Shown one piece after another: positions 1 through 64,000 of a stretch of 64,000 bases of DNA; position 1 is the first letter of the stretch, and every line of letters begins with the position of its first letter. A program made the translations under genes and the position numbers. The stretch is taken from positions 11,007 to 75,006 of the forward strand of contig CAKQNS010000002.1 in assembly GCA_934255455.1 (NCBI GenBank), written 5' to 3'. This stretch comes from an uncultured Alphaproteobacteria bacterium (GTDB lineage: Bacteria; Pseudomonadota; Alphaproteobacteria; Rs-D84). The notes beneath the pieces are model-generated. The model did no database searches and had not been told where the DNA came from. It saw nothing but the letters and a program-made list of their open reading frames with translations.

Positions 1-334
1 CCTGGACACCCTGGGTTGCATCAACCAGAACCAACGCGCCCTCGCACGCGGCCAAACTGCGCGACACCTCGTAAGAAAAATCGACATGTCCCGGCGTATC
101 CATCAAATTCAATTGGTATGTTTGCCCATCGCGCGCATGATAATTCAGACGCACCGTTTGGGCCTTTATAGTAATGCCACGTTCGCGTTCAATATCCATA
201 GAATCCAGAACCTGGGCCTTCATCTCGCGCGATTGCAGACCGCCGGTATATTCAATCAACCGGTCCGACAGGGTCGATTTACCGTGATCGATATGTGCAA
301 CAATGGCAAAATTTCTGATATTTTTTTGGCGCAT
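1..334 (-). CDS. lepA: Elongation factor 4 (LepA), N-terminal part, truncated by window edge
   Basis: Reverse translation from 334 gives [28 protein letters not shown]...[35 protein letters not shown], which is the LepA GTPase G1-G3 motif region. ATG at 334-332. Runs off the window start. Confidence 0.9.
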
Positions 335-422
335 GCGGCAATGATACACCAGTATATTTGAACTTTCAACCGTATTTTTCACTATTTCACTGTAAAAAAA
401 TGTCGCCCCATGGCGACATTTT

Positions 423-776
423 TTACAGATTTTCCAACAATGCATCAATTCGTGCGGCGCGTTCCAATGTGTCGTCGTATTCAAATTTAATTTCTGGCAC
501 ATATTTTTGGTCCATACGCGCGGCCAATTCATACCGCACCGTGCGCGTAATTTCATCCAACCGTTTTTGTACCGCGGCAACATCGGCATTGCGCGAATAA
601 TAGAACAGACGCACAAACTGTAACCCACCATGCGCAACCGCGCCAACCAACGACACGCCACCCAACAATTTATCGTCGCTGTAATTATCGCGCAAAATTT
701 CCGCAACCAGTGTTTGCACCTTGGCCGCGACGCGTCCCGCACGATTAGAATTATTGGTATTTTGTTTTCTTGGCAT
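423..776 (-). CDS. rbfA: Ribosome-binding factor A
   Basis: 117 aa. RbfA-like pattern (…VAEILRD…[19 protein letters not shown]…[13 protein letters not shown]…IDALLENL). Sits upstream of lepA on the same strand. Confidence 0.7.
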
Positions 777-867
777 AATTAAACCCCGACTTTATACATA
801 TAATGTGATTGTAAAATATTAAATATTCAATTACAATCAAGAAAAATTTTTACCCCAGGGGAATAAA

Positions 868-1443
868 ATGAAATTTGCCGAATATATATTGAAAAAATCT
901 GAAAGCCCCGCGTACGCGTGGATGGTGTTTTTTCTGACAATATGTGAATCTATATTCCTGTTTGTCCCACCCGAGGTTTTTATGACCCCACCCATCATTG
1001 CGAACAAGAAACGCGCCCTGCCCATCACGGTGGCGGCGGCATTGGGTTCGATTGTCGGCGGCGCATTGGCATATTTAATTGGCGCATGGTTATACGATTC
1101 GGTCGGCGTTTGGCTGATAAATACTTTTTCAAACCCCGAATTGATTGAAACCGCCATAAAACCTATGTTTTCCAAATATGGCATATTGATTATAGTTTTG
1201 ACCGCGGTCACACCAATACCGTATAAATTGCTGGCGATATGGTTGGGATTTATCGGGTTCCCAATGTGGCTGTTCTTGGCGGTTTCGGCAATATTCCGCA
1301 CGGGCCGTTTTGCCATTGTCGGATATTTATTGTGGCGGTTCCAGGAACGCGCGAACGCAATTGTGAAAAAATATTTCTGGCCATTGACACTGGGCGCAAT
1401 TATCGCCGCCGGCCTGGGAATATGCATGATATCGCTGTTTTAA
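868..1443 (+). CDS. YqaA/DedA-like (VTT/SNARE-associated domain) inner-membrane protein
   Basis: 191 aa polytopic membrane protein with a COG1238-like layout. RBS AGGGGA upstream of ATG 868. Confidence 0.5.
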   Translation: MKFAEYILKKSESPAYAWMVFFLTICESIFLFVPPEVFMTPPIIANKKRALPITVAAALGSIVGGALAYLIGAWLYDSVGVWLINTFSNPELIETAIKPMFSKYGILIIVLTAVTPIPYKLLAIWLGFIGFPMWLFLAVSAIFRTGRFAIVGYLLWRFQERANAIVKKYFWPLTLGAIIAAGLGICMISLF

Positions 1444-1476
1444 GCCATCCGGCTCTGCTGGCGCGCCGCCGCTGTA

Positions 1477-1545
1477 AAAAGTTCAGAGTTCAAAGTGCAA
1501 AGTTCAAAGGATGTGTCCACCATCGGTGGACAGCATTAATAACCT
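1477..1545. repeat. Partial copy of the AAAGTTCAAA-rich palindromic repeat element (left arm plus divergent central hairpin tgtccaccatcggtggaca)
   Basis: aaaagttcagagttcaaagtgcaaagttcaaag matches the left arm of the ~98-bp elements at 8343 and 11341. The right arm is absent. Confidence 0.6.
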
Positions 1546-1741
1546 GGATCCCGGGGACACCCCGCCATGGCGGGCACCCCGGCTTCCCAGAGGGGAATTT
1601 AACTGTGTGGCTGGTACAGAGTGAATTCCCCTTCGCTGGCGAAGGGGTGGACGCGCAGCGGACGGGGCAGTGGTAAATATGTCCCCGCAACGGAAATGAA
1701 AAAGCGCGCCGTCGGCGCACTATCTATTATCTATGCTCTAA

Positions 1742-1768
1742 AAATGCGCCGATGGCGCATTTTTTATT
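1742..1768 (-). terminator. Intrinsic terminator (hairpin gcgccgatggcgc plus T-run) at the 3' end of family gene g1; part of the CTCTAAAAA-hairpin module
   Basis: GC hairpin flanked by an A-run and T-run immediately after stop codon 1764-1766 on the minus strand. Confidence 0.6.
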
Positions 1769-2195
1769 CTATCCAAATCGCGGCGTATGTGGTGGCATTT
1801 TGCCCACCAACCGGAATTTTTACATTACCCTTGGTCACGGTGACTTTACCATCGGTCTGGGATACATCGGTCACCACCGCACCCGTACCCGACGATGTGG
1901 AATCCAGCCCACTGATTGCTTCGGTCACGGCCTTTTGCGTCATTGCACCATCAGTGTTTGTACCTGTGGATGTATACAATTTGGTCACACCGGCCGTGGT
2001 ACCCGTACCCGTTGAATATGTCGTATCGGTTGCAGAAATAACAATTTTACCGGCATTCGCACCATTGGTTGGGGTTGAAACCGTGACATTATCCCCCGAA
2101 ACAATATTGGTTTTCGCCACAATATCCGCAAACGCCCCCGACCCCATAAACACGGCAACAAACAAACCGATAAAAATACCCCTAATAATTATCAT
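1764..2195 (-). CDS. Secreted Thr/Gly-rich protein, short member (g1) of the five-gene tandem family
   Basis: Signal peptide MIIIRGIFIGLFVAVFMGSGAFA. C-terminus …NATTYAAIWIE shares the Trp-containing C-terminal motif of the downstream paralogs. The ORF track starts at TTG 2210; an internal ATG at 2195 is the likely start. Confidence 0.5.
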   Translation of the reverse strand: MIIIRGIFIGLFVAVFMGSGAFADIVAKTNIVSGDNVTVSTPTNGANAGKIVISATDTTYSTGTGTTAGVTKLYTSTGTNTDGAMTQKAVTEAISGLDSTSSGTGAVVTDVSQTDGKVTVTKGNVKIPVGGQNATTYAAIWIE

Positions 2196-2282
2196 AGCCC
2201 TTGCATTCAAATATACACAATATTACCAAGACACATTCATAGTATGGCACCGCTGTCACGGCACCATACTATGCACGTTATA

Positions 2283-3341
2283 TTAACGACCGATATATTC
2301 CCAAACCAATGTTTGGGCACCACCCTCGGCAACTTTCAAGGTCAACGCATAATTACCAACCTTGGATAAATCATCGGTATTTTGTGCCAACTGTGTTGCC
2401 GAGATTTTACCCGCCGTGATAGCACTGTCGGCAATCTTTGCTGATGTGACATTTGCATCCGTAATCTTTGCGGTCGTCACGGCACTATCTGCCAATTTTT
2501 CAGTCGTGACATTTTTATCTGCAATCTTTGCGGTTGTGACATTTGCATCTGTAATCTTTGCTGTTGTCACGGCATTATCTGCCAGTTTTTCTGTTGTGAC
2601 ATTTTTATCTGCAATCTTTGCGGTCGTCACAGCATCGGCAGCCAATTTTGCAGCTGTCACATTTGCGTCTTTGATTTTTACTGTCGTCACAGCATCGGCA
2701 GCCAATTTTGCAGCTGTCACATTTGCGTCTTTGATTTTTACTGTTGTCACGGCATTATCTTCGATCATATCTGTTTTGATTTGACCAGTTATGATTTGAC
2801 CAGTGGCATTTGTGATAACGGCCAGGTTTTTATTTGCCTCCGTTTGGTTCTTATCAACCTTGCCATCAATCGAGTCTGCCAAATCTTTATTAACCGCATC
2901 AGCCGCATTTTTCGCAATTTCTTCGGCGACGGCAACGGTCGGGAACTTTACAGCCTTGTCGGTTGCATCTTTATTGTATGTTGTTTCTTTATTCGCAGAA
3001 TCTTCTTTGTCTTTTTTCAAACCATCAATTGCAGTTTTGTTTTCACCAATTGATGTTGTATGACCAGCAATTGCGTTTTTATTTGCTTCGATATCCTCTT
3101 TGATTGTTTTATCATCGTACGCAGTGCCCGTACCATCGATTGTGATTTTGCCATCAACAATTGTCACATCGATACCATTTGAACCGGCAAGATTTGCATC
3201 CGCCCCCCCAACTTTCAATGTGTCTTGTTTTGCCTTCAAACTCTCATCAACATACGTTGTTGCGGCGATATCTGCGCGGGCGGCACCGGCCGTCATAATT
3301 GCAATCATTGAAACTGCAAATATTCCCGATAATTTTTTCAT
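2283..3341 (-). CDS. Secreted repeat protein g2 of the tandem family (about 12 decapeptide repeats D-x-N/A-V-T-T-x-K-I/L-A)
   Basis: Start MKKLSGIF… at ATG 3341 with RBS AAGGAAAG. The first ~110 residues after the signal (…YVDESLKAKQDTLKVGGADANLAGSNGIDV…VKFPTVAVAEEIAKNAADAV) are nearly identical to g3. A 30-bp tandem repeat array encodes NAVTTVKIKDANVTAAKLAAD-type units. C-terminus GNYALTLKVAEGGAQTLVWEYIGR. Confidence 0.75.
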   Translation of the reverse strand: MKKLSGIFAVSMIAIMTAGAARADIAATTYVDESLKAKQDTLKVGGADANLAGSNGIDVTIVDGKITIDGTGTAYDDKTIKEDIEANKNAIAGHTTSIGENKTAIDGLKKDKEDSANKETTYNKDATDKAVKFPTVAVAEEIAKNAADAVNKDLADSIDGKVDKNQTEANKNLAVITNATGQIITGQIKTDMIEDNAVTTVKIKDANVTAAKLAADAVTTVKIKDANVTAAKLAADAVTTAKIADKNVTTEKLADNAVTTAKITDANVTTAKIADKNVTTEKLADSAVTTAKITDANVTSAKIADSAITAGKISATQLAQNTDDLSKVGNYALTLKVAEGGAQTLVWEYIGR

Positions 3342-3418
3342 TTTTCTTTCCTTTGCTTTCATTTATCAAAATTTATGCCATGGCACGCCAAACACGTACC
3401 ACGGCACTCGGTTATTTA

Positions 3419-4279
3419 TTATTCACCTGTAGCCGGGTTTTCATTCTCGGCGCGTTCAATAACTTCCCATGCGTATGCGGCGTTGTTATATGTCAAAACA
3501 CACTTGTTTGTCGGATTCTCACATTCGCCTGCTGGCTTTGGAATCGCTTCGTTAGCGGTTTTTTGTGCGGCATCCGCAGCGGACTTTGCTGTGGCGGCAT
3601 CCTCTACCCCCTTGTCTGCCTGGGTCTTGGCCTCTGTAATTTTTCCATCCAACGCAGTGTCGGCCGCAGTGTACGCATTTGTAATCGTGGTTGTTGCCGC
3701 GTCAATTTTATAATCAACCGAGCCCTCGGTGGTTTTATCGGCGTTCAATTTTGTAATTGCACTTGTATTTGTGCCAATGTTTGTTTCATTGGTGGAAACG
3801 CGCCCTTCCAATGTCGTTAAATCGGTTGAAACCGCATCAGCCGCATTTTTCGCAATTTCTTCGGCAACAGCAACGGTCGGGAACTTTACACCCTTGTCGG
3901 TTGCATCTTTATTGTATGTTGTTTCTTTATTCGCAGAATCTTCTTTGTCTTTTTTCAAACCATCAATTGCAGTTTTGTTTTCACCAATTGACGTTGTATG
4001 ACCAGCAATTGCGTTTTTATTTGCTTCGATATCCGCCTTGATTGTTTTATCATCGTACGCAGTGCCCGTACCATCGATTGTGATTTTGCCATCAACAATT
4101 TTCACATCGATACCATTTGAACCAGCAAGATTTGCATCCGCCCCCTCAACTTTCAATGTGTCTTGCTTTTTGCCGACCTCTTGGTCAACATATCCACGCG
4201 ATGCAACGGCGGCGTCGGCGCTGTTTGCGGCGACAATCCCCAACATTACGGTAAATATACCTGCGGTTAATTTTTTCAT
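3419..4279 (-). CDS. Secreted protein g3 of the tandem family
   Basis: Start MKKLTAGIF… with signal peptide. Same 5' upstream sequence (ttttttcatttttctttcctttc) as g2. Shared N-terminal domain with g2. C-terminus IPKPAGECENPTNKCVLTYNNAAYAWEVIE matches the C-terminal box of g4. Confidence 0.75.
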   Translation of the reverse strand: MKKLTAGIFTVMLGIVAANSADAAVASRGYVDQEVGKKQDTLKVEGADANLAGSNGIDVKIVDGKITIDGTGTAYDDKTIKADIEANKNAIAGHTTSIGENKTAIDGLKKDKEDSANKETTYNKDATDKGVKFPTVAVAEEIAKNAADAVSTDLTTLEGRVSTNETNIGTNTSAITKLNADKTTEGSVDYKIDAATTTITNAYTAADTALDGKITEAKTQADKGVEDAATAKSAADAAQKTANEAIPKPAGECENPTNKCVLTYNNAAYAWEVIERAENENPATGE

Positions 4280-4318
4280 TTTTCTTTCCTTTCTTTTTTT
4301 ATTGTTTTTTTAATTTGT

Positions 4319-5515
4319 TTATTCCAACGGTTCTGTCACATCCATCCAGTATGGGTTGCCATCCTTATCAACCGACAACACGCAACGTCCGGATTCGGCC
4401 GTGCAATTAACGCCTGGTTTCGGTACCGCGTATGCGGTCACGGCCTTGACGGATGTGTATTTGGTTGTGGAATCTTTGTCGGCGGTCGAAATCGCATCAA
4501 CACGGTTGGTGGTCTTTTCAACGCCATTTAATTCCGTCGTGATGTCGTTTTTGGTTGCCAAATCAGAAATTTTTGTTGTGGACATTTCATATTGCCCGGT
4601 TGCATTCACGGTTGCGATGCCGCCCGCGGTTTCGGCGGTCACACCGGTGACCTTGTCTGCCTTGGCCGCGACGGTGGTCGCCACGCCATCAATACGGGTG
4701 CCCAATGCGGTGTCGGCCTCGGTCAATGTGCTGACAGAATCGTCAACCAATGTATTCACCGCCTTGGCCGTTGGATATTGGTCGTCGGTCGAGGCCGCCG
4801 AAATTGTTGTCGTTTTGTTCGATACATCTTCCTTGCCCGCGACAGATGTTTTTAACGATGAAATATCGGTTTTATTCGTGTCAACCTGGGTCGATACGGT
4901 GCTCAACGCGGTTGCCGTGGCCAAATCGGTAATTTTGGTCGAAGAGGCTTCGTATTGGCCGCTTGCGTTCACGGTTGCGATGCCACCGGTGTTCGCCTCG
5001 GTCATACCAGAAACTTTATCAGCCTTGGCCGCCAATGCGTCGCCCATGTCGCCCGCGACAATTTGCGCAACTTTGTCTTCGGTAAATTTAACGATTGCAC
5101 CAACCGATGGATACAGTGTGCCCGACGCCTTGTTCTGGTCGGTAATTTCGGTTGCCTTGTTTGATGTATCTTCTTTGCCGGTCACGGCTTCTTGTAATGC
5201 GGCGACATTTGTTTCGGTCGTGCCAACACGCGTTGTCAAACCGTTCACCGTATTGTTGGTTGTTGTCAATGCCGCATTTGTTGCCAAATCGTCAATCTTG
5301 GTTGTTGAAACCTGGTATTGGCCATTTGCGTCAACCGTTGCGATGTTGCCGGCATTGTCGCCAACATTTGCAACCACGTTCGCCTTGGTGCCCGCCAAAT
5401 TATCAACATAGGCCTGGCTGGCAATTCGTTTTGCCGCCCCATCGGCCGCAGACGCCGCACCAACCGACATGATTGCCGCCATAAATCCAGAAAATGCGAT
5501 ATTATTTATTTTCAT
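4319..5515 (-). CDS. Secreted protein g4 of the tandem family
   Basis: Signal peptide MKINNIAFSGFMAAIMSVGAASA. ASQAYVDNLAGTK N-box. Repeated GIATVNASGQYE(A/M)S(S/T)TKI(T/S)DLAT units. C-terminus YAVPKPGVNCTAESGRCVLSVDKDGNPYWMDVTEP. RBS AAGGAAAAAA. Confidence 0.75.
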   Translation of the reverse strand: MKINNIAFSGFMAAIMSVGAASAADGAAKRIASQAYVDNLAGTKANVVANVGDNAGNIATVDANGQYQVSTTKIDDLATNAALTTTNNTVNGLTTRVGTTETNVAALQEAVTGKEDTSNKATEITDQNKASGTLYPSVGAIVKFTEDKVAQIVAGDMGDALAAKADKVSGMTEANTGGIATVNASGQYEASSTKITDLATATALSTVSTQVDTNKTDISSLKTSVAGKEDVSNKTTTISAASTDDQYPTAKAVNTLVDDSVSTLTEADTALGTRIDGVATTVAAKADKVTGVTAETAGGIATVNATGQYEMSTTKISDLATKNDITTELNGVEKTTNRVDAISTADKDSTTKYTSVKAVTAYAVPKPGVNCTAESGRCVLSVDKDGNPYWMDVTEPLE

Positions 5516-5560
5516 CTGTTTTTTCCTTGGTTATATCTTCGTTACTGTTTCCCGGTTTTA

Positions 5561-6973
5561 CTATGGTTCCACAATTACAATCTCGGACCACGCGCCACCA
5601 CCATTACCATCGGCCGCAAATATATAGTTGCCAGCCGTTTCGGGCGCCGTCATGCCACCAGTTGCCGAAATGGTATCGCCATCAATCGTGATGTTCGTGC
5701 CCGCGGTCAATTTATTTTGCTTGCCCGCCAACGCGGTGTTGATGTCGGTCTTGGTGTAATATTGGTCCGCATCAAATGTACCAGATTGGGTAATTTTCGC
5801 ATCAACCTCGGTCTTGGTATATGCGTCACCAATGCCATATCCCGCCAGGGTTGTTGCCTTGTCCGCCTTGGTCGCGATTGATGCAGTGTTTGCCTCTATC
5901 GCGGCGGTATTTGCATCTATGGCATTTTTATTTGCACTGATGTTTGTGGCATTCGCACCAATCAATGTACGCACCGCCGTGTCGTCATACGATTTCGCCG
6001 AAATGGTATCGCCATCAATCGTGATGTTCGTACCCGCGGTCAATTTATTTTGTTTGTCCGCCAATGCCGTGTTCGTTTCGGTCTTGGTATAATATTGTTC
6101 CGCATCAAATGTACCAGAATCACGGATTTTCGCATCAACTTCGGCCTTGGTATAAACATCCGTCTTGGCCGCATAGATTGCCGACAGTGCACTGATTGCA
6201 TCTGCAATCGCGGTGTTCATTTGCTCTGTTGTGGAATATGCACTTAAATCCGCCGGAGTACCGGGTTCACCCGCCGGCCCCTGGGGCCCAGTGATTTCCG
6301 CCTTGGAAATCAGAATTCGCCAATCAGCATCACCCTCGCCCGCATAGCGCCATAACAGGTCGTTGTCATTTGAACCAATTTCAACCTCGCGCCCATCCTG
6401 GCCGGCGATGCTGCCTATTTCGTCTTTTAACCCATCAACATCAACATAAATTTGATTTGTTGTATTATCAATTACAATAAAACCGTTCAGTGTCGGTTCC
6501 AGCGTATCTTGTTTGTCACCCAATTGGCTTGATAAACTATCGTCCGCTTGGTGCAGTTCCTCGGTATCGCGCTGTAATTGGTCAATTTGACGACGCAAAT
6601 CCGCCACAACCGACGGATCAGTTGTACCACCTTCGCCCGGTTCCGGACGCACAGAACTGCCCCCGCTGACGGATGTGGTGCCCCCCAAATATTTTCCAAT
6701 AGATAAACGCGGTGTTGTTGCCACACGACCCGTTGTTGTTGCGGCCACCGGCTTTGCCGTCGCCGTCGTGCCGGTTTTACCAGCCGTTGGTGTCACACGC
6801 AATGACCCCGCACGCGCCGCACCGGTCGATGTTGCATTTGATGCGGCCGACGCACTGGAGTATGTTCCAGCCCCACCCAGCGAACGCACCGACGATGCCG
6901 CGTCAGCCCCGGAAACCGTGGCGCACACCGCACACACAATCGCAAGTATCGATATTTTGGTGTTATTTTTCAT
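5561..6973 (-). CDS. Secreted protein g5 of the tandem family; collagen-like triplet and phage-tail-fibre-like repeats
   Basis: Signal peptide MKNNTKISILAIVCAVCATVSGADA. KQDTL box as in g2/g3. …WRILISKAEITGPQGPAGEPGTP… Two ~55-aa direct repeats YTK(A/T)EVDAKI…GTFDA(E/D)QYYTKT…LA(D/G)KQNKLTAGTNITIDGDTISA. C-terminus …GGGAWSEIVIVEP. Confidence 0.75.
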   Translation of the reverse strand: MKNNTKISILAIVCAVCATVSGADAASSVRSLGGAGTYSSASAASNATSTGAARAGSLRVTPTAGKTGTTATAKPVAATTTGRVATTPRLSIGKYLGGTTSVSGGSSVRPEPGEGGTTDPSVVADLRRQIDQLQRDTEELHQADDSLSSQLGDKQDTLEPTLNGFIVIDNTTNQIYVDVDGLKDEIGSIAGQDGREVEIGSNDNDLLWRYAGEGDADWRILISKAEITGPQGPAGEPGTPADLSAYSTTEQMNTAIADAISALSAIYAAKTDVYTKAEVDAKIRDSGTFDAEQYYTKTETNTALADKQNKLTAGTNITIDGDTISAKSYDDTAVRTLIGANATNISANKNAIDANTAAIEANTASIATKADKATTLAGYGIGDAYTKTEVDAKITQSGTFDADQYYTKTDINTALAGKQNKLTAGTNITIDGDTISATGGMTAPETAGNYIFAADGNGGGAWSEIVIVEP

Positions 6974-7035
6974 GACTCTCTCTGCTTACATTGATTCTAT
7001 CATATTTTGCGAATCGGGGTCAATACTTTTTCTCA

Positions 7036-7767
7036 TTAAAATTCGTATCTGACGCCAACCGAAATAGAATTATCCCAAATCATGTCGATTTTGTTTTCAA
7101 AATTGCCGTATGTCGGGGTGTTATCCTTGATACCAATGCTGTGTTTTGTGCCCGTCATACCCGCCAAACGATAACGCAAATCTAATATCAAATTGTCGTC
7201 CAATTTGGTTGAATATCCAACTGCGATGTTCGCCATTGGCGCAATTGATGTTTTGCTGCGACTGGTTCCATCGGAATATATATTTGCAAATTTAACATCC
7301 AATGTTGTCATTGGCGCGGCAATACCCAAACCACCACCAACATACACGCCGTTCAAGAAATCATAGTATCCGTTGGCCGAAATATATGGGATTTGCAGGC
7401 TGAATTCTGAACCTGCATCTTTGTCTTCGAAATGACCGATGTATCCGGCTTCGACCTCGCCCCGCCAGAAATAGCCAAAATGGCGACCGGCGGCCAAACT
7501 GCCCCCGAATACGGGTTCAAACGAATAACTGTCACTGTTGGACGACAAATCGGCACCCGCCGCCAACAAATCAGACGAGTATTTATTCTTCCAATTCAGG
7601 AAACTAATCTCGGCACGAGCGGTCATATACCAGCCTGTTTTTGCCTTGTCCGTGTAATCGTATGTCACATTATAACCGCCACGACGATCCGGTTGAATAT
7701 AGCTGGGCGCCGCGGTGGCCGCGGTTGTCATACCAACCAGCACAAACAACGAAACTAATTTTTTCAT
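7036..7767 (-). CDS. Outer-membrane beta-barrel protein (porin/OmpA-like barrel family)
   Basis: Signal peptide MKKLVSLFVLVGMTTAATAA. Alternating amphipathic beta-strand pattern. C-terminal …SVGVRYEF ends in the aromatic residue typical of OMP barrels. Strong RBS AAGGAG before ATG 7767. Confidence 0.65.
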   Translation of the reverse strand: MKKLVSLFVLVGMTTAATAAPSYIQPDRRGGYNVTYDYTDKAKTGWYMTARAEISFLNWKNKYSSDLLAAGADLSSNSDSYSFEPVFGGSLAAGRHFGYFWRGEVEAGYIGHFEDKDAGSEFSLQIPYISANGYYDFLNGVYVGGGLGIAAPMTTLDVKFANIYSDGTSRSKTSIAPMANIAVGYSTKLDDNLILDLRYRLAGMTGTKHSIGIKDNTPTYGNFENKIDMIWDNSISVGVRYEF

Positions 7768-7845
7768 GTTAAAATTCTCCTTCCAATATCTTGGGCAAAG
7801 TATATCACATTTTTGCCCTGTTTCAAAACCATAAAAAAACAAATA

Positions 7846-7874
7846 TTGACATTTTTGCAAATAATTTGTTTAAT
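7846..7874 (+). promoter_or_regulatory. Candidate sigma70-type promoter for pal (TTGACA-N17-TTTAAT)
   Basis: ttgacatttttgcaaataatttgtttaat lies 40-70 bp upstream of the pal ATG. Confidence 0.3.
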
Positions 7875-7915
7875 ATATATCAGGTGGGAATTATTCAACC
7901 GAAAAGGGAAAGATC

Positions 7916-8317
7916 ATGAAGAAAATTTTTGCTTGCATTACATTATTGGGTTTGGCGGCATGTTGTGGCGCCCCGAAAGACATTAATAATGACCAGGTTT
8001 ATTTCGCGTTTGATTCTGCAAAGATTTCGGATCAGGCACGCGACAGTCTGGATGCCCAGGCAAAATATATGAAATTACATCCCGACCAAAATGTCCGACT
8101 GGAGGGTCATTGTGACGAACGCGGTTCCACCGAATATAATTTGGCATTGGGCGCATTGCGCGCGGGCAACGCCGCACATGTTTTAATTCGTGACGGAATT
8201 GAACCAGAACGTATTAAAACTATTTCATACGGCAAAGAAAACCCGCAATACCCCGGCAGTGGCGAAGAAATATGGGCCAAAAACAGAAATGTCACAACCA
8301 AGGTTGTGGAAAAATAA
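7916..8317 (+). CDS. pal: Peptidoglycan-associated lipoprotein Pal (OmpA-family C-terminal domain)
   Basis: Lipobox LAACCG. …VYFAFDSAKISDQARDSLDAQAKYMKLHPDQNVRLEGHCDERGSTEYNLALGALRAGNAA…ISYGKENP is the canonical Pal/OmpA peptidoglycan-binding motif set. RBS AAGGGAAAG. Confidence 0.9.
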   Translation: MKKIFACITLLGLAACCGAPKDINNDQVYFAFDSAKISDQARDSLDAQAKYMKLHPDQNVRLEGHCDERGSTEYNLALGALRAGNAAHVLIRDGIEPERIKTISYGKENPQYPGSGEEIWAKNRNVTTKVVEK

Positions 8318-8319
8318 CA

Positions 8320-8343
8320 AACGGGGCATCGCCCCGTTTTTTC
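8320..8343 (+). terminator. Intrinsic terminator of pal (ggggcatcgcccc plus T-run)
   Basis: Perfect GC hairpin followed by TTTTTT, 3 bp after the pal stop. Confidence 0.7.
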
Positions 8344-8441
8344 AAAGTTCAAATACCAAAGTGCAAAGTTCAAATAATGTGTGCGCCGGATGACGCACTG
8401 CTTTATTCATTTGAACTTTGAACTCTGAACTTTGAACTTTT
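8343..8441. repeat. ~98-bp palindromic repeat element: AAAGTTCAAA-type arms around central hairpin gtgcgccggatgacgcac
   Basis: Imperfect inverted arms (aaagttcaaataccaaagtgcaaagttcaaataa … ttattcatttgaactttgaactctgaactttgaacttt). About 95% identical to the copy at 11341-11437. Confidence 0.8.
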
Positions 8442-8480
8442 CTTTTGACCCCGATTTTTTTTTTTACTAATATCCAAATC

Positions 8481-9272
8481 ATGGAAGAAAAGACAGCGAT
8501 TTCATTTGCAAATGTGGCCGCCGCGTACGACGGTGGGCGCGATGTTTTAACAGATGTTTCATTTAACATCAGTGCGGGGGCATTCTATTTCCTATCGGGC
8601 GCGTCGGGCGCGGGTAAAACCACCCTATTACGACTGATATACCAATTACACCGACCATCACGCGGGCAAATTAAATTATTCGGTCAACCAACCGACGGAA
8701 TTTCGCGCGACGATATTGCGCGCCTGCGTCACAAAATGGCGATTGTATTCCAAGAATATTCTTTGCTGTCACATTTGACGGTGTTTGACAACATTGCATT
8801 ACCGTTGCGTGTGCGCGGCCTGCCCGATGATAAAATAAAAAAATTGGTGGCCAAGGTTCTGGAATGGGTTGGCCTGGCCAAATATGCCGATGCAAACCCA
8901 ATGGCGCTGTCGGGCGGTCAACAACAACGCGTATCGGTTGCGCGTGCGATTATTAGCCAACCGGCGATATTACTGGCCGACGAACCGACCGGAAATCTGG
9001 ACGACGAAAACGCATCGCGGTTGATGGAACTGTTTATACAAATGAACAAAATGTTCGGCACAACGATAATTTTGGCCACCCATAATCAAAAATTGATGGA
9101 CACCTATAAATTCCCGGTTATTCACGTGGAAAACCATCGGGTTGGCTTTATTGGTGGCACGAAAAAGGCCCCTGCCCCGGAATCTGATGTGAAAAAGGTA
9201 TGGAAGGGCCCCAAGCCACAAAACTATTTTTCAGAATTATCAAAACAATTTGACGATATTGGGAACGCGTAA
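8481..9272 (+). CDS. ftsE: Cell-division ABC transporter ATPase FtsE
   Basis: Walker A GASGAGKTT, ABC signature LSGGQQQRV, Walker B LLADEPTGNLD. Stop overlaps the ftsX start. The ORF track begins at TTG 8445; ATG 8481 is the likely start. Confidence 0.85.
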   Translation: MEEKTAISFANVAAAYDGGRDVLTDVSFNISAGAFYFLSGASGAGKTTLLRLIYQLHRPSRGQIKLFGQPTDGISRDDIARLRHKMAIVFQEYSLLSHLTVFDNIALPLRVRGLPDDKIKKLVAKVLEWVGLAKYADANPMALSGGQQQRVSVARAIISQPAILLADEPTGNLDDENASRLMELFIQMNKMFGTTIILATHNQKLMDTYKFPVIHVENHRVGFIGGTKKAPAPESDVKKVWKGPKPQNYFSELSKQFDDIGNA

Positions 9273-10111
9273 TGAAAACACCTGTTGTATTTTCGCTGGT
9301 ACGCCAGCAATCTGTATTTATGACGGCAATTATGTCATTGCTGACATTTTTGGCGGTGCTGTCGCTGGGAATTGGATTGGCCATTGGTACCGGCGTTATG
9401 CGTTGGAATACCCAGTGGGATTTATTTGCAACGGTTCAAATAACCGATACAAAAAATGCCGCATCGGTAAAGCAAATTATTACCGATAATCACGACAAAA
9501 TGGCATCTGTTGATGAAATCACAACAACCGAAATGCAAAATTTAATGCGGCCGTGGCTGTCATCGGGTGGTGATACACTGAAAAAATACCTGCCACAAAT
9601 GTATGAAATAAAATTCAAATCTAAATCCGATTTGCAATATGTTGAACAGCAAATTTCAAATCGCGCGCGTTTTCTGACACATGCCAACGCGTTAAAGACA
9701 TCGACAAACGCGGGATGGTATTTGATTCTGATTTCAACACTGGTTTTGACAATGGTGTTGGGCACGATTGGCGTATGCATATCGTACATCGCACGCAATA
9801 CCGCAATGCTGCATAAACGCGAATTAGAAATATTAAACCAAATTGGCGCATCCGATTCGTTTGTTGCCCGCCAAATGCAAATCATTGTGGCAAAAATATC
9901 TGCAACATCGGGCCTGGTTGGGTTTATGGCGGCGGCATTGATTTTAATGATGGTGCTGGGCGCCGCACGCACCGCACGGGTTGGACTGATGGCGATGCTG
10001 GGGTTATCTGGGTGGGGATGGTTTGCATTGGCGTTGTTGCCGGTGGTAATTATGTTTTTCGCAATGGAAATTTCACGCCGTACGACATTAAAGATTCTTG
10101 AAAATAATTGA
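9272..10111 (+). CDS. ftsX: Cell-division permease FtsX
   Basis: 279 aa with four TM segments in FtsX topology (N-terminal TM, periplasmic loop, three C-terminal TM). Translationally coupled to ftsE. Confidence 0.75.
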   Translation: MKTPVVFSLVRQQSVFMTAIMSLLTFLAVLSLGIGLAIGTGVMRWNTQWDLFATVQITDTKNAASVKQIITDNHDKMASVDEITTTEMQNLMRPWLSSGGDTLKKYLPQMYEIKFKSKSDLQYVEQQISNRARFLTHANALKTSTNAGWYLILISTLVLTMVLGTIGVCISYIARNTAMLHKRELEILNQIGASDSFVARQMQIIVAKISATSGLVGFMAAALILMMVLGAARTARVGLMAMLGLSGWGWFALALLPVVIMFFAMEISRRTTLKILENN

Positions 10112-10620
10112 TGAAAATTTTAACACCATCTTTGCTGTTATTTGGATTATTCATATTGGGGGGCATAGTGTTCAAATCTATGGCCCCGACCCAATGTGGG
10201 CCAATACAATCAAACGACAGTATATTTGTTCTGACCGGGGATATGCGGCGTATACCGTTTGCAATGCGCATTGGGCGCCAATATCCCGACACGCAAATAT
10301 ACATCATTGGCGTTGGTGCCCCCACATCATACGAAATGACAAACCGCATCAATGTTGAATCGCAATCGAAATCAACATATCAAAATGCCGTGGCCATACG
10401 CGACATTGTTGCCCGCGAAAACCTGGCCCGCATTGTCGTCATAACGACCGAGGATCATATCAATCGTGCCATATATTTATTGCACGACGAATTACCCAAC
10501 ACGGACATAGTTGCATGCCCTGCTCGACTGTACGGTATGCCACCACCACAACGATTACAACGTTGGATAACCGAGTATATAAAATACATCGTCACAATGA
10601 CCGGAATCAAGGAAAGTTAA
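10108..10620 (+). CDS. DUF218 (YdcF/ElyC/SanA-family) envelope protein
   Basis: N-terminal TM, …IFVLTGDMRRI…STYQNAVAIRDI…IVVITTEDHINRA… typical of DUF218. Start overlaps the ftsX stop (ATGA). Confidence 0.6.
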   Translation: MMKILTPSLLLFGLFILGGIVFKSMAPTQCGPIQSNDSIFVLTGDMRRIPFAMRIGRQYPDTQIYIIGVGAPTSYEMTNRINVESQSKSTYQNAVAIRDIVARENLARIVVITTEDHINRAIYLLHDELPNTDIVACPARLYGMPPPQRLQRWITEYIKYIVTMTGIKES

Positions 10621-10630
10621 AGGAACAAAT

Positions 10631-11341
10631 ATGATGATAAAGACCGTGATATTTAAATTAGTATTGGCAATATATTATGTCGTGTGGTCACCAATTATTT
10701 TGATTGGATTGGTGTCCAAACCGCTGAACGATTTTCTGGTGCGGACATGTGCCGGTGGCGTTTTAGTGCTGGCCCGATTGATTGTTGGCATAAAATATGA
10801 AATACACTGTCCCCCAACCGAAGAAAACGGCATTCCATGCACGCCAAATGATAACGCGCGTCTGGACGGCAAGGCCATAATTGCCGCCAAACACATGTCT
10901 ATATTGGAAATAGCCATTTTGGCGACGCATATTCCAAATTCTTTTTTCATTGTAAAACGTGAAATTATATGGTTCCCAATTTACGGGTGGGCGTTTTGGC
11001 GTATGGGCCTGCAACCGGTGAACCGTGCGCGTGGCGCGACAAATATGCACAAATTGGCAACCAATGTGGCCGAAAAAATTATGGATGGCAAAATTCTGAT
11101 TATTTTCCCCGAGGGCACGCGTGTAAAACCAGGCCAACATATTTCATTGAAACGCGGCCTGTTGTACCTGGCCCATGAATTAAAATTACCCATTTTGCCG
11201 GTGGGAACCGATACAGGACTGTATTGGCCCAAACATGGCCGTATGCGTGGCGGCACCGCCAATGTTTGGTTTGAACCAATGCTGCCTTGCAACGCGTCAC
11301 TGGATGAAATCAGCGCAGCAATCAACCGCCACAGCGCATAA
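10631..11341 (+). CDS. plsC: 1-acyl-sn-glycerol-3-phosphate acyltransferase (LPLAT family)
   Basis: N-terminal TM; acyltransferase motifs (…AAKHMSILE… block I variant, FPEGTR block III, PILPVG block IV). Confidence 0.7.
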   Translation: MMIKTVIFKLVLAIYYVVWSPIILIGLVSKPLNDFLVRTCAGGVLVLARLIVGIKYEIHCPPTEENGIPCTPNDNARLDGKAIIAAKHMSILEIAILATHIPNSFFIVKREIIWFPIYGWAFWRMGLQPVNRARGATNMHKLATNVAEKIMDGKILIIFPEGTRVKPGQHISLKRGLLYLAHELKLPILPVGTDTGLYWPKHGRMRGGTANVWFEPMLPCNASLDEISAAINRHSA

Positions 11342-11437
11342 AAGTTCAAATACCAAAGTACAAAGTTCAAATAATGTGTGCGCCGAATGGCGCACTGCTT
11401 TATTCATTTGAACTTTGAACTCTGAACTTTGAACTTT
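11341..11437. repeat. Second full copy of the ~98-bp AAAGTTCAAA palindromic element (central hairpin gtgcgccgaatggcgcac)
   Basis: Near-identical to 8343-8441. Starts on the plsC stop codon. Confidence 0.8.
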
Positions 11438-11843
11438 ATTTGCACCATCCATCACGACGGCCACCACTGTATGGGCGCCCCAGTTTTTCGTCTATTAAAA
11501 TTTGCCCTATATCACGGTCGTCAATAAACACCAATGCATCAATCCGCCCCAAATATTTATCATCTTTTATCTGGCGCAAATCGGCCGTTTTGCCAATGGG
11601 CAACAACTGTTCCAACCGCGCGCGTGCACGATTTGCATCGCGTATCTCTGATTCACATGCACCATGAATTTCCGGCGTATCAACATTTCGTATGCGAACA
11701 CGCACGGTAATTTTTGTATCGTCGGCCAGCATAACACGCCCCGCAAAAGTATCGCCATCAATAATATAATCAACCACAACCGGCATGGCGTTTGCCACCC
11801 CAGTAACAAATAAAACCACCAAAAACGAAACTATCTTGAACAT
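11436..11843 (-). CDS. Secreted thermonuclease (SNase-like) family nuclease
   Basis: Signal peptide. …VVDYIIDGDTF…VRIRNVDTPEI… matches the staphylococcal-nuclease-like Ca-binding/active-site motifs (DGDT, DTPE). Confidence 0.6.
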   Translation of the reverse strand: MFKIVSFLVVLFVTGVANAMPVVVDYIIDGDTFAGRVMLADDTKITVRVRIRNVDTPEIHGACESEIRDANRARARLEQLLPIGKTADLRQIKDDKYLGRIDALVFIDDRDIGQILIDEKLGRPYSGGRRDGWCK

Positions 11844-11900
11844 CTATTCTCTATGCTCTATTATCTATGCTCTAAAAATGCGCCGTATGGCACATTTTTT
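11841..11900 (-). terminator. CTCTAAAAA-hairpin terminator module (copy b) at the 3' end of tolB
   Basis: catctattctctatgctctattatctatgctctaaaaatgcgccgtatggcacatttttt. Hairpin with one mismatch plus T-run. Abuts the nuclease start codon. Confidence 0.45.
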
Positions 11901-13218
11901 ATGGCAATTTGGGCGACCATGTTGGTTCAACGCCGTTTACCTCGTCGGGCAATGGAATGTCGTAAACATTTTGTCCGGTAATATCAACACTGCGAATATG
12001 GCTGATGCGTTCGATACCATCCAGGGCCTTTTCCGTTTCATAATATACCACCCGGCGCGAGCCTGGTGCCCAGGATGGGGCCTCCATATACCAGCCACCG
12101 GCCAATATTTTTTCATTGCGACCACGCGGGTCCATTACGCCTATATAGAATGTATCGTCAGCCATTTTAGTAAACGCAATAAATTGGCCATCGGGCGACC
12201 ACGCCGGTGTCGCATACCGACCCGCCCCGTATGTCAGGCGCGTTGGTTCCAATTTATCCAAATCCATAACCCATATTTGTTGGTTGCCACTGCGGTCTGA
12301 ATTAAACGCCATTTTTTTGCCATCGGGCGAATACGACGGACTGGTGTTCAATGAATTTCCAGATGTCAATTGGCGCAAAGATTTCTGTTCAATGTCGTAT
12401 TCATATATATGTGTTAAACCGTTTTTCACCAGCGACAGCGCAACACGCGACCCATCGGGCGAAAAACGCGGTGCGAAATTCATTCCGCCAAATTGCCCCA
12501 AACGACGTTGTTCACCGGTATCCAAATCCAACGTCCACACCATTGGATCATCATCGCGGAACGACAGGAAAACAACCGTTTGCATATTCGGCGAAAAATG
12601 CGGCGACATAACAAATGTATTTTTATCAGACAAATACCGCATTCCATATCCATCTTGGTCCATAATGGCCATCCGCTTTACGCGTTCACCAACCGGCCCT
12701 GTTTCGGCAATAAATACTATTTGGGTGTCGAAATATCCGATTTCCCCGGTCAGACGTTCATATATTGCATCGGCCATAATATGTGCCAAACGACGCACCG
12801 ATTTTTTGGACGATACCAGCGACTGCGCCTCAATCTGTTCTTTGCCGGCAACATCCCAAACATAAAATTCCAATTTATATCGCCCATCAGATTCCGCTTT
12901 CAATGTTGCCTGGACCAATACCTGGGCTTTAATGGCCGCCCATAACCCAAAATTAGGCATATCGCCCATCTTTACATATTCGGGCAACGCATCGTGCGAA
13001 ACAATGCGAAACAGTCCCGTTGATTTCAAATCGCGTTCAACAACATCGCGTACCATGGCGGCATCTTTGGACGATGCGCCCGCCCCTAATTCAAACTTTT
13101 GTACGGCAATTGATATAGGCTCGGTCGCACCAGCAATAATATCAACCTTTAATTCAGCATGCGCCGGCAACGCAAATGCGACACACAAAATAAACAAAGA
13201 CAATATCTTTTTTAACAT
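11899..13218 (-). CDS. tolB: Tol-Pal system periplasmic beta-propeller protein TolB
   Basis: Signal peptide MLKKILSLFILCVAFALPAHA (ATG 13218 with RBS AAAGGAAA). N-terminal TolB domain and C-terminal WD-like propeller repeats (…SPDGSRVAL…SPDGKKMAF…SPDGQFIAF…). Confidence 0.9.
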   Translation of the reverse strand: MLKKILSLFILCVAFALPAHAELKVDIIAGATEPISIAVQKFELGAGASSKDAAMVRDVVERDLKSTGLFRIVSHDALPEYVKMGDMPNFGLWAAIKAQVLVQATLKAESDGRYKLEFYVWDVAGKEQIEAQSLVSSKKSVRRLAHIMADAIYERLTGEIGYFDTQIVFIAETGPVGERVKRMAIMDQDGYGMRYLSDKNTFVMSPHFSPNMQTVVFLSFRDDDPMVWTLDLDTGEQRRLGQFGGMNFAPRFSPDGSRVALSLVKNGLTHIYEYDIEQKSLRQLTSGNSLNTSPSYSPDGKKMAFNSDRSGNQQIWVMDLDKLEPTRLTYGAGRYATPAWSPDGQFIAFTKMADDTFYIGVMDPRGRNEKILAGGWYMEAPSWAPGSRRVVYYETEKALDGIERISHIRSVDITGQNVYDIPLPDEVNGVEPTWSPKLP

Positions 13219-13374
13219 AATAAATTTCCTTTCCATACTTATACGCGTTTTATTCTATATTCATCCATTCAAAAAATCAAACATCTATTACCCGCGGCGC
13301 CATTATTCGCCCACAACGCAACCGCCCACACAGCGGTCATTACAGAGGTAATTACACCCGTATTCACATTTGTA

Positions 13375-13402
13375 TTGACAAACGCCAATACAATGTTATA
13401 GT
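13375..13402 (+). promoter_or_regulatory. Candidate sigma70-type promoter (TTGACA-N16-TATAGT) overlapping an inverted repeat tgtattg…caataca
   Basis: Near-consensus -35/-10, 45 bp upstream of the 13448 ORF. RBS TAGGAG at 13435-13440. Confidence 0.45.
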
Positions 13403-13447
13403 CATCTGTAAATACGCCAGTATTGTAGTTAGTATAGGAGTTCGTAT

Positions 13448-13672
13448 ATGCCAAATGTTATGCAGCAATTGTTCATAATGAACATAGAATCATTGCTGCG
13501 CGAATATGCCGCATACCGCGCGTTTAATAAATCAGATTGCGTTATAAATATGCGAATTCCACGCCCTATTCTGGACCGAATTAAACAGCTGGCGGACGAA
13601 CAGCATGTGCCGTATCAATCACTGATTTCGTCTGTACTGTTTTCACTGGCAAATATCGAAGATAAAAAATAA
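13448..13672 (+). CDS. CopG/RHH-type BrnA-like antitoxin-family small DNA-binding protein (orphan)
   Basis: 74 aa. …INMRIPRPILDRIKQLADEQHVPYQSLISSVLFSLAN matches the COG3514/BrnA pattern I.LRLP…L…IK.LA….VPYQSL. No BrnT-like partner ORF on either side. Confidence 0.5.
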   Translation: MPNVMQQLFIMNIESLLREYAAYRAFNKSDCVINMRIPRPILDRIKQLADEQHVPYQSLISSVLFSLANIEDKK

Positions 13673-13680
13673 ATAGTAAA

Positions 13681-13720
13681 ACAAAAAACAGGTGCCAAAT
13701 TTGGCACCTGTTTTTAATCC
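13681..13720. terminator. Bidirectional intrinsic terminator (caggtgccaaatttggcacctg flanked by A- and T-runs)
   Basis: Perfect 9-bp stem between the convergent genes at 13448-13672 (+) and 13733-14083 (-). Confidence 0.7.
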
Positions 13721-13732
13721 AACAAATGGCAA

Positions 13733-14083
13733 TTACCAATTCAAAATAACATCTGAACAACCAATTGTTCCCATACCACTTTCACTCAAGAAGAAAGACA
13801 AAACCATACCTATACCAAACAGCATCACAAAGCCAACCAACATACCGGTACCCTTGTCTTTCAAATCGTCTTTTTTAACCTCGCCTTTCGAGATATAACC
13901 CCACGCCCAACCGGCGATAACAAATGCCGCACCAACGAACGCCAACGTGCGCAATGTTTCAAACACAGCCTTCATACTGAGAATCAATTCGCACAACCCA
14001 TTGCCCCCGGGCGCCGCATGTGCCGACATCGTTACAAAAATTCCAATCAGTGCAAAATTTGCCTTGTTCAACAATTTTTTCAT
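13733..14083 (-). CDS. VirB2/TrbC-family type IV secretion pilin-like protein
   Basis: 116 aa from ATG 14083 (RBS AAGGAAAAGGGG). Cleavable signal MKKLLNKANFALIGIFVTMSAHA, then two hydrophobic helices separated by a short charged loop (…LAFVGAAFVIAGWAWGYISKG-EVKKDDLKDKGTG-MLVGFVMLFGIGMVLSFFL…), the VirB2/TrbC pilin architecture. C-terminus …VILNW. Confidence 0.5.
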   Translation of the reverse strand: MKKLLNKANFALIGIFVTMSAHAAPGGNGLCELILSMKAVFETLRTLAFVGAAFVIAGWAWGYISKGEVKKDDLKDKGTGMLVGFVMLFGIGMVLSFFLSESGMGTIGCSDVILNW

Positions 14084-14160
14084 AAAAAACCCCTTTTCCT
14101 TTTGGGGTAATTTTATCATAAATTCTGTCCCCATTCAAATACATTTTACAAACAATTACG

Positions 14161-14246
14161 CGCACCGTTTGGTGCGCGTAATATCTGTTATCTATGTTCT
14201 GTTGTCTATTCTCTAAAAAAAAATGCGCCGACGGCGCATTTTTTAT
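14161..14246 (-). terminator. CTCTAAAAA-hairpin terminator module (copy c): two hairpins (gcgcaccgtttggtgcgc; gcgccgacggcgc) plus T-run at the 3' end of the lipoprotein gene
   Basis: Same tatctgttatctatgttct…ctctaaaaa…gcgccgNNggcgc…tttttt layout as copies at 1701 and 11841. Confidence 0.5.
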
Positions 14247-14629
14247 TATTGTGCAACGATGACATAACGGCGTTTCAGCACAGGTTGACCACATGTCGCG
14301 CAACCACACGATGGGTTTGCAACCTGAACAGGTTGGGCAACCGTGACTTCGCGTGCCGCTGGGACCAAAATGCGGCGATCGTGACGCGGTTCCTGGCCCA
14401 GGTTATCGCGTTCATACAAATCTGCGCAACGGGTATTGCGATAAACGATTTTCTTGCTGTTGTCCATATCGGAAATTTCACGATTGAAACGATGACCTTC
14501 TTCGCCGATATAATATACGCAATCTTCGCCTTCTTGGGAATATTTCACGCCACCCTTGTAATAATCATAACTGCCAGCGCAGCCAACCAATGCCGTTAAA
14601 GCAAAAACAGAAACCAAAGTTTTTTTCAT
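14246..14629 (-). CDS. Hypothetical lipoprotein
   Basis: MKKTLVSVFALTALVGC lipobox. Cys-containing C-terminal region (CGCATCGQPV). No recognisable domain. Confidence 0.5.
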   Translation of the reverse strand: MKKTLVSVFALTALVGCAGSYDYYKGGVKYSQEGEDCVYYIGEEGHRFNREISDMDNSKKIVYRNTRCADLYERDNLGQEPRHDRRILVPAAREVTVAQPVQVANPSCGCATCGQPVLKRRYVIVAQ

Positions 14630-14789
14630 AATATGTGTCCCTTTGTTAAACACCGTTTTGTTTCTCTGCCATCTCCCGATTCGTGATTCTATTGTTGCAC
14701 AAAATCCGTCATTGTCAAGATTTGTTGTAAATTTTCCGCGGGCACCACCGCCACAAATATGGTATAATCACCGCAAAAGGAAATGTATT

Positions 14790-15734
14790 ATGAAATATTC
14801 TGAATTTGGTTTGGTAAACACCCGCGCAACATTTGCCGACGCAATTCGTCGCCACTATGCGGTGCCGGCATTTAATTTCTATAATATGGAAACATTGCAG
14901 GCCATTTTGTCCGCCGCACGCGACGCGCACAGCCCGGTTATTCTGGCCGTGTCTGAATCCGCGCTGAAATACATGGGCGGCGATATGCTGATGGGAATGA
15001 TACGCGGCGCGAACATTCGCGACAACGAACGCATAACATTGCACCTGGACCACGGGGCCAGTTTTGACGCATGTAAAACGGCACTGGAACTGGGATTTTC
15101 ATCCGTTATGATTGACGCCAGCAAATTGCCATTTGACGGAAACATGGAACTGTCGCGTCGCGTTGCCGAATTGGCACACAAATACGACGCATCGGTCGAA
15201 GCGGAATTGGGCACCATATCCGGCATCGAAGACGAAAATACTTTTTCCGACCATTCCAGTTATACCGACCCCAACGATGTAATAAAATTTGTGAACGCAA
15301 CCGGAATTGATTCATTGGCCATCGCCATCGGAACCAGCCACGGCGCATATAAACGCAAAAACGAAAATGAAAAACTGCGCCTGGATATATTGGATGAAAT
15401 CGCCAAACAATTACCGGAATTTCCACTGGTATTGCACGGTGCATCCAGCATTCCGCAACACTTTGTCAAAACCATAAATGAATTTGGTGGCGCACTGCCC
15501 GGTGCACTGGGCATTGACACACAACAATTACGCGCGGCGACCGAAATGAACATTTGCAAAATAAATGTCGACAGCGATTCCCGTCTGGCATTTACCGCGG
15601 GCGTCCGTGCGACGCTGGGCCAACACCCCGAAATGTTTAACCCGCGCGATTTCCTGAAATCCGCCCGCCAGAATATCTATGACAACTGCATAGATGAAAT
15701 CAAAAACATCATGGGTTCGGATAATAAGTTGTAA
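14790..15734 (+). CDS. fba: Class II fructose-bisphosphate aldolase
   Basis: …AVPAFNFYNMETLQAILSAA…PVILAVSESA…LHLDHGASF…SVMIDAS…GTSHGAYK…LVLHGASSIP… conserved class II FBA Zn-binding and active-site blocks. ATG 14790 with AAAGGAAA RBS. Confidence 0.9.
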   Translation: MKYSEFGLVNTRATFADAIRRHYAVPAFNFYNMETLQAILSAARDAHSPVILAVSESALKYMGGDMLMGMIRGANIRDNERITLHLDHGASFDACKTALELGFSSVMIDASKLPFDGNMELSRRVAELAHKYDASVEAELGTISGIEDENTFSDHSSYTDPNDVIKFVNATGIDSLAIAIGTSHGAYKRKNENEKLRLDILDEIAKQLPEFPLVLHGASSIPQHFVKTINEFGGALPGALGIDTQQLRAATEMNICKINVDSDSRLAFTAGVRATLGQHPEMFNPRDFLKSARQNIYDNCIDEIKNIMGSDNKL

Positions 15735-15743
15735 AGGCACAAA

Positions 15744-17009
15744 ATGAAATTTGCACCACGCATACATAAATTATCAAATGACCTGAATGTTATTCTGGAC
15801 AATTTTGATATCGCAACCGCATGCGTCGAAATCGCAATACACTCTGGGGCCACGGACGAATCCGACGCGTCCGAATTCGGCATAACGCACTTTGTTGAAC
15901 ACATGCTGTCCAAGGGAACGCACCAACACCCGGACACAATGGACAACACAACCAATATTCCCATATCTATTGGCGGTGTGCGCAATGCCGGAACAACATA
16001 CGACAAGATGTGTTTGTTTGGGCGCGTGCTGGCCGAAAATCTGGATAAACTGCTGGGGCTGTTTTCAGAACAATTGCGCGAATCCCTGTTTGACCCGCAC
16101 AAGATTGAAATTGAACGCGACGTAATTCTGGACGAATACAGACGCAAAATGATGGACAGCGCGGCCGTGTTTAACATATTTTCCAATGAAAAATTATTTG
16201 GCGCGCATAATATTCTGGGGACGCCAGATACTATAAAATCATTTCCACGCGAACAACTGGTATATTATTTTTATAAAATATTGTCTGCACAAAATATGAC
16301 CATCTGCATATCTGGGAAAATCATTGATTCAGAAAAAACATTACAACATTTGGAACAATTGTTCGGATGGATTCCATCATTCCCAGTGCATCACACACAA
16401 CAAAAAATTATATCAATCGTTGCACATAATCCAAAAAACAATCAGGCAAACATTCAATTGCGCTTTGCGTTTGAAAATACAATTCCCACTGATTTACAAC
16501 ATAGACCCCAAACACTGGCTGCGAACAGATTCAGTTTCTTGTTGGGAAAAAAATTGTACGAAATTATTCGCAACAAACTGGGACTGGCATACGGCATATC
16601 CACAGCACATTTTGGCAACGCATGCGTATATGCGAACAGCATAAACACATCAACCGGCCCACAAAATATTGACGCGGTAATTGCAACGATTGCGCGCGAA
16701 TGTGCCACTGCGCGCATGAAACCCGAAATTTCCGATGACGATGTTGCGCGGCTGCGCATGCTGATGAAATTACAATTTGCCGACATCATGGAATCCGCAT
16801 CAAAACGCTGTGGAAAACTGTTGGAACATTGGCATCAATATGGCGCACTTTACGATCTGATGGGGGAAATGTACATAAATGACCAAATGACAAAATCAAA
16901 CATCATTGACGCCGCAAAAAATTTCTTTGCTCCGCCGGCATCAATCCTGACCCAAGGGCCAGAGATAAGTTCTGATTTGCAAAAAATCTGGAACGATAAT
17001 TTCAAATAA
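15744..17009 (+). CDS. M16-family zinc metallopeptidase (pitrilysin/insulinase-like)
   Basis: Inverted zinc motif HFVEH (HxxEH) near the N-terminus. ~420 aa, two-domain M16 size. Confidence 0.75.
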   Translation: MKFAPRIHKLSNDLNVILDNFDIATACVEIAIHSGATDESDASEFGITHFVEHMLSKGTHQHPDTMDNTTNIPISIGGVRNAGTTYDKMCLFGRVLAENLDKLLGLFSEQLRESLFDPHKIEIERDVILDEYRRKMMDSAAVFNIFSNEKLFGAHNILGTPDTIKSFPREQLVYYFYKILSAQNMTICISGKIIDSEKTLQHLEQLFGWIPSFPVHHTQQKIISIVAHNPKNNQANIQLRFAFENTIPTDLQHRPQTLAANRFSFLLGKKLYEIIRNKLGLAYGISTAHFGNACVYANSINTSTGPQNIDAVIATIARECATARMKPEISDDDVARLRMLMKLQFADIMESASKRCGKLLEHWHQYGALYDLMGEMYINDQMTKSNIIDAAKNFFAPPASILTQGPEISSDLQKIWNDNFK

Positions 17010-17012
17010 AAA

Positions 17013-17040
17013 CACGCGCCGAATGGCGCGTGGTTTTATT
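17013..17040 (+). terminator. Intrinsic terminator (cacgcgccgaatggcgcgtg plus TTTT)
   Basis: Perfect hairpin 4 bp after the M16 peptidase stop. Confidence 0.65.
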
Positions 17041-17145
17041 ATTTCAAAAAAAAATTAGAACGGTGCAGATGGTGGGTGTGACGAAGGCGAAGTGTATTAA
17101 ACATACACGAGCCGCCGCCACGCCCGCCAGATGTGCCGTTATAAA

Positions 17146-17715
17146 TTATTTGGCGCGTTCAACATATTCCAGGGTTTCGGTGTTGACCACGATTTTTTCG
17201 CCGGCTTCGACAAACAATGGAACCTGGACGCGAATACCGTTATCCAAAACGGCCGGTTTGCCGCCACTGCTGGATGCGGTTTGGCCCTTTAACGCTGGTT
17301 CGGTTTCTTCGACAGTTGCGATAACTGTTTTTGGCAACGAGATAGATACTGGTTTACCCTCGACAAAATTCGCCTTTACATTCATTTCTGGGGCCAAGAA
17401 TTTCATTTGTTCGCCCAATGATTCAACCGGCATTGTGAATTGTTCATAATCAGACAGGTTCATAAAGAACGCATCCGTACCATCAGAATACAGATATTGG
17501 CATTCAAAATCTTCGACCATCAGTTTTTCAACCTTGTCTTCGGCACGCCAACGATCGCCGCCCTTGTTGCCAGAATCAATATCACGCAGGTCTGCCTGGA
17601 CGAACGCACCGCCCTTGCCCGGTTTTACCTTGGTAATAGATGTTACAGAATAACGACGGCCATTGTGCGAAATCACCAAACCGACGCGCATATCATTTGC
17701 AATATATGATGCCAT
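17146..17715 (-). CDS. efp: Elongation factor P
   Basis: MASYIANDMRVGLVISHNGRRYSVTSITKVKPGKGGAFVQADLRDI… has the EF-P KOW/OB layout with the conserved KPGKG loop. ATG 17715 with RBS AAGAGG. Confidence 0.9.
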   Translation of the reverse strand: MASYIANDMRVGLVISHNGRRYSVTSITKVKPGKGGAFVQADLRDIDSGNKGGDRWRAEDKVEKLMVEDFECQYLYSDGTDAFFMNLSDYEQFTMPVESLGEQMKFLAPEMNVKANFVEGKPVSISLPKTVIATVEETEPALKGQTASSSGGKPAVLDNGIRVQVPLFVEAGEKIVVNTETLEYVERAK

Positions 17716-17780
17716 TGTTTTTACCTCTTTGATTTTTAGTGTTTGGATTATAAAAACGCAACCGCCGCTATGCAAGAAAT

Positions 17781-18323
17781 TTATTGCGCCGTGCGTTTAT
17801 GTGCCCAATACCGGTCGATGCTTTCCATAATCAATTGGTCCGCCGCATCGCGATTGGCCCAACCCTTTATTTTCGACCAAGAATTAGGTTGCAAATCCTT
17901 GTAATGGCGAAAGAAATATTCGATTTTAGACCGCAATATTTCCGGTAATTGTTCCACATAGTTCGTGTTTGTATAAAACGGATCGATTTTATCCAATGGT
18001 ACGCAGATAATTTTCTCGTCCCCGCCGGCCTGGTCTTCCATAATCAATGCACCGATGGGTCGAACCTCGATCAAAACGCCGGGACGCAGTGGCGCATTAC
18101 ACACAACCACACAATCCAATGGGTCACCATCATCCCCCAATGTACCCGGGAAATATCCATAGTTCGCCGGATATGCCATCGGCGCGTGCAAAATACGATC
18201 CACCCGCAACAGACCCGATTCCTTGTTTATTTCATATTTAACAACACCATTTTCAGGAATTTCAATAATTGCATTCATTTGCTTTGGCGGCATTTTGCCA
18301 GGCGCGATTTCTTCAATATTCAT
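17781..18323 (-). CDS. ppa: Inorganic pyrophosphatase (family I)
   Basis: …NAIIEIP…KYE…DRIL…YPANYGYFPGTLGDDGDPLDCVVV… family I PPase signature DGDPLD. ATG 18323 with AAGGAAA RBS. Confidence 0.9.
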   Translation of the reverse strand: MNIEEIAPGKMPPKQMNAIIEIPENGVVKYEINKESGLLRVDRILHAPMAYPANYGYFPGTLGDDGDPLDCVVVCNAPLRPGVLIEVRPIGALIMEDQAGGDEKIICVPLDKIDPFYTNTNYVEQLPEILRSKIEYFFRHYKDLQPNSWSKIKGWANRDAADQLIMESIDRYWAHKRTAQ

Positions 18324-18422
18324 AATATGTTTCCTTTGATTACCCAAATGATACTATCAGAAAAACACCGCGTTGCAACAATGTTCATAAAAAAAATCCC
18401 GCAAATGCGGGATTTTTTTATT

Positions 18423-19541
18423 TTACATGCGCATCGGCATCAATATAAACAATGCGTCGGTGTCCTTGTCCGTCGATTTAATAATCGTTGGCGACAACGG
18501 ATCCTGCATTTCCATCTGGAATTTTTCACCTTCAACCTGGCCGGCAACATCCATCAAGAATTTCACATTAAATGTGACCGTAAACGATGCATCACCATTG
18601 TATTCAATGTCCAATTCCTGGGTTGCGGTACCGGCATCTGGGCTGGACGCATTCACAACCAATTTGTTCATTGAATATGTCAATTGCACAGATTTTGTTT
18701 TATCCATACTGGCAACAGACACCAAATCGACCGCGTTCAAGAACTGTTTTCTGTCCAGAACGGCAATTTTATCGTTGCCCTTTGGAATTACAACACGATA
18801 GTTCGGATATTGCGCATCAACCAGTTTGCTGGTCAAAATTGCCGAACCAACTGTGAAACGCGCCTTGGTATCGGACAATTCAACCGTCACATCATCAACA
18901 GTTGCATCTTCCAATAATTTGGACAATTCACCAATCACGCGACGCGGCAAAATAACCGCCGGCATTTCTGCACTGCCCGCGGGGGCCGGCATTGCACACA
19001 GCGCCATACGCTGGGCATCGGTGGCAACCGCGGTCAACATTTTTTCTTTGCCTTCGTCCGCAATGTGGAAATAAATACCACCCAAATGATAGCGAACATC
19101 GTCGGTTGGAATTGCAAATTTGGTTTGGTTTATCAAATGCGCCAAATCGCCAGTTGTCATCTGGAATTTTGTGGTCAGATTGCTGCCCGCCATGGCCGGG
19201 AAATTTTCCGCCGGCAATGTTGGCAAACGGAATACGGCGCGCCCACTGGACACAACCAATTGGTCACCCGATTGTTTGAAAGTAATTTCGGCATCATCCG
19301 GCAATTTACGAACAATATCATACAACATCTGGACCGGAACAGTTGTTTTTCCACCCAATGTAATATCGGCCGCAACATGTTCAACCAATTCCAAATCAAC
19401 ATTTGTCGCAGACAGGATTAAATCATCTGCAACCTCTAACTTTACATTCATCAATATCGGCAGTGTTGCGCGCTTTTCCACAATTGATTGCATGTGGCCC
19501 AATGCACGAATTAAAACCTGACGAAATACTGAAAATTCCAT
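18423..19541 (-). CDS. dnaN: DNA polymerase III beta sliding clamp
   Basis: 372 aa. N-terminus …ALGHMQSIVEKRATLPILMNVKLEV… aligns with DnaN along its length. RBS AGGAG. Confidence 0.9.
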   Translation of the reverse strand: MEFSVFRQVLIRALGHMQSIVEKRATLPILMNVKLEVADDLILSATNVDLELVEHVAADITLGGKTTVPVQMLYDIVRKLPDDAEITFKQSGDQLVVSSGRAVFRLPTLPAENFPAMAGSNLTTKFQMTTGDLAHLINQTKFAIPTDDVRYHLGGIYFHIADEGKEKMLTAVATDAQRMALCAMPAPAGSAEMPAVILPRRVIGELSKLLEDATVDDVTVELSDTKARFTVGSAILTSKLVDAQYPNYRVVIPKGNDKIAVLDRKQFLNAVDLVSVASMDKTKSVQLTYSMNKLVVNASSPDAGTATQELDIEYNGDASFTVTFNVKFLMDVAGQVEGEKFQMEMQDPLSPTIIKSTDKDTDALFILMPMRM

Positions 19542-19702
19542 AACACGCTCCTAGTATCTATATGTGTTCCCACATTCTTTTGTTCGATTTTACCAAAAAA
19601 TGCCGATTCGGTGCAAGGGGAAAACAAAGCCCGTACAATCGGTTTGTTATTTGCGGATAATTGCTTTTTGTCAAAAACAAAAACGCCCCAAACGGGGCGA
19701 TT

Positions 19703-20461
19703 TTACTTTGCCAGAACTTTGGACAATTTGGTTCGCAATTTTTTTATATCGTCGTACTTTGTAAATTTTCCCTTTTCGGCAATTGATATGTCACCACTTT
19801 CTTCGGATACCACCAAAACGGTCGCACTGGATAATTCCGACAACCCCAGCGCCGCACGGTGACGTGTACCATATTTCCAATTCAGATTATTTTGCGACAA
19901 TGGCAAAATTGCACCAGCATACGCAATACGATTTCGGTCTATTATTACCGCTCCATCATGCAATGGCGTTTTGTTAAAGAATATGGTCAACAACAATTCA
20001 CTGGTAATAACGGCATCTATGCGAACGCCCTTCTTTTCAATGACGCTTTCGTCCAATGTTGACGGAAACACAATCAACGCACCGGTATGTTTTGCCGACA
20101 TATATTCAACCGCACTGCAAATTGCATCCAATCCGCGGGTATCTTGGGCGCTGGCATCACCAAGATGAAATATGCGGGACCAGCCTTCGATATTTCCCAT
20201 CAACGCCATAAATTTTCGCAATTCTGGTTGGAATATAACAATCAAGCCCAATGACAAGAACAATGCCGTCCAATGCAAAAACGCCCCCAGTAAATCCAGA
20301 TGCGCCCACGACAAAATAAAACTGAGTATCCACAGCGCCGCCAGCCCAAACAACCCACGCACCAATTTTTCAGACGATGTGTTGCGAATAAAACCGCGGT
20401 AAAATAACCATACAATCGCCGCGATAATAATAACCTGAATAAAACCCAACCAATTAAACAT
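19703..20461 (-). CDS. cdaA: Diadenylate cyclase CdaA (c-di-AMP synthase), membrane-anchored
   Basis: Three N-terminal TM helices then a DAC domain with both catalytic motifs: HDGAVIIDRNRI and GTRHRAALGLSE…VLVVSEESG. Confidence 0.85.
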   Translation of the reverse strand: MFNWLGFIQVIIIAAIVWLFYRGFIRNTSSEKLVRGLFGLAALWILSFILSWAHLDLLGAFLHWTALFLSLGLIVIFQPELRKFMALMGNIEGWSRIFHLGDASAQDTRGLDAICSAVEYMSAKHTGALIVFPSTLDESVIEKKGVRIDAVITSELLLTIFFNKTPLHDGAVIIDRNRIAYAGAILPLSQNNLNWKYGTRHRAALGLSELSSATVLVVSEESGDISIAEKGKFTKYDDIKKLRTKLSKVLAK

Positions 20462-20464
20462 TTT

Positions 20465-22558
20465 TTATTTTTCCCCCTGTGTTTGTTTTGACATAATTGT
20501 TTGTTGTAATTCTGGTATCGGCAAATTCATCCATTCTGGGTCGTTGCGCATATCTGGCGCACCGCGTTCCATGGCGGTTTCGCACGGATGATCATCCGCC
20601 AGCCAATTTTCCAACAAATCCCCAGCCAGTAAACCAACGCCCGCCCCCGCGACCAAACCGATACCACCGGTAAATGGCGCCAACAACAATCCCAAACCGG
20701 TTGCTGATGCAACCTTGCCCGCGACGGCCGCACCACTGATGCGGACATCTGGCTCGGACAAATTGCCACTGATTTCTATGGAATTTACAACATTTCCGGT
20801 CAACGATAATTTCAGTCCACGCACCGGAACCGTGGTCAATGCCATTTTCATATTTTCGCCCCCCAAATTCAAATTACCTGCCAGGCGCAAATTGATAACA
20901 TTTGTTTCAACCGCAACGCCATTTTGCGTTTCGGCAACGCCATCGCGCAATTTAGTATTCAGGGCCACGCATTTAATCGTAAAACCGTTGTACTTTTTTT
21001 CGCTACGCAACGAATCTTCTATTGCGTGCCGCACCGATGTAAGAAAATCTGTTCCGTACATATATGACATCAATGCCGAATGCGCATACCCCGTGCCCGA
21101 TGATTTAATCTGGACCGGGCCGGTAATAGTCGACATCATTTCCGACAAATTGGTTCCATTGCCCTGAATATATAAATCTATGTTCGTGGGCAGCCCAGAT
21201 ATAAAATCAGATTCCCAAACCTCGTTCAATATTTGACCAATCAATATATCACGTCCAGTTGCCGCCACGGTCGCAAATATGCGTCCATCGGCATCAATGT
21301 CGCCATCGGCACCAATTTGAATATTGCCACCACCAATTGTGGCCCCCATATCAATTCGCACCACGCGGTTTTGCACTTTTGCGGTCAAATCAATTTGCCC
21401 AATTGTCAAATCACGATAAACAATCAGTTTGCCAATCTTGGCCCGAACGGTGCCATTAAATCCGCCGATTTCACGTCCAAACAGCGGGATATCATGAAAC
21501 GCGTTTAATTCACGATCGGGGTGCGTCCAATTGCCATCATATACATCGGGGAATATCTGAATCAGATTTAACGATTTTGATTCAACATTCGCATTCAATT
21601 GTGGTGTCGCCCGCGACCAATCAAATGCACCCGATATGGTCAATTCGTTCCCACGCACCACAATTGACGATTTGCGCAATGTCAGTTTTGAATGATCCAA
21701 CCCGCCCGCAATGTTCACCTGCATCTTTGGCACTTTGTGCAAGTCCAATTTCAGCAAACGCCCCACTGCACGAATGTCTGGAATGTCACCCTTGATTATA
21801 AAATCAATTGGCATACGGCTTTGGCCTTCAAGTGCGATATTTGCAATCAATGCATTTCCACCCGATGAAAAAGCAATACGCATTGGGTATACACGGCGTT
21901 CGGCGTTATATTCCGAATATGTAATTATAAATGGAAATACATCATCACCATTTTTTATCCACCCAGCGTATTCACGCGAATCTGATTTCGGAACATACCG
22001 CAATTGAAACCCAGACAATGAATATGATTCATCAAAAATATGTGCGACCAGGTTTCGAACCTCTACCCCGCCCAAGCCAGGATCTGTAAATGGGTATTTT
22101 GACTGTACAGTTTTTGTCCCATCATCTGAGGCGGTATTATCAGCCAACGCCGACACAATAGAATATGCACCATCGGCGTTTTTTTCCAGGCATACCGTCG
22201 CATCATACACCTTGATGTTTTGAATTGTTGGGCGCGATTGAAACAGTGAAAACAAATTCAATGTGACATCTATTTTTTCGGCACTGAATGCATATTTATG
22301 TTTTGCCCAATCGGCATTCGGAACGCGCACCTGGTTTAATTCAATCCGCGGACGCAGCGAAAATTTCCACGACACGGCACCATCTATTTCAACCGGCATA
22401 CCAGTCGCATTTTGTAATATCGACAAAATGTTGCCACGCAGTGTTTCCAAATTTACCTGGGATAACGCAATTACAAACGCCACAACCATACCGACGATAA
22501 ACAGCATGACTATGCGCATAATTGTCAGAAAAGATTTATTTCGTTTCCGTGTGACCAA
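20465..22558 (-). CDS. AsmA-family outer-membrane assembly protein
   Basis: 697 aa. N-terminal TM anchor then a long predicted beta-rich periplasmic domain. AsmA/DUF3971-like size and organisation. Confidence 0.5.
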   Translation of the reverse strand: MVTRKRNKSFLTIMRIVMLFIVGMVVAFVIALSQVNLETLRGNILSILQNATGMPVEIDGAVSWKFSLRPRIELNQVRVPNADWAKHKYAFSAEKIDVTLNLFSLFQSRPTIQNIKVYDATVCLEKNADGAYSIVSALADNTASDDGTKTVQSKYPFTDPGLGGVEVRNLVAHIFDESYSLSGFQLRYVPKSDSREYAGWIKNGDDVFPFIITYSEYNAERRVYPMRIAFSSGGNALIANIALEGQSRMPIDFIIKGDIPDIRAVGRLLKLDLHKVPKMQVNIAGGLDHSKLTLRKSSIVVRGNELTISGAFDWSRATPQLNANVESKSLNLIQIFPDVYDGNWTHPDRELNAFHDIPLFGREIGGFNGTVRAKIGKLIVYRDLTIGQIDLTAKVQNRVVRIDMGATIGGGNIQIGADGDIDADGRIFATVAATGRDILIGQILNEVWESDFISGLPTNIDLYIQGNGTNLSEMMSTITGPVQIKSSGTGYAHSALMSYMYGTDFLTSVRHAIEDSLRSEKKYNGFTIKCVALNTKLRDGVAETQNGVAVETNVINLRLAGNLNLGGENMKMALTTVPVRGLKLSLTGNVVNSIEISGNLSEPDVRISGAAVAGKVASATGLGLLLAPFTGGIGLVAGAGVGLLAGDLLENWLADDHPCETAMERGAPDMRNDPEWMNLPIPELQQTIMSKQTQGEK

Positions 22559-22560
22559 TT

Positions 22561-23541
22561 TTACTTTCCCTGTGGTAAATGGAATTCAAAAAATTCCATA
22601 ACCGGCGTCATAAATGCCGGTGGTGTGGCGCGAAAAGTCATTATGCGCCCCGTTGTCGGGTGCTGAAAAGTCAACTGGTACGCCAACAAGAACAAATTGT
22701 TGGTTGCAATCACACCGCCCAGCGCATTGTCAATATGCCGCCCCGCCCCATATAACGCATCACCAACGATTGGTGCATTCAAAACGCATGCGCTGTGCAC
22801 ACGCAATTGGTGTGTACGGCCGGTTTTCGGCGAAAACAAAACCCATGACAAATGATCGCCAGCATTTGCCAAAACACGATATTCCGTAATTGCACGTTGG
22901 GGGCGTTGACCGGCACCATTATTTACGCGCGCTGGACTGTCAAACACCTGGCCTTTGATCATATAGTCATCAATGATTCCATGCGACGGTTTAACATCAC
23001 CGTTTAACAATGCCAGATATTCTTTGTGCGCGGTTTTTGCCTGGAACGCGGTTGCCAAACTTTGCGCCGCACGCATATTTTTTGCAACGACCAACAAACC
23101 AGATGTTTCGCGGTCCAACCGATGCACCAATGAAATTTTGTCATACGGAAACAACGCCGCCGCCATTTTATCCACAGATTTACGAATGCCCGTGCCACCC
23201 TGGACCGCCAATCCAGCCGGTTTATTAAACACCACGATATCGTCATCATTGTGAATGATACACCTGCGCAAATCTTCCAAATCAGTTAAAGAAAATACGA
23301 CACCACTCTCAGTCTTTTTGGTGCGTTGTTCGGCATATCCGGCAATTGTGGGCGGCACACGCACCACATCACCCGCCAGTAATATCTCGGTCCCGCGCAC
23401 GCGACGTGAATTCACACGAATTTGCCCCCCACGACACAATTTGTAAAATTCGCGCTGTGGCATTGATGGAAAATGCCGCAAGAACCAGCGCAACAAACGT
23501 GTGCCCTCTTCGGTCTGTGGAACTGTGATGAATTCAGCCAT
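22561..23541 (-). CDS. RluA-family 23S rRNA pseudouridine synthase (RluC/RluD-like)
   Basis: S4-like N-terminus then catalytic motif HRLDRETSGLLVVAKN. Confidence 0.8.
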   Translation of the reverse strand: MAEFITVPQTEEGTRLLRWFLRHFPSMPQREFYKLCRGGQIRVNSRRVRGTEILLAGDVVRVPPTIAGYAEQRTKKTESGVVFSLTDLEDLRRCIIHNDDDIVVFNKPAGLAVQGGTGIRKSVDKMAAALFPYDKISLVHRLDRETSGLLVVAKNMRAAQSLATAFQAKTAHKEYLALLNGDVKPSHGIIDDYMIKGQVFDSPARVNNGAGQRPQRAITEYRVLANAGDHLSWVLFSPKTGRTHQLRVHSACVLNAPIVGDALYGAGRHIDNALGGVIATNNLFLLAYQLTFQHPTTGRIMTFRATPPAFMTPVMEFFEFHLPQGK

Positions 23542-23558
23542 TGCAATACCCGTATATA

Positions 23559-24023
23559 TTATTCGCCGTATATTATTTCAACGGTATTGTTGTTTGCGCC
23601 ATTTTTACAATTTCCCGTGGCCCCACTGTTTTTACCATTGGAATTTGTATATCCAATCGAATCAGACCAGGCCTTGGTAGCAAAATATTCACAATCAGAT
23701 TGCGCCAGCCCAGAAATAGTCACAACAAATTGGCGCGAATTAGATGGATCAACCGCCAACGCGTATGTCCCACCATACGGGTTTTGATTTGTCATACCAA
23801 TTACATTAAATATGGTGCTGTTGTTTATATGTGAATAATCGTCATATTCGCCCAGCAGTGTGCGAACCTGGGTCACCATTTGAATGACCTCGTCATTGAC
23901 AGCATTGCGCTTTTGCGTGCGCATGGCGGTTGAAATCATTCCAATCGCCCCAACAGTTATCACTCCCATGATGGCCAAAACACCCAACATTTCAATCATG
24001 GAACGCCCTGATTCTTGTCTCAT
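23559..24023 (-). CDS. Type IVb pilin (TcpA/BfpA/PilS-like major pilin)
   Basis: Class III signal MRQESG|RSMIEMLGVLAIMGVITVGAIG… with Glu at +5. N-terminal helix closely resembles TcpA (…VLGIMGVVSAGVV…AQRAIDSQN…). C-terminal Cys pair (SDCEYF…TGNCKNG) fits a D-region disulfide. Confidence 0.7.
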   Translation of the reverse strand: MRQESGRSMIEMLGVLAIMGVITVGAIGMISTAMRTQKRNAVNDEVIQMVTQVRTLLGEYDDYSHINNSTIFNVIGMTNQNPYGGTYALAVDPSNSRQFVVTISGLAQSDCEYFATKAWSDSIGYTNSNGKNSGATGNCKNGANNNTVEIIYGE

Positions 24024-24072
24024 AATATATCTCCCATTTGCTATTTGTTTTTTTTATTCTATCATATTTGAT

Positions 24073-25494
24073 ATGGATGTTCAATTTTCTGATTTAATCG
24101 CAAACAGCCCAAATGCCCCCGGGGTCTATAAAATGTACGACGCCGATGGCGCATTATTGTATGTGGGCAAGGCAAAAAACCTGTCAAACCGGCTGAAACA
24201 ATATGTGGACACATCCAAATTGGAATTGCATAAACAGGTTATGCGCAGTCTGGTCGCGCGCGTTGATTGGGAAACCGTTCCCACCGAATCGGACGCGTTA
24301 TTGCGCGAACAGGAATTGATTAAAACCCTGCGTCCCAAATATAATATTATGTTGACCGATGGGAAAATGTACCCAATGTTGGCATTGACCAATTCGGAAT
24401 ATCCGCGCCTGTTAAAATTTCGCGGTAAAATTTCCCAGCGGCGCGATGTATATGGCCCATATCCGTCGGTTGGCGCATTGAACGAAACTATTAAAACAAT
24501 TCAAAAAGTATGCCAGATTCGCACATGCAACGATACATTTATGCGCAATCGCGCGCGCCCATGCTTATTACACCAAATTGGCCGATGCAGCGCACCATGT
24601 GTATTACCCCAAACAGATTACGACGCACGCGTCGGCTTGGCGCGCCGAATCTTGACTGGGGACAGCGAACCAATCATTGCTGAATTAACACAACAAATGC
24701 AAAAATTTTCATCGGAAATGGATTTTGAATCGGCGGCGGCGGTGCGCGATAAAATCGCCGAATTAACGCATACATCAAATCGCGGTATGCGGCGTGAACG
24801 TGCACATAGCGCGAATTTTGATTGGGAAAATTCTGTCAATGATTTGGAACAATTTTCCGGTGTAAAAATACAGATAGTTGGTGTATTTGACAATTCACAT
24901 TTGTTTGGCCGCAGTCCCGTTGGTGCGATGATAACATTTGGTCACAATGGTTTCATAAAAAATGGATACCGCCATTTCAAATTACGCAATGCAGCCGCCG
25001 CCGGAAACGATATTGCAATGATGGCCGAATTTGTAACCCGCGCGACCGAAAAAAATAAACTGGATATGATTATTGTTGATGGCGGTATGGCGCAATGGCG
25101 CATTGCACACCGCGTTGCACCCAACATTCCGATTTTGGGTGTCACCAAGGGCGAGGTTCGCAACGGCGACGAACACTTTATTATGCCTGATGGCACCATC
25201 AACCGCGATGTCCCCAAGGATTCACGATTGTTTTTATTGTTGCGTGCCGTCCGGGACGAGGCACATCGTTTCGTCATAACATATCACCGCACCGTTCGCG
25301 CAAAGACAATGACATCATCGGTACTGGATGATATTGAAGATATCGGTCCAAAACGCAAACACGCCCTGCTGACACATTTCGGTGCAGTTCGTGAAATTGC
25401 CGATGCCGATATGGCCGCATTGTTGCGCGTTCCGGGGCTGGGGCGCAGTGCCGCCGAAAAAATTTATGCCTATTTCCATTCTGGGGTGGTATAA
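24073..25494 (+). CDS. uvrC: Excinuclease ABC subunit C (compact form)
   Basis: GIY-YIG motif GVYKMYDADGALLYVGKAKNLSNRLKQY. Cys cluster. UvrB-interaction region (FESAAAVRDKIAEL). C-terminal HhH (LLRVPGLGRSAAEKI). 473 aa from ATG 24073, shorter than the ~600-aa norm. Confidence 0.8.
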   Translation: MDVQFSDLIANSPNAPGVYKMYDADGALLYVGKAKNLSNRLKQYVDTSKLELHKQVMRSLVARVDWETVPTESDALLREQELIKTLRPKYNIMLTDGKMYPMLALTNSEYPRLLKFRGKISQRRDVYGPYPSVGALNETIKTIQKVCQIRTCNDTFMRNRARPCLLHQIGRCSAPCVLPQTDYDARVGLARRILTGDSEPIIAELTQQMQKFSSEMDFESAAAVRDKIAELTHTSNRGMRRERAHSANFDWENSVNDLEQFSGVKIQIVGVFDNSHLFGRSPVGAMITFGHNGFIKNGYRHFKLRNAAAAGNDIAMMAEFVTRATEKNKLDMIIVDGGMAQWRIAHRVAPNIPILGVTKGEVRNGDEHFIMPDGTINRDVPKDSRLFLLLRAVRDEAHRFVITYHRTVRAKTMTSSVLDDIEDIGPKRKHALLTHFGAVREIADADMAALLRVPGLGRSAAEKIYAYFHSGVV

Positions 25495-25521
25495 TGTGCA
25501 TACAAGCAAAGGAGAAATAAT

Positions 25522-26121
25522 ATGAAATTTTTTGTAAACTTTTTATCCGCGTTCCGTATCGCATCGGCGTTTGTTGTCGTGTTGACAATGTTGTATGGAT
25601 GGCCATGGGTCACATTTGTATTGTTTGCATTGGCGGCGGCATCTGATTGGTTTGATGGATATTTGGCGCGTAAATATAATGTATGCACAAAATTGGGCGG
25701 CGTAATGGACCACATTGGCGACAAATTGTTGGTATGCAACACATTGATTATGTTGGCCGTTATGATGCGCGTGTGGTTTGTAATCATCCCTGTAATTTTG
25801 ATGATTGCGCGCGAATTGTATATCAGCGGTCTGCGCGAATTTCTGGGCACCCAGAAAATTGAAATGCCGGTTCCCAAGGCGCGTTTTTCAATGGGTAAAA
25901 TCAAAACAACATTTCAAATGATTACCATCGTTGCGTTTCTGGGACTGTATGTTATCGGCGCATCCATCACCCCCGAAACAGACAGTCGTTTCATTATGTT
26001 CTTGTTGAATGTATTGCCGGCTATTGGTTTATATGGTTTGTGGATTTCACTGTTTGCATCCCTGTTCAGTGCCGCACAATACACCCGCACATTTATACAA
26101 AAATTAAAGCAAATTAAATAG
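25522..26121 (+). CDS. pgsA: CDP-diacylglycerol--glycerol-3-phosphate 3-phosphatidyltransferase
   Basis: CDP-alcohol phosphatidyltransferase signature DWFDGYLARKYNVCTKLGGVMDHIGDKLLV. Confidence 0.85.
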   Translation: MKFFVNFLSAFRIASAFVVVLTMLYGWPWVTFVLFALAAASDWFDGYLARKYNVCTKLGGVMDHIGDKLLVCNTLIMLAVMMRVWFVIIPVILMIARELYISGLREFLGTQKIEMPVPKARFSMGKIKTTFQMITIVAFLGLYVIGASITPETDSRFIMFLLNVLPAIGLYGLWISLFASLFSAAQYTRTFIQKLKQIK

Positions 26122-26129
26122 TAAAATAC

Positions 26130-26152
26130 CGGCAAAATTTGCCGGTATTTTT
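26130..26152 (+). terminator. Intrinsic terminator of pgsA (ccggcaaaatttgccgg plus T-run)
   Basis: Perfect hairpin followed by ttttttt. Confidence 0.7.
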
Positions 26153-26166
26153 TTACTGCAAAAAAA

Positions 26167-26200
26167 CGCACTATGTGCACTGTTTCCTGCACATAGCGCG
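26167..26200. repeat. Full palindromic copy of the GCGCTATGTGCA motif family (cgcactatgtgcactgtttcctgcacatagcgcg), also acting as the dnaJ terminator
   Basis: 13-bp arms around an 8-nt loop. Half-site copies at 43277, 52105 and 54403. Confidence 0.6.
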
Positions 26201-26204
26201 ATTT

Positions 26205-27338
26205 TTAAAACCATCCTTTTTTTGCGCTTTTTGTTTCGGCAAATTCGGTCAAAATCTTTTTCTGTTTTTCGGTCAATTTTGTTGGAATTGAAATTGCAAC
26301 ATCAATATACAAATCGCCAAAACTGCCCGTGCGACGCGTCGGCATACCGTGCCCACGAACGCGCAACTTTTCACCAACCTGGGTACCGGACGGAACCTTG
26401 ACCGACAATTTTTTATCATCAATGGTGTCTACCTCAATTTCGCCACCCAACGCCAATGTCGTAAATGGAATTTCCGTACGCGACACCAAATCATCGCCAA
26501 CGCGTTTGAAACGCGCATCGGGTGCAATATGAATATCCAAATAGAAATCGCCCGGCGTGCCACCATTCGGTGCCGCCTCGCCCTGGCCCGCCAGACGCAG
26601 ACGCGCGCCATCTTCGATGCCGGCCGGAATTTTCACATCCAGCGTCCGCGATTTATGCACCGTGCCCGTGCCATCACAAGCCGTGCACTTTTTATCAATT
26701 TTATGTCCCAGGCCACCACAATCGGGACACGGCGTTTCCATTGCGAAAAATCCCTGGCGTGTGTGGACATAACCCGACCCACCACATGTTTTGCATACGG
26801 GCGCTGGTTTTCCATCGGCGGTGCCATTGCCACCACATTTTTCACATGTAACATTACTGGAAAATTTAACAGTATGTGTTGTGCCAAAATATGCATCACG
26901 CAAGGAAATTGTCACATCATCTAACAAATCGCGACCACGATTTTGTTGTGCGCCACGCGCCGCACCGCCACCAAAATCACCAAATCCGAAACCACGCATT
27001 GCCTCGCGCAAGATGTCGTCCATACCGGCGCCGCCCCCCATATCAAAATGGAATGCGCCATTACCAAACGGATTGCCGCCACCAAACCCCGCACCCGCTG
27101 ATGCACCGTTGCCGCCGGCAAACGCCGCATCGCCAAAACGGTCATACGCCGCACGTTTTTGTGGATCTTTCAGAATATCAAACGCGTTGTTGACCTCTTT
27201 GAATTTTTCTTCGGCAGATTTATCGCCCGGATTTTTATCCGGATGATATTGCATCACCAATTTATGGTATGCCTTTTTAATATCGGTGTCCGACGCATCA
27301 CGCGCGACCCCCAAAACTTCGTACGGATTTTTGTTCAT
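26205..27338 (-). CDS. dnaJ: Chaperone DnaJ
   Basis: J-domain with HPD (MQYHPDKNPGD), G/F-rich linker, four CxxCxGxG zinc-finger repeats (CEKCGGNG, CKTCGGSG, CPDCGGLG, CTACDGTG), C-terminal domains. No dnaK adjacent. Confidence 0.9.
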   Translation of the reverse strand: MNKNPYEVLGVARDASDTDIKKAYHKLVMQYHPDKNPGDKSAEEKFKEVNNAFDILKDPQKRAAYDRFGDAAFAGGNGASAGAGFGGGNPFGNGAFHFDMGGGAGMDDILREAMRGFGFGDFGGGAARGAQQNRGRDLLDDVTISLRDAYFGTTHTVKFSSNVTCEKCGGNGTADGKPAPVCKTCGGSGYVHTRQGFFAMETPCPDCGGLGHKIDKKCTACDGTGTVHKSRTLDVKIPAGIEDGARLRLAGQGEAAPNGGTPGDFYLDIHIAPDARFKRVGDDLVSRTEIPFTTLALGGEIEVDTIDDKKLSVKVPSGTQVGEKLRVRGHGMPTRRTGSFGDLYIDVAISIPTKLTEKQKKILTEFAETKSAKKGWF

Positions 27339-27454
27339 AATTTCAGGCCTGTTATTTCTTGATGTTGAATATATAGACCGATTAGATAAAAAATCAAGCC
27401 CCGAAAACTGTTTCACTTGCGAAAAATGAAATTTTGCGCTAATAATATGATGCT

Positions 27455-29434
27455 ATGACAGAAAATAATACACACACATACGACGCATCAGATATTCAGG
27501 TACTGGAAGGTTTAGAGCCCGTTCGTCTGCGCCCCGGCATGTATATTGGCGGCACCGACGAAAAGGCATGGCATCACCTGCCGATTGAAATTATGGACAA
27601 CTCGATTGACGAGGCGGTGGCCGGTTTTGCCAAGAAAATCACCGTAAACCTGATTGATGCCAAAACAATTGAAATTACCGACGATGGTCGCGGTATTCCG
27701 GTTGATGAACACCCAAAATACCCGGGCAAATCCGCGTTAGAGGTTATTTTAACCACACTGCATTCGGGCGGTAAATTTAACAACAATGTTTATAAAACCA
27801 GTGGTGGTCTGCACGGCGTGGGCAGTGCGGTCGTAAACGCGTTGTCGCAAGAGATGATTGTGACAATTTCCCGCGATGGATATGAATGGCACCAAACTTT
27901 TTCACGCGGGAAACCTACAACCGCAATGACCCGCGGTGATGCAACACGGGCGCACGGAACAAAAATCCGCTTTACCATTGATGACGAAATATTCGGCGCA
28001 AATGCGGTGTTCAAACCGGTCAAGATTTACCGTATGGCGCGTGCGAAATCTTTCCTGTCGCGCGGGGTCAAAATTGATTGGCATTGTAATCCAGAATTAT
28101 TGACCGAGGATATGAACATCCCCGCCGATACGACATTCTATTACCCGGGTGGTGTGGCCGATTTCTTGGACGAAAAAACCCGTGACAAACCACGCATTTT
28201 GCCAAAAATTTTCAGTGGCAGTGTTGATTTCCCGGACGATTCCGGTCGCGTGGAATGGGCGTTGACGGTGTTGACCGATGAAAACGGAGCGGCGTCTGAC
28301 GATGGATTTTTTGCATCATATTGCAATACAATTGCAACAATTGATGGCGGCACACACGAAACCGGATTCAAGGCCGCAATTACCAAGGGGATAAAGGCAT
28401 ACGGCGAAAAAGTAAACAACAAATCCGCCACCACAATCATTGGTGATGATGTATTTGATTCGGTCGCCGCAATTGTATCTGTGTTCTACAAAACACCGCA
28501 ATTTTTGGGCCAGACCAAGGAAAAATTATCTAACCCTGAAATTGCACGATACACTGAAAATGCCCTGCGCGACCCATGGGAAATATTCTTGGCATCCGAC
28601 CCCAAAACGGCAAACGCGTTGTTGGATTTTGTGGTAAACCTGGCAAATGCCCGTATCAAAACCAAACAGGTCAAGGATATTGCCCGCAAAACCCCGACCA
28701 AGCGCGCCCGTATGCCGGCGAAATTGGCCGATTGTTCAAAACACGGAATCGAAGGCACCGAATTATTTATTGTCGAGGGCGAATCTGCGGGCGGCACTGC
28801 AAAACAGGCGCGCGACCGTGCGACCCAGGCAATTATGCCCCTGCGTGGCAAGGTATTAAATGTTATCTCTAATTCCGACGAACGATTCGGTGCGAACAAG
28901 GAATTAAACGAACTGATTGACATTATCGGTGCCGGCACGGCCAAGGATTGGGATGAATCCAAACTGCGCTATGAAAAAATTATCGTTATGACCGATGCCG
29001 ATGTCGATGGCAGCCATATTGCATCACTGTTGATGGCGTTTTTCTATCAGCACATGCCACAATTGATTTATGGTGGCCACCTGTACCTGTCGTGCCCACC
29101 ACTGTATAAATTCACATGCGGCACAGAATCATTTTATGTTGACAGTGACGAAGAATTGGACGCATTGCAAAACGGCAAATATAAAAATAAAAAGGTGGAA
29201 ATTTCCCGATTCAAGGGTTTGGGCGAAATGATGCCCAACCAGTTAAAGGAAACAACCATGTCGCCAAAAACGCGTCGGTTGATTCGCGTCGACCTGCCCC
29301 CGCGGACGGACGATGGCGCCGAAGACACGGAAAAAACCCGCACAATTGTTTCCGAACTGATGGGGAAAAAGCCCGAATTTCGTTTCCGCTTTATCACTGA
29401 ACACGCACAATTTGTCAAAGATTTGTTTGTCTGA
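27455..29434 (+). CDS. parE: Type IIA topoisomerase ATPase subunit, most likely topoisomerase IV ParE (659 aa); GyrB not excluded
   Basis: GHKL ATPase motifs (…EIMDNSIDEA…DDGRGIP…GLHGVGSAVVNALS…), Toprim (…ELFIVEGESAGG…DADVDGSHI…). The length fits ParE rather than GyrB (~800 aa). Confidence 0.8.
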   Translation: MTENNTHTYDASDIQVLEGLEPVRLRPGMYIGGTDEKAWHHLPIEIMDNSIDEAVAGFAKKITVNLIDAKTIEITDDGRGIPVDEHPKYPGKSALEVILTTLHSGGKFNNNVYKTSGGLHGVGSAVVNALSQEMIVTISRDGYEWHQTFSRGKPTTAMTRGDATRAHGTKIRFTIDDEIFGANAVFKPVKIYRMARAKSFLSRGVKIDWHCNPELLTEDMNIPADTTFYYPGGVADFLDEKTRDKPRILPKIFSGSVDFPDDSGRVEWALTVLTDENGAASDDGFFASYCNTIATIDGGTHETGFKAAITKGIKAYGEKVNNKSATTIIGDDVFDSVAAIVSVFYKTPQFLGQTKEKLSNPEIARYTENALRDPWEIFLASDPKTANALLDFVVNLANARIKTKQVKDIARKTPTKRARMPAKLADCSKHGIEGTELFIVEGESAGGTAKQARDRATQAIMPLRGKVLNVISNSDERFGANKELNELIDIIGAGTAKDWDESKLRYEKIIVMTDADVDGSHIASLLMAFFYQHMPQLIYGGHLYLSCPPLYKFTCGTESFYVDSDEELDALQNGKYKNKKVEISRFKGLGEMMPNQLKETTMSPKTRRLIRVDLPPRTDDGAEDTEKTRTIVSELMGKKPEFRFRFITEHAQFVKDLFV

Positions 29435-29718
29435 TGCGCCGCTGCATACCACTGAAATGGGTGCGGCGCGCATTAGGGGAAACCTGGGGCTGGCGGCGGA
29501 TGCCGATGTTGTGCGATTTTGCCGCGATGCGATTTATGGCGCCGAAATTATCCACCACGGAAAAAATTACTATGCCACACACCGCGATTTGGTGATTACA
29601 ATAAACGCAACATCATTCACGATAATAACCGCACACAAAATCAAGCAGCCACACCAGTGATTGACAATTTGATTTTTTGTATTATATTACACAAGCAATA
29701 AACAAGGAAAATATTAAA

Positions 29719-30234
29719 ATGACAAATTTAAGTAAAGTGGCACAGATACACAAAAGCCATAAAAAGAAGAATACTTATATAGTACACCTGGACGGCGAAT
29801 TTAATATGCCAGCATTCTGGGAAGAATTCAGCAAATCGCCATTGACCATTTTGGCCAAAAACGGCGAAACGGTTCAAGAAGTCGGCCGCTGTATGCGTTG
29901 CACCAAATTCCCAAACCCTGGCGCAATTCAAATGCATCGCGAATATCGCTATTTGGCCAAGGTAGATAAAAAATTGGCGTCAACCGTTGTTGAATATTTG
30001 GACAAGGACACCGGCGCACCGGTAGCATTATTGTACCCAACAGACCTGTATGTGTATGAAGAATATCGTGACAACGATTTCTTGGCACATTTGAATCATG
30101 CGTCACGTCAAGATTTTGCCCGCCAAATGGATTTGCGCACCAAAATGCTGGACAAGGCAATCACCATGGGCCAAGGATTACAAATAACGAGAAAAAAATG
30201 GCAAGCACAAAACACAAAAACACATACATTGTAA
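29719..30234 (+). CDS. Hypothetical cytoplasmic protein, paralog A of a tandem pair
   Basis: ATG 29719 with RBS AAGGAAAA. Shares K(K)NTYIV…DG…FPNPGA…EY…KLAST(V/I)VEYLDKD…PV…LYPT…HLNHA(S/T)R(Q/R)D…RQ with the next gene. No known domain recognised. Confidence 0.55.
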   Translation: MTNLSKVAQIHKSHKKKNTYIVHLDGEFNMPAFWEEFSKSPLTILAKNGETVQEVGRCMRCTKFPNPGAIQMHREYRYLAKVDKKLASTVVEYLDKDTGAPVALLYPTDLYVYEEYRDNDFLAHLNHASRQDFARQMDLRTKMLDKAITMGQGLQITRKKWQAQNTKTHTL

Positions 30235-30632
30235 AAATTGATGGCACAATGGCCGACTTGCAGGCCTTTGCCATGTGCGACCACGCTCCACTGCCAGTCG
30301 TCACATTTAATGGGGCGCCGGTTAAACAAAATGCCGGCGGGTGGATGAACTCGGTTCGTTTTCCAAACCCAGGGGCATCGTATATGTCATCGGAATATAA
30401 AAATATCGTTCCCCACTTTGGCGAAAAATTGGCATCAACAATTGTTGAATACCTGGACAAAGATAACAAAACGCCAGTTGTATATTTATACCCAACAATT
30501 ATTTTGGTTTGTGATGGATATAGTGAAACATATCAAACGCACCTTAATCATGCAACGCGTCGCGATTTGGTTCGTCAAATCAAAAAACGCATGGAAGCAT
30601 TAAATAGAATGGAACAACAAAAACAACTATAA
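30198..30632 (+). CDS. Hypothetical cytoplasmic protein, paralog B of a tandem pair
   Basis: 144 aa. Clear homolog of 29719-30234 (see motifs). Start overlaps the 3' end of paralog A in another frame. Confidence 0.55.
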   Translation: MASTKHKNTYIVKIDGTMADLQAFAMCDHAPLPVVTFNGAPVKQNAGGWMNSVRFPNPGASYMSSEYKNIVPHFGEKLASTIVEYLDKDNKTPVVYLYPTIILVCDGYSETYQTHLNHATRRDLVRQIKKRMEALNRMEQQKQL

Positions 30633-30640
30633 CAAAAACA

Positions 30641-30668
30641 CCGGCAATGCCGGTGCTTTTGTTTTCCC
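30641..30668. terminator. Bidirectional terminator (caccggcaatgccggtg flanked by A/T runs)
   Basis: Between convergent genes 30198-30632 (+) and 30679-32154 (-). Confidence 0.65.
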
Positions 30669-30678
30669 ACATCTTTGT

Positions 30679-32154
30679 TTATTGGATACCGACGCGGAAC
30701 TCGTCACCCCAACCGGCGACGGCCTGGCCGCCAACGGTACATTGCAGGGCATCAAAACCTTTTTCAACTTGATTTTTCTTGACCACATGGCTGGTAACCA
30801 AACCACCGGTCGTTCCCAGTACAACCGCAGCAATGGAATCTGATGCCAAACGTGCGGTGTTGAAATTACCCTCGGCATCTTTCCACACGGTCACCTTGAA
30901 ATCATCTTGCATGCTGTCCAATTTGCTGATGATACCACTGATTTTATTGCGCGATGTTGTTTGCTGAACCGACAACTGCGCCGCCGCGGCGTTTTGCGCC
31001 TGTTGGTTTTGCGCTGAAATAAGCGCACGCAATTGCGCCATTAAACTGTTAAATTTAATCGAATCGCGATTGCTGTCATTTGTACAGAATTCTAAAATCG
31101 CATTGATTTTGTTTTGAATTTCGGCGTTTGTTGCATATTGTTCCAACCAGGCATACAACATATTCAAATCAGATTCCGCACAGGTATATGTGGATTGGTT
31201 GTTATTATTTTGCACAACTGTGGCGCCAACACAACTGCGGCTTGATGCATTAAATGTTTTTGTCGCATCAACACATGTGCAATTCGTACCGTTCCATGTT
31301 GCAACCGACGATGGCATATAACAACATGCCTTGCCCTCGGCCGAGGAACGCGAATTCAAACATTTTTGCAACGCGCCACTTTGTACGACGCCCTTGGCCA
31401 CACATTTTTTGTTGACTGCGTCCCACACATGTTTATCGCCACAATTGCATGCCGTGCCATTCCAATTTGTAGGCTCACCCCGGGCGGCGGCCGCCACACA
31501 ATCGGACTGGGCCGCGGTCGCGCCACCATTTGATGTGTTATTACTTGCAATGCCCGCGACCGAACATTTGCCATTATTTACCACCATACCTTCAATACAC
31601 TTGGTCGCCTTGCATACAAATTTTGGTCCCTCGCGGCAAACACCTTCAAATTCAACACCATTTTGATCGGTCATTTCAATACCGCTGCATTCGATTTTGG
31701 TCAAAACACGTACGGCGCCATCCTTCATCAAATGTTGTCCAACCGGAACATCACCAAACGAATTTGTTTTGCAGACGCCGTCCTGCAATTCTTCCCACCG
31801 GTCATTTCCACCCTTGCCACCACGGAATAACAATTCCGTTTTACAGATGTACGATGCCTTGTGATTGATTATTTGTCCCTTGAATACATGTCCGACCGGC
31901 ATAGTCACAGATTGCCCCGTGGTATACCCACCAGAATTATATGCGTCACATTCGTATGCGTACCCACCACCAGAATTTTTATGTCCGGTCGTTTCATACC
32001 CATTTTTCGCCATATTATACTGTGTCGCATTTTCATACAAAAATTCGTCATCATCTGGTTTTTGTGAACCCTCGTAACTGATGATGGTTGCGCCGGCCGC
32101 AAATACCGACATTGGTGCCATTGCCAAAAACAAAACTGCTAGTATTTTTTTCAT
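30679..32154 (-). CDS. Secreted cysteine-rich repeat protein (hypothetical)
   Basis: Signal peptide MKKILAVLFLAMAPMSVFA. About 30 Cys. Internal duplicated unit (T/N)WNGT(A/N)C(N/T)C(G/V)D…(K/S)(K/R)CV(A/G)…VVQ. Cys-free Gln/Ala-rich C-terminal ~150 aa. Confidence 0.6.
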   Translation of the reverse strand: MKKILAVLFLAMAPMSVFAAGATIISYEGSQKPDDDEFLYENATQYNMAKNGYETTGHKNSGGGYAYECDAYNSGGYTTGQSVTMPVGHVFKGQIINHKASYICKTELLFRGGKGGNDRWEELQDGVCKTNSFGDVPVGQHLMKDGAVRVLTKIECSGIEMTDQNGVEFEGVCREGPKFVCKATKCIEGMVVNNGKCSVAGIASNNTSNGGATAAQSDCVAAAARGEPTNWNGTACNCGDKHVWDAVNKKCVAKGVVQSGALQKCLNSRSSAEGKACCYMPSSVATWNGTNCTCVDATKTFNASSRSCVGATVVQNNNNQSTYTCAESDLNMLYAWLEQYATNAEIQNKINAILEFCTNDSNRDSIKFNSLMAQLRALISAQNQQAQNAAAAQLSVQQTTSRNKISGIISKLDSMQDDFKVTVWKDAEGNFNTARLASDSIAAVVLGTTGGLVTSHVVKKNQVEKGFDALQCTVGGQAVAGWGDEFRVGIQ

Positions 32155-32284
32155 TCTCTTTCTCCGTAATCATGGGACGCGGTGCATTCCCATTCATATT
32201 CATCGTGTATATTTTATCATAAAACAGGCCCCAATCCAAGAGATAAACTTAAAATTAAAACCGCGCCATTTGCGCGGTTGTGCA

Positions 32285-33568
32285 TTATTTGCATTCGGCA
32301 ACCAATTGATTTATTTGCGCCGCCAAAACCAAATCTGTCTGTTTTTGTTTTTCAATTTGGGAAATAGCATATACAACCGTCGCATGGTCGCGACCGCCAA
32401 CATAACCGCCAATTTCAGACAACGACAACCCTGTTGCAGATTTCAACACCGCCATCATAACCTGGCGCGCCATAACCAATGCGCGACTGCGTCCACGGCC
32501 ACATACCGCATCATACGAAACACCCAATTTTTCGCACATTGCACGCACCATAGAAATTGGTGTTTTTGCGCGTTGTAATGTGTCGGCCAACAAACGCGAC
32601 GCAACATTCATGTCAACCGGCATTCCCATCAAATCATTATATGTTTTGATTTTCATAATAACGCCGCGAACTAAATGACCATCGGCCGCCGTGCGATGCG
32701 CCAATTCGGTTGCAACATCCGACGCAACCCCCGCACGCAACAACATTACACGACGAACATTTTCATTTGGTTGAACCATATCTGCAACCAAGCCCGACGC
32801 CATCAACGATTGTGCACGACGATCAAAACCAGTCAAATTACCCGGTGCCGCATTTGCCGTTAAAACGATGTTTTTACCGGCACTGCGCAAATCCATAATC
32901 AGTTGCATAAATTCTTCGCATGTGGCACGTTTACCAGCCAACATTTGAACATCATCCATAATAAATGTATCACAATTGCGGCAGTAATCTTTGAATGCGA
33001 AAATTGTGCGGTCATGCAACGCGCGTGCAAATTCCGAAACAAAATTACCACCAGTCATCATAATGGTGCGACCCACCGCAGCCGAATTGATGCAACGCGC
33101 CAACAACGATTTACCGCAACCCGCCGGGCCATAAATAAACAACGGCGAGAATGGTACACACCCCGCCGCCAATTTTTTGCATGCCGACACGACAAACGCA
33201 TTTTCGTCGGACGCAACAAATTCTTCGAATGTTGCGGTTGTCGCATCATCAGTCGCGCGCGCCGCCGGTGCATAGGATTGAACCGCGTTATCATTCGCAA
33301 CGGTTGCCGGCGCAACCGCCGCACCGCGCACCGCAATGCGCACCGCCAAACCAAATTCCGCCGCAACCGCGTTTAATGTTGCACCATGCACCCCCGAAAT
33401 AAAATCGGCCGAGAATTGATTTTGCGCGGTCAACACCAGTGTATTATCAGCAATTTCAAAATTCAGTGGGGAAATCCAGGACGAGAACGCAGCAGAATCC
33501 ATTTTTGCGGCAATGGCCCCCTTGATAACTTCCAAGTTAGTCATTTTTATTGTCGCCGCTGCCTGCAT
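32285..33568 (-). CDS. dnaA: Chromosomal replication initiator DnaA
   Basis: N-terminal domain (…FSSWISPLNFEIADNTLVLTAQNQF…), AAA+ (IYGPAGCGKSLL, …DDVQML…), C-terminal DNA-binding helix-turn-helix (…LSLSEIGGYVGGRDHATVVYAISQIE…). ATG 33568 chosen for its strong RBS AAGGAAGGAG; the ORF track starts at GTG 33628. Confidence 0.85.
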   Translation of the reverse strand: MQAAATIKMTNLEVIKGAIAAKMDSAAFSSWISPLNFEIADNTLVLTAQNQFSADFISGVHGATLNAVAAEFGLAVRIAVRGAAVAPATVANDNAVQSYAPAARATDDATTATFEEFVASDENAFVVSACKKLAAGCVPFSPLFIYGPAGCGKSLLARCINSAAVGRTIMMTGGNFVSEFARALHDRTIFAFKDYCRNCDTFIMDDVQMLAGKRATCEEFMQLIMDLRSAGKNIVLTANAAPGNLTGFDRRAQSLMASGLVADMVQPNENVRRVMLLRAGVASDVATELAHRTAADGHLVRGVIMKIKTYNDLMGMPVDMNVASRLLADTLQRAKTPISMVRAMCEKLGVSYDAVCGRGRSRALVMARQVMMAVLKSATGLSLSEIGGYVGGRDHATVVYAISQIEKQKQTDLVLAAQINQLVAECK

Positions 33569-33627
33569 GTCGTTTCTCCTTCCTTTCAGAGTTTCCTGCC
33601 AGCGCAAGAGTGTAAAAATCACCTGCA

Positions 33628-33671
33628 CATAAACGCTAAATTTTACTGTTCCATAAAATTTAGTGTTTATG
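33628..33671. promoter_or_regulatory. 18-bp inverted repeat (cataaacgctaaatttta-N8-taaaatttagtgtttatg) ~60 bp upstream of dnaA
   Basis: Near-perfect palindrome in the dnaA 5' region, followed by an AT-rich 200-bp intergenic stretch. Confidence 0.4.
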
Positions 33672-33873
33672 TTAGCCCTACTTTACAACCCTCTCGCTTT
33701 GGTGACTGAGATGTTTACTCTCAATCGTTTTGGATACGTCAGTTAAGTTATAAGATAAATTTTGATTTTCAACCAAATGTTAAACAATTTTTTAACATTT
33801 ATTTTTTGACAACGATTCGTTTTTTTGCCAGATTTCCGCCGTTTGTATATACAATGTATAGACAAGAAAATAT

Positions 33874-34905
33874 TCATATACGAATATATCCACTGTCAAC
33901 TTTTCGTACCAAACCCTGTAATTCCAGCACAACTAAATCGCGCTTAATTTCCGAAATATTTTTTTTGACAATTTCTGCCAATACAGATTCGGACACCGGA
34001 ATCGTCCCCAGTTTATCCAACAAGGAATTTTCACCCGTATCTTTTTTTGTTTTTTTCTGCAACGATTGGGAATTATTTTCCAGTTCTGGAAAATCGGGTA
34101 CCCCAACGCACAACTCTGCCGCCCCCGATTTTATCAGCGAATTTGGCCCCGCGCCGCGGGAATCCGCCGGATGCGACGGAATTGCATATATTTTACGGCC
34201 AAATTCCTGTGCGAATCGGGCGGTGTGCATACTGCCAGATTTCTTGTCGGCCTCGCCCAATATCAATTTTTGGCCGATTCCTGCGACCCAGCGATTGCGT
34301 TGCACAAAATTTGATGCAATTGGCGACATGCCAACTGGCATTTCACTGATCACCACCCCGCGCGAAACAATTTCCCAATACAGCGATTCGTTTTCAATCG
34401 GCCAAATGTTATCGCACCCACCCGCCAGAACGGCAATTGTTTGGGCATTGCCATCCGCGCGCAACGCACCACGATGCGCCGCCGCATCGGTACCAATTGC
34501 CATACCAGACACAACCGCAATGCCATGCGCGGCAAAATTCGTTGCCAAATTCGCCATAAATTCCATACCCGCCGCGGTTGCATGACGCGTGCCAACCATT
34601 GCGACGGCCGGGCACCGCAATGTTTCCAAATTTCCGCGTGCCGATAACACCGGTGGATGATTTTTCAGCACCCGCAACGCCGCCGGATAATACGCATCGG
34701 TGTCACATATATAATGTATGTCCAATTCTGCCGCACGGTCCATTTCACGCCGCACCGACGCAACATGCGCATCATCCGCCCCCAGGGACGCCGCCGCCGC
34801 ACGAACATCACCACCGAATCGGTCCAGCAATTTACCATAGTTCACCGGCCCAATATTCGGCATACGCAAAATCAATAATCTTTCAAACAAATCAGACATA
34901 TTCAT
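33874..34905 (-). CDS. dprA: DNA processing protein A (DprA/Smf)
   Basis: Rossmann-like DprA core (…AVAMVGTRHATAAGMEFMANLATNFAAHGIAVVSGMAIGTDAAAHRGAL…ILGEADKKSGSMHTA…) and C-terminal winged-helix-like tail. Confidence 0.85.
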   Translation of the reverse strand: MNMSDLFERLLILRMPNIGPVNYGKLLDRFGGDVRAAAASLGADDAHVASVRREMDRAAELDIHYICDTDAYYPAALRVLKNHPPVLSARGNLETLRCPAVAMVGTRHATAAGMEFMANLATNFAAHGIAVVSGMAIGTDAAAHRGALRADGNAQTIAVLAGGCDNIWPIENESLYWEIVSRGVVISEMPVGMSPIASNFVQRNRWVAGIGQKLILGEADKKSGSMHTARFAQEFGRKIYAIPSHPADSRGAGPNSLIKSGAAELCVGVPDFPELENNSQSLQKKTKKDTGENSLLDKLGTIPVSESVLAEIVKKNISEIKRDLVVLELQGLVRKVDSGYIRI

Positions 34906-34983
34906 ACTATAAGAAATATTACCCATATAATAAAAGTAAAAAAAGCGCCCCAGTCGGGGCGCCAATATAAATGCGACACTATA

Positions 34984-35820
34984 TTACGCTTCCAATGCAC
35001 GGATTAAATCGTCGTAATCCAAATTTGTGCATTCGGCGGGCTTGCCAACCGTATTCCAAATGCTGTTTTCACATTCGGCCTTTAATTCTTTCAGGCTTTG
35101 TAAAAACGCACTGTATTGTGTTGGTTTTTCTTTCTTTAACGCCAACAATTGACTGCGCAGCAATTCATCATCGGCCAATGCCTTTTGTCCCTGGACCTTG
35201 CCGCCAATCAGTTTATTTCCGAACAATTCCATTACACCAACACCAACGCCGGCGCCACCAACCGCGCCACCAACGGTCGCCCATACGCGGGCCTTTTTCT
35301 TGGCATCCAGAATGCGTTGTTGCATTTTGGCCTCGTCCACCCAGGCACCACATGTGATATTTTGTCCCCATTCATAATACTGGGTTGGAATATCCGAAAC
35401 ATCAATGCGCGAATCGGTCGATTTCATACCAACCTTAACAAAGCATGTGTTGTTTTCTGGATTCTCGGTATCCTCGGTCATGGTGGCATAATTTGATGTA
35501 TTGCTGTACCGCGACGCCCAAACGAACGTGTTGCCAACGCCAATATTATTACTTATGCATGCCTTTTTTTCAGCCTCGCGCGTGTCAACAGCCGGCTTTT
35601 CCGGTTCGGTGGGTTCCACACGAACACTGGATTTATTATCCGACGGATTTGACATAGACATAGATGCCATCGCACTCAGTTGCCCCGTTGATGCCGTGGC
35701 ACGCGGTGCACTGGCAACCATTTGCGTCTGCATTGAACGACGCGAATGTCCGGCCGCCTCTAACGCAAACGACGGCGCCACAAAAACGCTGAACACTATC
35801 AAAGAAACTATCGCTTTCAT
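34984..35820 (-). CDS. Hypothetical secreted protein
   Basis: Signal peptide MKAIVSLIVFSVFVAPSFA. Gly-rich GGAVGGAGVGVGV segment. No recognisable domain. Confidence 0.5.
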   Translation of the reverse strand: MKAIVSLIVFSVFVAPSFALEAAGHSRRSMQTQMVASAPRATASTGQLSAMASMSMSNPSDNKSSVRVEPTEPEKPAVDTREAEKKACISNNIGVGNTFVWASRYSNTSNYATMTEDTENPENNTCFVKVGMKSTDSRIDVSDIPTQYYEWGQNITCGAWVDEAKMQQRILDAKKKARVWATVGGAVGGAGVGVGVMELFGNKLIGGKVQGQKALADDELLRSQLLALKKEKPTQYSAFLQSLKELKAECENSIWNTVGKPAECTNLDYDDLIRALEA

Positions 35821-35934
35821 TATGGAATCCCCCACTACTTTGGTGGGTATTATACCACAAAATCGACCAAAAATAAAGGCCAAATGCAATACCGCAAAAA
35901 AATCGGGCCGCAAATTACGCGACCCACAATTGAT

Positions 35935-36522
35935 TTATTTTTTCCATTTCCATTCTATTTTTGATTCCTGGCCACGCAGCAATCGCGAAATATTCGCGCG
36001 ATGGCGCCACAAGCACAGCAAACCAATGGCCAGAAACGCAAATCCAACATTGGTATCAATAACAAAACCCAACACCGGCATCAAACAAAACACCACAACA
36101 GCCCCCAGTGATGAATACCCCGATGACAATGCAACAATCAACCATTCAATTGCACATATAATAAATGTCAATGGACTGACCGCCAACATAACCCCAAACA
36201 GCGACGATATGCCCTTGCCCCCATGAAATTTTAACCAAACCGGATAACAGTGCCCAACAATAGCAACAAAACCGCACCATGCGCCGAACGCGGCGCCACC
36301 AATGTAATTCCCCAAAATAACGGCGACAATCGCCTTGGCCATATCCAATAACCATGTCAGTCCCGCCAGGCGCAGCCCACCAACACGCATAACATTGGTC
36401 GCCCCGATGTTACCACTGCCCACCGTGCGTAAATCGCCCTTGCCCGCGGCCCGCGTCAACAGCAATCCCATGGGTACCGAACCCAATAAATATGAAATAA
36501 TTACAGTAAATGCGTACATCAT
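35935..36522 (-). CDS. plsY: Glycerol-3-phosphate acyltransferase PlsY
   Basis: …YLLGSVPMGLL…GSGNIGATNVMRVGG…GHCYPVWLKFHGGKG… conserved PlsY motifs. Five TM segments. Confidence 0.9.
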   Translation of the reverse strand: MMYAFTVIISYLLGSVPMGLLLTRAAGKGDLRTVGSGNIGATNVMRVGGLRLAGLTWLLDMAKAIVAVILGNYIGGAAFGAWCGFVAIVGHCYPVWLKFHGGKGISSLFGVMLAVSPLTFIICAIEWLIVALSSGYSSLGAVVVFCLMPVLGFVIDTNVGFAFLAIGLLCLWRHRANISRLLRGQESKIEWKWKK

Positions 36523-36595
36523 TTTATTTTTCCTTGATTTTATCTTTGTTTTTTATAGAATACCAAGAAACTTGAATAAATAAAAGGAAAATAAA

Positions 36596-36856
36596 GTGGC
36601 AAATCATAAGTCATCTGAAAAAAGAATCTTGGTCACGGAAAAGAAAAACGCCGTGAACACCGCCCGTCGCAGTGCTGTTAAAACAGCCACGAAAAAGGCG
36701 TTAACCGCAATTGCATCTGGGGACAAGGCCGCGGCAGCAACCGCCGCACGCAGCGCAGAAAGCAAGATTATGAAATCTGCTGGCAAAATTATGCCAAAAC
36801 AACGCGCGGCGCGTAAAATCTCGCGCTTGGCGAAAAAAGTTTCCAAAATGGCATAA
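36596..36856 (+). CDS. rpsT: 30S ribosomal protein S20
   Basis: MANHKSSEKRILVTEKKNAVNTARRSAVKTATKKA… basic alpha-helical protein of S20 size. GTG start with RBS AAAGGAAA. Confidence 0.85.
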   Translation: MANHKSSEKRILVTEKKNAVNTARRSAVKTATKKALTAIASGDKAAAATAARSAESKIMKSAGKIMPKQRAARKISRLAKKVSKMA

Positions 36857-36876
36857 TGCCATTGGCAAAACATATT

Positions 36877-36936
36877 TGGCGCACATTTGGTGCGCCTTTT
36901 GTTGTATAAAAAACGCCCAGCGGGCGTTTTTTCTTT
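36877..36936. terminator. Two consecutive intrinsic terminators (ggcgcacatttggtgcgcc; aacgcccagcgggcgtt) after rpsT
   Basis: Each hairpin is followed by a T-run. Confidence 0.65.
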
Positions 36937-36974
36937 GAGCTATGAACCCTTGCTACGGTAAATTATCGGAGGAA

Positions 36975-37026
36975 ACCGGATTGCGCACTCTCTAAAAATA
37001 AAACCGGCAATTGCCGGTTTTATTTT
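36975..37026 (-). terminator. CTCTAAAAA-hairpin terminator module (copy d) at the 3' end of the secretin gene (…gcgcactctctaaaaataaaaccggcaattgccggttttatttttt)
   Basis: Same module organisation as the copies at 1701, 11841 and 14161. Perfect hairpin aaccggcaattgccggtt. Confidence 0.55.
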
Positions 37027-38655
37027 TTAATTCAATGGTGCGCCCCAATGCTGTTGGATACTGCGTTCTGCATCCATCGGACTGACCAATACCTGGGGAG
37101 TCAAGATAACCACCAGTGTATCACGCGTGGCCGATGTTTCGCGCGACCCCGACAGTGCCATAAAGTCCGGATCACCCAAGCCATAACGCGTATCGTTATT
37201 GGTCTGTTTTTCAAATCCAGATACAACCAACATCTGGCCAGATTCCATAATAACTTCTTGCATGAAACTGCGCTCTTCAACCTCGGGCAATTGCAATGTG
37301 ACCTCGCCAATGGTTTGGGTTGACATTTTCAGCAATTCGCGAACCGACATACGGAACAGCAACAGAATCTTGCCATTTTCCAAAACATTCGGCAACAATT
37401 GCATTGAAAATCCGGTTTCCAAATCGTCCTGGTCAACGGTGCTGGATTCAACCGTTGTGAAATTACGCGATTCAAAACGTTTGATATAGCCGGTCGTTTT
37501 GGTGTTGTTTACAGGCGCAACGCGGTTGCTGCGCGTTGTCACACCAACATTTGTCACCAACGATACCTTGCCCTGTTTGGCCAAAGCCTCTATCAATGCA
37601 TTACTGCCCGCGCCACGCGCCAACGAACCGTTTTGAATTTGGTTCTGGGTATATGCACCGGCGACCGTAGAACCATTTTCTAAATGTGTTGCCCCCGTCA
37701 GTGCCGATACGGTGTTTGACAAAACAGCAATGTTCATGGAACTGGCCTCGGTCGTGGCAAGGTTATTTTTTGGATTCGCCACAATGTTCAATCCAGACGC
37801 ACTGTTGATGGCCGCCGCCAAATTCAATCCAAACGCCGAATCGTTAGACACAGATACCTGCAAAACCTTGACATCAATTGTCACCAATTGCGACAGCCGC
37901 TTGTTTTGTTTGTTGATATAATCGCCAACACGTGTCAATACCGACGGTGGCGCGGTCACGGTAATGGTTCCCAAACTGCGCGACACGGTGAACTCGGCGT
38001 TTTCAGATTTTCCGATAATACCGGAAATGGCCTTTTCAATTTCATCCCATTCTTTTAATGTAGATTCCAATGCGACCTGGTTTCCGTCATCGGTTTGAAC
38101 CGCGGTCTGGTATGAAACATCGGTTCCCAGTGCATATAATGTAAATGTTTTGGTTTCCGTTTCATAAAATACAATTGATGTTTTGTCATAATACCACAGC
38201 AAATCTAAATCGGTTGCAACCTGGGATAACAGGCCCGACAATTTGCCGGTATACGCAACATTGATGGTCTTTTTCAATTTTTCGGAATTTACCTGGCTGT
38301 CAATTTTAACCGGCAATCCGGTAATAGAATTAATGTCATTTGCCAAAACCTGTAATGTGACGGGGTCATTCAACAGAATTGTCACACCGGTATCGGTTTC
38401 GAAACGCGATGGCAAATTATTGCGATGTTCCAGCACGGTCGATTTGTTGCCCAACCATACGCCCTCGGACATGGAAACAGTGTCACCACTGGCAACCTTG
38501 GCACGAGGATTTTTAGACATTTCAAACGCATCGTACGCGTTGATAAAATCCTGGTCAACCTTGGCGGCAACCTTGGCCGATTCCTTGGTGGTGCACCCCG
38601 CCAGCGCAACCGCCAACGCACCACACGCAAATAATACTTTCATTGTTTTTATCAT
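37027..38655 (-). CDS. Lipoprotein secretin of the type IVb pilus family (PilN/TcpC/BfpB-like)
   Basis: ATG 38655 with RBS GGAGAG. Lipobox LAGC. C-terminal secretin domain (…GQMLVVSGFEKQ…RYGLGDPDFMALSGSRETSATRDTLVVILTPQVL…). ~540 aa, the size of R64 PilN and BfpB. 37 bp after the TcpQ-like gene. Confidence 0.7.
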   Translation of the reverse strand: MIKTMKVLFACGALAVALAGCTTKESAKVAAKVDQDFINAYDAFEMSKNPRAKVASGDTVSMSEGVWLGNKSTVLEHRNNLPSRFETDTGVTILLNDPVTLQVLANDINSITGLPVKIDSQVNSEKLKKTINVAYTGKLSGLLSQVATDLDLLWYYDKTSIVFYETETKTFTLYALGTDVSYQTAVQTDDGNQVALESTLKEWDEIEKAISGIIGKSENAEFTVSRSLGTITVTAPPSVLTRVGDYINKQNKRLSQLVTIDVKVLQVSVSNDSAFGLNLAAAINSASGLNIVANPKNNLATTEASSMNIAVLSNTVSALTGATHLENGSTVAGAYTQNQIQNGSLARGAGSNALIEALAKQGKVSLVTNVGVTTRSNRVAPVNNTKTTGYIKRFESRNFTTVESSTVDQDDLETGFSMQLLPNVLENGKILLLFRMSVRELLKMSTQTIGEVTLQLPEVEERSFMQEVIMESGQMLVVSGFEKQTNNDTRYGLGDPDFMALSGSRETSATRDTLVVILTPQVLVSPMDAERSIQQHWGAPLN

Positions 38656-38694
38656 ATTACTCTCCAAGATTCCCAGTTTCACACGCACCATTTA

Positions 38695-39585
38695 TTATTC
38701 TTCGGATGTTGTAATTACCAACACACGGTTTCCTTTATAAAATTTCGCATACGGAACTGGTGTCGCGCGCCCAAAATTACGAACCAATGCCGATGCTACA
38801 TCAACAAAGCGACCCTTGAACACGGCGCTGGCCTCTATCGGATATTCACGCGATGTCGCCCATACTAAATCCCAGCCCTCTTTGTCGCACCAGTTTTGCA
38901 GAACCTCGCGCAATGTTTGACCATTTGCAACAACCCACGAACGAACTTGGTCGGTCAATTTCTGGGCTGGTTCCGCATCGGCAGATGTGTCAACCGCGAT
39001 TTCTTTTTCTTCGACAATTTCACCATTTTCGTCGGTAATTGTTTTTGTCATTCCCATCTTGGCCGCGAACGCCGCATATCCATCAGATGCATTGTTGCAA
39101 TTTTTGCGACCACTGCGTGACACGGTCAGAACACTGCCCCCGTCATCTTCCAACATTTCGCGGTGCAGCAATGGCATTTCGGAACCATTATTGCATTCGT
39201 CATCAAATCCGACCGGGATCTGGTTGCCATGCAACATATTCGCCCCGCCCGACCAATCGCCATATCCGTTAGTCGCCAGATTGAAATTATTTTCCACAAC
39301 CAAATCGTTGCCAATTTTGGAAACAATTCTGATATTGTCAGATGTCGCCGATTTTTCGCACGCCGCATCACCACAGGCAACCGTAACATCGGCATCAGAC
39401 CCGGCAATCGGCCACACCGGAACCGGCATCTGCGTTTCCTGGCTGTCAACATATTGATTTTCATCAACCACATTTTCCTGGGTATAGAAAACCTCGCTCG
39501 TGACGACCTGGGGCAAAGATTCCGCCGCAAAGCAATAGCCCGCCGCGGTTGCAAACATTGCGACAATCAAAAATTTACGGAACAT
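38695..39585 (-). CDS. TcpQ/PilL-like pilus biogenesis protein (secretin partner)
   Basis: Signal peptide MFRKFLIVAMFATAAGYCFA. C-terminal …GQTLREVLQNWCDKEGWDLVWATSREYPIEASAVFKGRFVDVASALVRNF matches the TcpQ-family C-terminal domain pattern. RBS AAGGAAG before ATG 39585. Confidence 0.55.
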   Translation of the reverse strand: MFRKFLIVAMFATAAGYCFAAESLPQVVTSEVFYTQENVVDENQYVDSQETQMPVPVWPIAGSDADVTVACGDAACEKSATSDNIRIVSKIGNDLVVENNFNLATNGYGDWSGGANMLHGNQIPVGFDDECNNGSEMPLLHREMLEDDGGSVLTVSRSGRKNCNNASDGYAAFAAKMGMTKTITDENGEIVEEKEIAVDTSADAEPAQKLTDQVRSWVVANGQTLREVLQNWCDKEGWDLVWATSREYPIEASAVFKGRFVDVASALVRNFGRATPVPYAKFYKGNRVLVITTSEE

Positions 39586-39761
39586 AAAAACTTCCTTTAC
39601 TGAATAAGTTGTTTCATTTATTGCACTTATTATAACAATTTGACCGAATCTGTGCAAGACCAAATCGCACCCAACAAATTTAATATTTTCAAGATAAAAT
39701 CGCACGAATCGGTAAAAGATGTTATACTGTTCGTGTTTAATACGACATACGGGGCGAAAAA

Positions 39762-40307
39762 ATGCAAAACATATTGATTTTAACTGGAATTTCTATTGTT
39801 ATCATCATCGGCATTGCAATTATTGTCATGCTTGTGGGAATGCGTGGCCAAATGCGCGATATTACCAAGACACAAACATACCAATACAACCTGATTGTAA
39901 AAATCCAATCTGTGCTGAAAAATAAATCGGCCACAAACGCGGTTGCTGAACATGCCGAAATGATTTACCAGGATTTATTGCAAAATTTAATTCCAATTAT
40001 GGCGGCAATTGACATTATGCCACGCGCAACGCCCGAGCATCCATTGTGGCGCGCGCTGGGCGGCATTTTGGATGAATATGGCAAAAACCCATTTGTTATG
40101 GAAAAATTGCGTCGTTGCATCAAACTGGATGCCGAGGTCGCGCGCAGTGTCGACAATTACATGAGCCGCGCCGACGGATTTTTGCAACATTTAACCACAA
40201 CCGAACCAGATGGAATATTGACATCAACATTTACCGACGGCCTGTTGGGCCAATCGTTGACATTTTTTGCCCAGGCACGTGCTCTGGCCACCCAGAATAA
40301 TGAATAA
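39762..40307 (+). CDS. Hypothetical single-pass membrane protein
   Basis: N-terminal TM ILILTGISIVIIIGIAIIVMLVGM, then ~150-aa soluble domain. Divergent from the TcpQ-like/secretin operon. Confidence 0.4.
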   Translation: MQNILILTGISIVIIIGIAIIVMLVGMRGQMRDITKTQTYQYNLIVKIQSVLKNKSATNAVAEHAEMIYQDLLQNLIPIMAAIDIMPRATPEHPLWRALGGILDEYGKNPFVMEKLRRCIKLDAEVARSVDNYMSRADGFLQHLTTTEPDGILTSTFTDGLLGQSLTFFAQARALATQNNE

Positions 40308-41642
40308 ATGGCAAAACTGACCGAAAATCTTGTTCGTGATATATCAAACATTCGGCATGAACCCGAATGGTTGACCGAATGGCGCGTGGCCGCATTTAAT
40401 GCATGGCGCGCCGCGCCCGAACCACATTGGGCCGAATTTGAATATGCACCAATCAATTATGATGAATTAAATTACTATAACGAACCCCGGCCGATTGATA
40501 ATTCCGATTTGAAACAAACATACGATAAAATGGGACTGCCCGAATCGGAACAGCGCGCGTTATTGGGCATGGCAACCGACACCGTTGTTGACAGCCGTTC
40601 TGTTCATACATCATACACCGCCGAATTGGAAAAACTGGGGATTATATTCCTGCCTTTTTCCGAGGCCGTCATATCGCACCCCGAATTAGTAAAAAAATAT
40701 TTGGGTCGCGTGGTGCCCGCAACCGATAATTTCTTTGCCGCGTTAAATGCCGCGGTATTTTCGGATGGCACATTTGTTTATATTCCGCCACACACAAAAT
40801 GTCCAATTGACCTGGCCAGCTATTTCAGAATAGAAACCGCAAAAATTGGTCAATTTGAACGCACATTGATTATTGCAGACACGGGCGCTGAATTATCGTA
40901 TATGGAGGGTTGCAGTGCCCCGCGTCGTCCCAACCATCAATTGCACAGTGGCGTCGTTGAAATTATTGCTATGGATGGGGCACGCGTTAAATATGCAACC
41001 GTGCAAAATTGGTACGCCGGCGAAATGCGCGATGGAAAAAATGTTGGCGGCATTTTGAATTTCGTGACCAAACGCGGGCGGGCCGAAAAAAACGCAACAA
41101 TTGATTGGACCCAGGTTGAAATTGGCTCGGCCATGACATGGAAATACCCATCAACAATTTTGGCGGGTGATAACGCACACAGCGATTTTTATTCATTGAC
41201 CATTACGCGCGGCGCCCAATTGGCCGACACCGGGACAAAAATGATTCACATTGGCGATAATACCGTATCGAACATAGTTTCATACGGCGTGGCATTGGAC
41301 AATTCAAATCAAACATTTCGCAGTTTGGTATCTTTTACTGGGCGCGGCGGAAAGAACGCTTCGAAATGCGACACACGCATAATTGGCAATAATGCCACGG
41401 CAAACACATTGCCAACAATCATTCATACAAACGGCGAAAACACTCAAAGTCACGAGGCTACAACCGGTGCAATCGACGAGAAACAATTACTATTTTTGAT
41501 GCAATCTGGCATTCCCCAGGACCAGGCAACCGCGTTGATTATCGGCGCATCGGCGGCACCGATTATATCGCGCCTGCCAATGGAATTTTTGGTGGAATCA
41601 AAACAGCTGATTCAAATGGCACTGGCAAAGTCACAGGATTAA
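40308..41642 (+). CDS. sufB: Fe-S cluster assembly protein SufB
   Basis: 444 aa. …GTFVYIPPHTKCPIDL…ETAKIGQFERTLIIADTGAELSYMEGCSAP…VEIIAMDGARVKY…QNW… SufB/SufD beta-helix core with the SufB-type Cys region. Directly precedes sufC. Confidence 0.8.
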   Translation: MAKLTENLVRDISNIRHEPEWLTEWRVAAFNAWRAAPEPHWAEFEYAPINYDELNYYNEPRPIDNSDLKQTYDKMGLPESEQRALLGMATDTVVDSRSVHTSYTAELEKLGIIFLPFSEAVISHPELVKKYLGRVVPATDNFFAALNAAVFSDGTFVYIPPHTKCPIDLASYFRIETAKIGQFERTLIIADTGAELSYMEGCSAPRRPNHQLHSGVVEIIAMDGARVKYATVQNWYAGEMRDGKNVGGILNFVTKRGRAEKNATIDWTQVEIGSAMTWKYPSTILAGDNAHSDFYSLTITRGAQLADTGTKMIHIGDNTVSNIVSYGVALDNSNQTFRSLVSFTGRGGKNASKCDTRIIGNNATANTLPTIIHTNGENTQSHEATTGAIDEKQLLFLMQSGIPQDQATALIIGASAAPIISRLPMEFLVESKQLIQMALAKSQD

Positions 41643-41644
41643 AT

Positions 41645-42322
41645 ATGTTAGAAATAAAAAATTTATCTGTATCACTGGATGGCAAAGAATTATTGCACGA
41701 CATAAATATGACCGTTACGGCGGGCGCGCGGCATTTACTGGCGGGGCACAATGGTTCCGGCAAATCAACATTGGCCAGTGTTATCGCAGGTGCGCCGTCA
41801 TACACAATTGATGCGGGACAAATTATTTTTGATGGTCGTGATATAACACATGAAAACACAACTACACGCGCACTGTTGGGAATATTTCTGGGCGCGCAAA
41901 ATGTGCCGGAAATTCCGGGGCTGACAACATTAAGTTTTTTGAAACATTCACTGGCGTCACACGCACATTTTGAAACTGGGCGCGACCTGTCGATGGCGGA
42001 ATTCTTGGAAAAATTGGAAAGCGCGCGCGCAAAATTAAACATTCCCAAGGAATGGTTAAACCGCAGTGTAAATGTTGGTTTTTCTGGCGGGGAACGCAAA
42101 CGATTGATGTTATTGCGCCTGGTTATGACCGCACCAAAATTTGCAATTTTGGACGAACCTGATTCCGGTGCCGATGCCGAAACCCAACAGATGATTGCCG
42201 ACACCATGCACCAAATGAAAAACACAACATTTATGTTTATCAGCCATCAATCAAAATTTACCGAAATGGTATGCCCAACGCATATAACGACTTTGTCAAA
42301 TGGTCACATTATGGTAAAATAA
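41645..42322 (+). CDS. sufC: Fe-S cluster assembly ATPase SufC
   Basis: Walker A GHNGSGKST. SufC signature LNRSVNVGFSGGERKR. Walker B ILDEPDSG. Confidence 0.85.
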   Translation: MLEIKNLSVSLDGKELLHDINMTVTAGARHLLAGHNGSGKSTLASVIAGAPSYTIDAGQIIFDGRDITHENTTTRALLGIFLGAQNVPEIPGLTTLSFLKHSLASHAHFETGRDLSMAEFLEKLESARAKLNIPKEWLNRSVNVGFSGGERKRLMLLRLVMTAPKFAILDEPDSGADAETQQMIADTMHQMKNTTFMFISHQSKFTEMVCPTHITTLSNGHIMVK

Positions 42323-42354
42323 CAAAAGAATAAAAAATGAACAAAGGAACAAAA

Positions 42355-43272
42355 ATGTCACGCGAACGCACAACCGGGTTATTGTCATGGGTATTGTGGC
42401 AACCGTTGAAATTTGCATTTATATCATTTGCATTGATGTCTGTGGTATCGGCCACATATTCCATTGTTGCAAACGCGATAACCGCCGGTGCAACAACCGT
42501 GGTATGGCCAATGTGGGCATTGATTGGTGGTGCAATCGCGCTGTCGGCATGGTTGATGTTGCGGAAATTGCCCCGTGCAAATATTGACCAACGCAGTTTT
42601 ATCGCATTGAATAACGCCCAGGCAATTATATTGGCCATTGCCGTATTTATGTCGATATTTATTGCAAAATATGCCCAGGGCGCAATGATGGGGATGATGT
42701 GGCGTGGCACCACCGGCAGTGTGCAATTCATTGCAATTGCAATCGGATTAGCGTTGTATTATATGTACTTGTTCGGATTGTTCATATCGAATGTATACGC
42801 TAAATTCTGGCGTGCACGCGCGATGGGCGTATCCACATGGCGCATTATTTGCACCATGCCAATGGGGTTCGGCCTATTGTGGATTCCAGGGTATATTTTA
42901 CCAGAGCCGCCGACACGACGGCCAGCATTGCCAATTCGCACCGCATGGTATGACCATTTTACAAACTGGATTGCATCACGCGGCACAATAACGGTCATTG
43001 CATTTGCGGTGTTAACACTGTTTACCGGTTTTATGTTTGGCCCACAATCATTAATGTTGACCGGCGGCATAACATTGCTGTTTGCCGTGTGGTTGGGATT
43101 TATGGGCCCCGCCAAGTTCCGCAACAGTATGCGCGGCGCGTATTCCACATTTGCAATTATCATAAACATTTTGTTGATAATCGGTGTAATTATGTTTGCC
43201 ACAATGCGCACCGAACCAAACGTTCAAATAAACATATCAGACATACAGACAACAACAAATATAACAAAATAA
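42355..43272 (+). CDS. Hypothetical polytopic inner-membrane protein (sits where sufD is expected)
   Basis: 6-7 predicted TM helices, no soluble beta-helix domain. ATG 42355 with RBS AAAGGAA; the ORF track start is 42337. Confidence 0.5.
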   Translation: MSRERTTGLLSWVLWQPLKFAFISFALMSVVSATYSIVANAITAGATTVVWPMWALIGGAIALSAWLMLRKLPRANIDQRSFIALNNAQAIILAIAVFMSIFIAKYAQGAMMGMMWRGTTGSVQFIAIAIGLALYYMYLFGLFISNVYAKFWRARAMGVSTWRIICTMPMGFGLLWIPGYILPEPPTRRPALPIRTAWYDHFTNWIASRGTITVIAFAVLTLFTGFMFGPQSLMLTGGITLLFAVWLGFMGPAKFRNSMRGAYSTFAIIINILLIIGVIMFATMRTEPNVQINISDIQTTTNITK

Positions 43273-43317
43273 AAAACGCGCTATGTGCACGATTTACTGG
43301 GACACAAAGGATTTAAT

Positions 43318-44361
43318 ATGAATGGTTTAATACTGTTTGTTGGTGGAATGTTTTTATTGTGGATGGGTCGCACAATTTTAATTCCACTGTTGGTGGCAAC
43401 ATTTTTGTGGTATTTGATAAATGCTATATCAACATATTGTCGTATGGTTTTGCCATTTCACACCGACGATGCCCGACACGAATACCCAATTGGTGCACGC
43501 GTGTTTGATTGGGCGGCGCATTTAATTTCATTGGCGGTACTGGCGGCATTGCTGTACACATTTGCAACCCAAGTTCGGCCTATGTTTTCAGAATTATTGG
43601 CCGCCCTGCCCGCGATACAACATAAACTGATTGATTTTGGCGTGATGGCATCTGATAAATTGGGCATTGCGTTTGATACATCAATGTTGCCAAACATTAC
43701 AAAAATCGCCGGTGGCATTGGTGCATCATTGGCCGGCATCGCAACATCGGTCGGTATGATATGTGTATATCTGTTGTTTATGTTTATTGAACAAACGACA
43801 TTTGATAAAAAGTTTTCTGCACTGTTTCCAAATAAAACACAATCCAAAAAAATGCGCTATATTATCGGCAGCATAGACACCAATATGAAAAAATATTTGT
43901 TTATGAAAACACTGATTTCGGCGGCAACTGGGCTGCTGTCATATTTATGGTTGCATGCCATCGGATTGGAATTTGCCGGCGTGTGGGCGTTTATAGTATT
44001 TATCGCAAATTATATCCCAACAATTGGTGCAATTGTCGCATGCGGGCTGCCAATACTGTATGCATTGGCCGTATCGTCAACATTACATCTGCCAATACTG
44101 GTTGCGGCGGGCTTGATTGGTTTGCAAATATTACTGGGCAATATTATCGAACCAAAATTGACCGGAAAAACATTAAACCTGTCAACATTGGCAATTTTAA
44201 TAAACCTGGTATTCTGGGGAATGATTTGGGGTATTGCCGGAATGTTTTTCAGTGTTCCATTATTGGTGGCAACATTTATCATTACCGCACAATTTGATTC
44301 CACACGTTGGGTCGCGGTACTGTTGTCGGCCGACGGAAAAATCCCCGATAAAAATGATTGA
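43318..44361 (+). CDS. AI-2E family transporter (PerM/YhhT, UPF0118)
   Basis: ~350 aa, 7-8 TM, family-typical …KTLISAATGLLSYLWLHAIGLEFAGVWAFIVFIANYIPTIG… block. ATG 43318 with RBS AAAGGA. Confidence 0.65.
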   Translation: MNGLILFVGGMFLLWMGRTILIPLLVATFLWYLINAISTYCRMVLPFHTDDARHEYPIGARVFDWAAHLISLAVLAALLYTFATQVRPMFSELLAALPAIQHKLIDFGVMASDKLGIAFDTSMLPNITKIAGGIGASLAGIATSVGMICVYLLFMFIEQTTFDKKFSALFPNKTQSKKMRYIIGSIDTNMKKYLFMKTLISAATGLLSYLWLHAIGLEFAGVWAFIVFIANYIPTIGAIVACGLPILYALAVSSTLHLPILVAAGLIGLQILLGNIIEPKLTGKTLNLSTLAILINLVFWGMIWGIAGMFFSVPLLVATFIITAQFDSTRWVAVLLSADGKIPDKND

Positions 44362-44400
44362 TAAAAAACGCGCTGGATACATTAAATCCGGCGTTTTTTA

Positions 44401-44853
44401 TTATTTTATTCGTGAAATAATCGCAATGGCATTTTCCAATATTACGCGTGCCGATTCCGAATCAAGTTTTGTTTTTATATCCCCGCGGCGCACACGCCCC
44501 ATATCAGATTGTGCGGCAACGCTGGAATAACTTTCGTCGACAAAGCATATTGGTAAATCAATATACCCCGCCAATTCATTTGCGCACGCGCGCACCATTT
44601 TTGATGTCTCAGATTCCGTCCCGTCACCATGATGTGGCAAACCAATTATAATTCCAACGGCATTTTCCACGCGCGCCGCATCGGCAATTTGTTGCGCAAT
44701 TGTTGGGCCCGCACGCCGTGCCAAAATTGGCGGGCGAACAAAAGTAAATTCACGCGTTGCGTCCGACACCGCAACCCCCGTGCGCGATGCCCCCCAATCA
44801 ATTCCAACAATGCGCCCAGTGCGCGGAAAAGCCTTGAAATCTGGCAAAATCAT
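44401..44853 (-). CDS. ruvX: RuvC-like resolvase family protein YqgF/RuvX (putative pre-16S rRNA nuclease)
   Basis: …GRIVGIDWGASRTGVAVSD… N-terminal acidic motif. …VGIIIGLP… ~150 aa. Confidence 0.8.
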   Translation of the reverse strand: MILPDFKAFPRTGRIVGIDWGASRTGVAVSDATREFTFVRPPILARRAGPTIAQQIADAARVENAVGIIIGLPHHGDGTESETSKMVRACANELAGYIDLPICFVDESYSSVAAQSDMGRVRRGDIKTKLDSESARVILENAIAIISRIK

Positions 44854-44889
44854 TGTATAATTCCCTTTGATTTAATCATAGGATTTGAA

Positions 44890-45186
44890 ATGGCGTTTAG
44901 CAAGCAACAATTACAAAAATTTGCCAATCTGATTCGGATTGAAATTTCCGATGAAAAACTGGAACAAATGAATATCGATTCCGTCATTGATTGGTTGGAT
45001 AAATTACAGAAAATCGATACACGTGGTGTTGAACCAATGCTGAATCCGGCATCGCATAAATTGCCGCAACGCGCGGACAATGTGACCGATGGAAATATTC
45101 GTGATGCGGTTATGGCAAATACACCTGATAAATCGGGCGTATCACGCGGATATTTTGCAGTTCCCAAAGTTATGGATGGTGAATAA
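44890..45186 (+). CDS. gatC: Asp/Glu-tRNA(Asn/Gln) amidotransferase subunit C
   Basis: ~98 aa helical protein immediately upstream of gatA, with a 2-bp gap. ATG 44890. Confidence 0.75.
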   Translation: MAFSKQQLQKFANLIRIEISDEKLEQMNIDSVIDWLDKLQKIDTRGVEPMLNPASHKLPQRADNVTDGNIRDAVMANTPDKSGVSRGYFAVPKVMDGE

Positions 45187-45188
45187 AA

Positions 45189-46655
45189 ATGATAGATTTA
45201 ACAATTACCCAGGCATTACAGAAATTAAAATCACGCGCCATCAGCGCAACCGAATTGACCCGCGCATATTTGAACCGCATGGAAAAATTTGGTAAAAAAT
45301 TAAATTGCTATATCACGCAAACGCCCGAACGCGCATTGGCGGATGCCGCCGCGGCGGACGCACGGTATGCCGATGGTACGGCGGGCGCATTGGACGGTAT
45401 TCCAATTGGGATGAAGGATTTATTTGCAACCCGTGGCATTCGCACAACCGCGGCATCGCGTATGTTGGAAAATTTTGTTCCAGAATACGAATCAACCGTG
45501 TCACAAAAATTAATTGATGCGGGTACTGTTTTGTTGGGCAAAACAAATCTGGACGAATTTGCAATGGGCACATTCAGCAAAACCAGTTTCTTTGGCGCAC
45601 CGGTAAATCCGTGGTATCTGGACCAGAATTTAACCGCCGGCGGTTCGTCGGGTGGTTCAACCAGTGCGGTTGCAGGCGGCCTGGCCATAGCGGCAACGGG
45701 AACCGATACCGGCGGTTCGATTCGTTTCCCCGCATCGGTCACCGGCCTGGTCGGAATGAAACCAACATACGGTTTATGCAGTCGTTGGGGTTGCGTTGCA
45801 TTTGCATCCAGTTTGGACACCCCCGGCCCAATCGCACGCACCGCAGATGACGCGGCATTGATGTTGGCGGCAATGGCGGGACACGATTCAAAAGATTCGA
45901 CCAGCGAAGGAAACGGTTTCGCATTTGACGGCGAATTAAAACCTATTATTGGCGATGGCAAAAAATTGCGTGTCGGCGTTATCAAGGAATTTGCCAATGT
46001 CAAAATTTCGCCCGATATGAAGCGCATATTTGACGCCCGCATTGCCGATTTGAAATCGAACGGTGCCGAAATAGTCGAGGTATCAATTCCAAATATCTTG
46101 GACGCATTGGCGGCATATTACATCATTGCCCCAGCCGAGGCATCATCAAACCTGGCGCGATATGACGGTATGCGATATGGTTTGCGGGTCGAAGGTTCTG
46201 ATTTAATCGACACATATAAAAAGACGCGTGCCGCGGGCTTTGGAACCGAGGTTCAACGCCGTATGATTATCGGCACGGCGGTGTTGTCCAGCGAATCCTA
46301 CGAGGTTTATTTTATGCAGGCCGCGCGCGTTCGCCGTATGATTGCCGACAGTTTCACCGCCGCATTTGAACAATGCGATTTGATTGTTTGCCCGGCTGGC
46401 GCGGGCACGGCGATGCCATTGGATTCGGATTTAACACCATTGGAATATTATGCACTGGATTTGTTCACAGTGGCAATGAACCTGGCTGGAATTCCGGCGT
46501 GCAGCGTACCCGCCGGATTGGCCGAAAACGGATTACCATTGGGAATGCAGGTTGTTGGTCGTCGCTTTGACGATATGCGCGTGTTGCAATTGTCAAAACA
46601 TATCCAGGAATTCGGCGGTGTTGACAATCGTCCAACTGTAATTATGGGGGAATAA
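45189..46655 (+). CDS. gatA: Glu-tRNA(Gln) amidotransferase subunit A (amidase family)
   Basis: Amidase signature GGSSGGSTSAVAGGLAIAATGTDTGGSIRFPAS. Catalytic Lys region (…IPIGMKDLF…). Confidence 0.9.
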   Translation: MIDLTITQALQKLKSRAISATELTRAYLNRMEKFGKKLNCYITQTPERALADAAAADARYADGTAGALDGIPIGMKDLFATRGIRTTAASRMLENFVPEYESTVSQKLIDAGTVLLGKTNLDEFAMGTFSKTSFFGAPVNPWYLDQNLTAGGSSGGSTSAVAGGLAIAATGTDTGGSIRFPASVTGLVGMKPTYGLCSRWGCVAFASSLDTPGPIARTADDAALMLAAMAGHDSKDSTSEGNGFAFDGELKPIIGDGKKLRVGVIKEFANVKISPDMKRIFDARIADLKSNGAEIVEVSIPNILDALAAYYIIAPAEASSNLARYDGMRYGLRVEGSDLIDTYKKTRAAGFGTEVQRRMIIGTAVLSSESYEVYFMQAARVRRMIADSFTAAFEQCDLIVCPAGAGTAMPLDSDLTPLEYYALDLFTVAMNLAGIPACSVPAGLAENGLPLGMQVVGRRFDDMRVLQLSKHIQEFGGVDNRPTVIMGE

Positions 46656-46690
46656 AAAAACGCGCATAATGCGCGCAGACAAATAAATAG

Positions 46691-46766
46691 TGGTGGCTAG
46701 GAACGGAATCGAACCGCTGACACAGGGATTTTCAGTCCCTTGCTCTACCAACTGAGCTACCTAGCC
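46691..46766 (-). tRNA. tRNA-Phe (anticodon GAA)
   Basis: Reverse complement GGCTAGGTAGCTCAGTTGGTAGAGCAAGGGACTGAAAATCCCTGTGTCAGCGGTTCGATTCCGTTCCTAGCCACCA. Cloverleaf with anticodon loop CTGAAAA. Encoded CCA. Confidence 0.9.
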
Positions 46767-46820
46767 AACGCGAGACGAATAATAAGATACGAAAATAAAA
46801 AAAGCAAGGAAAAATAAAAA

Positions 46821-48344
46821 ATGTTTACGATAAAGGGCAAAACAACAGATTGGGAACTGGTTATCGGGCTGGAAACACACATCGAAGTGTTGTCAAATTC
46901 CAAACTTTTCAGTGGTGCGTCGGCAAATTATAACCCGACGATTGCCCCAAATACCCAGGTTTCTATGGTTGATGTGGCAATGCCCGGTATGTTGCCGGTG
47001 TTGAACGAATACTGTGTTGAACAGGCTATTAAAATGGGATTGGGCCTGAATGCCGAAATTTCACATCACAGCAAATTTGCCCGTAAACAATATTTTTACC
47101 CTGACCTGCCCCAGGGATACCAGATTTCACAACCAGCCGAAGAGCCACCGGTTGTTGGCCGCGGATGGGTTGAAATTATGGGCGATGATGGCAACCCGAA
47201 AAAGATTTTGATTGAACGCGCACATTTGGAACAAGACGCCGGTAAATTAAAACACGATGTTCACCCAACAAAATCTTTTGCCGATTATAACCGTACGGGC
47301 GTTGCATTATTGGAAATCGTGACATTTTTGGACACAAAAAATCCGGAAAACAATTCATACATTTCGTCCCCAGACGAGGCCGAGCGCTATCTGCGTGAAA
47401 TTCGTGAAATCGCACGCGCCCTGGGCGTATCCAAGGCTAATATGGAAGAAGGTTCTATGCGCGCGGATGTGAATGTTTCTGTTCGTCCAGTTGGTGATAC
47501 AAAATTCCGCACCCGCACCGAAACCAAGAATATGGTATCGTTCAAATTCATTAAATCCGCCATTGAATACGAGGCGCATCGTCAAATTGAAATATATGAA
47601 AACGGTGGCGCCGTATCCCAGGATACAATGCGTTATAACCAGGGCGACGGCACAACATCGGTTATGCGCAGCAAAGAAGACGCATTAGATTATCGCTATT
47701 TCCCAGACCCCGATTTATTGCCATTGGACATTACCGACGAACAAATTGAACGCGTTCGTAAAACTATGCCAGAATTGCCGGCGGCAACGCGTGCACGTTA
47801 TATAAACGAATATGGTTTGGCCGAATATGATGCGGCGCGTTTAACCGAAACAACCGATATTTCAAAATGGTTTGATGCCGCCGTTGGTGGCAATGCGTCG
47901 CGCGCAAAACCAATTGCAAATTGGATGATTTCGGAACTGTTTGCGCACGTCGAAAATTGGGATGTAAAAAACGCTGTGGATACAGCCGAGCCTGGCACAC
48001 CGCGGATTATTCGCCCATTTGATTTGGCCGAATTGGTTGATATGATAAGTGCATCTGAAATCAACGGTAAACAGGCCAAAGATATATTTATAAAAATGCT
48101 GGATGGCGAAACCGGCAGCCCGCGCGAAATTGCCGATAAATTTGGTATGAAACAAATTACCGACACATCTGAAATCGAGGCCGCCATAGATGCCGTTATC
48201 GCCGCATCTGCCCCCCAGGTTGCACAATACAAGGCGGGCAAAACAGGCCTGTTGGGATTCTTTGTCGGCGGCGTAATGCGTGCCACACATGGCAAGGCTA
48301 ACCCAGCCGTTGTAAATGAAATATTATTGAAAAAATTATCATAA
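46821..48344 (+). CDS. gatB: Asp/Glu-tRNA amidotransferase subunit B
   Basis: …WELVIGLETHIEVLSNSKLFSG…VAMPGMLPVLN… conserved GatB N-terminus. C-terminal YqeY-like tail. RBS AAGGAAAAA. Confidence 0.9.
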   Translation: MFTIKGKTTDWELVIGLETHIEVLSNSKLFSGASANYNPTIAPNTQVSMVDVAMPGMLPVLNEYCVEQAIKMGLGLNAEISHHSKFARKQYFYPDLPQGYQISQPAEEPPVVGRGWVEIMGDDGNPKKILIERAHLEQDAGKLKHDVHPTKSFADYNRTGVALLEIVTFLDTKNPENNSYISSPDEAERYLREIREIARALGVSKANMEEGSMRADVNVSVRPVGDTKFRTRTETKNMVSFKFIKSAIEYEAHRQIEIYENGGAVSQDTMRYNQGDGTTSVMRSKEDALDYRYFPDPDLLPLDITDEQIERVRKTMPELPAATRARYINEYGLAEYDAARLTETTDISKWFDAAVGGNASRAKPIANWMISELFAHVENWDVKNAVDTAEPGTPRIIRPFDLAELVDMISASEINGKQAKDIFIKMLDGETGSPREIADKFGMKQITDTSEIEAAIDAVIAASAPQVAQYKAGKTGLLGFFVGGVMRATHGKANPAVVNEILLKKLS

Positions 48345-48359
48345 CCCAAAGGAGCACAC

Positions 48360-48527
48360 ATGCAAATCATTGGTATTGTAAATAACAATCACATCACGGG
48401 CGTTGAATATGGTCCCATTGAAATCCATGCGCCGAAAACGGATTACAAACACGCGCAACATCGTGCACAGCAAATCAATTCAATCCAGGCACGTGCAAAA
48501 CGCAACCTGCGCACCAGACAAAAATAG
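48360..48527 (+). CDS. Small hypothetical protein (55 aa)
   Basis: Strong RBS AAAGGAG 6 nt upstream of the ATG. Sits between gatB and miaB. No similarity recognised. Confidence 0.3.
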   Translation: MQIIGIVNNNHITGVEYGPIEIHAPKTDYKHAQHRAQQINSIQARAKRNLRTRQK

Positions 48528-48532
48528 TACAA

Positions 48533-49837
48533 ATGAAAAAGTTTTTTATCCAGACATTTGGCTGTCAAATGAATGTGTATGACGGCCAACGCATTGCGGC
48601 CATGCTGGCGCACCACGGTTTAACACAAACAGACGCTGTGGCCGATGCCGATATTATTATATTAAACACTTGTTCCGTACGAGAAAAAGCAACGAACAAG
48701 GTTTATTCCGCCCTGGGGCGCATTCGCAAAGAAAAAAAGCCCACTGCCCTGTTTGGCATTGTTGGGTGTGTTGCACGCGAAAGTGGCGCCGATGCATTCA
48801 AGCGCATTCCGGATTTGAATTTTGTTTTGGGCCCACAAAGTTATCATAAATTACCAGAAATTTTGAACGACCCCGATACACGTTTATTAAATATCGATTT
48901 GGGCGGTCTGGAAAAATTTGATGAATTGCCACAAATGCAGACATCACCATCGGTCGCATATATTCCAATTCAAGAAGGATGCAATCACTGCTGTACATAC
49001 TGTATTGTGCCGTATACACGCGGTCGCGAAATTTCGCGTTCATTTAATGATGTTATGCGCGACACGGTTCACGCCGCAGAAACGGGCGCGATTGAAATAT
49101 GCTTTTTGGGTCAAAATGTAAATGGATATAAATATACCGATGAAAACGGCAAGTTATGGCGACTGTCTGATTTAATTCGGGCGACCGCGAAACTGGATAA
49201 TGTCAAACGCATTCGTTTTACATCCAGTTATCCAACCGAAATGACTGACGATTTGATTGAAATGTTTGCAATTGAACCGAAATTGTTGCCATTTCTGAAC
49301 ATGCCTATACAAAGTGGGTCGCCCAATGTATTGACACGAATGAACCGCCCATATTCATTAAATCTATATATAGATATAGTTGACAAATTACGTGCTGCAC
49401 GACCCGATATTCAAATTTCCAGCGATTTTATTGTTGGGTTCCCCGGCGAAACCGACGACGATTTCGCACAAACAATGCAAATTGCGGAAAAGGTAAAATA
49501 TATCAATTCGTATTCTTTCAAATATTCACCCCGCCCCCACACGGCGGCGGCCGTAATGCCAAATCAAATATCAGAACAGATAAAGGCCGCGCGCCTGGCA
49601 AAACTGGACGGATATTTGAACGAAATTCAACGCGCATTTAATGAAAATTGCGTTGGCAAAACATTTGAATGCCTGTGCGAGGGTCGCGACAAAACCGGTC
49701 ATCACCTGGTATACCGTACACCGTATATGCAGCAATGCATTGTTGATGCCCCGGGCGGCGCCGCACCAATAATGGCAAATATCAAAATAACCGCGGCCAA
49801 CAAGGCGTCCCTGCGCGGGGAACTGGTCAAAGAATAA
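48533..49837 (+). CDS. miaB: tRNA-i6A37 methylthiotransferase MiaB
   Basis: MTTase N-terminus FIQTFGCQMNVYDG, radical-SAM CxxxCxxC (CNHCCTYCIVPYTRG), TRAM domain. Confidence 0.85.
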   Translation: MKKFFIQTFGCQMNVYDGQRIAAMLAHHGLTQTDAVADADIIILNTCSVREKATNKVYSALGRIRKEKKPTALFGIVGCVARESGADAFKRIPDLNFVLGPQSYHKLPEILNDPDTRLLNIDLGGLEKFDELPQMQTSPSVAYIPIQEGCNHCCTYCIVPYTRGREISRSFNDVMRDTVHAAETGAIEICFLGQNVNGYKYTDENGKLWRLSDLIRATAKLDNVKRIRFTSSYPTEMTDDLIEMFAIEPKLLPFLNMPIQSGSPNVLTRMNRPYSLNLYIDIVDKLRAARPDIQISSDFIVGFPGETDDDFAQTMQIAEKVKYINSYSFKYSPRPHTAAAVMPNQISEQIKAARLAKLDGYLNEIQRAFNENCVGKTFECLCEGRDKTGHHLVYRTPYMQQCIVDAPGGAAPIMANIKITAANKASLRGELVKE

Positions 49838-49842
49838 TAAAT

Positions 49843-51381
49843 TCAGAACGCAAAACGTGCGTTAAATGACACACGATGCATTGTACCAAAATCGGTTGTG
49901 ATAATGCCGAATTCGGCACCACCGCCGGCGGCATCAAACACAGACCAGGCATCAATATGCAATGCAGCACCAACATCGCCCGATGTTTCGGCGCGCATAC
50001 GCAAACCATAATCGTATGTCAAATCATCCGTGCCACCATGCGTATCAATATCAACGCCAATGCCAGTGTTGCTTTTATTATCCGACTGGTGTGCCACCAC
50101 GGCACGGTTTATGCCGGCGCCCGCAAAGGGCGTAAAAACAAAATCACCATCCGGATTCAAATGAACCCCAACATCAAATTGACCATAAAAACTTTTACCA
50201 TTTGGCGCCGAACGCGTCTTGGCACCGTCCATAACAAAATCTGATTCAAATGTGGCAAACGATGCTCCAACAATGCCACGCGCCATAAATTCGCCGTTGT
50301 CATATTTTGCACCAATATTTGCACCGACAAACGAACCAACAAAATCATTTATATCGTCCGACACATCAACCATACCGGCATAACCCGCAACACCAACATT
50401 AAAATTATTTGTAAAGGCTACACCATACGACATACGCGCCGCGTTTATATTTGCTTCCGCATTTTTAATTACAATTGGCGCAATGTAAAAATCATTTTCA
50501 ATGTTCAAATTAAACATTTCAAACGCATCAAACACCCGCACAGGATTCATCAGATTTATCGGATTCAGCCGCACAGATTTTGCCATAACTCCACGCAATG
50601 CCTCGATATCCGGTGCGCCATCCATTGCGACCAGCAATCTGTCATGTGGAGACGCCGCACGCACCGAATGCAGGAAATTTCCAGTATTTGAATCAAGTAT
50701 CTTGCGATAGTCTGTTTCACGAACCGTTGTCACATACAGCTTGTCATTTTCTATGTATGTTTTGATTGCCATCAACGGATTATCATTTGGCGCAATAATT
50801 GTTGCAACGCCGGTACCACCAATATTATCAATTAAAATTCCATTGGCCAAATCACGCAACGAATTCACATACAATTTTACATTTCCAATCAATTGTATCA
50901 ACGACGTGTCTGCAATTGTGGAATCAATAACCAACGATGAATTTTCCAGAATTATGCGACCGCTGGTGCCACCAATTGAAACTATATCGCCCAACGATAA
51001 CATTTCGGCATTGCGAACTAATATTGAATAATCAACATCCGTTTCTAAATTTTTTATGTCATCTGACGAAGTTATCAATTGTGTCAAACGCGAATTTGTC
51101 CCCAAATAAAAATCGGCATCCATTGTGCCACTGTTTTTAATGCTCAACGCCATACCATCGGCGACATGAATATTGCCCTGGAACAAACCACGGTTTTCGA
51201 ACGCCAATGCCGCATCAATGTACAAATCTGAAATATAAACACCGCCACGCATATCAATATATACATCATCCGCCACATGATAATCAGACGCATACATACC
51301 ACCATAAAAGCGCTCACCGTATGATGTCGTCACCGACACCAGCGTCACAATGAAACCAAAGGCAATTTTTCCTATACGCAT
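49843..51381 (-). CDS. Autotransporter-like outer-membrane protein (passenger plus C-terminal beta-barrel)
   Basis: Signal peptide. Repetitive beta-rich N-terminal region. C-terminal ~250 aa with alternating aromatic/Gly beta-strand pattern ending …RVSFNARFAF (terminal Phe). Confidence 0.55.
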   Translation of the reverse strand: MRIGKIAFGFIVTLVSVTTSYGERFYGGMYASDYHVADDVYIDMRGGVYISDLYIDAALAFENRGLFQGNIHVADGMALSIKNSGTMDADFYLGTNSRLTQLITSSDDIKNLETDVDYSILVRNAEMLSLGDIVSIGGTSGRIILENSSLVIDSTIADTSLIQLIGNVKLYVNSLRDLANGILIDNIGGTGVATIIAPNDNPLMAIKTYIENDKLYVTTVRETDYRKILDSNTGNFLHSVRAASPHDRLLVAMDGAPDIEALRGVMAKSVRLNPINLMNPVRVFDAFEMFNLNIENDFYIAPIVIKNAEANINAARMSYGVAFTNNFNVGVAGYAGMVDVSDDINDFVGSFVGANIGAKYDNGEFMARGIVGASFATFESDFVMDGAKTRSAPNGKSFYGQFDVGVHLNPDGDFVFTPFAGAGINRAVVAHQSDNKSNTGIGVDIDTHGGTDDLTYDYGLRMRAETSGDVGAALHIDAWSVFDAAGGGAEFGIITTDFGTMHRVSFNARFAF

Positions 51382-51477
51382 ACAGGAAATTTAGCATATA
51401 TGAAATGTTTCTTACAATAAAAAAGCAACCCGGGATTACCCCGGGCGCCAGATTCATGAACAAATAACAATTATTTT

Positions 51478-52017
51478 TTACATTTTAGAAATGTTGCCAA
51501 TACTCCCCCATGCGGCCTTGTACCCGCCATCACGTGTCAGATACAATTTTGCATTATTCAACTGTTTTGCGGTCAACCCACGAATCATAAATGTTTCTTG
51601 CAGTTGGCCGACTCTGTCTATACGCAATGTTGGCAAAGTTATAGGCATAGCCGCATTGTCACAGCACATACCATTGGCACATGGGCCGCATTGGTGTATA
51701 CGCATTGTGTATGTCACACCTGGGCGCAGATCTTGCAAATCTGTTTCCATTTTCAAGCCCGCATCGGTTTCCATAAATTTAATATACCCCATTGCAGACT
51801 CACCACCACGGCTGCTGCGTGTGAACATTTTCGCCGCGACACGATTAACCGCGGCATCTTCGTACGTCTGATAGAACATAACAGTTTCTGCCGGTTTATT
51901 GTGTGCTGGATGATGCTTTGCTTTTTTATTGCTACACATACCCGCACATCCTGACAATATTGCTGCCATGCCAATCACAGATGACATAACAAACACTTTT
52001 TTCATCATGTCTTTCAT
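51478..52017 (-). CDS. SodC-like (Cu/Zn superoxide dismutase fold) lipoprotein, probably lacking the full set of metal-binding His
   Basis: Lipobox LSGC. …GYIKFMETDAGLKMETDLQDLRPGVTYTMRIHQCGPC… and …ITLPTLRIDRVGQ…FMIRGL…LYLTRDGG… align with the SodC Greek-key blocks (GFHVHE.G.C / …LPAL.VD.G…IHAGGD). Only one His is retained. Confidence 0.4.
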   Translation of the reverse strand: MKDMMKKVFVMSSVIGMAAILSGCAGMCSNKKAKHHPAHNKPAETVMFYQTYEDAAVNRVAAKMFTRSSRGGESAMGYIKFMETDAGLKMETDLQDLRPGVTYTMRIHQCGPCANGMCCDNAAMPITLPTLRIDRVGQLQETFMIRGLTAKQLNNAKLYLTRDGGYKAAWGSIGNISKM

Positions 52018-52104
52018 AAAGGTCTCCTTTTCCTTTGGTTTACATGCCAAATTGTATATTATTTTTATATACTTTTCGCCAGGTATGATTACCTAGGAAT
52101 CCCA

Positions 52105-52125
52105 GGAAACAATGCACATAGCGCG
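52105..52125. repeat. GGAAACAATGCACATAGCGCG motif copy
   Basis: Matches the right arm of the 26167 palindrome and the copy at 54403. Confidence 0.5.
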
Positions 52126-52129
52126 TTTT

Positions 52130-52567
52130 TTATATCACGCGTTTAATGTGCAACAGTGCGCGCACGGCAAACGGCATTGCAACCAAATTTTGTAATAACA
52201 ACGCGGCGATATAATTACGTGGAAACGCAATTATATATTGCGATAAATTTATCACATGACCTGTTTCAATAATTGGCGCAACAAATGTCATTGTTCCCGC
52301 CATACACGCCGTCATAATAAACGGCGTATATTTCATTAAACCGAATCGCATCACCGTATGATGTACCAACGGTACAACAATAAAGAAATTCAGCACAACT
52401 GCAAATGCATATATTGGCATAAACCCACGGCAAAATGTCGTTGCATTCAACACCCCATGAATCCACAGATTCAACCCCATCATACCAATGACCATAATAA
52501 AACTGTTTGCCAAACAAAATATAACCGATTCGGTTTTTGTTTCCGGTCTGATATGTACACTACTCAT
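52130..52567 (-). CDS. Hypothetical small membrane protein (four TM)
   Basis: Hydrophobic segments and internal duplication. No recognised motif. Confidence 0.4.
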   Translation of the reverse strand: MSSVHIRPETKTESVIFCLANSFIMVIGMMGLNLWIHGVLNATTFCRGFMPIYAFAVVLNFFIVVPLVHHTVMRFGLMKYTPFIMTACMAGTMTFVAPIIETGHVINLSQYIIAFPRNYIAALLLQNLVAMPFAVRALLHIKRVI

Positions 52568-52692
52568 TTTTACACCCCATAAAAAACAGTGCCACCAACT
52601 GGACTTATGTGTTGATGGCACTGCGCGTTGTTATTATTTCTTGAAATTTGCGCTGGGCATTATAAATACAAATCAGCCACGGGTCAAGTTTT

Positions 52693-54321
52693 TCAACTGT
52701 ACAATTTCAAGAAAGATTTTAACAATGTTCGTGGTGAATATTGATGTTTATTTATTGATGTTAAATCTTTATCAATTCCCATCAGATAATACACCGCCCG
52801 CTGTGCGGCACGCACAGAATATTCCATGGTGAAAACCACATCATCGGGCTGTTCGGCAAATTGGCTGACGAATGCAAAATTTTCATACCCATGCGGATTT
52901 ACATCAGGCCGGTCGCCCGGGCGCCGAGGTTGAAATTGCGAATTGATATACGGCATAATGCATGTACGGCAAATGACACCACGCATCATATCAGCTTGCT
53001 GTTTCTTGGGCACATGCAAATGTCCCATCAATTCGGTCATTATTTCGCGACCGGTGCATTTGTACATCGGCTTTTTAACATAATCGCCATCAACAAACAT
53101 ATTCAAAGAATATCCCCAGAATATATTTGTATCGGCCGGCTGATTTTTAAAATGTGGTTGACGCGCAACAACAATGGACAGGCGCCACGCCGATTCGCGG
53201 AATGTCACCAATGCCCCACCACCGGGATGATTTGTGGTGAATTTTTGAATATATCCCAATACGCCCGGGTTGCTATTTATAGTTGTCGTGAACGACATCC
53301 ACATACTTTCATCGGGACGGCCGCAAAATACATCTGGGTCGCCAAATTCCGGTCGTCCGCGCGCAATACGGCGCCACAGTTCGAACGACGGGGCCGTTTT
53401 ATCACGATTGTATTTTGCAACTGTGTCGGTTGTGGCCTCAGCCGAATTATCGGTCATACAACCATTAGCAAACAAAACTATATCCGTTGGTTTTACCTTT
53501 ATTGTGCGTTCTTTGCCGCCCTTTTCGGTGTATAGAATTTTATCAGCAACATTATTTCCCGATTTATCGGTCACAAAGTTTATATCTGTCACGGTTGTGT
53601 TCAGCGAAATTTGCACCCCATGCTGGGCCAGCCATTCCGATATTGGACGAACGACAGAATCATATTGATTAAACGCCGTACGCGCGACACCAGCCAATGT
53701 GTGTATCCGCGGGAATTCATGCATAAAGCGCAACATATACCGACGCAATTCCGCCGCACTGGACCAGGGCTGAAACGCAAATGTCGTTTGCCACATCAAC
53801 CAGAAATTAGTTGTGAAAAAATGCTTGCCAAAAACCTCGTCAATGCGTTTGGCACCCAATGACTCCTCGCTCTCCATCAGAATCAGTTTTTCCATATCCA
53901 ATCTGTCAGATGTGGAAAATCCCATACGCGTCACATCAACTTTGGTCCCATCGGCATTTACCAACCGAGCACGTGAATGCGTTTTGAATTCGTCATTAAA
54001 ATTCAAAAATTCACGTTCCATATCTATCCCGTCAAATTCAATAGACGGAACCGCACTTATCATATCTTGGAAGCATTCGTATGTCGGAATGTTTAACATT
54101 CTGCCACCGCGTATCATATATCCACGACTGGCGTCACCGGCACCATCCAAACTGCCCCCGGCAACCGGCAATGTTTCCAGTATATGAATATTTTTGCCCA
54201 GAACATGTGCATCGCGAATTAAATAAACCGATGCCGCCAATGCCCCAATACCGCCGCCGATGATATATACATTTGTATCAGACGCGCGACGTTTTATTAA
54301 ACTTTTGCCTGTTTTTGCCAT
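52693..54321 (-). CDS. ohyA: Oleate hydratase (MCRA family, FAD-dependent fatty-acid hydratase)
   Basis: N-terminal FAD fold NVYIIGGGIGALAASVYLIRDA…ILETLPVAGGSLDG. 542 aa; MCRA-family blocks along its length. Confidence 0.8.
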   Translation of the reverse strand: MAKTGKSLIKRRASDTNVYIIGGGIGALAASVYLIRDAHVLGKNIHILETLPVAGGSLDGAGDASRGYMIRGGRMLNIPTYECFQDMISAVPSIEFDGIDMEREFLNFNDEFKTHSRARLVNADGTKVDVTRMGFSTSDRLDMEKLILMESEESLGAKRIDEVFGKHFFTTNFWLMWQTTFAFQPWSSAAELRRYMLRFMHEFPRIHTLAGVARTAFNQYDSVVRPISEWLAQHGVQISLNTTVTDINFVTDKSGNNVADKILYTEKGGKERTIKVKPTDIVLFANGCMTDNSAEATTDTVAKYNRDKTAPSFELWRRIARGRPEFGDPDVFCGRPDESMWMSFTTTINSNPGVLGYIQKFTTNHPGGGALVTFRESAWRLSIVVARQPHFKNQPADTNIFWGYSLNMFVDGDYVKKPMYKCTGREIMTELMGHLHVPKKQQADMMRGVICRTCIMPYINSQFQPRRPGDRPDVNPHGYENFAFVSQFAEQPDDVVFTMEYSVRAAQRAVYYLMGIDKDLTSINKHQYSPRTLLKSFLKLYS

Positions 54322-54402
54322 AATATATCCCCCTTGGTTTTATCAAAATAATAACAATTCAACCATCACATTATCCACAGGATACAAATCACAAAAAACG
54401 CC

Positions 54403-54422
54403 GGAAACAATGCACATAGCGC
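54403..54422. repeat. GGAAACAATGCACATAGCGC motif copy, followed by terminator hairpin cacccgcaataaatgcgggtg (54428-54450)
   Basis: Identical core to the copy at 52105. Intergenic between the ohyA start and the OMP gene end. Confidence 0.5.
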
Positions 54423-54472
54423 ATAAAAACACCCGCAATAAATGCGGGTGTTTTTGGTGCAAAATGTTTATA

Positions 54473-55081
54473 TCAGAACATAAATCTGATACCAACATCG
54501 CCACCAAAATTATGCAAACCGGAATTGACATCCGCGTATGTATAACGCGCTGCGACATCCACAGCAAAGTAATCCATATCGAATGTCATACCCAATGTTC
54601 CCATTGCGGCAACGCTGCCACGGCTTTGGTGATGATCCGCAACCGCTGGGATTTTACGAGTGACTTCCGAGAACGCCGCACCAACGCCCAATCCGACGAA
54701 CGGACGAACGATTTGGTAACCGCCGAATTCCCAATATGTATTGACCAACAATGTCTGCAATTTTGCATCAATGTCGACCTGGGTGCTTGTGCCAAATGTA
54801 TCATTGTCTTTGGCTTTGCTGAATATAGACCATTCAACTTCGCTGCGGACAGTGTCACAAATTTCCAAACCCAACGCCGCGCGGCCCTGGAATTCCATAT
54901 CGGTCATAGATTCTTTGCGGTCGTTAAAGCTGTAATTCAAATTGGTGTATCCCAAACCACCACGCAATGCAATGTATGGATCCAGACCAAACAATTGCCA
55001 ATCACTGCCACCCTTTTGTGTGCCTGCAAATGCCGGGCACGCAATCAACACAGCCAGTGTCGATATAACTATTTTTTTCAT
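54473..55081 (-). CDS. Small outer-membrane beta-barrel protein (OmpA-like/opacity-type 8-strand barrel)
   Basis: Signal peptide MKKIVISTLAVLIACPAFA. Alternating beta-strand pattern. C-terminal …GGDVGIRFMF. Confidence 0.65.
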   Translation of the reverse strand: MKKIVISTLAVLIACPAFAGTQKGGSDWQLFGLDPYIALRGGLGYTNLNYSFNDRKESMTDMEFQGRAALGLEICDTVRSEVEWSIFSKAKDNDTFGTSTQVDIDAKLQTLLVNTYWEFGGYQIVRPFVGLGVGAAFSEVTRKIPAVADHHQSRGSVAAMGTLGMTFDMDYFAVDVAARYTYADVNSGLHNFGGDVGIRFMF

Positions 55082-55210
55082 GTTTTCTCCTTTTATGTTT
55101 TATTTGTTAAAAACAGTTTCATGTCATGTCAACACTGTGATTGTATCAAACAAAAAAACATCTTTGCATAGGTATGGATTCCACGGGACGTACCCAGTAA
55201 CACAACCAGA

Positions 55211-55492
55211 TTATTTTACGCGCATGCCCAGTTTTATTTCCCACACGCGCGGCAAATTCAAATCGTTTTTTGCGGTCGTTTGGGAAACATCACTGATTGC
55301 AAATTCCATGGTGCGCGCCGTGTATCCGCGATGGAACACCACATGATACCGTACGCCCGAATCAATATCACGCGCAACGCGCCCCAACCTGTCATTCCAG
55401 TATGGTTTGCATTCGCGATATTCTGACGTTTTGTCGCCCTGCGCAATCTTGTCATACCACCGCCCTGCCAAAACCAAATGCAATTTTTTCAT
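55211..55492 (-). CDS. ASCH (PUA-like) domain protein
   Basis: MKKLHLVLAGRWYDKIAQGDKTSEYRECKPYWNDRL matches the ASCH N-terminal pattern H.L.L…W…I..G.KT.E.R. Confidence 0.45.
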   Translation of the reverse strand: MKKLHLVLAGRWYDKIAQGDKTSEYRECKPYWNDRLGRVARDIDSGVRYHVVFHRGYTARTMEFAISDVSQTTAKNDLNLPRVWEIKLGMRVK

Positions 55493-55595
55493 ACAAATAT
55501 TATATCACACCCAAAAATAATCATCCACAAGACACGCCCAGAGTATTTTACGAAAACCAAATAAAAAAACGCCGACAAGCGACGCTTTTTGTTCG

Positions 55596-55671
55596 TGGTG
55601 GACGCACAGGGACTCGAACCCTGGACCCACTGATTAAGAGTCAGTTGCTCTACCAACTGAGCTATGCATCC
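55596..55671 (-). tRNA. tRNA-Lys (anticodon CUU)
   Basis: Reverse complement GGATGCATAGCTCAGTTGGTAGAGCAACTGACTCTTAATCAGTGGGTCCAGGGTTCGAGTCCCTGTGCGTCCACCA. Anticodon loop CTCTTAA. Encoded CCA. Confidence 0.85.
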
Positions 55672-55743
55672 AGAACTGTTAAACTGTGGCAATTATATAT
55701 CTTTTTGCCGCATTTGCAAGCGTTTATTGCGCGCCGCGCGACA

Positions 55744-57171
55744 TCATCGCAAATACGACGACGGGTTGTATGCCTTGGTTCCCTTGCGAATTTCAAAGTG
55801 CAATTGCGGTTTGTCGACCTTGCCCGTGGCGCCGACCGTACCAATTTTCTGGCCAACCGACACACGCGCGCCGCGACGCACCGCCATTGAATCCATGTGT
55901 GCATAAACCGTCATCCAACCACCAGAATGCTGAATTATGACCAGGTTGCCCATACCTTTGACCTCGTTCCCGGCGTATGCAACAACACCATTTTCCGCCG
56001 CTTTGACCGCCGTGCCACGCGCGGCGCTGATATTTATACCATCGTTAAACAAACCGCCCGATTTTGCGCCATAGTGAGACAAAATCTTGCCCCGGACCGG
56101 CCACGAGAATTTTGATGATGATCGCGCCGCGATTGCTGGCAATTTTTTCGTTGGGTCGGACGATATTTTTTGCTTGGCCGGTTTGGTTTGGGTGGACGTT
56201 TTGATGGTGGCCGTGGTCCCCTGTTGTGTTGTTTTTGCCGCGGGTGTCGCCGATTGCGCGGGACGCGCGGGTGATTGTGGGGCCACCGTGGTTGCACCAC
56301 GCACCGGGGCAGATGCCAGGTTTGGAACCTTTAATTTTTGACCAACCGACAATGTAAATGGTGCCGAAATATTATTCATAACCGCCAAATCATTGACCGG
56401 GACCGAATATTTACGCGACAGCGAATATAATGTATCGCCCGCACCAACGGTAATTTCCGTCAATTGTACCCGCGTTGTTGTTGGCACATTTTTTGGCGTC
56501 GCCGGCGTTGCAGATGGCACCGCCGATGCAGTCGCGGCGCGCGGCGCCGATTGGGTTATGTACAATTTCTGGCCAATCTGCAATGGCTTTGACATATCCA
56601 GGTTATTTTTATTGGCCAATGCCTCGGGCGTGGTGGCGTATTGTTGTGCCAATGAATACAGTGTATCGCCACGGGTCACGGTTATGGTCGCGTTTGCCGT
56701 CGTGGGCGCAACATCTGCGCCATTATTATATTCCGGCACCGTTAAATAATCATCGGGCACCAATGTTGTTTGCGCGGACGCGCCCCCGGTCGGCGCATCT
56801 GTTTGTGTTATAACGACCGATGTTTCGGCATCATTTGTCACCGGCACAGATTCCGGCGGTGTACCATACATAATTGTTGTTTCCGATTGGGTCGGTGGAA
56901 CGATATAATCATCGACACTGGCGTATGTGACATAGTCAGATGTATCAACCGAACCGTACAATTGTGGCGACGCGTACACACCATAGTCACTTGCCGCCGA
57001 ATTATAAATTTCGGGCTGGGCATTCGGGTCGGCCAACAATGTTGGATAACGCGCGGCGATAAAATCGCCAACCGAATCCGGCAATGATGTTATCTTTGGC
57101 TGTAAATCACACCCCGATATAATCGGCAAAACCGTCACACAAAAAAATAACCAGATTTTTTTCACACACAA
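55744..57171 (-). CDS. nlpD: LysM-domain M23 peptidase lipoprotein (NlpD-like murein hydrolase activator)
   Basis: Lipobox ISGC. Pro/Thr-rich linker. Two LysM repeats (TRGDTLYSLAQQY…; VGAGDTLYSLSRKY…). C-terminal M23 domain (…GINISAARGTAVKAAENGVVAYAG…LVIIQHSGGWMTVYAH…). Confidence 0.85.
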   Translation of the reverse strand: MCVKKIWLFFCVTVLPIISGCDLQPKITSLPDSVGDFIAARYPTLLADPNAQPEIYNSAASDYGVYASPQLYGSVDTSDYVTYASVDDYIVPPTQSETTIMYGTPPESVPVTNDAETSVVITQTDAPTGGASAQTTLVPDDYLTVPEYNNGADVAPTTANATITVTRGDTLYSLAQQYATTPEALANKNNLDMSKPLQIGQKLYITQSAPRAATASAVPSATPATPKNVPTTTRVQLTEITVGAGDTLYSLSRKYSVPVNDLAVMNNISAPFTLSVGQKLKVPNLASAPVRGATTVAPQSPARPAQSATPAAKTTQQGTTATIKTSTQTKPAKQKISSDPTKKLPAIAARSSSKFSWPVRGKILSHYGAKSGGLFNDGINISAARGTAVKAAENGVVAYAGNEVKGMGNLVIIQHSGGWMTVYAHMDSMAVRRGARVSVGQKIGTVGATGKVDKPQLHFEIRKGTKAYNPSSYLR

Positions 57172-57208
57172 ATTATATCACAAATTGTGTAATAAATGAA
57201 AAGTAATC

Positions 57209-57925
57209 TTATTCAGATGGGCCGTCCCGCATGAACAATATGCTGGATTCAAACAATATCCACATTGGCAAAGCCAATGCAATTTGCGACACAACATCTG
57301 GGGGCGTTAAAATCGCCGCCACGATAACAATCAGAACAATCGCATACCGGCGCATTTTTATCACGCGCGCACGCGACAGCACCCCAATACGATTCAACAA
57401 AACCAGCGCCAATGGCAATTGGAACGCAATGCCGAAAACCTTTAACATACCAATTGCAAAGCCCAAGTAATCGCGCGCAGCGGGAATCAATATGGCTGGC
57501 ACCGGCGCCGATGTATTTAATTCCATAAAAAATCCAAACACAAATGGGAACATTACATAAAATGCAAACGCCCCACCGATTATAAATAATATCGGCGACA
57601 AAACCAAAAACGGCCAAATAAAATTACGTTCGGTATTTTTCAGGCCCGGCGCAATATATTGCCATAACTGATACAGTCCAAACGGAATCACAAATATAAT
57701 TCCAACCAACACCGCCAATGAAAACCGTATCATTAAACCGTCGGATATATTGTTATACAGCAATGCCCCATCGGGCCACACGCGCATCAATGGCGCGGTC
57801 AATAATTCTTGAGCATGCGGGGCAATATACCACCCACAAATTACCGCCACCAAAAACATTCCGAATGTCCACAGCACACGGCGACGTAATTCGGCGAAAT
57901 GTTGCATCATAGTCATTTTTTGCAT
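57209..57925 (-). CDS. tatC: Twin-arginine translocase subunit TatC
   Basis: …HFAELRRRVL… six TM. TatC-family blocks throughout. Confidence 0.9.
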   Translation of the reverse strand: MQKMTMMQHFAELRRRVLWTFGMFLVAVICGWYIAPHAQELLTAPLMRVWPDGALLYNNISDGLMIRFSLAVLVGIIFVIPFGLYQLWQYIAPGLKNTERNFIWPFLVLSPILFIIGGAFAFYVMFPFVFGFFMELNTSAPVPAILIPAARDYLGFAIGMLKVFGIAFQLPLALVLLNRIGVLSRARVIKMRRYAIVLIVIVAAILTPPDVVSQIALALPMWILFESSILFMRDGPSE

Positions 57926-58209
57926 TTTGTGCCCCGCCCTGTCTTTCTGGTTTTCTTGGGTGCAATTGGTGTCGAAAATTCCGCCAGCACATCATCAGTC
58001 GTCGTGCGTATCAATTCATCAATTGGTTGTTCCAATTCAATGGTATTTTTTATCTGTTCAGATGCATCGGTAATTTTCCAAATTATTTGGCGTACAAATT
58101 TTACCACACGCGCAATTGCACGCGCCACATCGGGCCACATGCGCGGTGGCAAAACCAATACCGCAACCAAAATTATTACCGCAAATTCAGCCCAACTGAT
58201 TCCGAACAT
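57913..58209 (-). CDS. tatB: Twin-arginine translocase TatA/TatB-family protein (TatB-like)
   Basis: MFGISWAEFAVIILVAVLVLPPRMWPDVARAIARVVKFVRQ… N-terminal TM plus amphipathic helix. Overlaps the tatC start by 13 nt. Confidence 0.75.
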   Translation of the reverse strand: MFGISWAEFAVIILVAVLVLPPRMWPDVARAIARVVKFVRQIIWKITDASEQIKNTIELEQPIDELIRTTTDDVLAEFSTPIAPKKTRKTGRGTKCKK

Positions 58210-58220
58210 ATACCAATCCA

Positions 58221-58835
58221 TCAATCATAGAAATCGTCGCCGCCACTGGTGCTGACGGTTTTGTGTCGTGATATTTGAAAATAGTTTTTCCCGAAATCTG
58301 TTTTTGTTTTCAGCCCCGAAAACGCGACATCGGTTGTTGTGCCGGTGGCGTCAACGACACTCCACGAATTTAACTTTACGGGCTTCTTGTCAAATACAAC
58401 CGTCATGTGCCCCAAACCCTCTTGACCGCGCAAATTTAATTTTAACGAAAAAGTTCTTTTATCATCTGTGGTTTCAACAACATTTATATCGGCATTTTTC
58501 AAATCAATTTTTTTGCGAATTAAAATGCCAGCGGGGGTACTGGTCAATGGCACAGTTGTAATTTGGTCCAGTGAACTGTCAAAAAAATACAAATCGCGAC
58601 CGTCAGCAATCAATTGCACCGGCATATCGTTATAGTCCAACCGAACACGACCCGGGCGCAACATAGAAAACACACCATGCTGTTTTTTACCAGACGCAGT
58701 TTGCGTGAAATCACCGGTCAGCCCAGTTATAGAATTCAAATATTTTTCCGCCGAATTCACCAAAGCATTGTCAACCGCGGCACGGGCCGGAATTACCATC
58801 ATGCACAACAAAATTGCGGCAAATATTTTTTTCAT
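58221..58835 (-). CDS. lolA: Outer-membrane lipoprotein carrier protein LolA-like
   Basis: Signal peptide. …GDFTQTASGKKQHGVFSMLRPGRVRLDY…LYFFDSSLDQIT… LolA half-barrel pattern. Confidence 0.65.
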   Translation of the reverse strand: MKKIFAAILLCMMVIPARAAVDNALVNSAEKYLNSITGLTGDFTQTASGKKQHGVFSMLRPGRVRLDYNDMPVQLIADGRDLYFFDSSLDQITTVPLTSTPAGILIRKKIDLKNADINVVETTDDKRTFSLKLNLRGQEGLGHMTVVFDKKPVKLNSWSVVDATGTTTDVAFSGLKTKTDFGKNYFQISRHKTVSTSGGDDFYD

Positions 58836-59788
58836 AATTGCTCCTTTTTGAACAAATCCAATAATTTTGTGCGAACATTTTCCAATGTGTCGTCAATAAC
58901 AGCGCCAGCTGCGAATGTATGCCCCCCACCACCCATTGCCGTTGCAATGTGTTCAACCGGGTGACTGCGCCCGCGCAGTGACAGGCCAATCTTATTTTCT
59001 TTTTGTTCTTTTAATAACGCAATACATTCAACGCCACGTATTTGCGCCAACAAATTCAAAATCAATTCACCGCGACCATCCAAATGCTTGTAATCTTTTT
59101 TGAAAACCGTTGCCAACGCCAATTTTCCACGGAATAAAAATTCGGCATTAGAAACAACCGCGGCCTCGGTCTGGACGGCGCGACGCGGTTTGTTGTTCAT
59201 ACCATCGGCCAATTCGGCAATGTTTGCACCCGCGTCCACCAAATCGGCCATTATGCGCAAAACATCACCACGACGGGCAAATTTGAAAAAACCGGTATCG
59301 GTCAATATAGACACCGACAACAAATCGCGAACAATATCATCAGATTTCCAATTTAATTCCCGCATTATCTGATACACAATTTGACCAGCGGCCATTGCTG
59401 TATCATCGTCGATGCACAATTGTGCCACATGCGCGTCATTTATATGATGGTCGATTTCAACGGTATACCGCGCGTTTTCCAAAATAGGCATTGTGCCACC
59501 GATGTTTCGTGCCGTACCATAATCCATCACAATCGCAACATCAAACGGGCGCGCCAGATCCAAATGTTCAAAATATGTTATGCGATGCCGTTCGGGCACA
59601 TTATCCAACGCATCGGGAATATTACCATCGTATGTACAAATTGGACGACGACCATAATTTAATTCTATCAACCGCGCCAATGCCAACACGCTGCACAACG
59701 CATCACCATCGGGATTTTTATGTGCAAAAATTGCAATCGAACGCGCCGACCGAATTTTCTCGTCAAAAATTTTCAGTTTATCATCCAT
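58832..59788 (-). CDS. nrnA: DHH-DHHA1 phosphoesterase, NrnA-like (nanoRNase / pAp phosphatase)
   Basis: DHH motifs (…IFAHKNPDGDALCS…, …VEIDHHINDAH…) and DHHA1 (…GGGGHTFAAGA…). 318 aa. Confidence 0.8.
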   Translation of the reverse strand: MDDKLKIFDEKIRSARSIAIFAHKNPDGDALCSVLALARLIELNYGRRPICTYDGNIPDALDNVPERHRITYFEHLDLARPFDVAIVMDYGTARNIGGTMPILENARYTVEIDHHINDAHVAQLCIDDDTAMAAGQIVYQIMRELNWKSDDIVRDLLSVSILTDTGFFKFARRGDVLRIMADLVDAGANIAELADGMNNKPRRAVQTEAAVVSNAEFLFRGKLALATVFKKDYKHLDGRGELILNLLAQIRGVECIALLKEQKENKIGLSLRGRSHPVEHIATAMGGGGHTFAAGAVIDDTLENVRTKLLDLFKKEQL

Positions 59789-59797
59789 ATATAAATC

Positions 59798-61573
59798 CTA
59801 TATTGCAATATCTTCAACAAAGAATTGCGCACTTTTGCGGCCATTATATTCGTTTTCTTTCAACCGCCCCAGCATTGTAATTGTAGTGTTTGTGTTTGCA
59901 TCGTCCAGTAAAAAATCACCAACCGGCGTTCCAACCAGATTAAACCCGACAAACGCCAATTGACCGTTGCTGGTCATAACATTGCCGCGCAAATGCGCGC
60001 CATTACCCATAACACTGGCAAAGCGCAACGACGCCCCATGCAGAATCAACATTGGTTCGGGGTTGCCCTGGCCGAATGGTTCCAGTGCGCCCATTTGTTC
60101 AATCAATTTCATATTTGCAGCACCGGCGTCTAATTCGGCATCGGCCACAATTTCACATGTTGGGATTTCGCCATTTAATTGCGCTCGCACGGCATTTTCC
60201 AGAAATTCGCGGAACGCGGCCTCGTTTTCCGTACGCAAAGAAAATCCCGCCGCCGCCGCATGACCGCCGCCCTCGGACACAACGCCCGCCGCCAATGCAT
60301 CGTGAATAATGCGGCCTAAATCGACCCCGGCAATAGAACGGCCCGAACCATTTATCATACCATCGGCACGCGTCGCGACGCATGATGGCAAATTATATTT
60401 ATCCTTTAACCGGCCTGCAATAATTCCCATAACACCGCCATGCCAATTATCGCCACAAACAAACAAACTGCAATTGCCGGTCTGTTTGCATTTTTCGGCC
60501 TGGGCATCGGCACACAACATAATTGCATTTTGAATATCAATGCGTTCCTGGTTCATGTGGTGCAATTTATTTGCCAAATCGCCCGCAATCAATGGATTAT
60601 CGGTCAACAGCAATTCCAATGCCGGTGCGGCCGAATCCAACCGCCCCGCCGCATTCAACCGCGGCCCCAACGCAAACCCGGCCGCATATACAGATGGCCG
60701 ACGAATACCCGCAACATCCATCAATACGCGCAGCCCCAAATTTTGGTGCAACCCCAATACTTTCAGTCCCGTTGCAACAAACGCGCGGTTTAATCCAACC
60801 AACGGCATAGTGTCACAAATGGTCCCCAACGCCACCAAATCCAAATAATTCATCAAATTCAGATTATTCACGCGCGCCCGCATATCATCGGATAAATCGC
60901 GCGATTTTAATTCACGTCGCAATGCAACCATTGTCAAAAATGCAACACCAACCCCCGCCAGATATGATAACCCAGACGTGTCATCCGTGCGTTTTGGATC
61001 AATCACCGCATCGGCTGCCGGCAAAACCGCGTCGGGTGAATGGTGGTCGGTCACAACAACCCGCATTCCCAATTCGCGTGCATGTGCGACATCGGACGCG
61101 CCGGAAATTCCACAATCAACCGTTATCAGCAACTTTGCGTCCTGGGACGCAATTTCATCAATTGCATGCGCGTTCAGGCCATATCCTTCGCCCTCGCGGG
61201 TGGGCAAATGCCAAATACAATCCACCCCCAACGCCCGCAAACATTTAATGCAAATTGCGGTCGATGTAATTCCATCAACATCATAGTCACCGTATATTGC
61301 AATTTTATCACCACGCAAAACACTGTCTGCAATGATGCGCGCGGCATCGTCCATATCGTGCAGCACAGATGGATCTGGCATATATTCTTTGATACTGGGG
61401 TTCAGGAACTTTTCCTGGGCATCGGCCCCAGTCACACCACGACTGACCAAAATTTTTTGTACTAAATTATCAGCCCCGGCGGCGCCATCATCAGATGTCG
61501 CCACCATCCATGCCCGCCCCAGCATGGATTTATCTACTACTTTTCTCACGCTATACTCTTTTTTTATTATCAA
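59798..61573 (-). CDS. recJ: Single-stranded-DNA-specific exonuclease RecJ
   Basis: DHH motifs (IAIYGDYDVDGITSTA…, VVVTDHHSP), DHHA1 (…GGGHAAAAGFSL…), C-terminal OB domain. ~590 aa. Confidence 0.9.
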   Translation of the reverse strand: MIIKKEYSVRKVVDKSMLGRAWMVATSDDGAAGADNLVQKILVSRGVTGADAQEKFLNPSIKEYMPDPSVLHDMDDAARIIADSVLRGDKIAIYGDYDVDGITSTAICIKCLRALGVDCIWHLPTREGEGYGLNAHAIDEIASQDAKLLITVDCGISGASDVAHARELGMRVVVTDHHSPDAVLPAADAVIDPKRTDDTSGLSYLAGVGVAFLTMVALRRELKSRDLSDDMRARVNNLNLMNYLDLVALGTICDTMPLVGLNRAFVATGLKVLGLHQNLGLRVLMDVAGIRRPSVYAAGFALGPRLNAAGRLDSAAPALELLLTDNPLIAGDLANKLHHMNQERIDIQNAIMLCADAQAEKCKQTGNCSLFVCGDNWHGGVMGIIAGRLKDKYNLPSCVATRADGMINGSGRSIAGVDLGRIIHDALAAGVVSEGGGHAAAAGFSLRTENEAAFREFLENAVRAQLNGEIPTCEIVADAELDAGAANMKLIEQMGALEPFGQGNPEPMLILHGASLRFASVMGNGAHLRGNVMTSNGQLAFVGFNLVGTPVGDFLLDDANTNTTITMLGRLKENEYNGRKSAQFFVEDIAI

Positions 61574-61591
61574 GAGTATTATAATCGAAAA

Positions 61592-63229
61592 TTATTCAAA
61601 TAGCAACGGCAGGATACTGTCAAGAATTTTTCCCGTTGTTGGCACCGCATTCCATGCCGCCGTGCGCAATCCCCAGTTTTCTTTTATACCCTGGGGTTCG
61701 TCCAAAATCACCAATATCGTATATTGGGGTGCCGCCGCCGGGAATATTCCGGCAAATGCGGTCAAATTGCGTTTACGGTCAACACGTCCATGCGCATCAT
61801 ATTTAACCGCCGTTGCAGTTTTGCCGCCAATTTGAATTCCGGCGACACGCGCCTGTTTACCACTGGTTTCTTCGGCAATGCGCAACATTACCCCGCGCAG
61901 ACGCGCCGATATTTCATCGGACAACACGCGCACGCCACGCACCGCGCCAACATCGCGTTTTTGTAATGTTGGATAAATATATATTCCGCCATTTGTCATA
62001 GCATTTACCGCCAACAACAAATGCATTGGTGTGACCGATATACCGTGCCCGTACGACATTGTTGCGCGTTCAACAGGCCCCCATTTTGCCGGCATAATCG
62101 GATGTTCAGTTCGCCCAAATTCCAAATCCAACGGTGCATCAAAATTCAGACGATGGAAAAATTCGCGTTGGGTTCCATCAGGTAAATCCAATGCGATTTG
62201 CGCACTGCCCACATTGCACGAATGCAACATAATCTCTTCGACGGACAAATATGGACGCGGTGGTTTAAAACTGGAAACATCGGAAATTCGCGCAGCCGTG
62301 CGGCCAAATTTATCGGGAATTTTGAACGGTTCTTTGATGTAATATTCTTTGTTTATACCATTTTCCATCGCCATGGCGGTATTAAATATTTTGAATATAG
62401 ACCCCATTTCATATACGCCACGCAACGGTTTGAACAACCGATTTTGTTCAAATTCACGGTTGCGAACCTCGGGATCAAAATCGGGCAAAGACACCATTGC
62501 CAACATTTCACCTGTTCGCGAATTCATCAGCATACCCATGGCTGATTTTGCCTGGTATTTCTGCATAGCAATTGACAACTGTTCATAAAATACCGATTGA
62601 ATACGCGCATCCAGCGACAACCGCAATGGCATAGTATTTTCACGCAGGTAATCGTCGTATATGCGCTCTACCCCCTCTTGACCATGTTGACCATCACGAC
62701 TAACAAAACCAACGATGTGCGAAAACAACCGACGTTTCGGATACCTGCGCTTTTGAATCGGTTCTATTTCCACCCCCTCGATACGCGCCTTGGATATTGT
62801 TTCGCGCTGGGTGTCACTGACAAATTTTTTCAGATAAATAAATTTGCGATCTGAATTTATCAAATTCAATGCATCCGCGACCGTATAGTCAAACGGCAAC
62901 ACCTGGTGAATCAGATTGGCGGCCTTGTCCTTGTCTTTATCTTGGATGCGATTCGGATGCAATGTGATATGCCCCGACATAATATTTTTTGCCAATATAT
63001 CGCCATTGCGGTCAACAATATCGGCACGTGCCACAACCCACGCGCCATCGCCACCCGGCAACCGCGATCGGTCGGTTCCCTGGACACCCAACCACAATGT
63101 GCGCACGGCAAACAATACAAATGCAATTTTCAACAAACCATAAACAAAACGCAACCGCGAATGCGCAACGCGGTCGCCGCTGTTTGCAACAAATCCAGAT
63201 TTCAAAATGTCTTGACCGACATCAAACAT
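61592..63229 (-). CDS. ftsI: Peptidoglycan D,D-transpeptidase FtsI (PBP3; class B PBP)
   Basis: N-terminal TM, dimerisation domain, transpeptidase motifs SxxK (GSIFKIF), SxN (SCN), KTG (GGKTATA). Confidence 0.85.
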   Translation of the reverse strand: MFDVGQDILKSGFVANSGDRVAHSRLRFVYGLLKIAFVLFAVRTLWLGVQGTDRSRLPGGDGAWVVARADIVDRNGDILAKNIMSGHITLHPNRIQDKDKDKAANLIHQVLPFDYTVADALNLINSDRKFIYLKKFVSDTQRETISKARIEGVEIEPIQKRRYPKRRLFSHIVGFVSRDGQHGQEGVERIYDDYLRENTMPLRLSLDARIQSVFYEQLSIAMQKYQAKSAMGMLMNSRTGEMLAMVSLPDFDPEVRNREFEQNRLFKPLRGVYEMGSIFKIFNTAMAMENGINKEYYIKEPFKIPDKFGRTAARISDVSSFKPPRPYLSVEEIMLHSCNVGSAQIALDLPDGTQREFFHRLNFDAPLDLEFGRTEHPIMPAKWGPVERATMSYGHGISVTPMHLLLAVNAMTNGGIYIYPTLQKRDVGAVRGVRVLSDEISARLRGVMLRIAEETSGKQARVAGIQIGGKTATAVKYDAHGRVDRKRNLTAFAGIFPAAAPQYTILVILDEPQGIKENWGLRTAAWNAVPTTGKILDSILPLLFE

Positions 63230-63231
63230 AT

Positions 63232-63537
63232 CTATTTATTATCCCCCGGGACATTGCGCATTGGTAAATCATCAACAGAAACACTTTTGTGAAAACTTAT
63301 AACCTCGGGATGGGGGGGAATGTTATCAACCAAATTGCGTAATATTTCGGGGCGAACATACGATGCAAAATTAGCCTGGCGGGCGGCAATCTGTTGTTGC
63401 GTTTGGACAATTTCATCACGCACATGCCGGCGCGCCTTATTCTGTGTACGATAACATACCTGTAATGTAGTGGTCAGCAATATGACCGCCCCCAGCGACC
63501 ATACACCAATTTGAAACATTCTCTCGTCTTCATTCAT
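63232..63537 (-). CDS. ftsL: Cell-division protein FtsL
   Basis: ~100-aa bitopic protein (TM VWSLGAVILLTTTLQV, then coiled-coil-like segment) immediately upstream of ftsI. Confidence 0.6.
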   Translation of the reverse strand: MNEDERMFQIGVWSLGAVILLTTTLQVCYRTQNKARRHVRDEIVQTQQQIAARQANFASYVRPEILRNLVDNIPPHPEVISFHKSVSVDDLPMRNVPGDNK

Positions 63538-63572
63538 CCCTGTGTGCCTGTGATTTTATATGGTACAGTGTA

Positions 63573-63935
63573 TCACAAATTTTGCAAAAAACTAATCATA
63601 GAATTCACACCGTTTAACCGTCCCGCCCCCAGCGGCAACCCCAGCGCAGAAAATTCGCCCGCCAGGTCCATTTTTTTTATCTCGTCGGGACTTTTACCAT
63701 CAACCATCGCCGTTATAATTGCGACAATCCCGCGAACAATTGCAGAATCGGCACGGCCATAAAACCGATTGCCATCGCGGCAAATTTCGGCATGTGATGC
63801 GCACCCAACAATATCGCTGCACACGGCCGCATCGGGCACCGCCGGCGCATGCGCCCCAATGTCCATTACCATTTCCAGTTTTTCGGCCGGCCCGTCCACC
63901 ATGGCCAATGTCGATTTTATTTGTTCGTATGTCAT
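63573..63935 (-). CDS. sufE: SufE-like cysteine desulfuration acceptor protein
   Basis: …VCSDIVGCASHAEI… (GC.S active-site Cys) and …GRADSAIVRGIVAIITAMVDGKSPDEI…SALGLPLGAGRLNGVNSMISFLQN… align with the SufE C-terminal blocks. Confidence 0.6.
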   Translation of the reverse strand: MTYEQIKSTLAMVDGPAEKLEMVMDIGAHAPAVPDAAVCSDIVGCASHAEICRDGNRFYGRADSAIVRGIVAIITAMVDGKSPDEIKKMDLAGEFSALGLPLGAGRLNGVNSMISFLQNL

Positions 63936-64000
63936 ACAATTACCACCCATGTTCGGTTAAATCCAATTCCAATCGCGCCGCGTCCGACATACGCGACAAA

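Follow-up and report, generated by a model that had tools for sequence, protein, structure and literature searches.

A CdaA-type diadenylate cyclase as a conserved core gene of the alphaproteobacterial gut lineage Rs-D84/Candidatus Enterousia

The biology of c-di-AMP is known almost entirely from bacteria outside the Alpha-, Beta- and Gammaproteobacteria. The CdaA (DacA) synthases of Listeria monocytogenes, Bacillus subtilis and Staphylococcus aureus begin with three transmembrane helices, which a linker connects to the diadenylate cyclase (DAC) domain. In the Firmicutes the gene belongs to a cdaA-cdaR-glmM module, and CdaR crosses the membrane once and has an extracytoplasmic domain. The CdaAs of the Melainabacteria and Vampirovibrionales, which are non-photosynthetic Cyanobacteriota, are known from metagenome-assembled genomes (MAGs) and metagenomes and are longer, 300-410 residues, with C-terminal extensions. 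Borrelia, a diderm with a reduced genome, has a short CdaA of 256-258 residues, and its c-di-AMP phosphodiesterase is the one-domain DHH-DHHA1 enzyme DhhP, as the citing passage in PMC5508000 has it. A minimal c-di-AMP system, CdaM, PdeM and KtrC, is found in Mycoplasma pneumoniae, a host-dependent bacterium with a reduced genome; it has a one-domain DHH-DHHA1 phosphodiesterase and a separate NrnA, and both the synthase and the phosphodiesterase are essential (PMC5508000). Gut surveys regard Proteobacteria as essentially non-producers, and in UHGG DACs were found in 6 species of Proteobacteria (1.7%) (PMC12901056).

The locus described here lies in a window of 64,000 nucleotides, the whole stretch of DNA that was analysed. 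The host is assigned to Candidatus Enterousia, an animal-gut lineage of the GTDB order Rs-D84 within the Alphaproteobacteria, on the basis of public record labels and the literature. Alphaproteobacteria, Candidatus Enterousia and 'Rickettsiales' are the labels on the records of 80 related loci, the lineage that NCBI gives for Candidatus Enterousia agrees with the alphaproteobacterial placement, and Rs-D84 has been placed in GTDB with genomes of less than 1 Mb (PMC12306168). A sequence-only reading of the window had proposed both the alphaproteobacterial background and the rarity of DACs in it; these sources support the background, and rarity holds for Proteobacteria as a whole (PMC12901056). 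The reading preferred here, with a probability of about 0.8 for all its parts together, is that the window encodes a functional CdaA, that its gene is a core gene of Enterousia/Rs-D84 standing at the end of a gene block, that it was acquired from outside once, in the distant past, and that it probably has a homeostatic role.

The gene and the parts of its protein are the following.

19703..20461, minus strand: cdaA, membrane-anchored diadenylate cyclase of 252 residues (open reading frame, TIGR00159, Pfam DAC and PDB CdaA matches)
20225..20461, minus strand: N-terminal region, residues 1-79, with three hydrophobic (transmembrane) segments (hydropathy and a weak PF19293 match)
19766..20116, minus strand: DAC catalytic domain, residues 116-232 (Pfam PF02457, E 3.1e-38, profile positions 2-118 of 119)
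19949..19957, minus strand: DGA catalytic motif, D169-G170-A171, aligned with the DGA of solved CdaA structures
19856..19864, minus strand: RHR catalytic motif, R200-H201-R202, aligned with the RHR of solved CdaA structures

Over its whole length the protein scores 193.8 bits against the NCBIfam model TIGR00159, above the equivalog cutoff of 188.8, and falls far below the cutoffs of the CdaS, CdaM and DisA models (109 bits against 225 for CdaM). Kyte-Doolittle hydropathy places the hydrophobic segments at about residues 1-26, 32-55 and 57-79. The Pfam family CdaA_N (PF19293) matches residues 6-80 weakly, at 21.7 bits, just under its cutoff of 23.8. Hydropathy and the alignment of the full-length structure 9g69 from residue 9 onwards both agree with the three N-terminal helices of a CdaA, unlike the CdaM of M. 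pneumoniae, which belongs to another DAC class and has a single transmembrane helix. The motif stretches H168-DGA171, G198-TRHRAA204 and V217-VSEESG223 (with S219-EESG223) match solved CdaA structures column for column (9g69, E 3.5e-36; 8ofg), and the motifs DGA, RHR and SEESG are unsubstituted. HDGA, SEE(S/T)G and RHR are each kept in all 200 CdaA sequences of the clade; GTRHRAA is found in 199 of them because one sequence reads GTRHRAG. DGA, RHR and SEE(T/S)G are likewise common to the Firmicute enzymes (homology to solved structures at E 1e-25 to 3.5e-36), compared with which the protein is shorter and has hardly any C-terminal tail. The matches to solved CdaAs are decisive for its identity, so that the three-helix CdaA with an intact DAC domain of the sequence-only reading stands; the NCBI record already names the protein 'diadenylate cyclase CdaA [Alphaproteobacteria bacterium]'. 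An enzyme of this architecture would join two ATP into c-di-AMP at the membrane.

The same reading had placed an NrnA-like DHH-DHHA1 enzyme in the window and joined it with CdaA into a 'minimal turnover pair'. The gene lies in a recJ/DHH/lolA cluster.

58221..58835, minus strand: lolA, sharing 4 nt with the end of the DHH gene (Pfam LolA, E 2.5e-25)
58832..59788, minus strand: stand-alone DHH-DHHA1 phosphoesterase of 318 residues (NrnA/DhhP/TmPDE-like; Pfam DHH and DHHA1)
59798..61573, minus strand: recJ, next to the DHH gene on its upstream side (TIGR00644, 507 bits)

The open frame is the minus-strand one (8 stop codons interrupt the plus strand), and an intact enzyme is indeed encoded. It consists of the DHH and DHHA1 domains only (PF01368, E 3.5e-13; PF02272, E 1.1e-8), and its catalytic motifs, DGD at residues 26-28, DHH at 113-115 and GGGGH at 286-290, were aligned to TmPDE. 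The best match in the PDB is TmPDE (TM1595; E 2.9e-21), an enzyme of linear 5'-pNpN dinucleotides (pApA) that is not known to act on c-di-AMP. Rv2837c, of the CnpB type of NrnA, matches at E 1.4e-17 and the c-di-AMP phosphodiesterase chain 9n0l more weakly, at E 5e-4. Two-domain architecture, similar length and catalytic motifs are thus shared with TmPDE and Rv2837c/CnpB, at a similarity that is distant only (E 1e-17 to 3e-21). Against the NrnA equivalog model NF053633 the protein reaches 100.4 bits, far below the cutoff of 350, and it is therefore filed as an NrnA-like DHH-DHHA1 protein and not as NrnA proper.

It is possible, at somewhat less than even odds, that this protein is the c-di-AMP phosphodiesterase of the lineage, similar to DhhP, PdeM or CnpB, and sets the level of the messenger together with CdaA. 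GdpP, PgpH and AtaC would not be needed in such an arrangement. The intact domains and motifs and the kinship to Rv2837c and 9n0l speak for it, as does the use of one-domain DHH enzymes as sole c-di-AMP phosphodiesterases by Borrelia, Mycobacterium tuberculosis and M. pneumoniae (PMC5508000). The region inspected, made up of the window and its flanks, spans about 79 kb (positions about 191,998-270,645 of the 275-kb source contig) and showed no gene resembling PgpH or GdpP, but it covers about 10% of the genome, whose size is about 0.9 Mb. The low NrnA score and the closest solved relative being a linear-dinucleotide enzyme argue against the pair, and the DHH gene is 38 kb from cdaA. Besides, every cell needs a nanoRNase, whether it produces c-di-AMP or not. 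M. pneumoniae has two similar one-domain DHH proteins, of which only PdeM cleaves c-di-AMP (PMC5508000); as family members differ in this way, accepting c-di-AMP or linear dinucleotides only, the substrate of the window protein is not assignable from sequence. The enzyme of the proposed pair thus stands and the pairing is a possibility. In the preferred reading the enzyme would take part in degrading the messenger, with the pApA step as the minimum. Within the 79 kb there was likewise no Ktr-type target and no member of the Pfam families usual for c-di-AMP receptors, and an Rfam search of the window gave two tRNAs only and no ydaO-type riboswitch.

The surroundings of cdaA, which include dnaN, gyrB and dnaA, differ from the Firmicute module. 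The neighbouring features are as follows.

18423..19541, minus strand: dnaN, downstream of cdaA past the terminator (TIGR00663, 277 bits)
19684..19699, minus strand: hairpin resembling an intrinsic terminator, CGCCCCGTTTGGGGCG and then TTTTTGTTTT, 3 nt past the cdaA stop codon (terminator scan)
20465..22558, minus strand: gene of an AsmA-family membrane protein, mechanical reading frame of 697 residues (Pfam AsmA PF05170, E 1.3e-18)
22561..23541, minus strand: RluA/RluC-type pseudouridine synthase (TIGR00005, 204 bits, above the cutoff of 192.7; Pfam PF00849; synteny)
23559..24023, minus strand: type-IV-pilin-like reading frame of 154 residues, first gene of the block, conserved at that position in related loci
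24056..24084, minus strand: sigma-70-like promoter match, TTGAAC-17-TAGAAT with TG, upstream of the block (consensus scan only)

As the sequence-only reading had it, cdaA lies between the asmA-like gene and dnaN and lacks its usual partners: neither the YbbR/CdaR nor the phosphoglucosamine-mutase (PGM/PMM) Pfam family occurs in the genes called in the window and its flanks. The asmA-like gene is upstream, and its stop codon is separated from the cdaA start codon by 3 nt. Gene callers place its start at about 22519, which gives 684 residues, and both the AsmA (PF05170) and the YhdP matches are confined to the N-terminal part, residues 13-144. The pilin-like protein has an N-terminal G-RSMIE-hydrophobic stretch, read from the sequence, and no family match in Pfam and NCBIfam profile searches. 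The pilin-like, rluC, asmA-like and cdaA genes probably form an operon with cdaA as its last gene, closed by the hairpin. The total of the terminator scan is no higher than in shuffled sequences, so the hairpin is called on its position and its 6/6 G-C stem. Promoter matches are likewise no more numerous than in shuffles, which makes the match upstream of the block weak evidence for a promoter.

The gene is found throughout the lineage. A close CdaA occurs in at least 118 GTDB species representatives, the best 80 of which are 73-98% identical, the MAG CAKQGH01 carrying a CdaA at 98%, and the top 120 matches of the homology search, among the matches listed, all fall within the clade. The 80 related loci belong to species representatives that were assembled independently of one another and come from human, ruminant, horse and chicken hosts. 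The asmA-like gene adjoins cdaA in every one of these best 80 of at least 118, and the order rluC/asmA-like/cdaA is kept wherever the locus is long enough to show gene order. Downstream, dnaN follows in most of them but not in L033, L039, L045, L058, L061, L063 and L064, where the asmA-like gene is still adjacent. In a deeper relative, P0121 (58% identity), cdaA again stands between an asmA-like gene (55%) and dnaN (84%), and the arrangement is therefore older than the genus; the asmA-like/cdaA adjacency is kept in the deeper relative L088. The divergence of CdaA tracks that of the neighbouring genes, and divergence is much faster in the asmA-like protein (49-95% identity). Compared with 52 orthologues, cdaA has a median dN/dS of 0.10, and of 0.025 in the closest comparison; in most pairs dS is saturated. 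Its GC content (0.433), GC3 (0.466) and codon-usage correlation (0.80) are inside the range of the neighbouring housekeeping genes. The number of close relatives carrying it, the conserved synteny and the native composition mark cdaA as a core gene of the whole Rs-D84/Enterousia lineage, inherited vertically and under strong constraint.

That genomes as small as about 0.9 Mb keep cdaA under strong constraint argues that the messenger is important or essential in Rs-D84. By analogy with Mycoplasma and Borrelia, it probably controls essential homeostasis such as the balance of potassium and turgor. Rs-D84 occurs widely in the guts of humans and livestock and carries cdaA order-wide, and with roughly 900 genes it is a compact system for finding the smallest number of c-di-AMP targets that a diderm keeps. 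Estimates of the gut taxa able to make STING-activating c-di-AMP are slightly corrected; no new enzyme class or mechanism is revealed.

The conserved neighbour raises the question of whether the AsmA-like protein, at the inner membrane and in the periplasm, stands in for CdaR and GlmM as the regulator of CdaA. Synthesis of c-di-AMP would then be tied to outer-membrane lipid or envelope status. The short intergenic gap, the adjacency in 80 of 80 loci even where dnaN has gone, its persistence in L088 and the membrane topology, in which the AsmA-like protein resembles CdaR, are in favour of such a coupling. It is nevertheless unlikely, as adjacency in a compact genome is a weak sign of interaction, the AsmA-like protein diverges far faster than CdaA, the AsmA models match its N-terminal 130 residues only, and L086 and L087, the nearest two loci outside the clade, have no asmA-like neighbour. 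Similarly low odds are given to a wider proposal, that c-di-AMP is an essential core module of Rs-D84 which entered the order in a single capture from a gut co-resident outside the Proteobacteria and was rewired to an AsmA-like partner. On that proposal the donor is possibly Melainabacteria-like, Rs-D84 is probably partner-dependent, and CdaA would be co-expressed with, and perhaps controlled by, the AsmA-like envelope protein in place of CdaR and GlmM. If true, no c-di-AMP system would have been described in Alphaproteobacteria before this one, and c-di-AMP would be newly connected with the homeostasis of the outer membrane.

For the origin of the gene, the preferred reading is that a single ancient gain from a source other than the Alphaproteobacteria most likely brought in cdaA, no later than the base of the Rs-D84/Enterousia clade, and that the gene was then inherited vertically. 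Among 50%-identity cluster representatives, the identity to CdaA falls from 58% to at most 45% outside the clade, and 96.5% of neighbour-joining (NJ) bootstraps recover the clade as monophyletic. The best-scoring outsiders are Melainabacteria-type CdaAs at 43-45% identity, with 25-50% NJ bootstrap support for a sister link; P0124 or P0204 are the other candidate nearest neighbours in the NJ tree. A profile of the neighbouring group found, among matches named by organism, only Vampirovibrio, Vampirovibrionales, Melainabacteria and one 'Cyanobacteria bacterium' MAG. Two of the 30 nearest non-clade representatives carry organism names, Vampirovibrionales and Borrelia; the Borrelia CdaA (P0189), from a different phylum, is among the nearer representatives at about 34% identity. 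The DAC phylogeny that the sequence-only reading had proposed for finding the donor therefore recovers the clade robustly but singles out no donor lineage, and with that support for the sister group Melainabacteria are not claimed as the donor.

It is very improbable that CdaA was instead present in early Alphaproteobacteria and retained solely in Rs-D84. Such an ancestry would agree with a gene fixed as deep in the lineage as the P0121 context indicates and with a donor that the NJ tree does not pin down. It needs many independent losses, however; the nearest representatives, save P0121 of the same lineage, are at most 45% identical, the named outsiders include no other alphaproteobacteria, and surveys describe Proteobacteria as essentially DAC-free (PMC12901056). 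A recent transfer or an assembly or binning artefact, by which cdaA would be a foreign insertion in a single genome or contig, could appeal to the rarity of DACs in Proteobacteria (1.7% of UHGG species; PMC12901056) and to the missing Firmicute partners, but it is effectively refuted by the same context in 80 independent assemblies, native GC and codon usage, divergence parallel to that of the neighbours and a location among dnaN, gyrB and dnaA. Of the horizontal acquisition put forward in the sequence-only reading, which had itself named DACs common in close relatives as evidence against it, an event in the distant past is kept as the most likely origin, whereas a recent import is contradicted by the at least 118 carriers. 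The CdaAs of the Melainabacteria and Vampirovibrionales share with the window protein the stretch LPL(T/S)..(P)xL(S/N)W(K/Q/R)YGTRHRAA, and the Melainabacteria-type locus L086 has the order lysA-cdaA-ispD, unlike the asmA-like/cdaA/dnaN order of the window.

By its sequence, the cdaA product is a canonical CdaA diadenylate cyclase, in a class where CdaA is unusual. Residues 116-232 match the Pfam DAC domain (PF02457, E 3e-38), CdaA_N is matched weakly, and the NCBIfam CdaA equivalog TIGR00159 is passed with 193.8 bits (cutoff 188.8); the protein scores well under each cutoff of the CdaS, CdaM and DisA models. The motifs HDGA (168-171), GTRHRAA (198-204) and VVSEESG (217-223) match the solved CdaA structures residue for residue, the full-length chain 9g69 included (E 3.5e-36). 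In the hydropathy profile, residues 1-79 contain three hydrophobic segments. The sequence-only reading, which described a canonical CdaA with intact motifs and three N-terminal transmembrane helices, agrees with these results. The features concerned are as follows.

19703-20461, minus strand: cdaA, ORF of 252 amino acids
19699-19684, minus strand: terminator-like hairpin, G+C-rich and followed by a T-run, starting 3 nt past the cdaA stop codon
24084-24056, upstream of the pilin-like ORF: weak sigma-70-like match from a consensus scan
58832-59788, minus strand: DHH-DHHA1 protein, ORF of 318 amino acids

As had been proposed, cdaA lies between an AsmA-family gene and dnaN. The former is upstream on the same strand and its stop codon is 3 nt before the cdaA ATG; dnaN is downstream. 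The stated lack of cdaR and glmM partners is also seen: the genes called in the window and its flanks (about 79 kb) include neither YbbR/CdaR nor phosphoglucosamine mutase families. The pilin-like, rluC, asmA-like and cdaA genes are predicted to form one operon, mainly from their tight spacing and conserved order, since the promoter and terminator scans gave no more matches than shuffled sequences. The nearby dnaN, gyrB and dnaA place cdaA within the dnaA region. These replication genes spread over 15 kb and have unrelated genes between them (dnaN 18423-19541, gyrB 27455-29434, dnaA 32285-33628), unlike the common dnaA-dnaN-recF-gyrB arrangement. The first gene of the block that ends in cdaA, a 154-residue type-IV-pilin-like ORF without a family match (23559-24023, minus strand), is overlapped by the longest uvrC ORF (23884-25494, plus strand, 536 residues); the overlap is an artefact of taking the longest ORF, as gene callers start uvrC later (473 residues).

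The window corresponds to positions 200,001-264,000, in reverse complement, of a 275-kb contig that comes from a Hadza human-gut metagenome. When one genome of each GTDB species was scanned, CdaA relatives appeared in 118 stretches, the best 80 of which are 73-98% identical to the window protein. These 80 loci, from human, ruminant, horse, rabbit and chicken gut, are titled 'uncultured Alphaproteobacteria bacterium', 'Candidatus Enterousia' or 'uncultured Rickettsiales bacterium'. The host placement was taken from record titles, the NCBI lineage, in which Candidatus Enterousia is Alphaproteobacteria incertae sedis, and a 2025 paper that assigns it to the GTDB order Rs-D84 (PMC12306168). Enterousia genomes are described as mostly smaller than 1 Mb, lacking both respiration and the TCA cycle and poor in biosynthetic pathways; a partner-dependent lifestyle has been proposed (PMC12306168). 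Two loci titled 'Bacteroides fragilis' (L010, CAVGNU010000020.1) and 'uncultured Muribaculaceae bacterium' (L049, CAZJGX010000004.1) have the same alphaproteobacterial gyrB...asmA-like/cdaA locus, with CdaA 79-86% identical to that of the window; they are most likely mis-binned contigs.

Synteny was examined by searching the 80 loci with thirteen window proteins (tblastn). The order pilin-like ORF, rluC-type pseudouridine synthase, asmA-like, cdaA is the same in every locus of sufficient length. In most loci dnaN follows; in several (L033, L039, L045, L058, L061, L063, L064) it does not, and the asmA-like/cdaA junction is retained there. Identity across the loci rises from the fast-evolving AsmA-like protein (49-95%) through CdaA (73-98%) to DnaN (91-99%). 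All 200 clade sequences have HDGA and SEE(S/T)G, and 199 have GTRHRAA; the sole exception is GTRHRAG, so that RHR is kept in all. Among 52 equal-length orthologues the median dN/dS is 0.10 (0.025 for the closest), with dS saturated in most pairs. The composition of cdaA is unremarkable for the window (GC 0.433, GC3 0.466, codon usage r 0.80 against other genes). A CdaA 58% identical to the window's (P0121) comes from a 2.3-kb JGI contig (locus L088, JGI 3300042636), where its neighbours are an asmA-like C-terminus (55% identity) and dnaN (84%). The locus represents an earlier-diverging branch of this lineage in which the gene order is unchanged, and the arrangement is therefore older than the genus level of Enterousia. 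Horizontal acquisition in recent times can be dismissed, as close relatives commonly carry the gene, its order is conserved and its composition is native: cdaA is a vertically inherited core gene. It is strictly retained throughout an order of gut alphaproteobacteria with reduced genomes, invariantly paired with an asmA-like gene instead of cdaR and glmM.

The part of the earlier claim that stands is an ancient event. Among 1.84 billion 50%-identity representatives, 6,561 matches were obtained; beyond P0121 and some fragments, their identity is at most 45%. Of 200 neighbor-joining bootstraps, 96.5% unite the Enterousia sequences and P0121 in one clade, which in the point estimate is placed next to some 26 representatives that form a group. 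A profile built from that group retrieved at least 120 proteins, and those among the matches listed that are named by organism are all from Vampirovibrio, Vampirovibrionales, 'Candidatus Melainabacteria' or a 'Cyanobacteria bacterium' MAG; one such locus reads lysA-cdaA-ispD beside flagellar genes. The exact grouping has 25% bootstrap support, and the nearest neighbour falls wholly inside the Melainabacteria-type group in about 50% of replicates, being otherwise P0124 or P0204. Borrelia CdaA (P0189 and its cluster, 256-258 residues), like the window protein short and without a tail, is among the nearer representatives and in one tree joined just outside this group. We conclude that cdaA was probably acquired anciently, the Melainabacteria-type lineage being the best-scoring candidate donor at 25-50% bootstrap.

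Several of these proteins are already named 'diadenylate cyclase CdaA [Alphaproteobacteria bacterium]' at NCBI. No mention of c-di-AMP was found in the accessible literature on Enterousia, and we know of no alphaproteobacterial c-di-AMP system studied experimentally. A 2026 survey of 4,744 gut species reported CdaA in 6 Proteobacteria species (1.7%), a phylum otherwise treated as DAC-free (PMC12901056).

The DHH-DHHA1 gene, which the sequence-only reading had paired with cdaA, is present, between recJ and lolA and 38 kb from cdaA. Its product carries DGD (26-28), DHH (113-115) and GGGGH (286-290). Among solved structures it best matches T. maritima TmPDE TM1595 (E 2.9e-21), described as a RecJ-like protein, and Rv2837c/NrnA (E 1.4e-17), with a marginal match to a GdpP-type c-di-AMP phosphodiesterase chain (E 5e-4). 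Against the NrnA equivalog the protein scores 100 bits, below the cutoff of 350. M. pneumoniae has two similar one-domain DHH proteins, of which PdeM, but not NrnA, cleaves c-di-AMP (PMC5508000). Structural relatives, NrnA score, gene context and this contrast suggest that the protein likely turns over pApA and nanoRNA. As a c-di-AMP phosphodiesterase it is a tentative candidate, at somewhat less than even odds, and the CdaA/NrnA 'pair' is hypothetical. The window has no ydaO-type riboswitch, its Rfam matches being two tRNAs only, and none of the usual c-di-AMP receptor Pfam families occurs among the called genes of about 79 kb, too small a share (about 9% of the ~0.9-Mb genome) to indicate absence from the genome.

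Elsewhere in the window, a secretin gene (PF00263) and a TcpQ-like gene (PF10671) adjoin at 37027-39705 (minus strand); together with the pilin-like gene they may encode components of a pilus or of a secretion machinery, in a lineage for which dependence on partner cells has been proposed. Four large minus-strand ORFs of 398-512 residues (4319-5515, 5561-6973, 30679-32154, 49843-51381) have no Pfam or NCBIfam match and are called as genes on the contig. A gene of the MCRA/oleate hydratase family (PF06100; 52693-54321, minus strand) is retained in a genome that is said to lack most lipid biosynthesis.

Follow-up and report, generated by a model that had tools for sequence, protein, structure and literature searches.

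The REP/BIME (REPIN) sequences of Enterobacteria and Pseudomonas can act as terminators or stabilize mRNA, and they are bound by RAYT, gyrase, and IHF. The uptake sequences (the DUS of Neisseria and the USS of Pasteurellaceae) recur about once per kb throughout the genome. parS, matS, and ram are clustered sites of 13–16 bp that are conserved across species and tolerated inside genes, with constraint at the nucleotide level. The Rickettsia palindromic elements (RPEs) are palindromic repeats of a reduced-genome alphaproteobacterium that are also found in frame inside essential protein-coding genes; they are insertions of ~100–150 bp that lengthen the host protein. The RPEs have been discussed in PMC1779305.

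How does the element under study compare with these systems? Its host is one of the gut Alphaproteobacteria with reduced genomes (Candidatus Enterousia, order Rs-D84), a clade with genomes of ~0.75–1.0 Mb (PMC12306168). The window, i.e., the whole 64-kb stretch of DNA that was analyzed, contains a 13-bp box, CGCGCTATGTGCA (form A; reverse complement TGCACATAGCGCG), which is preceded by an A-tract, as well as a recurrent variant box, CGCGCTGGATACA (form B). With ≤1 mismatch allowed, the core TGCACATAGCGCG has six matches in the window: exact ones at 24801–24813(+), 26188–26200(+), 43277–43289(−), and 52113–52125(+), and one-mismatch ones at 26167–26179(−) and 54411–54423(+). Arithmetic gives a chance expectation of ~0.002 for an exact 13-mer in 128 kb of two-strand sequence, and the 21-mer GGAAACAATGCACATAGCGCG had three matches with ≤3 mismatches, vs. 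0.00 in 100 shuffles; CGCGCTATGTGCA is among the two commonest 13-mers of the window. All four of the sites listed in the initial annotation are present as described, but the uvrC copy, the form B box after the AI-2E gene, and a degenerate copy in gatB had been overlooked; the recognizable family members in the window number seven. Its gene labels ohyA, pgsA, dnaJ, and AI-2E are supported, as is uvrC, but neither the Pfam Sod_Cu match (E = 0.029) nor the NCBIfam match (E = 8e-5) reaches the cut-off for “SodC-like”, and this label is weak. Neither the 13-mer nor its complement occurs in searchable papers, where only shorter 11-mer fragments were found, in unrelated primer sequences. The window also encodes dprA and a pilus secretin, and an Rfam scan of it returned two tRNAs only.

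The distribution of the box was examined with an exact 18-mer in one genome per species (185,579 species). There were 100 matches, 83 of them in the clade, and 75 of these 83 were at syntenic loci; about 90% of the exact copies fall inside one syntenic region, ~30 kb around dnaA. The first set of loci was ascertained by exact match. Exact 18-mer copies number 1–5 per species-representative genome, there are fewer than about 10 copies of the box per roughly 0.9-Mb genome, and the orthologous positions are common to dozens of species. The comparisons show vertical inheritance of the box at about 8–10 fixed places in Candidatus Enterousia/Rs-D84 genomes. A second repeated terminator family of the window, AAAAATGCGCCGAYGGCGCATTTTTT, was not conserved across related loci; a general conservation of terminators therefore does not explain the box.

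The likeness to the uptake sequences lies in a core of 10–13 nt that is conserved across a family of species in both orientations, in a mixture of intragenic and intergenic copies, in inverted-pair terminators, and in A/T-rich flanks. Unlike the DUS and USS, the exact copies are sparse (1–5 in the whole genome) and confined to one region. As with the RPEs, a palindromic repeat is found in a reduced-genome alphaproteobacterium, with copies in frame in coding genes; unlike RPE insertions, these coding copies measure 13–34 nt and leave the proteins no longer or shorter than their motif-less orthologues. REP/BIME sequences resemble the box in being short, in lying at gene ends or between genes in both orientations, in forming inverted hairpin pairs next to single units that look like decayed doublets, and in having a consensus common to related species. 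However, REPs number in the hundreds, are strictly extragenic, have a unit that is itself an imperfect palindrome, and are accompanied by a RAYT gene. The box falls short of the tens to hundreds of extragenic copies typical of REP/REPIN families; its few copies stand at fixed orthologous sites, some of them intragenic and under synonymous constraint.

The motif is a clade-specific cis-element whose complete form is a 34-bp perfect palindrome (13-8-13) with A and T tracts. One full palindrome had been reported at 26167–26200, between the convergent genes pgsA and dnaJ, and its inverted repeat was verified. The full element (26160–26206) comprises an A-tract, the arm CGCACTATGTGCA (26167–26179), the 8-nt spacer CTGTTTCC (26180–26187), the arm TGCACATAGCGCG (26188–26200), and ATTTTT. 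Two gene ends converge on it: pgsA (+) ends at 26121 and dnaJ (−) at 26205, and the palindrome lies 4 nt after the dnaJ stop codon and 45 nt after that of pgsA, beyond pgsA’s own terminator. A 13-bp stem is predicted, and the fold of the 99-nt region has an energy of −42 kcal/mol (z = −7.25). The stem encloses an 8-nt loop and runs into T7 when read on the dnaJ strand and into ATTTTT on that of pgsA; the element is, by predicted structure and position, a textbook bidirectional Rho-independent terminator.

A close rival of the reading that we prefer (see below) takes this terminator as its starting point. It holds that a palindromic element of ~46 bp, A and T tracts included, was disseminated to gene ends in the clade’s ancestor as a REP-like, terminator-derived repeat family that has no dedicated reader. 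The element would act as an intrinsic terminator and 3′ mRNA-stabilizing hairpin, the single boxes would be half-deleted relics, some of them exapted, and conservation would arise from the constraint of a hairpin on both strands together with occasional ectopic conversion. The other repeated terminator sequences in the window are in keeping with this scenario. A comparison of 36 orthologous palindromes from more than 30 species bears on it in both directions. A compensatory double change was found in one arm pair, in locus L013. Apart from that pair, the arms do not co-vary (they are 0–1 base off one consensus), and the spacer is exactly 8 nt in 36/36, which counts against this rival and for the reading that we prefer. 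Single arm changes showed no bias toward G·U pairs on either strand, rendering this test for the strand whose hairpin is selected uninformative. The sequence of the spacer varies between species, and there is usually one full site per genome.

Two copies flank the AI-2E gene. Copy D (43277–43289, −), which reads AAAAAACGCGCTATGTGCA on the + (gene) strand, lies 4 nt after the stop of a 305-aa membrane-protein gene (42337–43272) and 28 nt upstream of the AI-2E start codon (ATG at 43318, with a good Shine-Dalgarno sequence); across related loci, the distance from D to the start codon is 25–34 nt. D (0–2 mismatches) or a form-B-like variant was present in all 15 of the in-clade loci found independently of the motif (L099–L113), whereas L114 and the most divergent seven (L115–L121) of that motif-independent set yielded no D. 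Four further loci had an exact copy, form B, a decayed copy, or none; D is less conserved in unbiased samples. The idea of a mini-ORF, with an ATG inside the box, a TAG in the second arm, and spacings of 25, 28, 31, and 34 nt to the AI-2E ATG, was rejected: the periodicity is not significant (p about 0.2, with two off-frame lengths), and neither the peptide nor its stop is kept in L007, L010, or L046.

The copy at the 3′ end of AI-2E (44363–44400, +) contains form B, CGCGCTGGATACA, at 44369–44381, 8 nt after the AI-2E stop. Together with ATCCGGCG, it forms a canonical hairpin (44370–44394) that is followed by T6, i.e., an intrinsic terminator between AI-2E and the convergent ruvX. In other species, the homologous spacer may contain a full palindrome, only one arm of form A, or hairpins of another kind, or it may be empty of them all. 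This series can be arranged from the full palindrome through a single arm with GGGC-T6 to new hairpins and loss, as the REP-like scenario would have it; the box has repeatedly been lost or replaced by an unrelated hairpin and T-run, which indicates that termination is the function needed at this 3′ end. Two more observations side with that scenario. In a motif-less sister clade, AI-2E is present and abuts its neighbors, whereas the in-clade spacers are 30–45 nt longer; and locus L113 carries an identical double change at both copies flanking AI-2E, which suggests conversion.

The single copies D, E, and F have no hairpin partner and fold no better than shuffled sequences; D and E lack a U-tract after the box on the gene strand, and the D and AI-2E 3′ contexts gave no predicted structure (z-scores of +0.25 to +1.65). 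Because single copies retain the 8-nt spacer and 2–3 nt of the second arm, they have the look of truncated palindromes. The box is preceded at 3–5 nt by a stop codon in most genomes, as a family of gene-end terminators would predict. The 3′ copies of lnt, trmB, and M23 each stand at a gene end or where two genes converge. Confinement to 3′ ends, which the initial annotation had taken to speak against a binding site, is nearly but not wholly the rule; in locus L022, E lies between divergent genes, and in several other genomes E lies behind a terminator.

Copy E (52105–52131, +; box 52113–52125) reads TAAAAAACGCGCTATGTGCA-TTGTTTCC on the − (gene) strand. The stop of the DUF2798 gene lies 4 nt ahead of it, and the ATG of the “SodC-like” gene (179 aa) follows after 95 nt. 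In loci ascertained through a neighboring protein and not through the motif, E was kept in 10/10 that reach that far (≤1 mismatch, at the first base only). The number of distinct upstream contexts in which it persisted is 20, whether it followed a gene end, followed a terminator (as in L007, L010, L014, and L043), or stood next to a divergent gene. None of the upstream contexts examined separated it from the 5′ region of the “SodC-like” gene, where it kept a near-constant 28–31 nt from a conserved −35-like TGACG. A conserved RNA structure in the E leader was rejected, as the changes in the spacer are uncompensated. Copy F (54403–54423, +; box 54411–54423), a variant ending in A that reads TGCGCTATGTGCA on the − strand, directly follows the terminator of the OMP gene (54425–54455) and lies 89 nt before the ohyA ATG; a −35/−10-like pair begins 33 nt downstream of it. 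The F 13-mer is identical in eight species found through E, even where the flanks and the adjacent terminator differ; L060, with its different flanks, is one of the eight. The conservation of these unfoldable copies in unbiased samples counts against a repeat family without a reader.

Do E and F then belong to a classical regulon? The box would be an operator or activator site for envelope and stress genes (the AI-2E transporter, the “SodC-like” lipoprotein, and ohyA), with the palindrome as the strongest site. E and F are similarly placed, ~30–33 nt upstream of the −35-like hexamers of the “SodC-like” and ohyA genes (promoters predicted only), E travels with its downstream gene, and many of the neighboring genes have to do with the envelope (pgsA, lnt, OMP, M23/LysM peptidase, and membrane proteins). 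However, the palindrome and the AI-2E 3′, lnt, trmB, and M23 3′ copies have no promoter to control, D has a different geometry, being only 25–34 nt from a start codon, and other copies reside inside uvrC, gatB, gatA, and topA. The transcription-factor site proposed in the initial annotation thus fits the promoter-proximal copies E and F, but not the palindrome, which is the best-conserved member, the AI-2E 3′ copy, or the uvrC and gatB copies. No linked cognate regulator gene was recognized in the window or related loci. A classical promoter-proximal regulon explains only two or three sites, and we consider it unlikely.

Alternatively, the box might be read during or after transcription, either as an ops-like non-template-strand signal for a specialized NusG paralogue or as an RNA site on the sense-strand CGCGCUAUGUGCA that an RNA-binding protein or a complementary RNA would recognize. 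CGCGCT... is on the strand that is sense for the local genes in all five of the well-conserved single copies (D, AI-2E 3′, gatB, E, and F), a 4-bp mini-hairpin (GCGC-TAT-GTGC) is possible, and the low copy number and high conservation are ops-like. In outline, the box also resembles the E. coli ops element (GCG-N-TA...GTG). Nevertheless, the orientation bias is not significant when uvrC and gatA are counted (5 vs. 2), at the positions that vary, no base could pair with form A as well as form B, and no NusG paralogue was seen. Moreover, F everywhere and E in several genomes lie directly behind a terminator and before a predicted promoter, such that they are probably not transcribed. We therefore view this alternative as very unlikely.

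The interval from the OMP gene to the “SodC-like” gene occurs with ohyA and DUF2798 both present, singly absent, or both absent; when both are absent, one box joins the left flank of F to the right flank of E. This variation, along with a layout of exactly 34 bp in which 13-bp inverted arms surround an 8-bp spacer as in loxP/FRT, would be expected if the box were the target of a site-specific (tyrosine) recombinase and half-sites flanked gene blocks that come and go. Such a role is extremely unlikely. Unlike loxP/FRT, the palindrome is turned into a terminator by its flanking A and T tracts, it is usually the only full site in its genome, the spacers differ between species with no partner site sharing one, and no recombinase is encoded in the window or loci. 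Furthermore, the ohyA-less arrangement has breakpoints away from the box, the box-flanked AI-2E gene exists without boxes in the sister clade, and no inversion polymorphism is seen between the inverted copies D and E. A search of 2.9 million viral contigs yielded no match, and a phage attachment site was rejected as well.

Other copies lie inside genes. The uvrC copy (24781–24813, +) consists of a degenerate left arm, CGCGGTATGCGGC (24781–24793), a 7-nt spacer, and an exact right arm, TGCACATAGCGCG (24801–24813), and encodes ..NRGMRRERAHSA... The nucleotides G[C/T]A CAT AGC GC[G/A] are kept in 22/24 uvrC orthologues, and both arms are in the top ~2% of windows by synonymous-codon identity. In the gatB copy (47966–47984, +), AAAAAA precedes the degenerate box CGCTGTGGATACA at 47972–47984, the codons being K N A V D T; this six-codon window ranks first of 401, with a synonymous-codon identity of 0.955 vs. 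a mean of 0.687. Form B recurs at different members of the family, among them the uvrC site of L024 and, as an exact match, the gatB site of L022. In related loci, copies are also found inside gatA and topA. The uvrC, gatA, and gatB segments are equal in length to those of motif-less orthologues. An RluD-like coding look-alike, TGTACATAGCGCG (encoding RVHSA; orthologues of 22561–23541), was not accepted into the family: its synonymous sites vary freely and the copy in the window has diverged. This behavior demonstrates that the synonymous-identity test can discriminate.

These comparisons show constraint on the coding copies at synonymous sites of uvrC and gatB. With the unfoldable single copies, they show that the letters themselves are conserved, not pairing alone. 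The REP-like scenario, which the initial annotation had offered as an alternative in the form of a repeat seed, has the hairpin-terminator form and the gene-end position in its favor. Standing against it are the low copy number, the strictly orthologous rather than variable positions, the constrained coding copies of unchanged length, and the lack of a RAYT or other transposase adjoining any copy examined. It is possible, if on the unlikely side.

Something probably reads the sequence of the box itself. The reading that we tentatively prefer, while giving it somewhat less than an even chance, is that the box is the recognition site of a sequence-specific, trans-acting factor, most likely a DNA-binding protein, and that the full site doubles as a terminator. 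Such a protein would bind the palindrome as a dimer, with half-site centers 21 bp apart and an A/T-rich dyad, and could occupy single boxes as half-sites; the DNA of the palindrome would encode the terminator hairpin as well as the binding site. A factor bound at E or F would be ~70–80 bp ahead of the start of transcription, from where it could modulate the two promoters, whereas its sites at D and in the coding copies would be part of transcribed DNA. It might be a regulator of transcription, a marker of the limits of transcription units, or an organizer of this part of the chromosome. The window and the related loci yielded no candidate binding protein, and Pfam, NCBIfam, and PDB sequence searches of the unannotated neighbors gave no binding-protein match. 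Besides the replacements at the AI-2E 3′ end, the truncated look of single copies, the weaker conservation of D, and a first locus set ascertained by exact match, the following count against a factor site: the palindrome has every feature of an ordinary intrinsic terminator; a 13-bp, homopolymer-flanked site between convergent genes would be unusual for a transcription factor; and local copying could also cause the regional clustering.

A variant that we hold to be distinctly improbable casts the reader as a clade-specific chromosome-organizing or partition-type protein, with ~10 full and half sites marking the ~30-kb dnaA domain. Sites would be tolerated between genes and written into variable loops of essential genes, and the strongest would have been co-opted as the dnaJ/pgsA terminator. 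The box is akin to parS, matS, and ram in its approximately ten conserved copies, its tolerance inside genes, and its clustering in one chromosomal region; unlike them, most of its members are asymmetric half-sites. Its sequence bears no relation to that of parS, and no ParB-like gene was seen. The best match in the window to the 16-bp parS palindrome, TGTTNCACGTGAAACA, has two mismatches and lies inside dnaJ, unrelated to the box. GC skew does not switch within the window. A dif site was rejected (no skew switch at 26 kb, multiple copies, and arms of 13 bp, not 11 bp), as was a DnaA box, which form A matches at 6/9 positions only; the gatB copy contains GTATCCACA, the other copies do not, and the window has no DnaA-box cluster. 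The spacing fits none of the EcfG/ECF, sigma-32, sigma-54, CIRCE, OxyR, NsrR, and CRP-type consensuses.

Candidatus Enterousia/Rs-D84 are uncultured gut organisms with genomes of <1 Mb and very little regulatory machinery. Few visible handles exist on how DNA is controlled or organized in these cells, and a cis-element that the whole clade preserves to the letter, even at synonymous sites of uvrC and gatB, is one of them. If a protein reads it, the two would make a compact, experimentally tractable protein-DNA pair in which one sequence is both terminator hairpin and binding site. If there is no protein reader, the box would be a clean, low-copy, vertically inherited, terminator-derived repeat, the conservation of which needs another explanation. 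Either way, it is a sharp lineage marker for the clade in metagenomes.

Four intergenic sites with a 13-21-bp core, whose 13-bp sequence is here called the box, led the initial annotation to propose either a dispersed transcription-factor site or the seed of a REP-like repeat. A check of the sequence showed all four sites to be exactly as described. With up to one mismatch allowed, the 13-mer TGCACATAGCGCG occurs six times in the window: exactly inside uvrC (24801, + strand); as the two arms of a palindrome (26167, - strand, one mismatch; 26188, + strand); and as the single copies D (43277, - strand), E (52113, + strand) and F (54411, + strand, one mismatch). A 21-mer with up to three mismatches has three matches in the window vs. 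none in 100 shuffles, and CGCGCTATGTGCA is the joint most frequent 13-mer. Three members had been missed: the uvrC copy, a copy of a variant (form B, CGCGCTGGATACA) located 8 nt past the AI-2E stop codon (44369-44381), and a degenerate copy inside gatB (47972-47984), which includes GTATCCACA (47975-47983). The label “SodC-like” for the gene downstream of copy E (51478-52017, - strand) is weak: it draws on sub-threshold matches only (Pfam Sod Cu/Zn, E=0.029), and the product is better called a 179-aa protein of unknown function.

The full palindrome is a 13-8-13 inverted repeat at 26167-26200, between pgsA (+ strand) and dnaJ (- strand). It begins 4 nt past the dnaJ stop codon and is flanked by an A-tract and a T-tract, one at either end. 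The surrounding 99-nt region is predicted to fold into two strong hairpins (-42 kcal/mol, z=-7.25), namely pgsA’s own terminator and the motif hairpin, whose 13-bp stem and 8-nt loop are accompanied by a U-run on both strands. It follows from this structure and position that the palindrome functions as a terminator; it is a bidirectional intrinsic one. Ordinary terminators are expected to drift by compensatory change at the divergence encountered here, where neighbouring proteins are 70-90% identical. The evolution of this one is unusual: 36 palindromes from other species and loci all had a spacer of exactly 8 nt (36/36), whose sequence varied around an A/T-rich centre, and arms at most one base away from a single consensus. 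A compensatory double change was carried by just one pair in this set (L013), and single arm changes exhibited no G.U bias on either strand.

To chart the distribution of the box, exact matches to TGCACATAGCGCGWTTTT were sought in one genome per species across 185,579 species. The scan returned 100 matches in 90 stretches, 83 of them in MAGs of Alphaproteobacteria from the gut or rumen that bear the label Candidatus Enterousia, “uncultured Rickettsiales” or Alphaproteobacteria; a further 17 were dispersed among unrelated phyla, a number compatible with chance. Genomes of this lineage, the order Rs-D84, are mostly <1 Mb (PMC12306168). The window matches a contig 275 kb long, from a Hadza gut metagenome. 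Within the clade, 75 of the 83 matches were confined to the same few loci: the dnaJ 3' end, the interior of uvrC, the spacer between the genes for a 305-aa membrane protein and AI-2E, the AI-2E 3' end, the region upstream of the “SodC-like” gene, and the 3' end of an M23/LysM peptidase gene. By contig coordinates, these loci lie ~20-45 kb apart at most in every assembly large enough to judge. The remaining eight matches were inside topA (four species), after trmB and after lnt. No copy was found in the viral contigs searched.

Single copies, read as AAAAA-CGCGCTATGTGCA, mostly start 3-5 nt past the stop codon of a co-directional gene, and no fold is predicted for them. They continue with an 8-nt spacer and then 2-3 nt like the start of a second arm, and thus resemble truncated palindromes. 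Between loci, the AI-2E 3' spacer spans the whole evolutionary range from a full palindrome (L051) through a single arm with GGGC-T6 (L031 group), form B pairing with ATCCGGCG and followed by T6 (the window, L023, L037, L097 and others) and a different hairpin, ACGGTGC-TATGT-GCACCGT (L096, L098), to no element at all (L032, L062). What this spot needs is evidently termination. Such turnover, like the gene-end positions and the longer spacers in the clade, is accounted for by the main rival to the reading developed below, a REP-like family of terminator-derived repeats in which the half-copies are relics; we regard it as possible, and as somewhat less likely than that reading. It leaves the conservation of copies D, E and F unaccounted for.

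Because the initial loci had been picked by exact motif match, a second set was fetched without recourse to the motif, via homologues of the 305-aa neighbour. Of the in-clade loci in this set (L099-L113), 15/15 had copy D, either with 0-2 mismatches or in a form-B-like variant. Neither L114 nor the seven loci of greatest divergence (L115-L121) yielded it; there, spacers shrink to 18 nt or genes overlap. In four further loci it was exact, form B, decayed or absent. It therefore counts as moderately conserved. Copy E was kept in 10/10 motif-independent loci that reach that far, with a first-base change at most. Its 20 distinct upstream contexts are gene ends (of the DUF2798 gene or of ohyA), terminators or divergent genes; it lies constantly 28-31 nt from a conserved, -35-like TGACG, and a TATAAA-like hexamer follows 17-18 nt beyond, the two elements constituting a putative promoter. 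In eight species located through E, copy F is an identical 13-mer; one of them, L060, keeps it although both its flanks and the adjacent terminator are different. The plain promoter-proximal regulon envisaged at the outset accounts for E and F but for no other copy, and we consider it improbable.

The stretch from the OMP gene to the “SodC-like” gene (52130-54472) varies in content when compared with L007, L010, L014, L043, L060, L061 and L077: a species may have both ohyA and the DUF2798 gene, only one of them or neither, and a box copy stands at the junctions. The conserved block upstream of ohyA contains an exact DnaA-box consensus, TTATCCACA (54371-54379), at a distance of 31 nt from copy F.

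Copies within genes are constrained at synonymous sites, which the REP-like family also leaves unaccounted for. In uvrC, G[C/T]A CAT AGC GC[G/A] is kept in 22/24 orthologues; a degenerate left arm lies 7-8 nt upstream, and both arms are within the top ~2% of windows by synonymous-codon identity. The gatB codons AAA AAC GCT GTG GAT ACA rank first of 401 6-codon windows (identity 0.955 vs. a mean of 0.687), and a recognisable second arm 8 nt downstream is kept in some species. One subclade carries an internal GCCGGATTTCA-TGCACATAGCGCC-GTTT in gatA. Motif-bearing coding segments are no longer than those of motif-less orthologues, so these copies are not insertions. In a box look-alike used as a control, in an RluD-like gene (RVHSA), synonymous sites vary freely. 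Exact form B recurs at the box sites of uvrC in L024 and gatB in L022, and in L113 both copies flanking AI-2E share one identical double change; the members thus evolve as a family.

Termination, then, leaves four observations unexplained: an arm sequence and spacer length that stay fixed, single copies that are conserved and cannot fold, synonymous constraint within genes, and two discrete forms that recur. Taken together, these point, tentatively, to recognition of the box sequence by a putative trans-acting factor. Recognition at the DNA level is favoured, since E (in several genomes) and F sit behind terminators and upstream of predicted promoters, and since copies occur in both orientations relative to transcription, coding copies counted. 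With half-site centres 21 bp apart and an A/T-rich dyad, a dimer could bind the palindrome on one face of the helix. Profile and sequence searches of the window and related loci did not find a candidate factor.

The box resembles several known systems: REP/BIME elements in position and in occurring as pairs and singlets; DUS/USS in its conserved core, coding copies and paired terminators; RPE in having coding copies within a reduced alphaproteobacterium; and parS-type clusters in low copy number, regional clustering and constraint inside genes. It has the defining features of none of these, only those of the intrinsic terminator. An ops-like element, an RNA target, a recombination site, an uptake sequence, dif, parS and the DnaA box were each less likely or failed on a defining feature. 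The same region holds dprA (33874-34926), a secretin gene (37027-38691) and a TcpQ-type gene (38695-39585), all on the - strand; such competence/pilus-type genes in a genome <1 Mb may have a bearing on DNA uptake.

Other repeats are present in the window. A 97-nt palindromic element (8344-8440 and 11341-11437, 97% identical; partial copy at 1464-1521), whose arms repeat the heptamer AAAGTTC in inverted orientation on either side of a GC-rich hairpin, GTGTGCGCCGGATGACGCAC, resembles a small MITE-type repeat. A second repeated terminator, AAAAATGCGCCGAYGGCGCATTTTTT (1740-1768 and 14219-14247; weaker at 1700-1728 and 11875-11903), was found, unlike the box, only once in ~670 kb of related loci. 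Between the gatA stop codon and tRNA-Phe, the hairpin CGCGCAT-AAT-GCGCG (46660-46677), with A and T tracts, has the motif-family frame AAAAAAACGCGC...GCGCG and may be a collapsed relative of the motif. The ORF at 2283-3362 (- strand) contains coding tandem repeats of 30, 60 and 90 nt (2422-2760) and shares a 300-nt duplication (2881-3180 / 3819-4118, 96% identical) with the adjoining ORF.

Neither the 13-mer nor its complement appears in the searchable literature, where nothing resembling the box is described. The pattern that the box forms is both robust and unusual.

Follow-up and report, generated by a model that had tools for sequence, protein, structure and literature searches.

In type Vc adhesins such as YadA and Hia, an extended helical stalk connects a modular head to a short, conserved C-terminal anchor of ~60-70 residues. 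The cysteine-rich protein described here, encoded within a 64,000-nucleotide stretch of DNA from an uncultured alphaproteobacterium (the window), shares this layout, and collagen-like repeats in its relatives hint at trimerization. However, its anchor does not qualify as type Vc, as no YadA_anchor or other autotransporter Pfam match was found in 36 family members at E ≤ 1, the hydrophobicity is of a helical type (beta-moment 0.14) rather than that of four amphipathic strands, and the chain usually terminates in Q, R, or K. BAM substrates typically end in an aromatic residue, which the window protein lacks, and a passenger with ~10 disulfides, as predicted here, is atypical for autotransporter export. 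The VSPs of Giardia are built from a signal peptide, a variable Cys-rich ectodomain, and a conserved C-terminal membrane span followed by a Cys-containing tail. A comparable arrangement may exist in the window protein, which likewise comes from a gut organism, but VSPs are eukaryotic and CXXC-rich while the window protein has no CxxC-spaced cysteines, the VSP tail is 5 residues long (CRGKA) as opposed to 31 in the present family, no sequence relationship was detected, and the large switching repertoire of VSPs contrasts with what are seemingly one or two genes per locus. A Giardia VSP-like variant surface protein was rejected on its lack of CxxC, its different tail, and its 1-2 copies per locus. 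Scl1/Scl2 and BclA are anchored by LPXTG or exosporium attachment, whereas the present family carries a TM-like module, and the collagen-like GXY triplets that invite this comparison are absent from the window protein, although three close congeneric relatives (P0106, P0113, and P0114) carry 6-11 of them in the corresponding region between the variable head and the conserved anchor. The Gly-zipper domains of SlyB and the Rickettsia 17-kDa antigen contain GxxxGxxxG within a 2TM hairpin; the alphaproteobacterial envelope protein proposed here has a similar stripe (G/A443-G447-G451-S455) in a short hydrophobic Gly-rich segment, but the segment is single, has no Pfam Gly-zipper match, and does not belong to a lipoprotein. 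Finally, fibronectin type I, tPA finger, and EGF-like modules differ from the window protein in the number and spacing of their cysteines, share no profile similarity with it, and offer no counterpart to its ~100-residue first module or to its bacterial, lineage-specific context.

The gene is a complete, ATG-started CDS on the minus strand (30679..32154) of 491 codons plus stop, confirming the 491-aa protein proposed in an earlier note, and it is a member of a large Cys-rich orphan family whose C-terminal anchor is conserved. On reading the sequence, a Shine-Dalgarno-like GGAG is located 7 nt 5′ of the ATG (32162..32165, minus strand). Terminator scanning together with sequence reading identified a terminator-like hairpin just past the dnaA stop (32259..32279, minus strand; 8 bp, 6 GC, T-rich tail) that sits between dnaA and the Cys-rich gene, and a bidirectional terminator-like hairpin with a 15-bp stem (30631..30663, both strands) common to the Cys-rich gene and a convergent small ORF. 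The Cys-rich gene has its own RBS and terminators on either side, and a predicted terminator insulates it from dnaA transcription. It is real and under constraint, with a pairwise dN/dS of 0.067 against the closest MAG, L007; its dN in this comparison is 2-3 times that of neighboring genes, while the last 71 codons show zero nonsynonymous changes and the C-terminal module 0 nonsynonymous against 13 synonymous changes. Because positive selection was not found in the pairwise dN/dS, we refrain from invoking diversifying selection and speak only of fast divergence and module turnover. The 64-kb window contains no paralogues of the protein, and no DNA-level repeats of note, tandem or invertible-promoter-like inverted ones included, were seen that could signal phase variation.

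In line with the signal peptide that had been proposed, the N-terminus looks like a classical Sec/SPase I signal, comprising residues 1-19 (MKKILAVLFLAMAPMSVFA before AG; 32098..32154, minus strand; hydropathy and -3/-1 rule). By eye, the sequence MKK-ILAVLFLAMAPMSVFA, followed by AG, begins with a basic n-region, its hydrophobic core spans 15 residues, and V-F-A occupies -3 to -1. Equivalent signal peptides align in homologues, many of which show '...A↓xC', where a Cys comes after the SPase I site. A lipoprotein was rejected on the lack of a lipobox Cys near the predicted cleavage site, as were T1SS and T9SS C-terminal signals on architecture, given the N-terminal Sec signal; T9SS is, to our knowledge, restricted to Bacteroidota. 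Following the signal is module subA (residues 20-125; 31780..32097, minus strand), marked by DDEFLY...YECD...GHVFKG...YxC...W and mostly beta-stranded with a single alpha-helix, and then module subB (residues 126-200; 31555..31779, minus strand), composed of beta-hairpins that appear stapled by disulfides and ending in CKATKC...GKC. Two copies of a CxC module come next. Copy 1 (residues ~218-259, C..ARGEPTNWNGTACNCGDKHVWDAVNKKC; 31378..31503, minus strand) is an extra cassette missing from most orthologues, where alignment A1 is gapped in most rows and just 31% of rows have Cys in the C251 column, and near-identical cassettes (RGEPANWNG..CNCGD..W) are present in the otherwise divergent P0067, P0077, and P0055. 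Copy 2 (residues ~265-316, C...ACC...ATWNGTNCTCVD...F...C; 31207..31362, minus strand) is the canonical module of the family, with C265, C277, C278, C292, C294, and C308 conserved at 90-100%. The internal duplication noted earlier held up statistically, as residues ~231-259 and ~286-316 align with a Smith-Waterman score of 65, reached by 0 of 2000 shuffles (26.6 ± 5.4), and it is visible in the protein only, with no DNA repeat. Residues 325-420 (30895..31182, minus strand) are helical in the AlphaFold model, with two short helices between C325 and C357 (modeled helices at 327-358) followed by a 56-residue Q/A-rich helix (365-420) that we interpret as a stalk or coiled coil. AlphaFold pLDDT is 80-91, with 91 for the N-domain.

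The most conserved part of the protein, its last 68 residues, had escaped the earlier note, whose description of a Gln/Ala-rich helical C-terminus agrees with the modeled helices but does not hold for this region, which is not plain helix. The module (residues 424-491; 30682..30885, minus strand; profile search and alignment) is made up of a juxtamembrane motif (W-x4-G-x-FN-xx-RL-x-SD), a hydrophobic Gly-zipper segment (residues 440-458), K459-K460, and a 31-aa tail with an invariant C472, GGQ, and D484. Its profile matched 954 clusters (50% identity), nearly always at the extreme C-terminus, and 919 of these had E ≤ 1e-10. Conservation is extreme and geometry fixed, with a length of 68 aa in 235 of 246 members, 18 positions that are 100% conserved among 190 distinct sequences, and a last residue that is Q in 73%, R in 13%, and K in 8% (~94% together). 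Segment 440-458 (SIAAVVLGTTGGLVTSHVV; 30781..30837, minus strand) is a putative transmembrane helix by Kyte-Doolittle (mean 1.57), uniformly hydrophobic without amphipathic periodicity, where small residues form a GxxxGxxxGxxxS stripe. It is bordered on its N-side by D439 (100% conserved) and on its C-side by K459-K460 (99% conserved), an arrangement predicted to be that of a type I (N-out, C-in) single-pass protein. Its hydrophobicity is marginal (KD ~1.5; ~+3 kcal/mol on the Hessa scale by hand estimate), and it might therefore fail as a stop-transfer sequence in the inner membrane. AlphaFold confidence is low over residues 435-463, with pLDDT <50 in the segment itself, and a beta-hairpin is predicted at 471-481. 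A C-terminal sorting signal such as PEP-CTERM, GlyGly-CTERM, or LPXTG was rejected, as a conserved 31-residue tail follows the motif, hydrophobic segment, and KK; sorting-signal models in NCBIfam gave no match. We infer the disulfides, the topology, the membrane concerned, and the oligomeric state.

The cysteines point to an extracytoplasmic, disulfide-rich ectodomain. Whereas ~30 cysteines had been estimated for the N-terminal 330 aa, the window protein has 21 in total, with 19 in residues 69-325, and can be divided into 20 ectodomain cysteines and 1 in the tail. Nor is the C-terminal region Cys-free, contrary to the earlier description: C357 is conserved at ≥90%, and C472 does not vary within the family. 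Of 226 members, 204 have an even number of Cys from the signal peptide up to the hydrophobic segment (p = 4e-38), and the tail has exactly one in 222 of 223. Cys columns are gained and lost pairwise, several of the pairs reaching phi = 1.0, and the N-terminal 'CNSP' Cys and C77 are both absent from the window protein. This even parity, together with pairwise gain and loss, argues that the cysteines form structural disulfides and are neither free thiols nor metal ligands. That the Rs-D84/Enterousia lineage is reported to have no respiratory chains (PMC12306168) sits uneasily with the oxidation of ~10 disulfides per molecule in a strictly fermentative bacterium, and speaks against the reading favored below. 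A crude motif search for Dsb candidates among thioredoxin-like CxxC proteins in the window gave nothing convincing.

On the sequence matches obtained, the family is confined to the order Rs-D84/Candidatus Enterousia, gut Alphaproteobacteria with tiny genomes, and the gene appears near-universal in this lineage. More than 505 homologues carry no functional name (three are 'hypothetical protein') and no Pfam domains, and among 330 genomic matches the best 80 are all gut MAGs labeled Ca. Enterousia, Alphaproteobacteria, or Rickettsiales. When the N-domain alignment (A4) was used as a profile, only two unnamed fragments emerged from 1414 candidates, a yield that seems to reflect a word-index limit and says nothing about the distribution of the N-domain. 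The locus is a housekeeping one, with dnaA upstream at 65 of 86 loci and parE downstream at 61 of 86. Neighboring proteins are well conserved (ParE ~91%, DnaJ ~79%, and DnaA ~68% identity), while the Cys-rich protein is at 30-45%. The fast divergence of the head is seen in a congeneric genome (ParE 98%, DnaA 82%), where the syntenic orthologue is 32% identical overall and ~94% identical over the last 70 residues; the same genome encodes a second, divergent paralogue sharing only the C-terminus. Paralogue pairs are found at nine loci, with 1-2 copies per locus. Modules are also shuffled between members, with subA in 1-4 copies in 142 of 247, subB in 79 of 247, and CxC, by module HMM, in 137 of 247. 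Because secretin and AsmA/TamB-like genes are nearby, these bacteria appear to be diderm.

Searches for known domains did not assign the protein to a described family. Scans of the protein against Pfam, NCBIfam, and PHROG returned sub-threshold noise only (DUF4376, E = 0.022; phrog_6376, 0.07), and no Pfam domain was consistent across 36 scanned relatives; the sole recurrent match, Trypan_PARP (8 of 36), was due to Pro/Glu-rich linkers and was dismissed. EGF family profiles (EGF, hEGF, EGF_CA) gave no match in the protein at E ≤ 10 and none in 36 members at E ≤ 1, and TNFR_c6, Furin-like, and FnI profiles likewise matched neither the protein nor the 36 relatives (E ≤ 1-10). Neither the protein nor the C-terminal profile matched a sequence in the PDB, and no Foldseek match to the PDB was better than E = 0.3. 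Homology to a common periplasmic enzyme family, which would have counted against the earlier interpretation, was also not found. At least three modules, subA, subB, and the 68-residue anchor, have neither a Pfam entry nor a detectable fold match in the PDB.

To account for these observations, we propose a cell-envelope protein specific to the lineage, arranged as head, stalk, and anchor and with a probable cell-contact role, a reading to which we give an even chance of being correct. Here, Sec would export the protein and SPase I would remove the signal peptide, after which ~300 residues of shuffled modules (subA, subB, and the two CxC hairpin modules) would fold outside the cytoplasm, locked by 10 intramolecular disulfides. 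The helical Q/A-rich stalk, probably oligomeric, would join this head to the 68-residue C-terminal module, which one glycine-zipper helix would hold in a membrane with D439 facing outward and K459-K460 facing inward. On the opposite face, the 31-residue tail with its one unpaired Cys would presumably dock to a conserved partner. The head would be the variable, ligand-facing part, most likely contacting a host surface or another cell, or making a protease-resistant coat; we infer the adhesive function. The lineage is reported to have genomes <1 Mb and has been proposed to live as an obligate symbiont or parasite (PMC12306168), and such biosynthetically crippled bacteria would presumably be partner-dependent. 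A weakness of the proposal is that an inner-membrane type I anchor would put the variable head in the periplasm, a poor fit to a surface or adhesin role and to fast divergence.

A rival reading is a periplasmic housekeeping protein anchored in the inner membrane, with for example a structural, cell-cycle-linked, or redox/metal-buffering role, whose variability would reflect weak constraint on an unexposed molecule. It carries the topology signals of a type I membrane protein, its gene lies almost always directly downstream of dnaA among housekeeping genes and appears near-universal in the lineage, purifying selection acts throughout, and its many Cys could bind metals. We nevertheless find this explanation unlikely, as Cys parity and pairwise gain and loss point to structural disulfides, the terminator insulates the gene from dnaA, and module shuffling, tandem subA amplification, collagen-like inserts, and divergent paralogue pairs are traits of surface or interaction proteins. 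Surface exposure, which would explain fast-evolving heads, would be provided by an outer-membrane adhesin resembling a trimeric autotransporter (type Vc), where ~60 C-terminal residues from each of three chains would form a small beta-barrel or pore, with the stalk and Cys-rich head displayed on the cell surface. The progression from head to long helix to short conserved anchor, the GXY repeats of close relatives as a hint of trimers, and the modeled beta-hairpin at 471-481 are all consistent with such an adhesin, as is a Gly/Ala/Ser/Thr-rich anchor that is too weakly hydrophobic, partly by hand estimate, for robust inner-membrane stop-transfer. However, no anchor profile matches, segment 440-458 has no beta-type periodicity, ~94% of chains end in Q, R, or K and not in an aromatic residue, and the ~10-disulfide passenger would be unusual, making this rather improbable.

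The earlier note had instead suggested eukaryote-like EGF/TNFR/furin-like repeats, acquired or mimicked, that bind animal host receptors. These organisms do inhabit animal guts, human included, and the weak top Foldseek matches (FnI, tPA finger, FXII FnI-EGF, NELL2 EGF, R-spondin Fu at E = 1.4-4 only, and VWF C4) are all eukaryotic extracellular disulfide modules. The spacing CxC-x(5-6)-[WF]-x6-C also recalls what we take, from the PROSITE EGF signature, to be the C-terminal half of an EGF domain. No corresponding profile matches the protein or its 36 relatives, and a bacterial-type signal peptide is present. Because the family is restricted to one bacterial order and lies at a housekeeping locus, it is better regarded as a lineage-specific invention than as an acquired eukaryote-like domain. 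As the lineage also occurs in termites (PMC11257099), no single animal receptor is implied, and we consider these repeats very unlikely. What survives of that proposal is that the protein is secreted, modular, and rich in disulfides, and that its bacterium lives in association with a host gut; host interaction is possible, although the partner could equally be another microbe. A chance ORF or decaying pseudogene, which the lack of known domains might suggest, is effectively refuted by hundreds of full-length homologues with conserved architecture, by the C-terminal profile matches, and by the dN/dS, with confident AlphaFold modeling and the gene's own RBS and terminators also against it.

The envelope protein we favor gains interest from its hosts, since Rs-D84/Candidatus Enterousia are uncultured and widespread in the guts of humans, livestock, birds, and termites. 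Dependence on partner cells has been suggested, with no contact-mediating molecule named (PMC12306168). The family is a concrete candidate for this partner-contact interface, being lineage-limited, usually encoded at one locus, secreted, and apparently disulfide-stabilized, with a modular, fast-diverging head on a frozen anchor. A bolder extension, which we consider distinctly improbable, is that it forms the main surface 'spike' of these cells, attaching to a partner or host cell, and perhaps forming intercellular connections, to gain metabolites that they cannot make, with the tail coupled to conserved internal machinery. By analogy, this spike could be a bacterial counterpart of the variant surface proteins of eukaryotic parasites or of viral class-I-like glycoproteins, in that it would combine a variable disulfide-locked head, a presumably oligomeric stalk, a Trp/Phe membrane-proximal motif, a putative TM segment with a glycine zipper, and a tail that carries a Cys. 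In practice, the head could be a target for strain typing and as an antigen, and the lineage has a good sequence marker in the invariant C-terminal module.

The 491-aa protein encoded at 30679-32154 (-), a reading frame with an ATG start that the ORF list bears out, belongs to a real, well-delimited orphan family whose modules are new and whose C-terminal anchor is unusually frozen. A Shine-Dalgarno GGAG lies 7 nt 5′ of the ATG, a terminator-like hairpin (32259-32279) directly 3′ of the upstream dnaA insulates the gene, and a 15-bp bidirectional hairpin (30631-30663) at its 3′ side is common to a convergent small ORF; from these signals, the gene looks monocistronic. The N-terminus, read by eye, looks like a signal of the classical Sec/SPase I type, with MKK, a 15-residue hydrophobic core and a VFA/AG cut. 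Pairwise comparison with the closest metagenome-assembled genome (MAG) gives a dN/dS of 0.067, and because this reflects purifying selection, the gene is functional. No significant match to the protein was found in Pfam, NCBIfam, PHROGs or PDB sequences, and 36 relatives gave no consistent match to Pfam. A search of 5.8 billion proteins returned more than 505 relatives, among which there are no functional names or Pfam domains, the few labels being "hypothetical protein" entries of "MAG: Alphaproteobacteria bacterium". When one genome per species was scanned, 330 encoding sites were found, the best 80 of which all lie in MAGs from the gut that carry the labels Candidatus Enterousia, Alphaproteobacteria or Rickettsiales; their hosts are humans (Hadza), chicken, sheep, goat, deer, buffalo, yak, rabbit, mouse and termites. 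The closest relative is from a Hadza MAG (93% identity, with neighbouring proteins at about 97%).

Family alignments and AlphaFold models define the architecture. The signal peptide (residues 1-19) is followed by subA (residues 20-125; DDEFLY...YECD...GHVFKG...YxC...W), which is mostly beta-stranded with one helix and modelled at pLDDT >90, and by subB (residues 126-200), predicted to consist of hairpins stapled by disulfides. A low-complexity linker (residues ~201-217) leads to two CxC modules, where copy 1 (residues ~218-259) is an extra cassette and copy 2 (residues ~265-316) is the family's canonical module. Next come two short helices (residues 327-358) flanked by C325 and C357, a long helix of 56 residues (365-420), and the C-terminal module (residues 424-491). 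The internal duplication reported in the earlier note holds: its local alignment scores 65, compared with 26.6 +/- 5.4 for shuffled sequences (0/2000 equal it). The duplication is old, since repeat searches of the nucleotide sequence found no DNA-level trace of it. The copy-1 cassette is missing from most orthologues, and near-identical cassettes (RGEPANWNG..CNCGD..W) are present in otherwise highly dissimilar members. Module HMMs detect subA in 142/247 family members (1-4 tandem copies), subB in 79/247 and the CxC module in 137/247 (1-3 copies), a distribution that indicates shuffling of the head modules across the family.

Instead of the roughly 30 cysteines first estimated, 21 were counted, 19 within residues 69-325 plus C357 and C472. 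The C-terminal region is helical and Q/A-rich after residue 326 in the AlphaFold model, as had been proposed, but these last two cysteines mean that it is not Cys-free. Across the family alignment, cysteine columns appear and vanish pairwise, with phi = 1.0 for several pairs and 0.89 and 0.80 for others; the "CNSP" cysteine and C77, present in nearly all relatives, are both missing from the window protein. The stretch from the predicted signal-peptide cut to the hydrophobic segment contains an even number of cysteines in 204/226 members (p = 4e-38), the odd-numbered ones mostly having visibly mis-cut signal peptides, and a single cysteine occurs in the tail of 222/223 members, giving 20 + 1 (ectodomain + tail) in the target protein. 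This pattern fits an ectodomain whose cysteines are all disulfide-bonded, with a separate lone cysteine past the hydrophobic segment, as expected of an N-out/C-in single-pass protein. About 10 disulfides would be required, yet the lineage reportedly lacks respiratory chains (PMC12306168), and a crude CxxC motif scan of the window found no convincing Dsb-like gene.

The first reading overlooked the end of the protein, where a hydrophobic Gly-rich segment (residues 440-458) is followed by KK and a 31-residue tail. Among 1.84 billion representative proteins, a profile built from the final 84 residues matches 954 clusters (919 of them reaching E <= 1e-10), nearly always at the extreme C-terminus and joined to widely dissimilar, mostly Cys-rich N-terminal regions. 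Counted from W424, the module spans exactly 68 residues in 235/246 members, and 18 of its positions are 100% conserved among 190 distinct sequences. Residues 440-458 are hydrophobic throughout (mean KD 1.57), without amphipathic periodicity, and carry a small-residue stripe (G443/G447/G451/S455) bordered by an invariant D439 and by K459-K460 (99% conserved), and the tail contains invariant C472, GGQ and D484, with Q, R or K as its last residue. The last 71 codons differ from those of the nearest MAG by 13 synonymous and 0 nonsynonymous changes. Such conservation goes far beyond the needs of a passive anchor and implies specific packing or a conserved partner.

The remainder of the protein diverges rapidly within a stable locus. 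A homologue lies directly downstream of dnaA in 65/86 related loci and adjoins parE in 61/86; across these loci identity is about 91% for ParE, 79% for DnaJ, 68% for DnaA and 64% for DprA, and 30-45% for the target protein, which is often only partly alignable. Against the closest MAG, its dN is 2-3x that of neighbouring genes and peaks in the linker and CxC region. In a congeneric genome (L006), ParE and DnaA are 98% and 82% identical to those of the window, and identity of the syntenic orthologue is 32% across the whole protein but ~94% across its last 70 residues; it has a second subA-like domain and collagen-like (GXY)7 in place of the CxC modules and stalk. This genome also encodes a head-to-head paralogue, the two genes (6396-7808 (-) and 8001-9539 (+)) having only the C-terminal ~110 residues in common. 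Divergent pairs of neighbouring family members on opposite strands occur in nine loci (L006, L083, L074, L017, L034, L053, L020, L022 and L046), mostly between dnaA and parE; their similarity is again confined to the conserved C-terminal ~110 residues, and just one family member is present in the window genome. We claim rapid divergence and module turnover, not positive selection. One member from a rumen MAG (P0089; L004 8001-9551) sits elsewhere, between a YgjP-like gene and hisS, and the family therefore extends beyond the dnaA-parE site.

The best-supported reading is that of a protein with a head-stalk-anchor layout that is exported by Sec and probably oligomeric. Following Sec export, the head would be locked by disulfides, a glycine-zipper helix would hold the protein in a membrane with the conserved 31-residue tail on the opposite side, and the variable head would serve as the interacting surface. 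The lineage (Enterousia, order Rs-D84) is described as having genomes <1 Mb, without respiratory chains and with almost no biosynthesis, and an obligate symbiont or parasite lifestyle has been proposed for it (PMC12306168); it is present in termites with and without gut flagellates (PMC11257099). These bacteria presumably live in dependence on other cells, which makes attachment to a host or partner surface the likeliest role; a protease-resistant coat is a possible alternative. The resemblance to eukaryotic domains suggested by the earlier note survives only as a generic likeness to small eukaryote-style disulfide modules, among which subA has no counterpart; the comparisons gave no sign of membership or of eukaryotic transfer. 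No EGF, TNFR, furin-like, fn1, YadA_anchor or glycine-zipper family matched the protein or the 36 relatives scanned, and an EGF/TNFR mimic is rejected on present evidence. Nor did domain and sequence searches reveal homology to a common periplasmic enzyme family, the finding named as contrary to the original idea. The full AlphaFold model matches helical bundles only, via its stalk, and Foldseek returned nothing from the PDB under E = 0.3.

The chief competing reading, an outer-membrane anchor of TAA-like type, agrees with the head-stalk-anchor layout and with the hint of trimers from the GXY repeats. It fails on the anchor features examined, as there is no profile match, no amphipathic strand and no terminal aromatic residue. 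The membrane-helix reading has weak points of its own. The hydrophobicity of residues 440-458 is marginal, the disulfides would need an oxidant in a lineage said to lack respiratory chains, and the envelope is apparently diderm (secretin and AsmA/TamB-like genes lie nearby), so an inner-membrane-anchored head would sit in the periplasm. Rs-D84 is an uncultured gut lineage whose biology is obscure, and this putative head-stalk-anchor protein is a concrete, testable candidate for its cell-contact apparatus.

In close relatives (P0106 363-383, P0113 436-453 and P0114 382-414; syntenic locus L006), collagen-like GXY repeats (GPAGRDGKDGKDG...) of 6, 7 and 11 triplets separate the head from the pre-anchor helix. 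Their copy number differs among near-identical proteins; the repeats hint at trimeric stalks and at repeat-length variation. Upstream of dprA, a 309-aa ORF (34984-35913 (-)) has no Pfam match, and ORFs of 276-284 aa at the same position in L001 and L006 likewise carry no Pfam domains; it would be another lineage-specific protein of the conserved block. Over the 64 kb, cumulative GC skew falls near-monotonically and does not turn at dnaA, and the replication origin of the source genome is therefore probably not beside this gene. The ParE-like topoisomerase subunit (27455-29434 (+)) is 90-98% identical across related loci where DnaA is only 58-82% and DprA 58-77% identical, an unusually large disparity for neighbouring housekeeping genes. 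Convergent to the target gene are two tandem overlapping paralogous ORFs of 185 and 144 aa (29677-30234 (+) and 30198-30632 (+)) that share the motif KNTYIV..DG...VEYLDKD...LYP... and lack a signal peptide; neither Pfam nor PHROGs nor the PDB gave a match. A homologue adjoins parE in 42/86 related loci, single in most of those inspected and paired in some (L001 and the closest MAG, L007), and the second ORF is the fastest-evolving of the region (dN 0.11, dN/dS 0.14 against L007).
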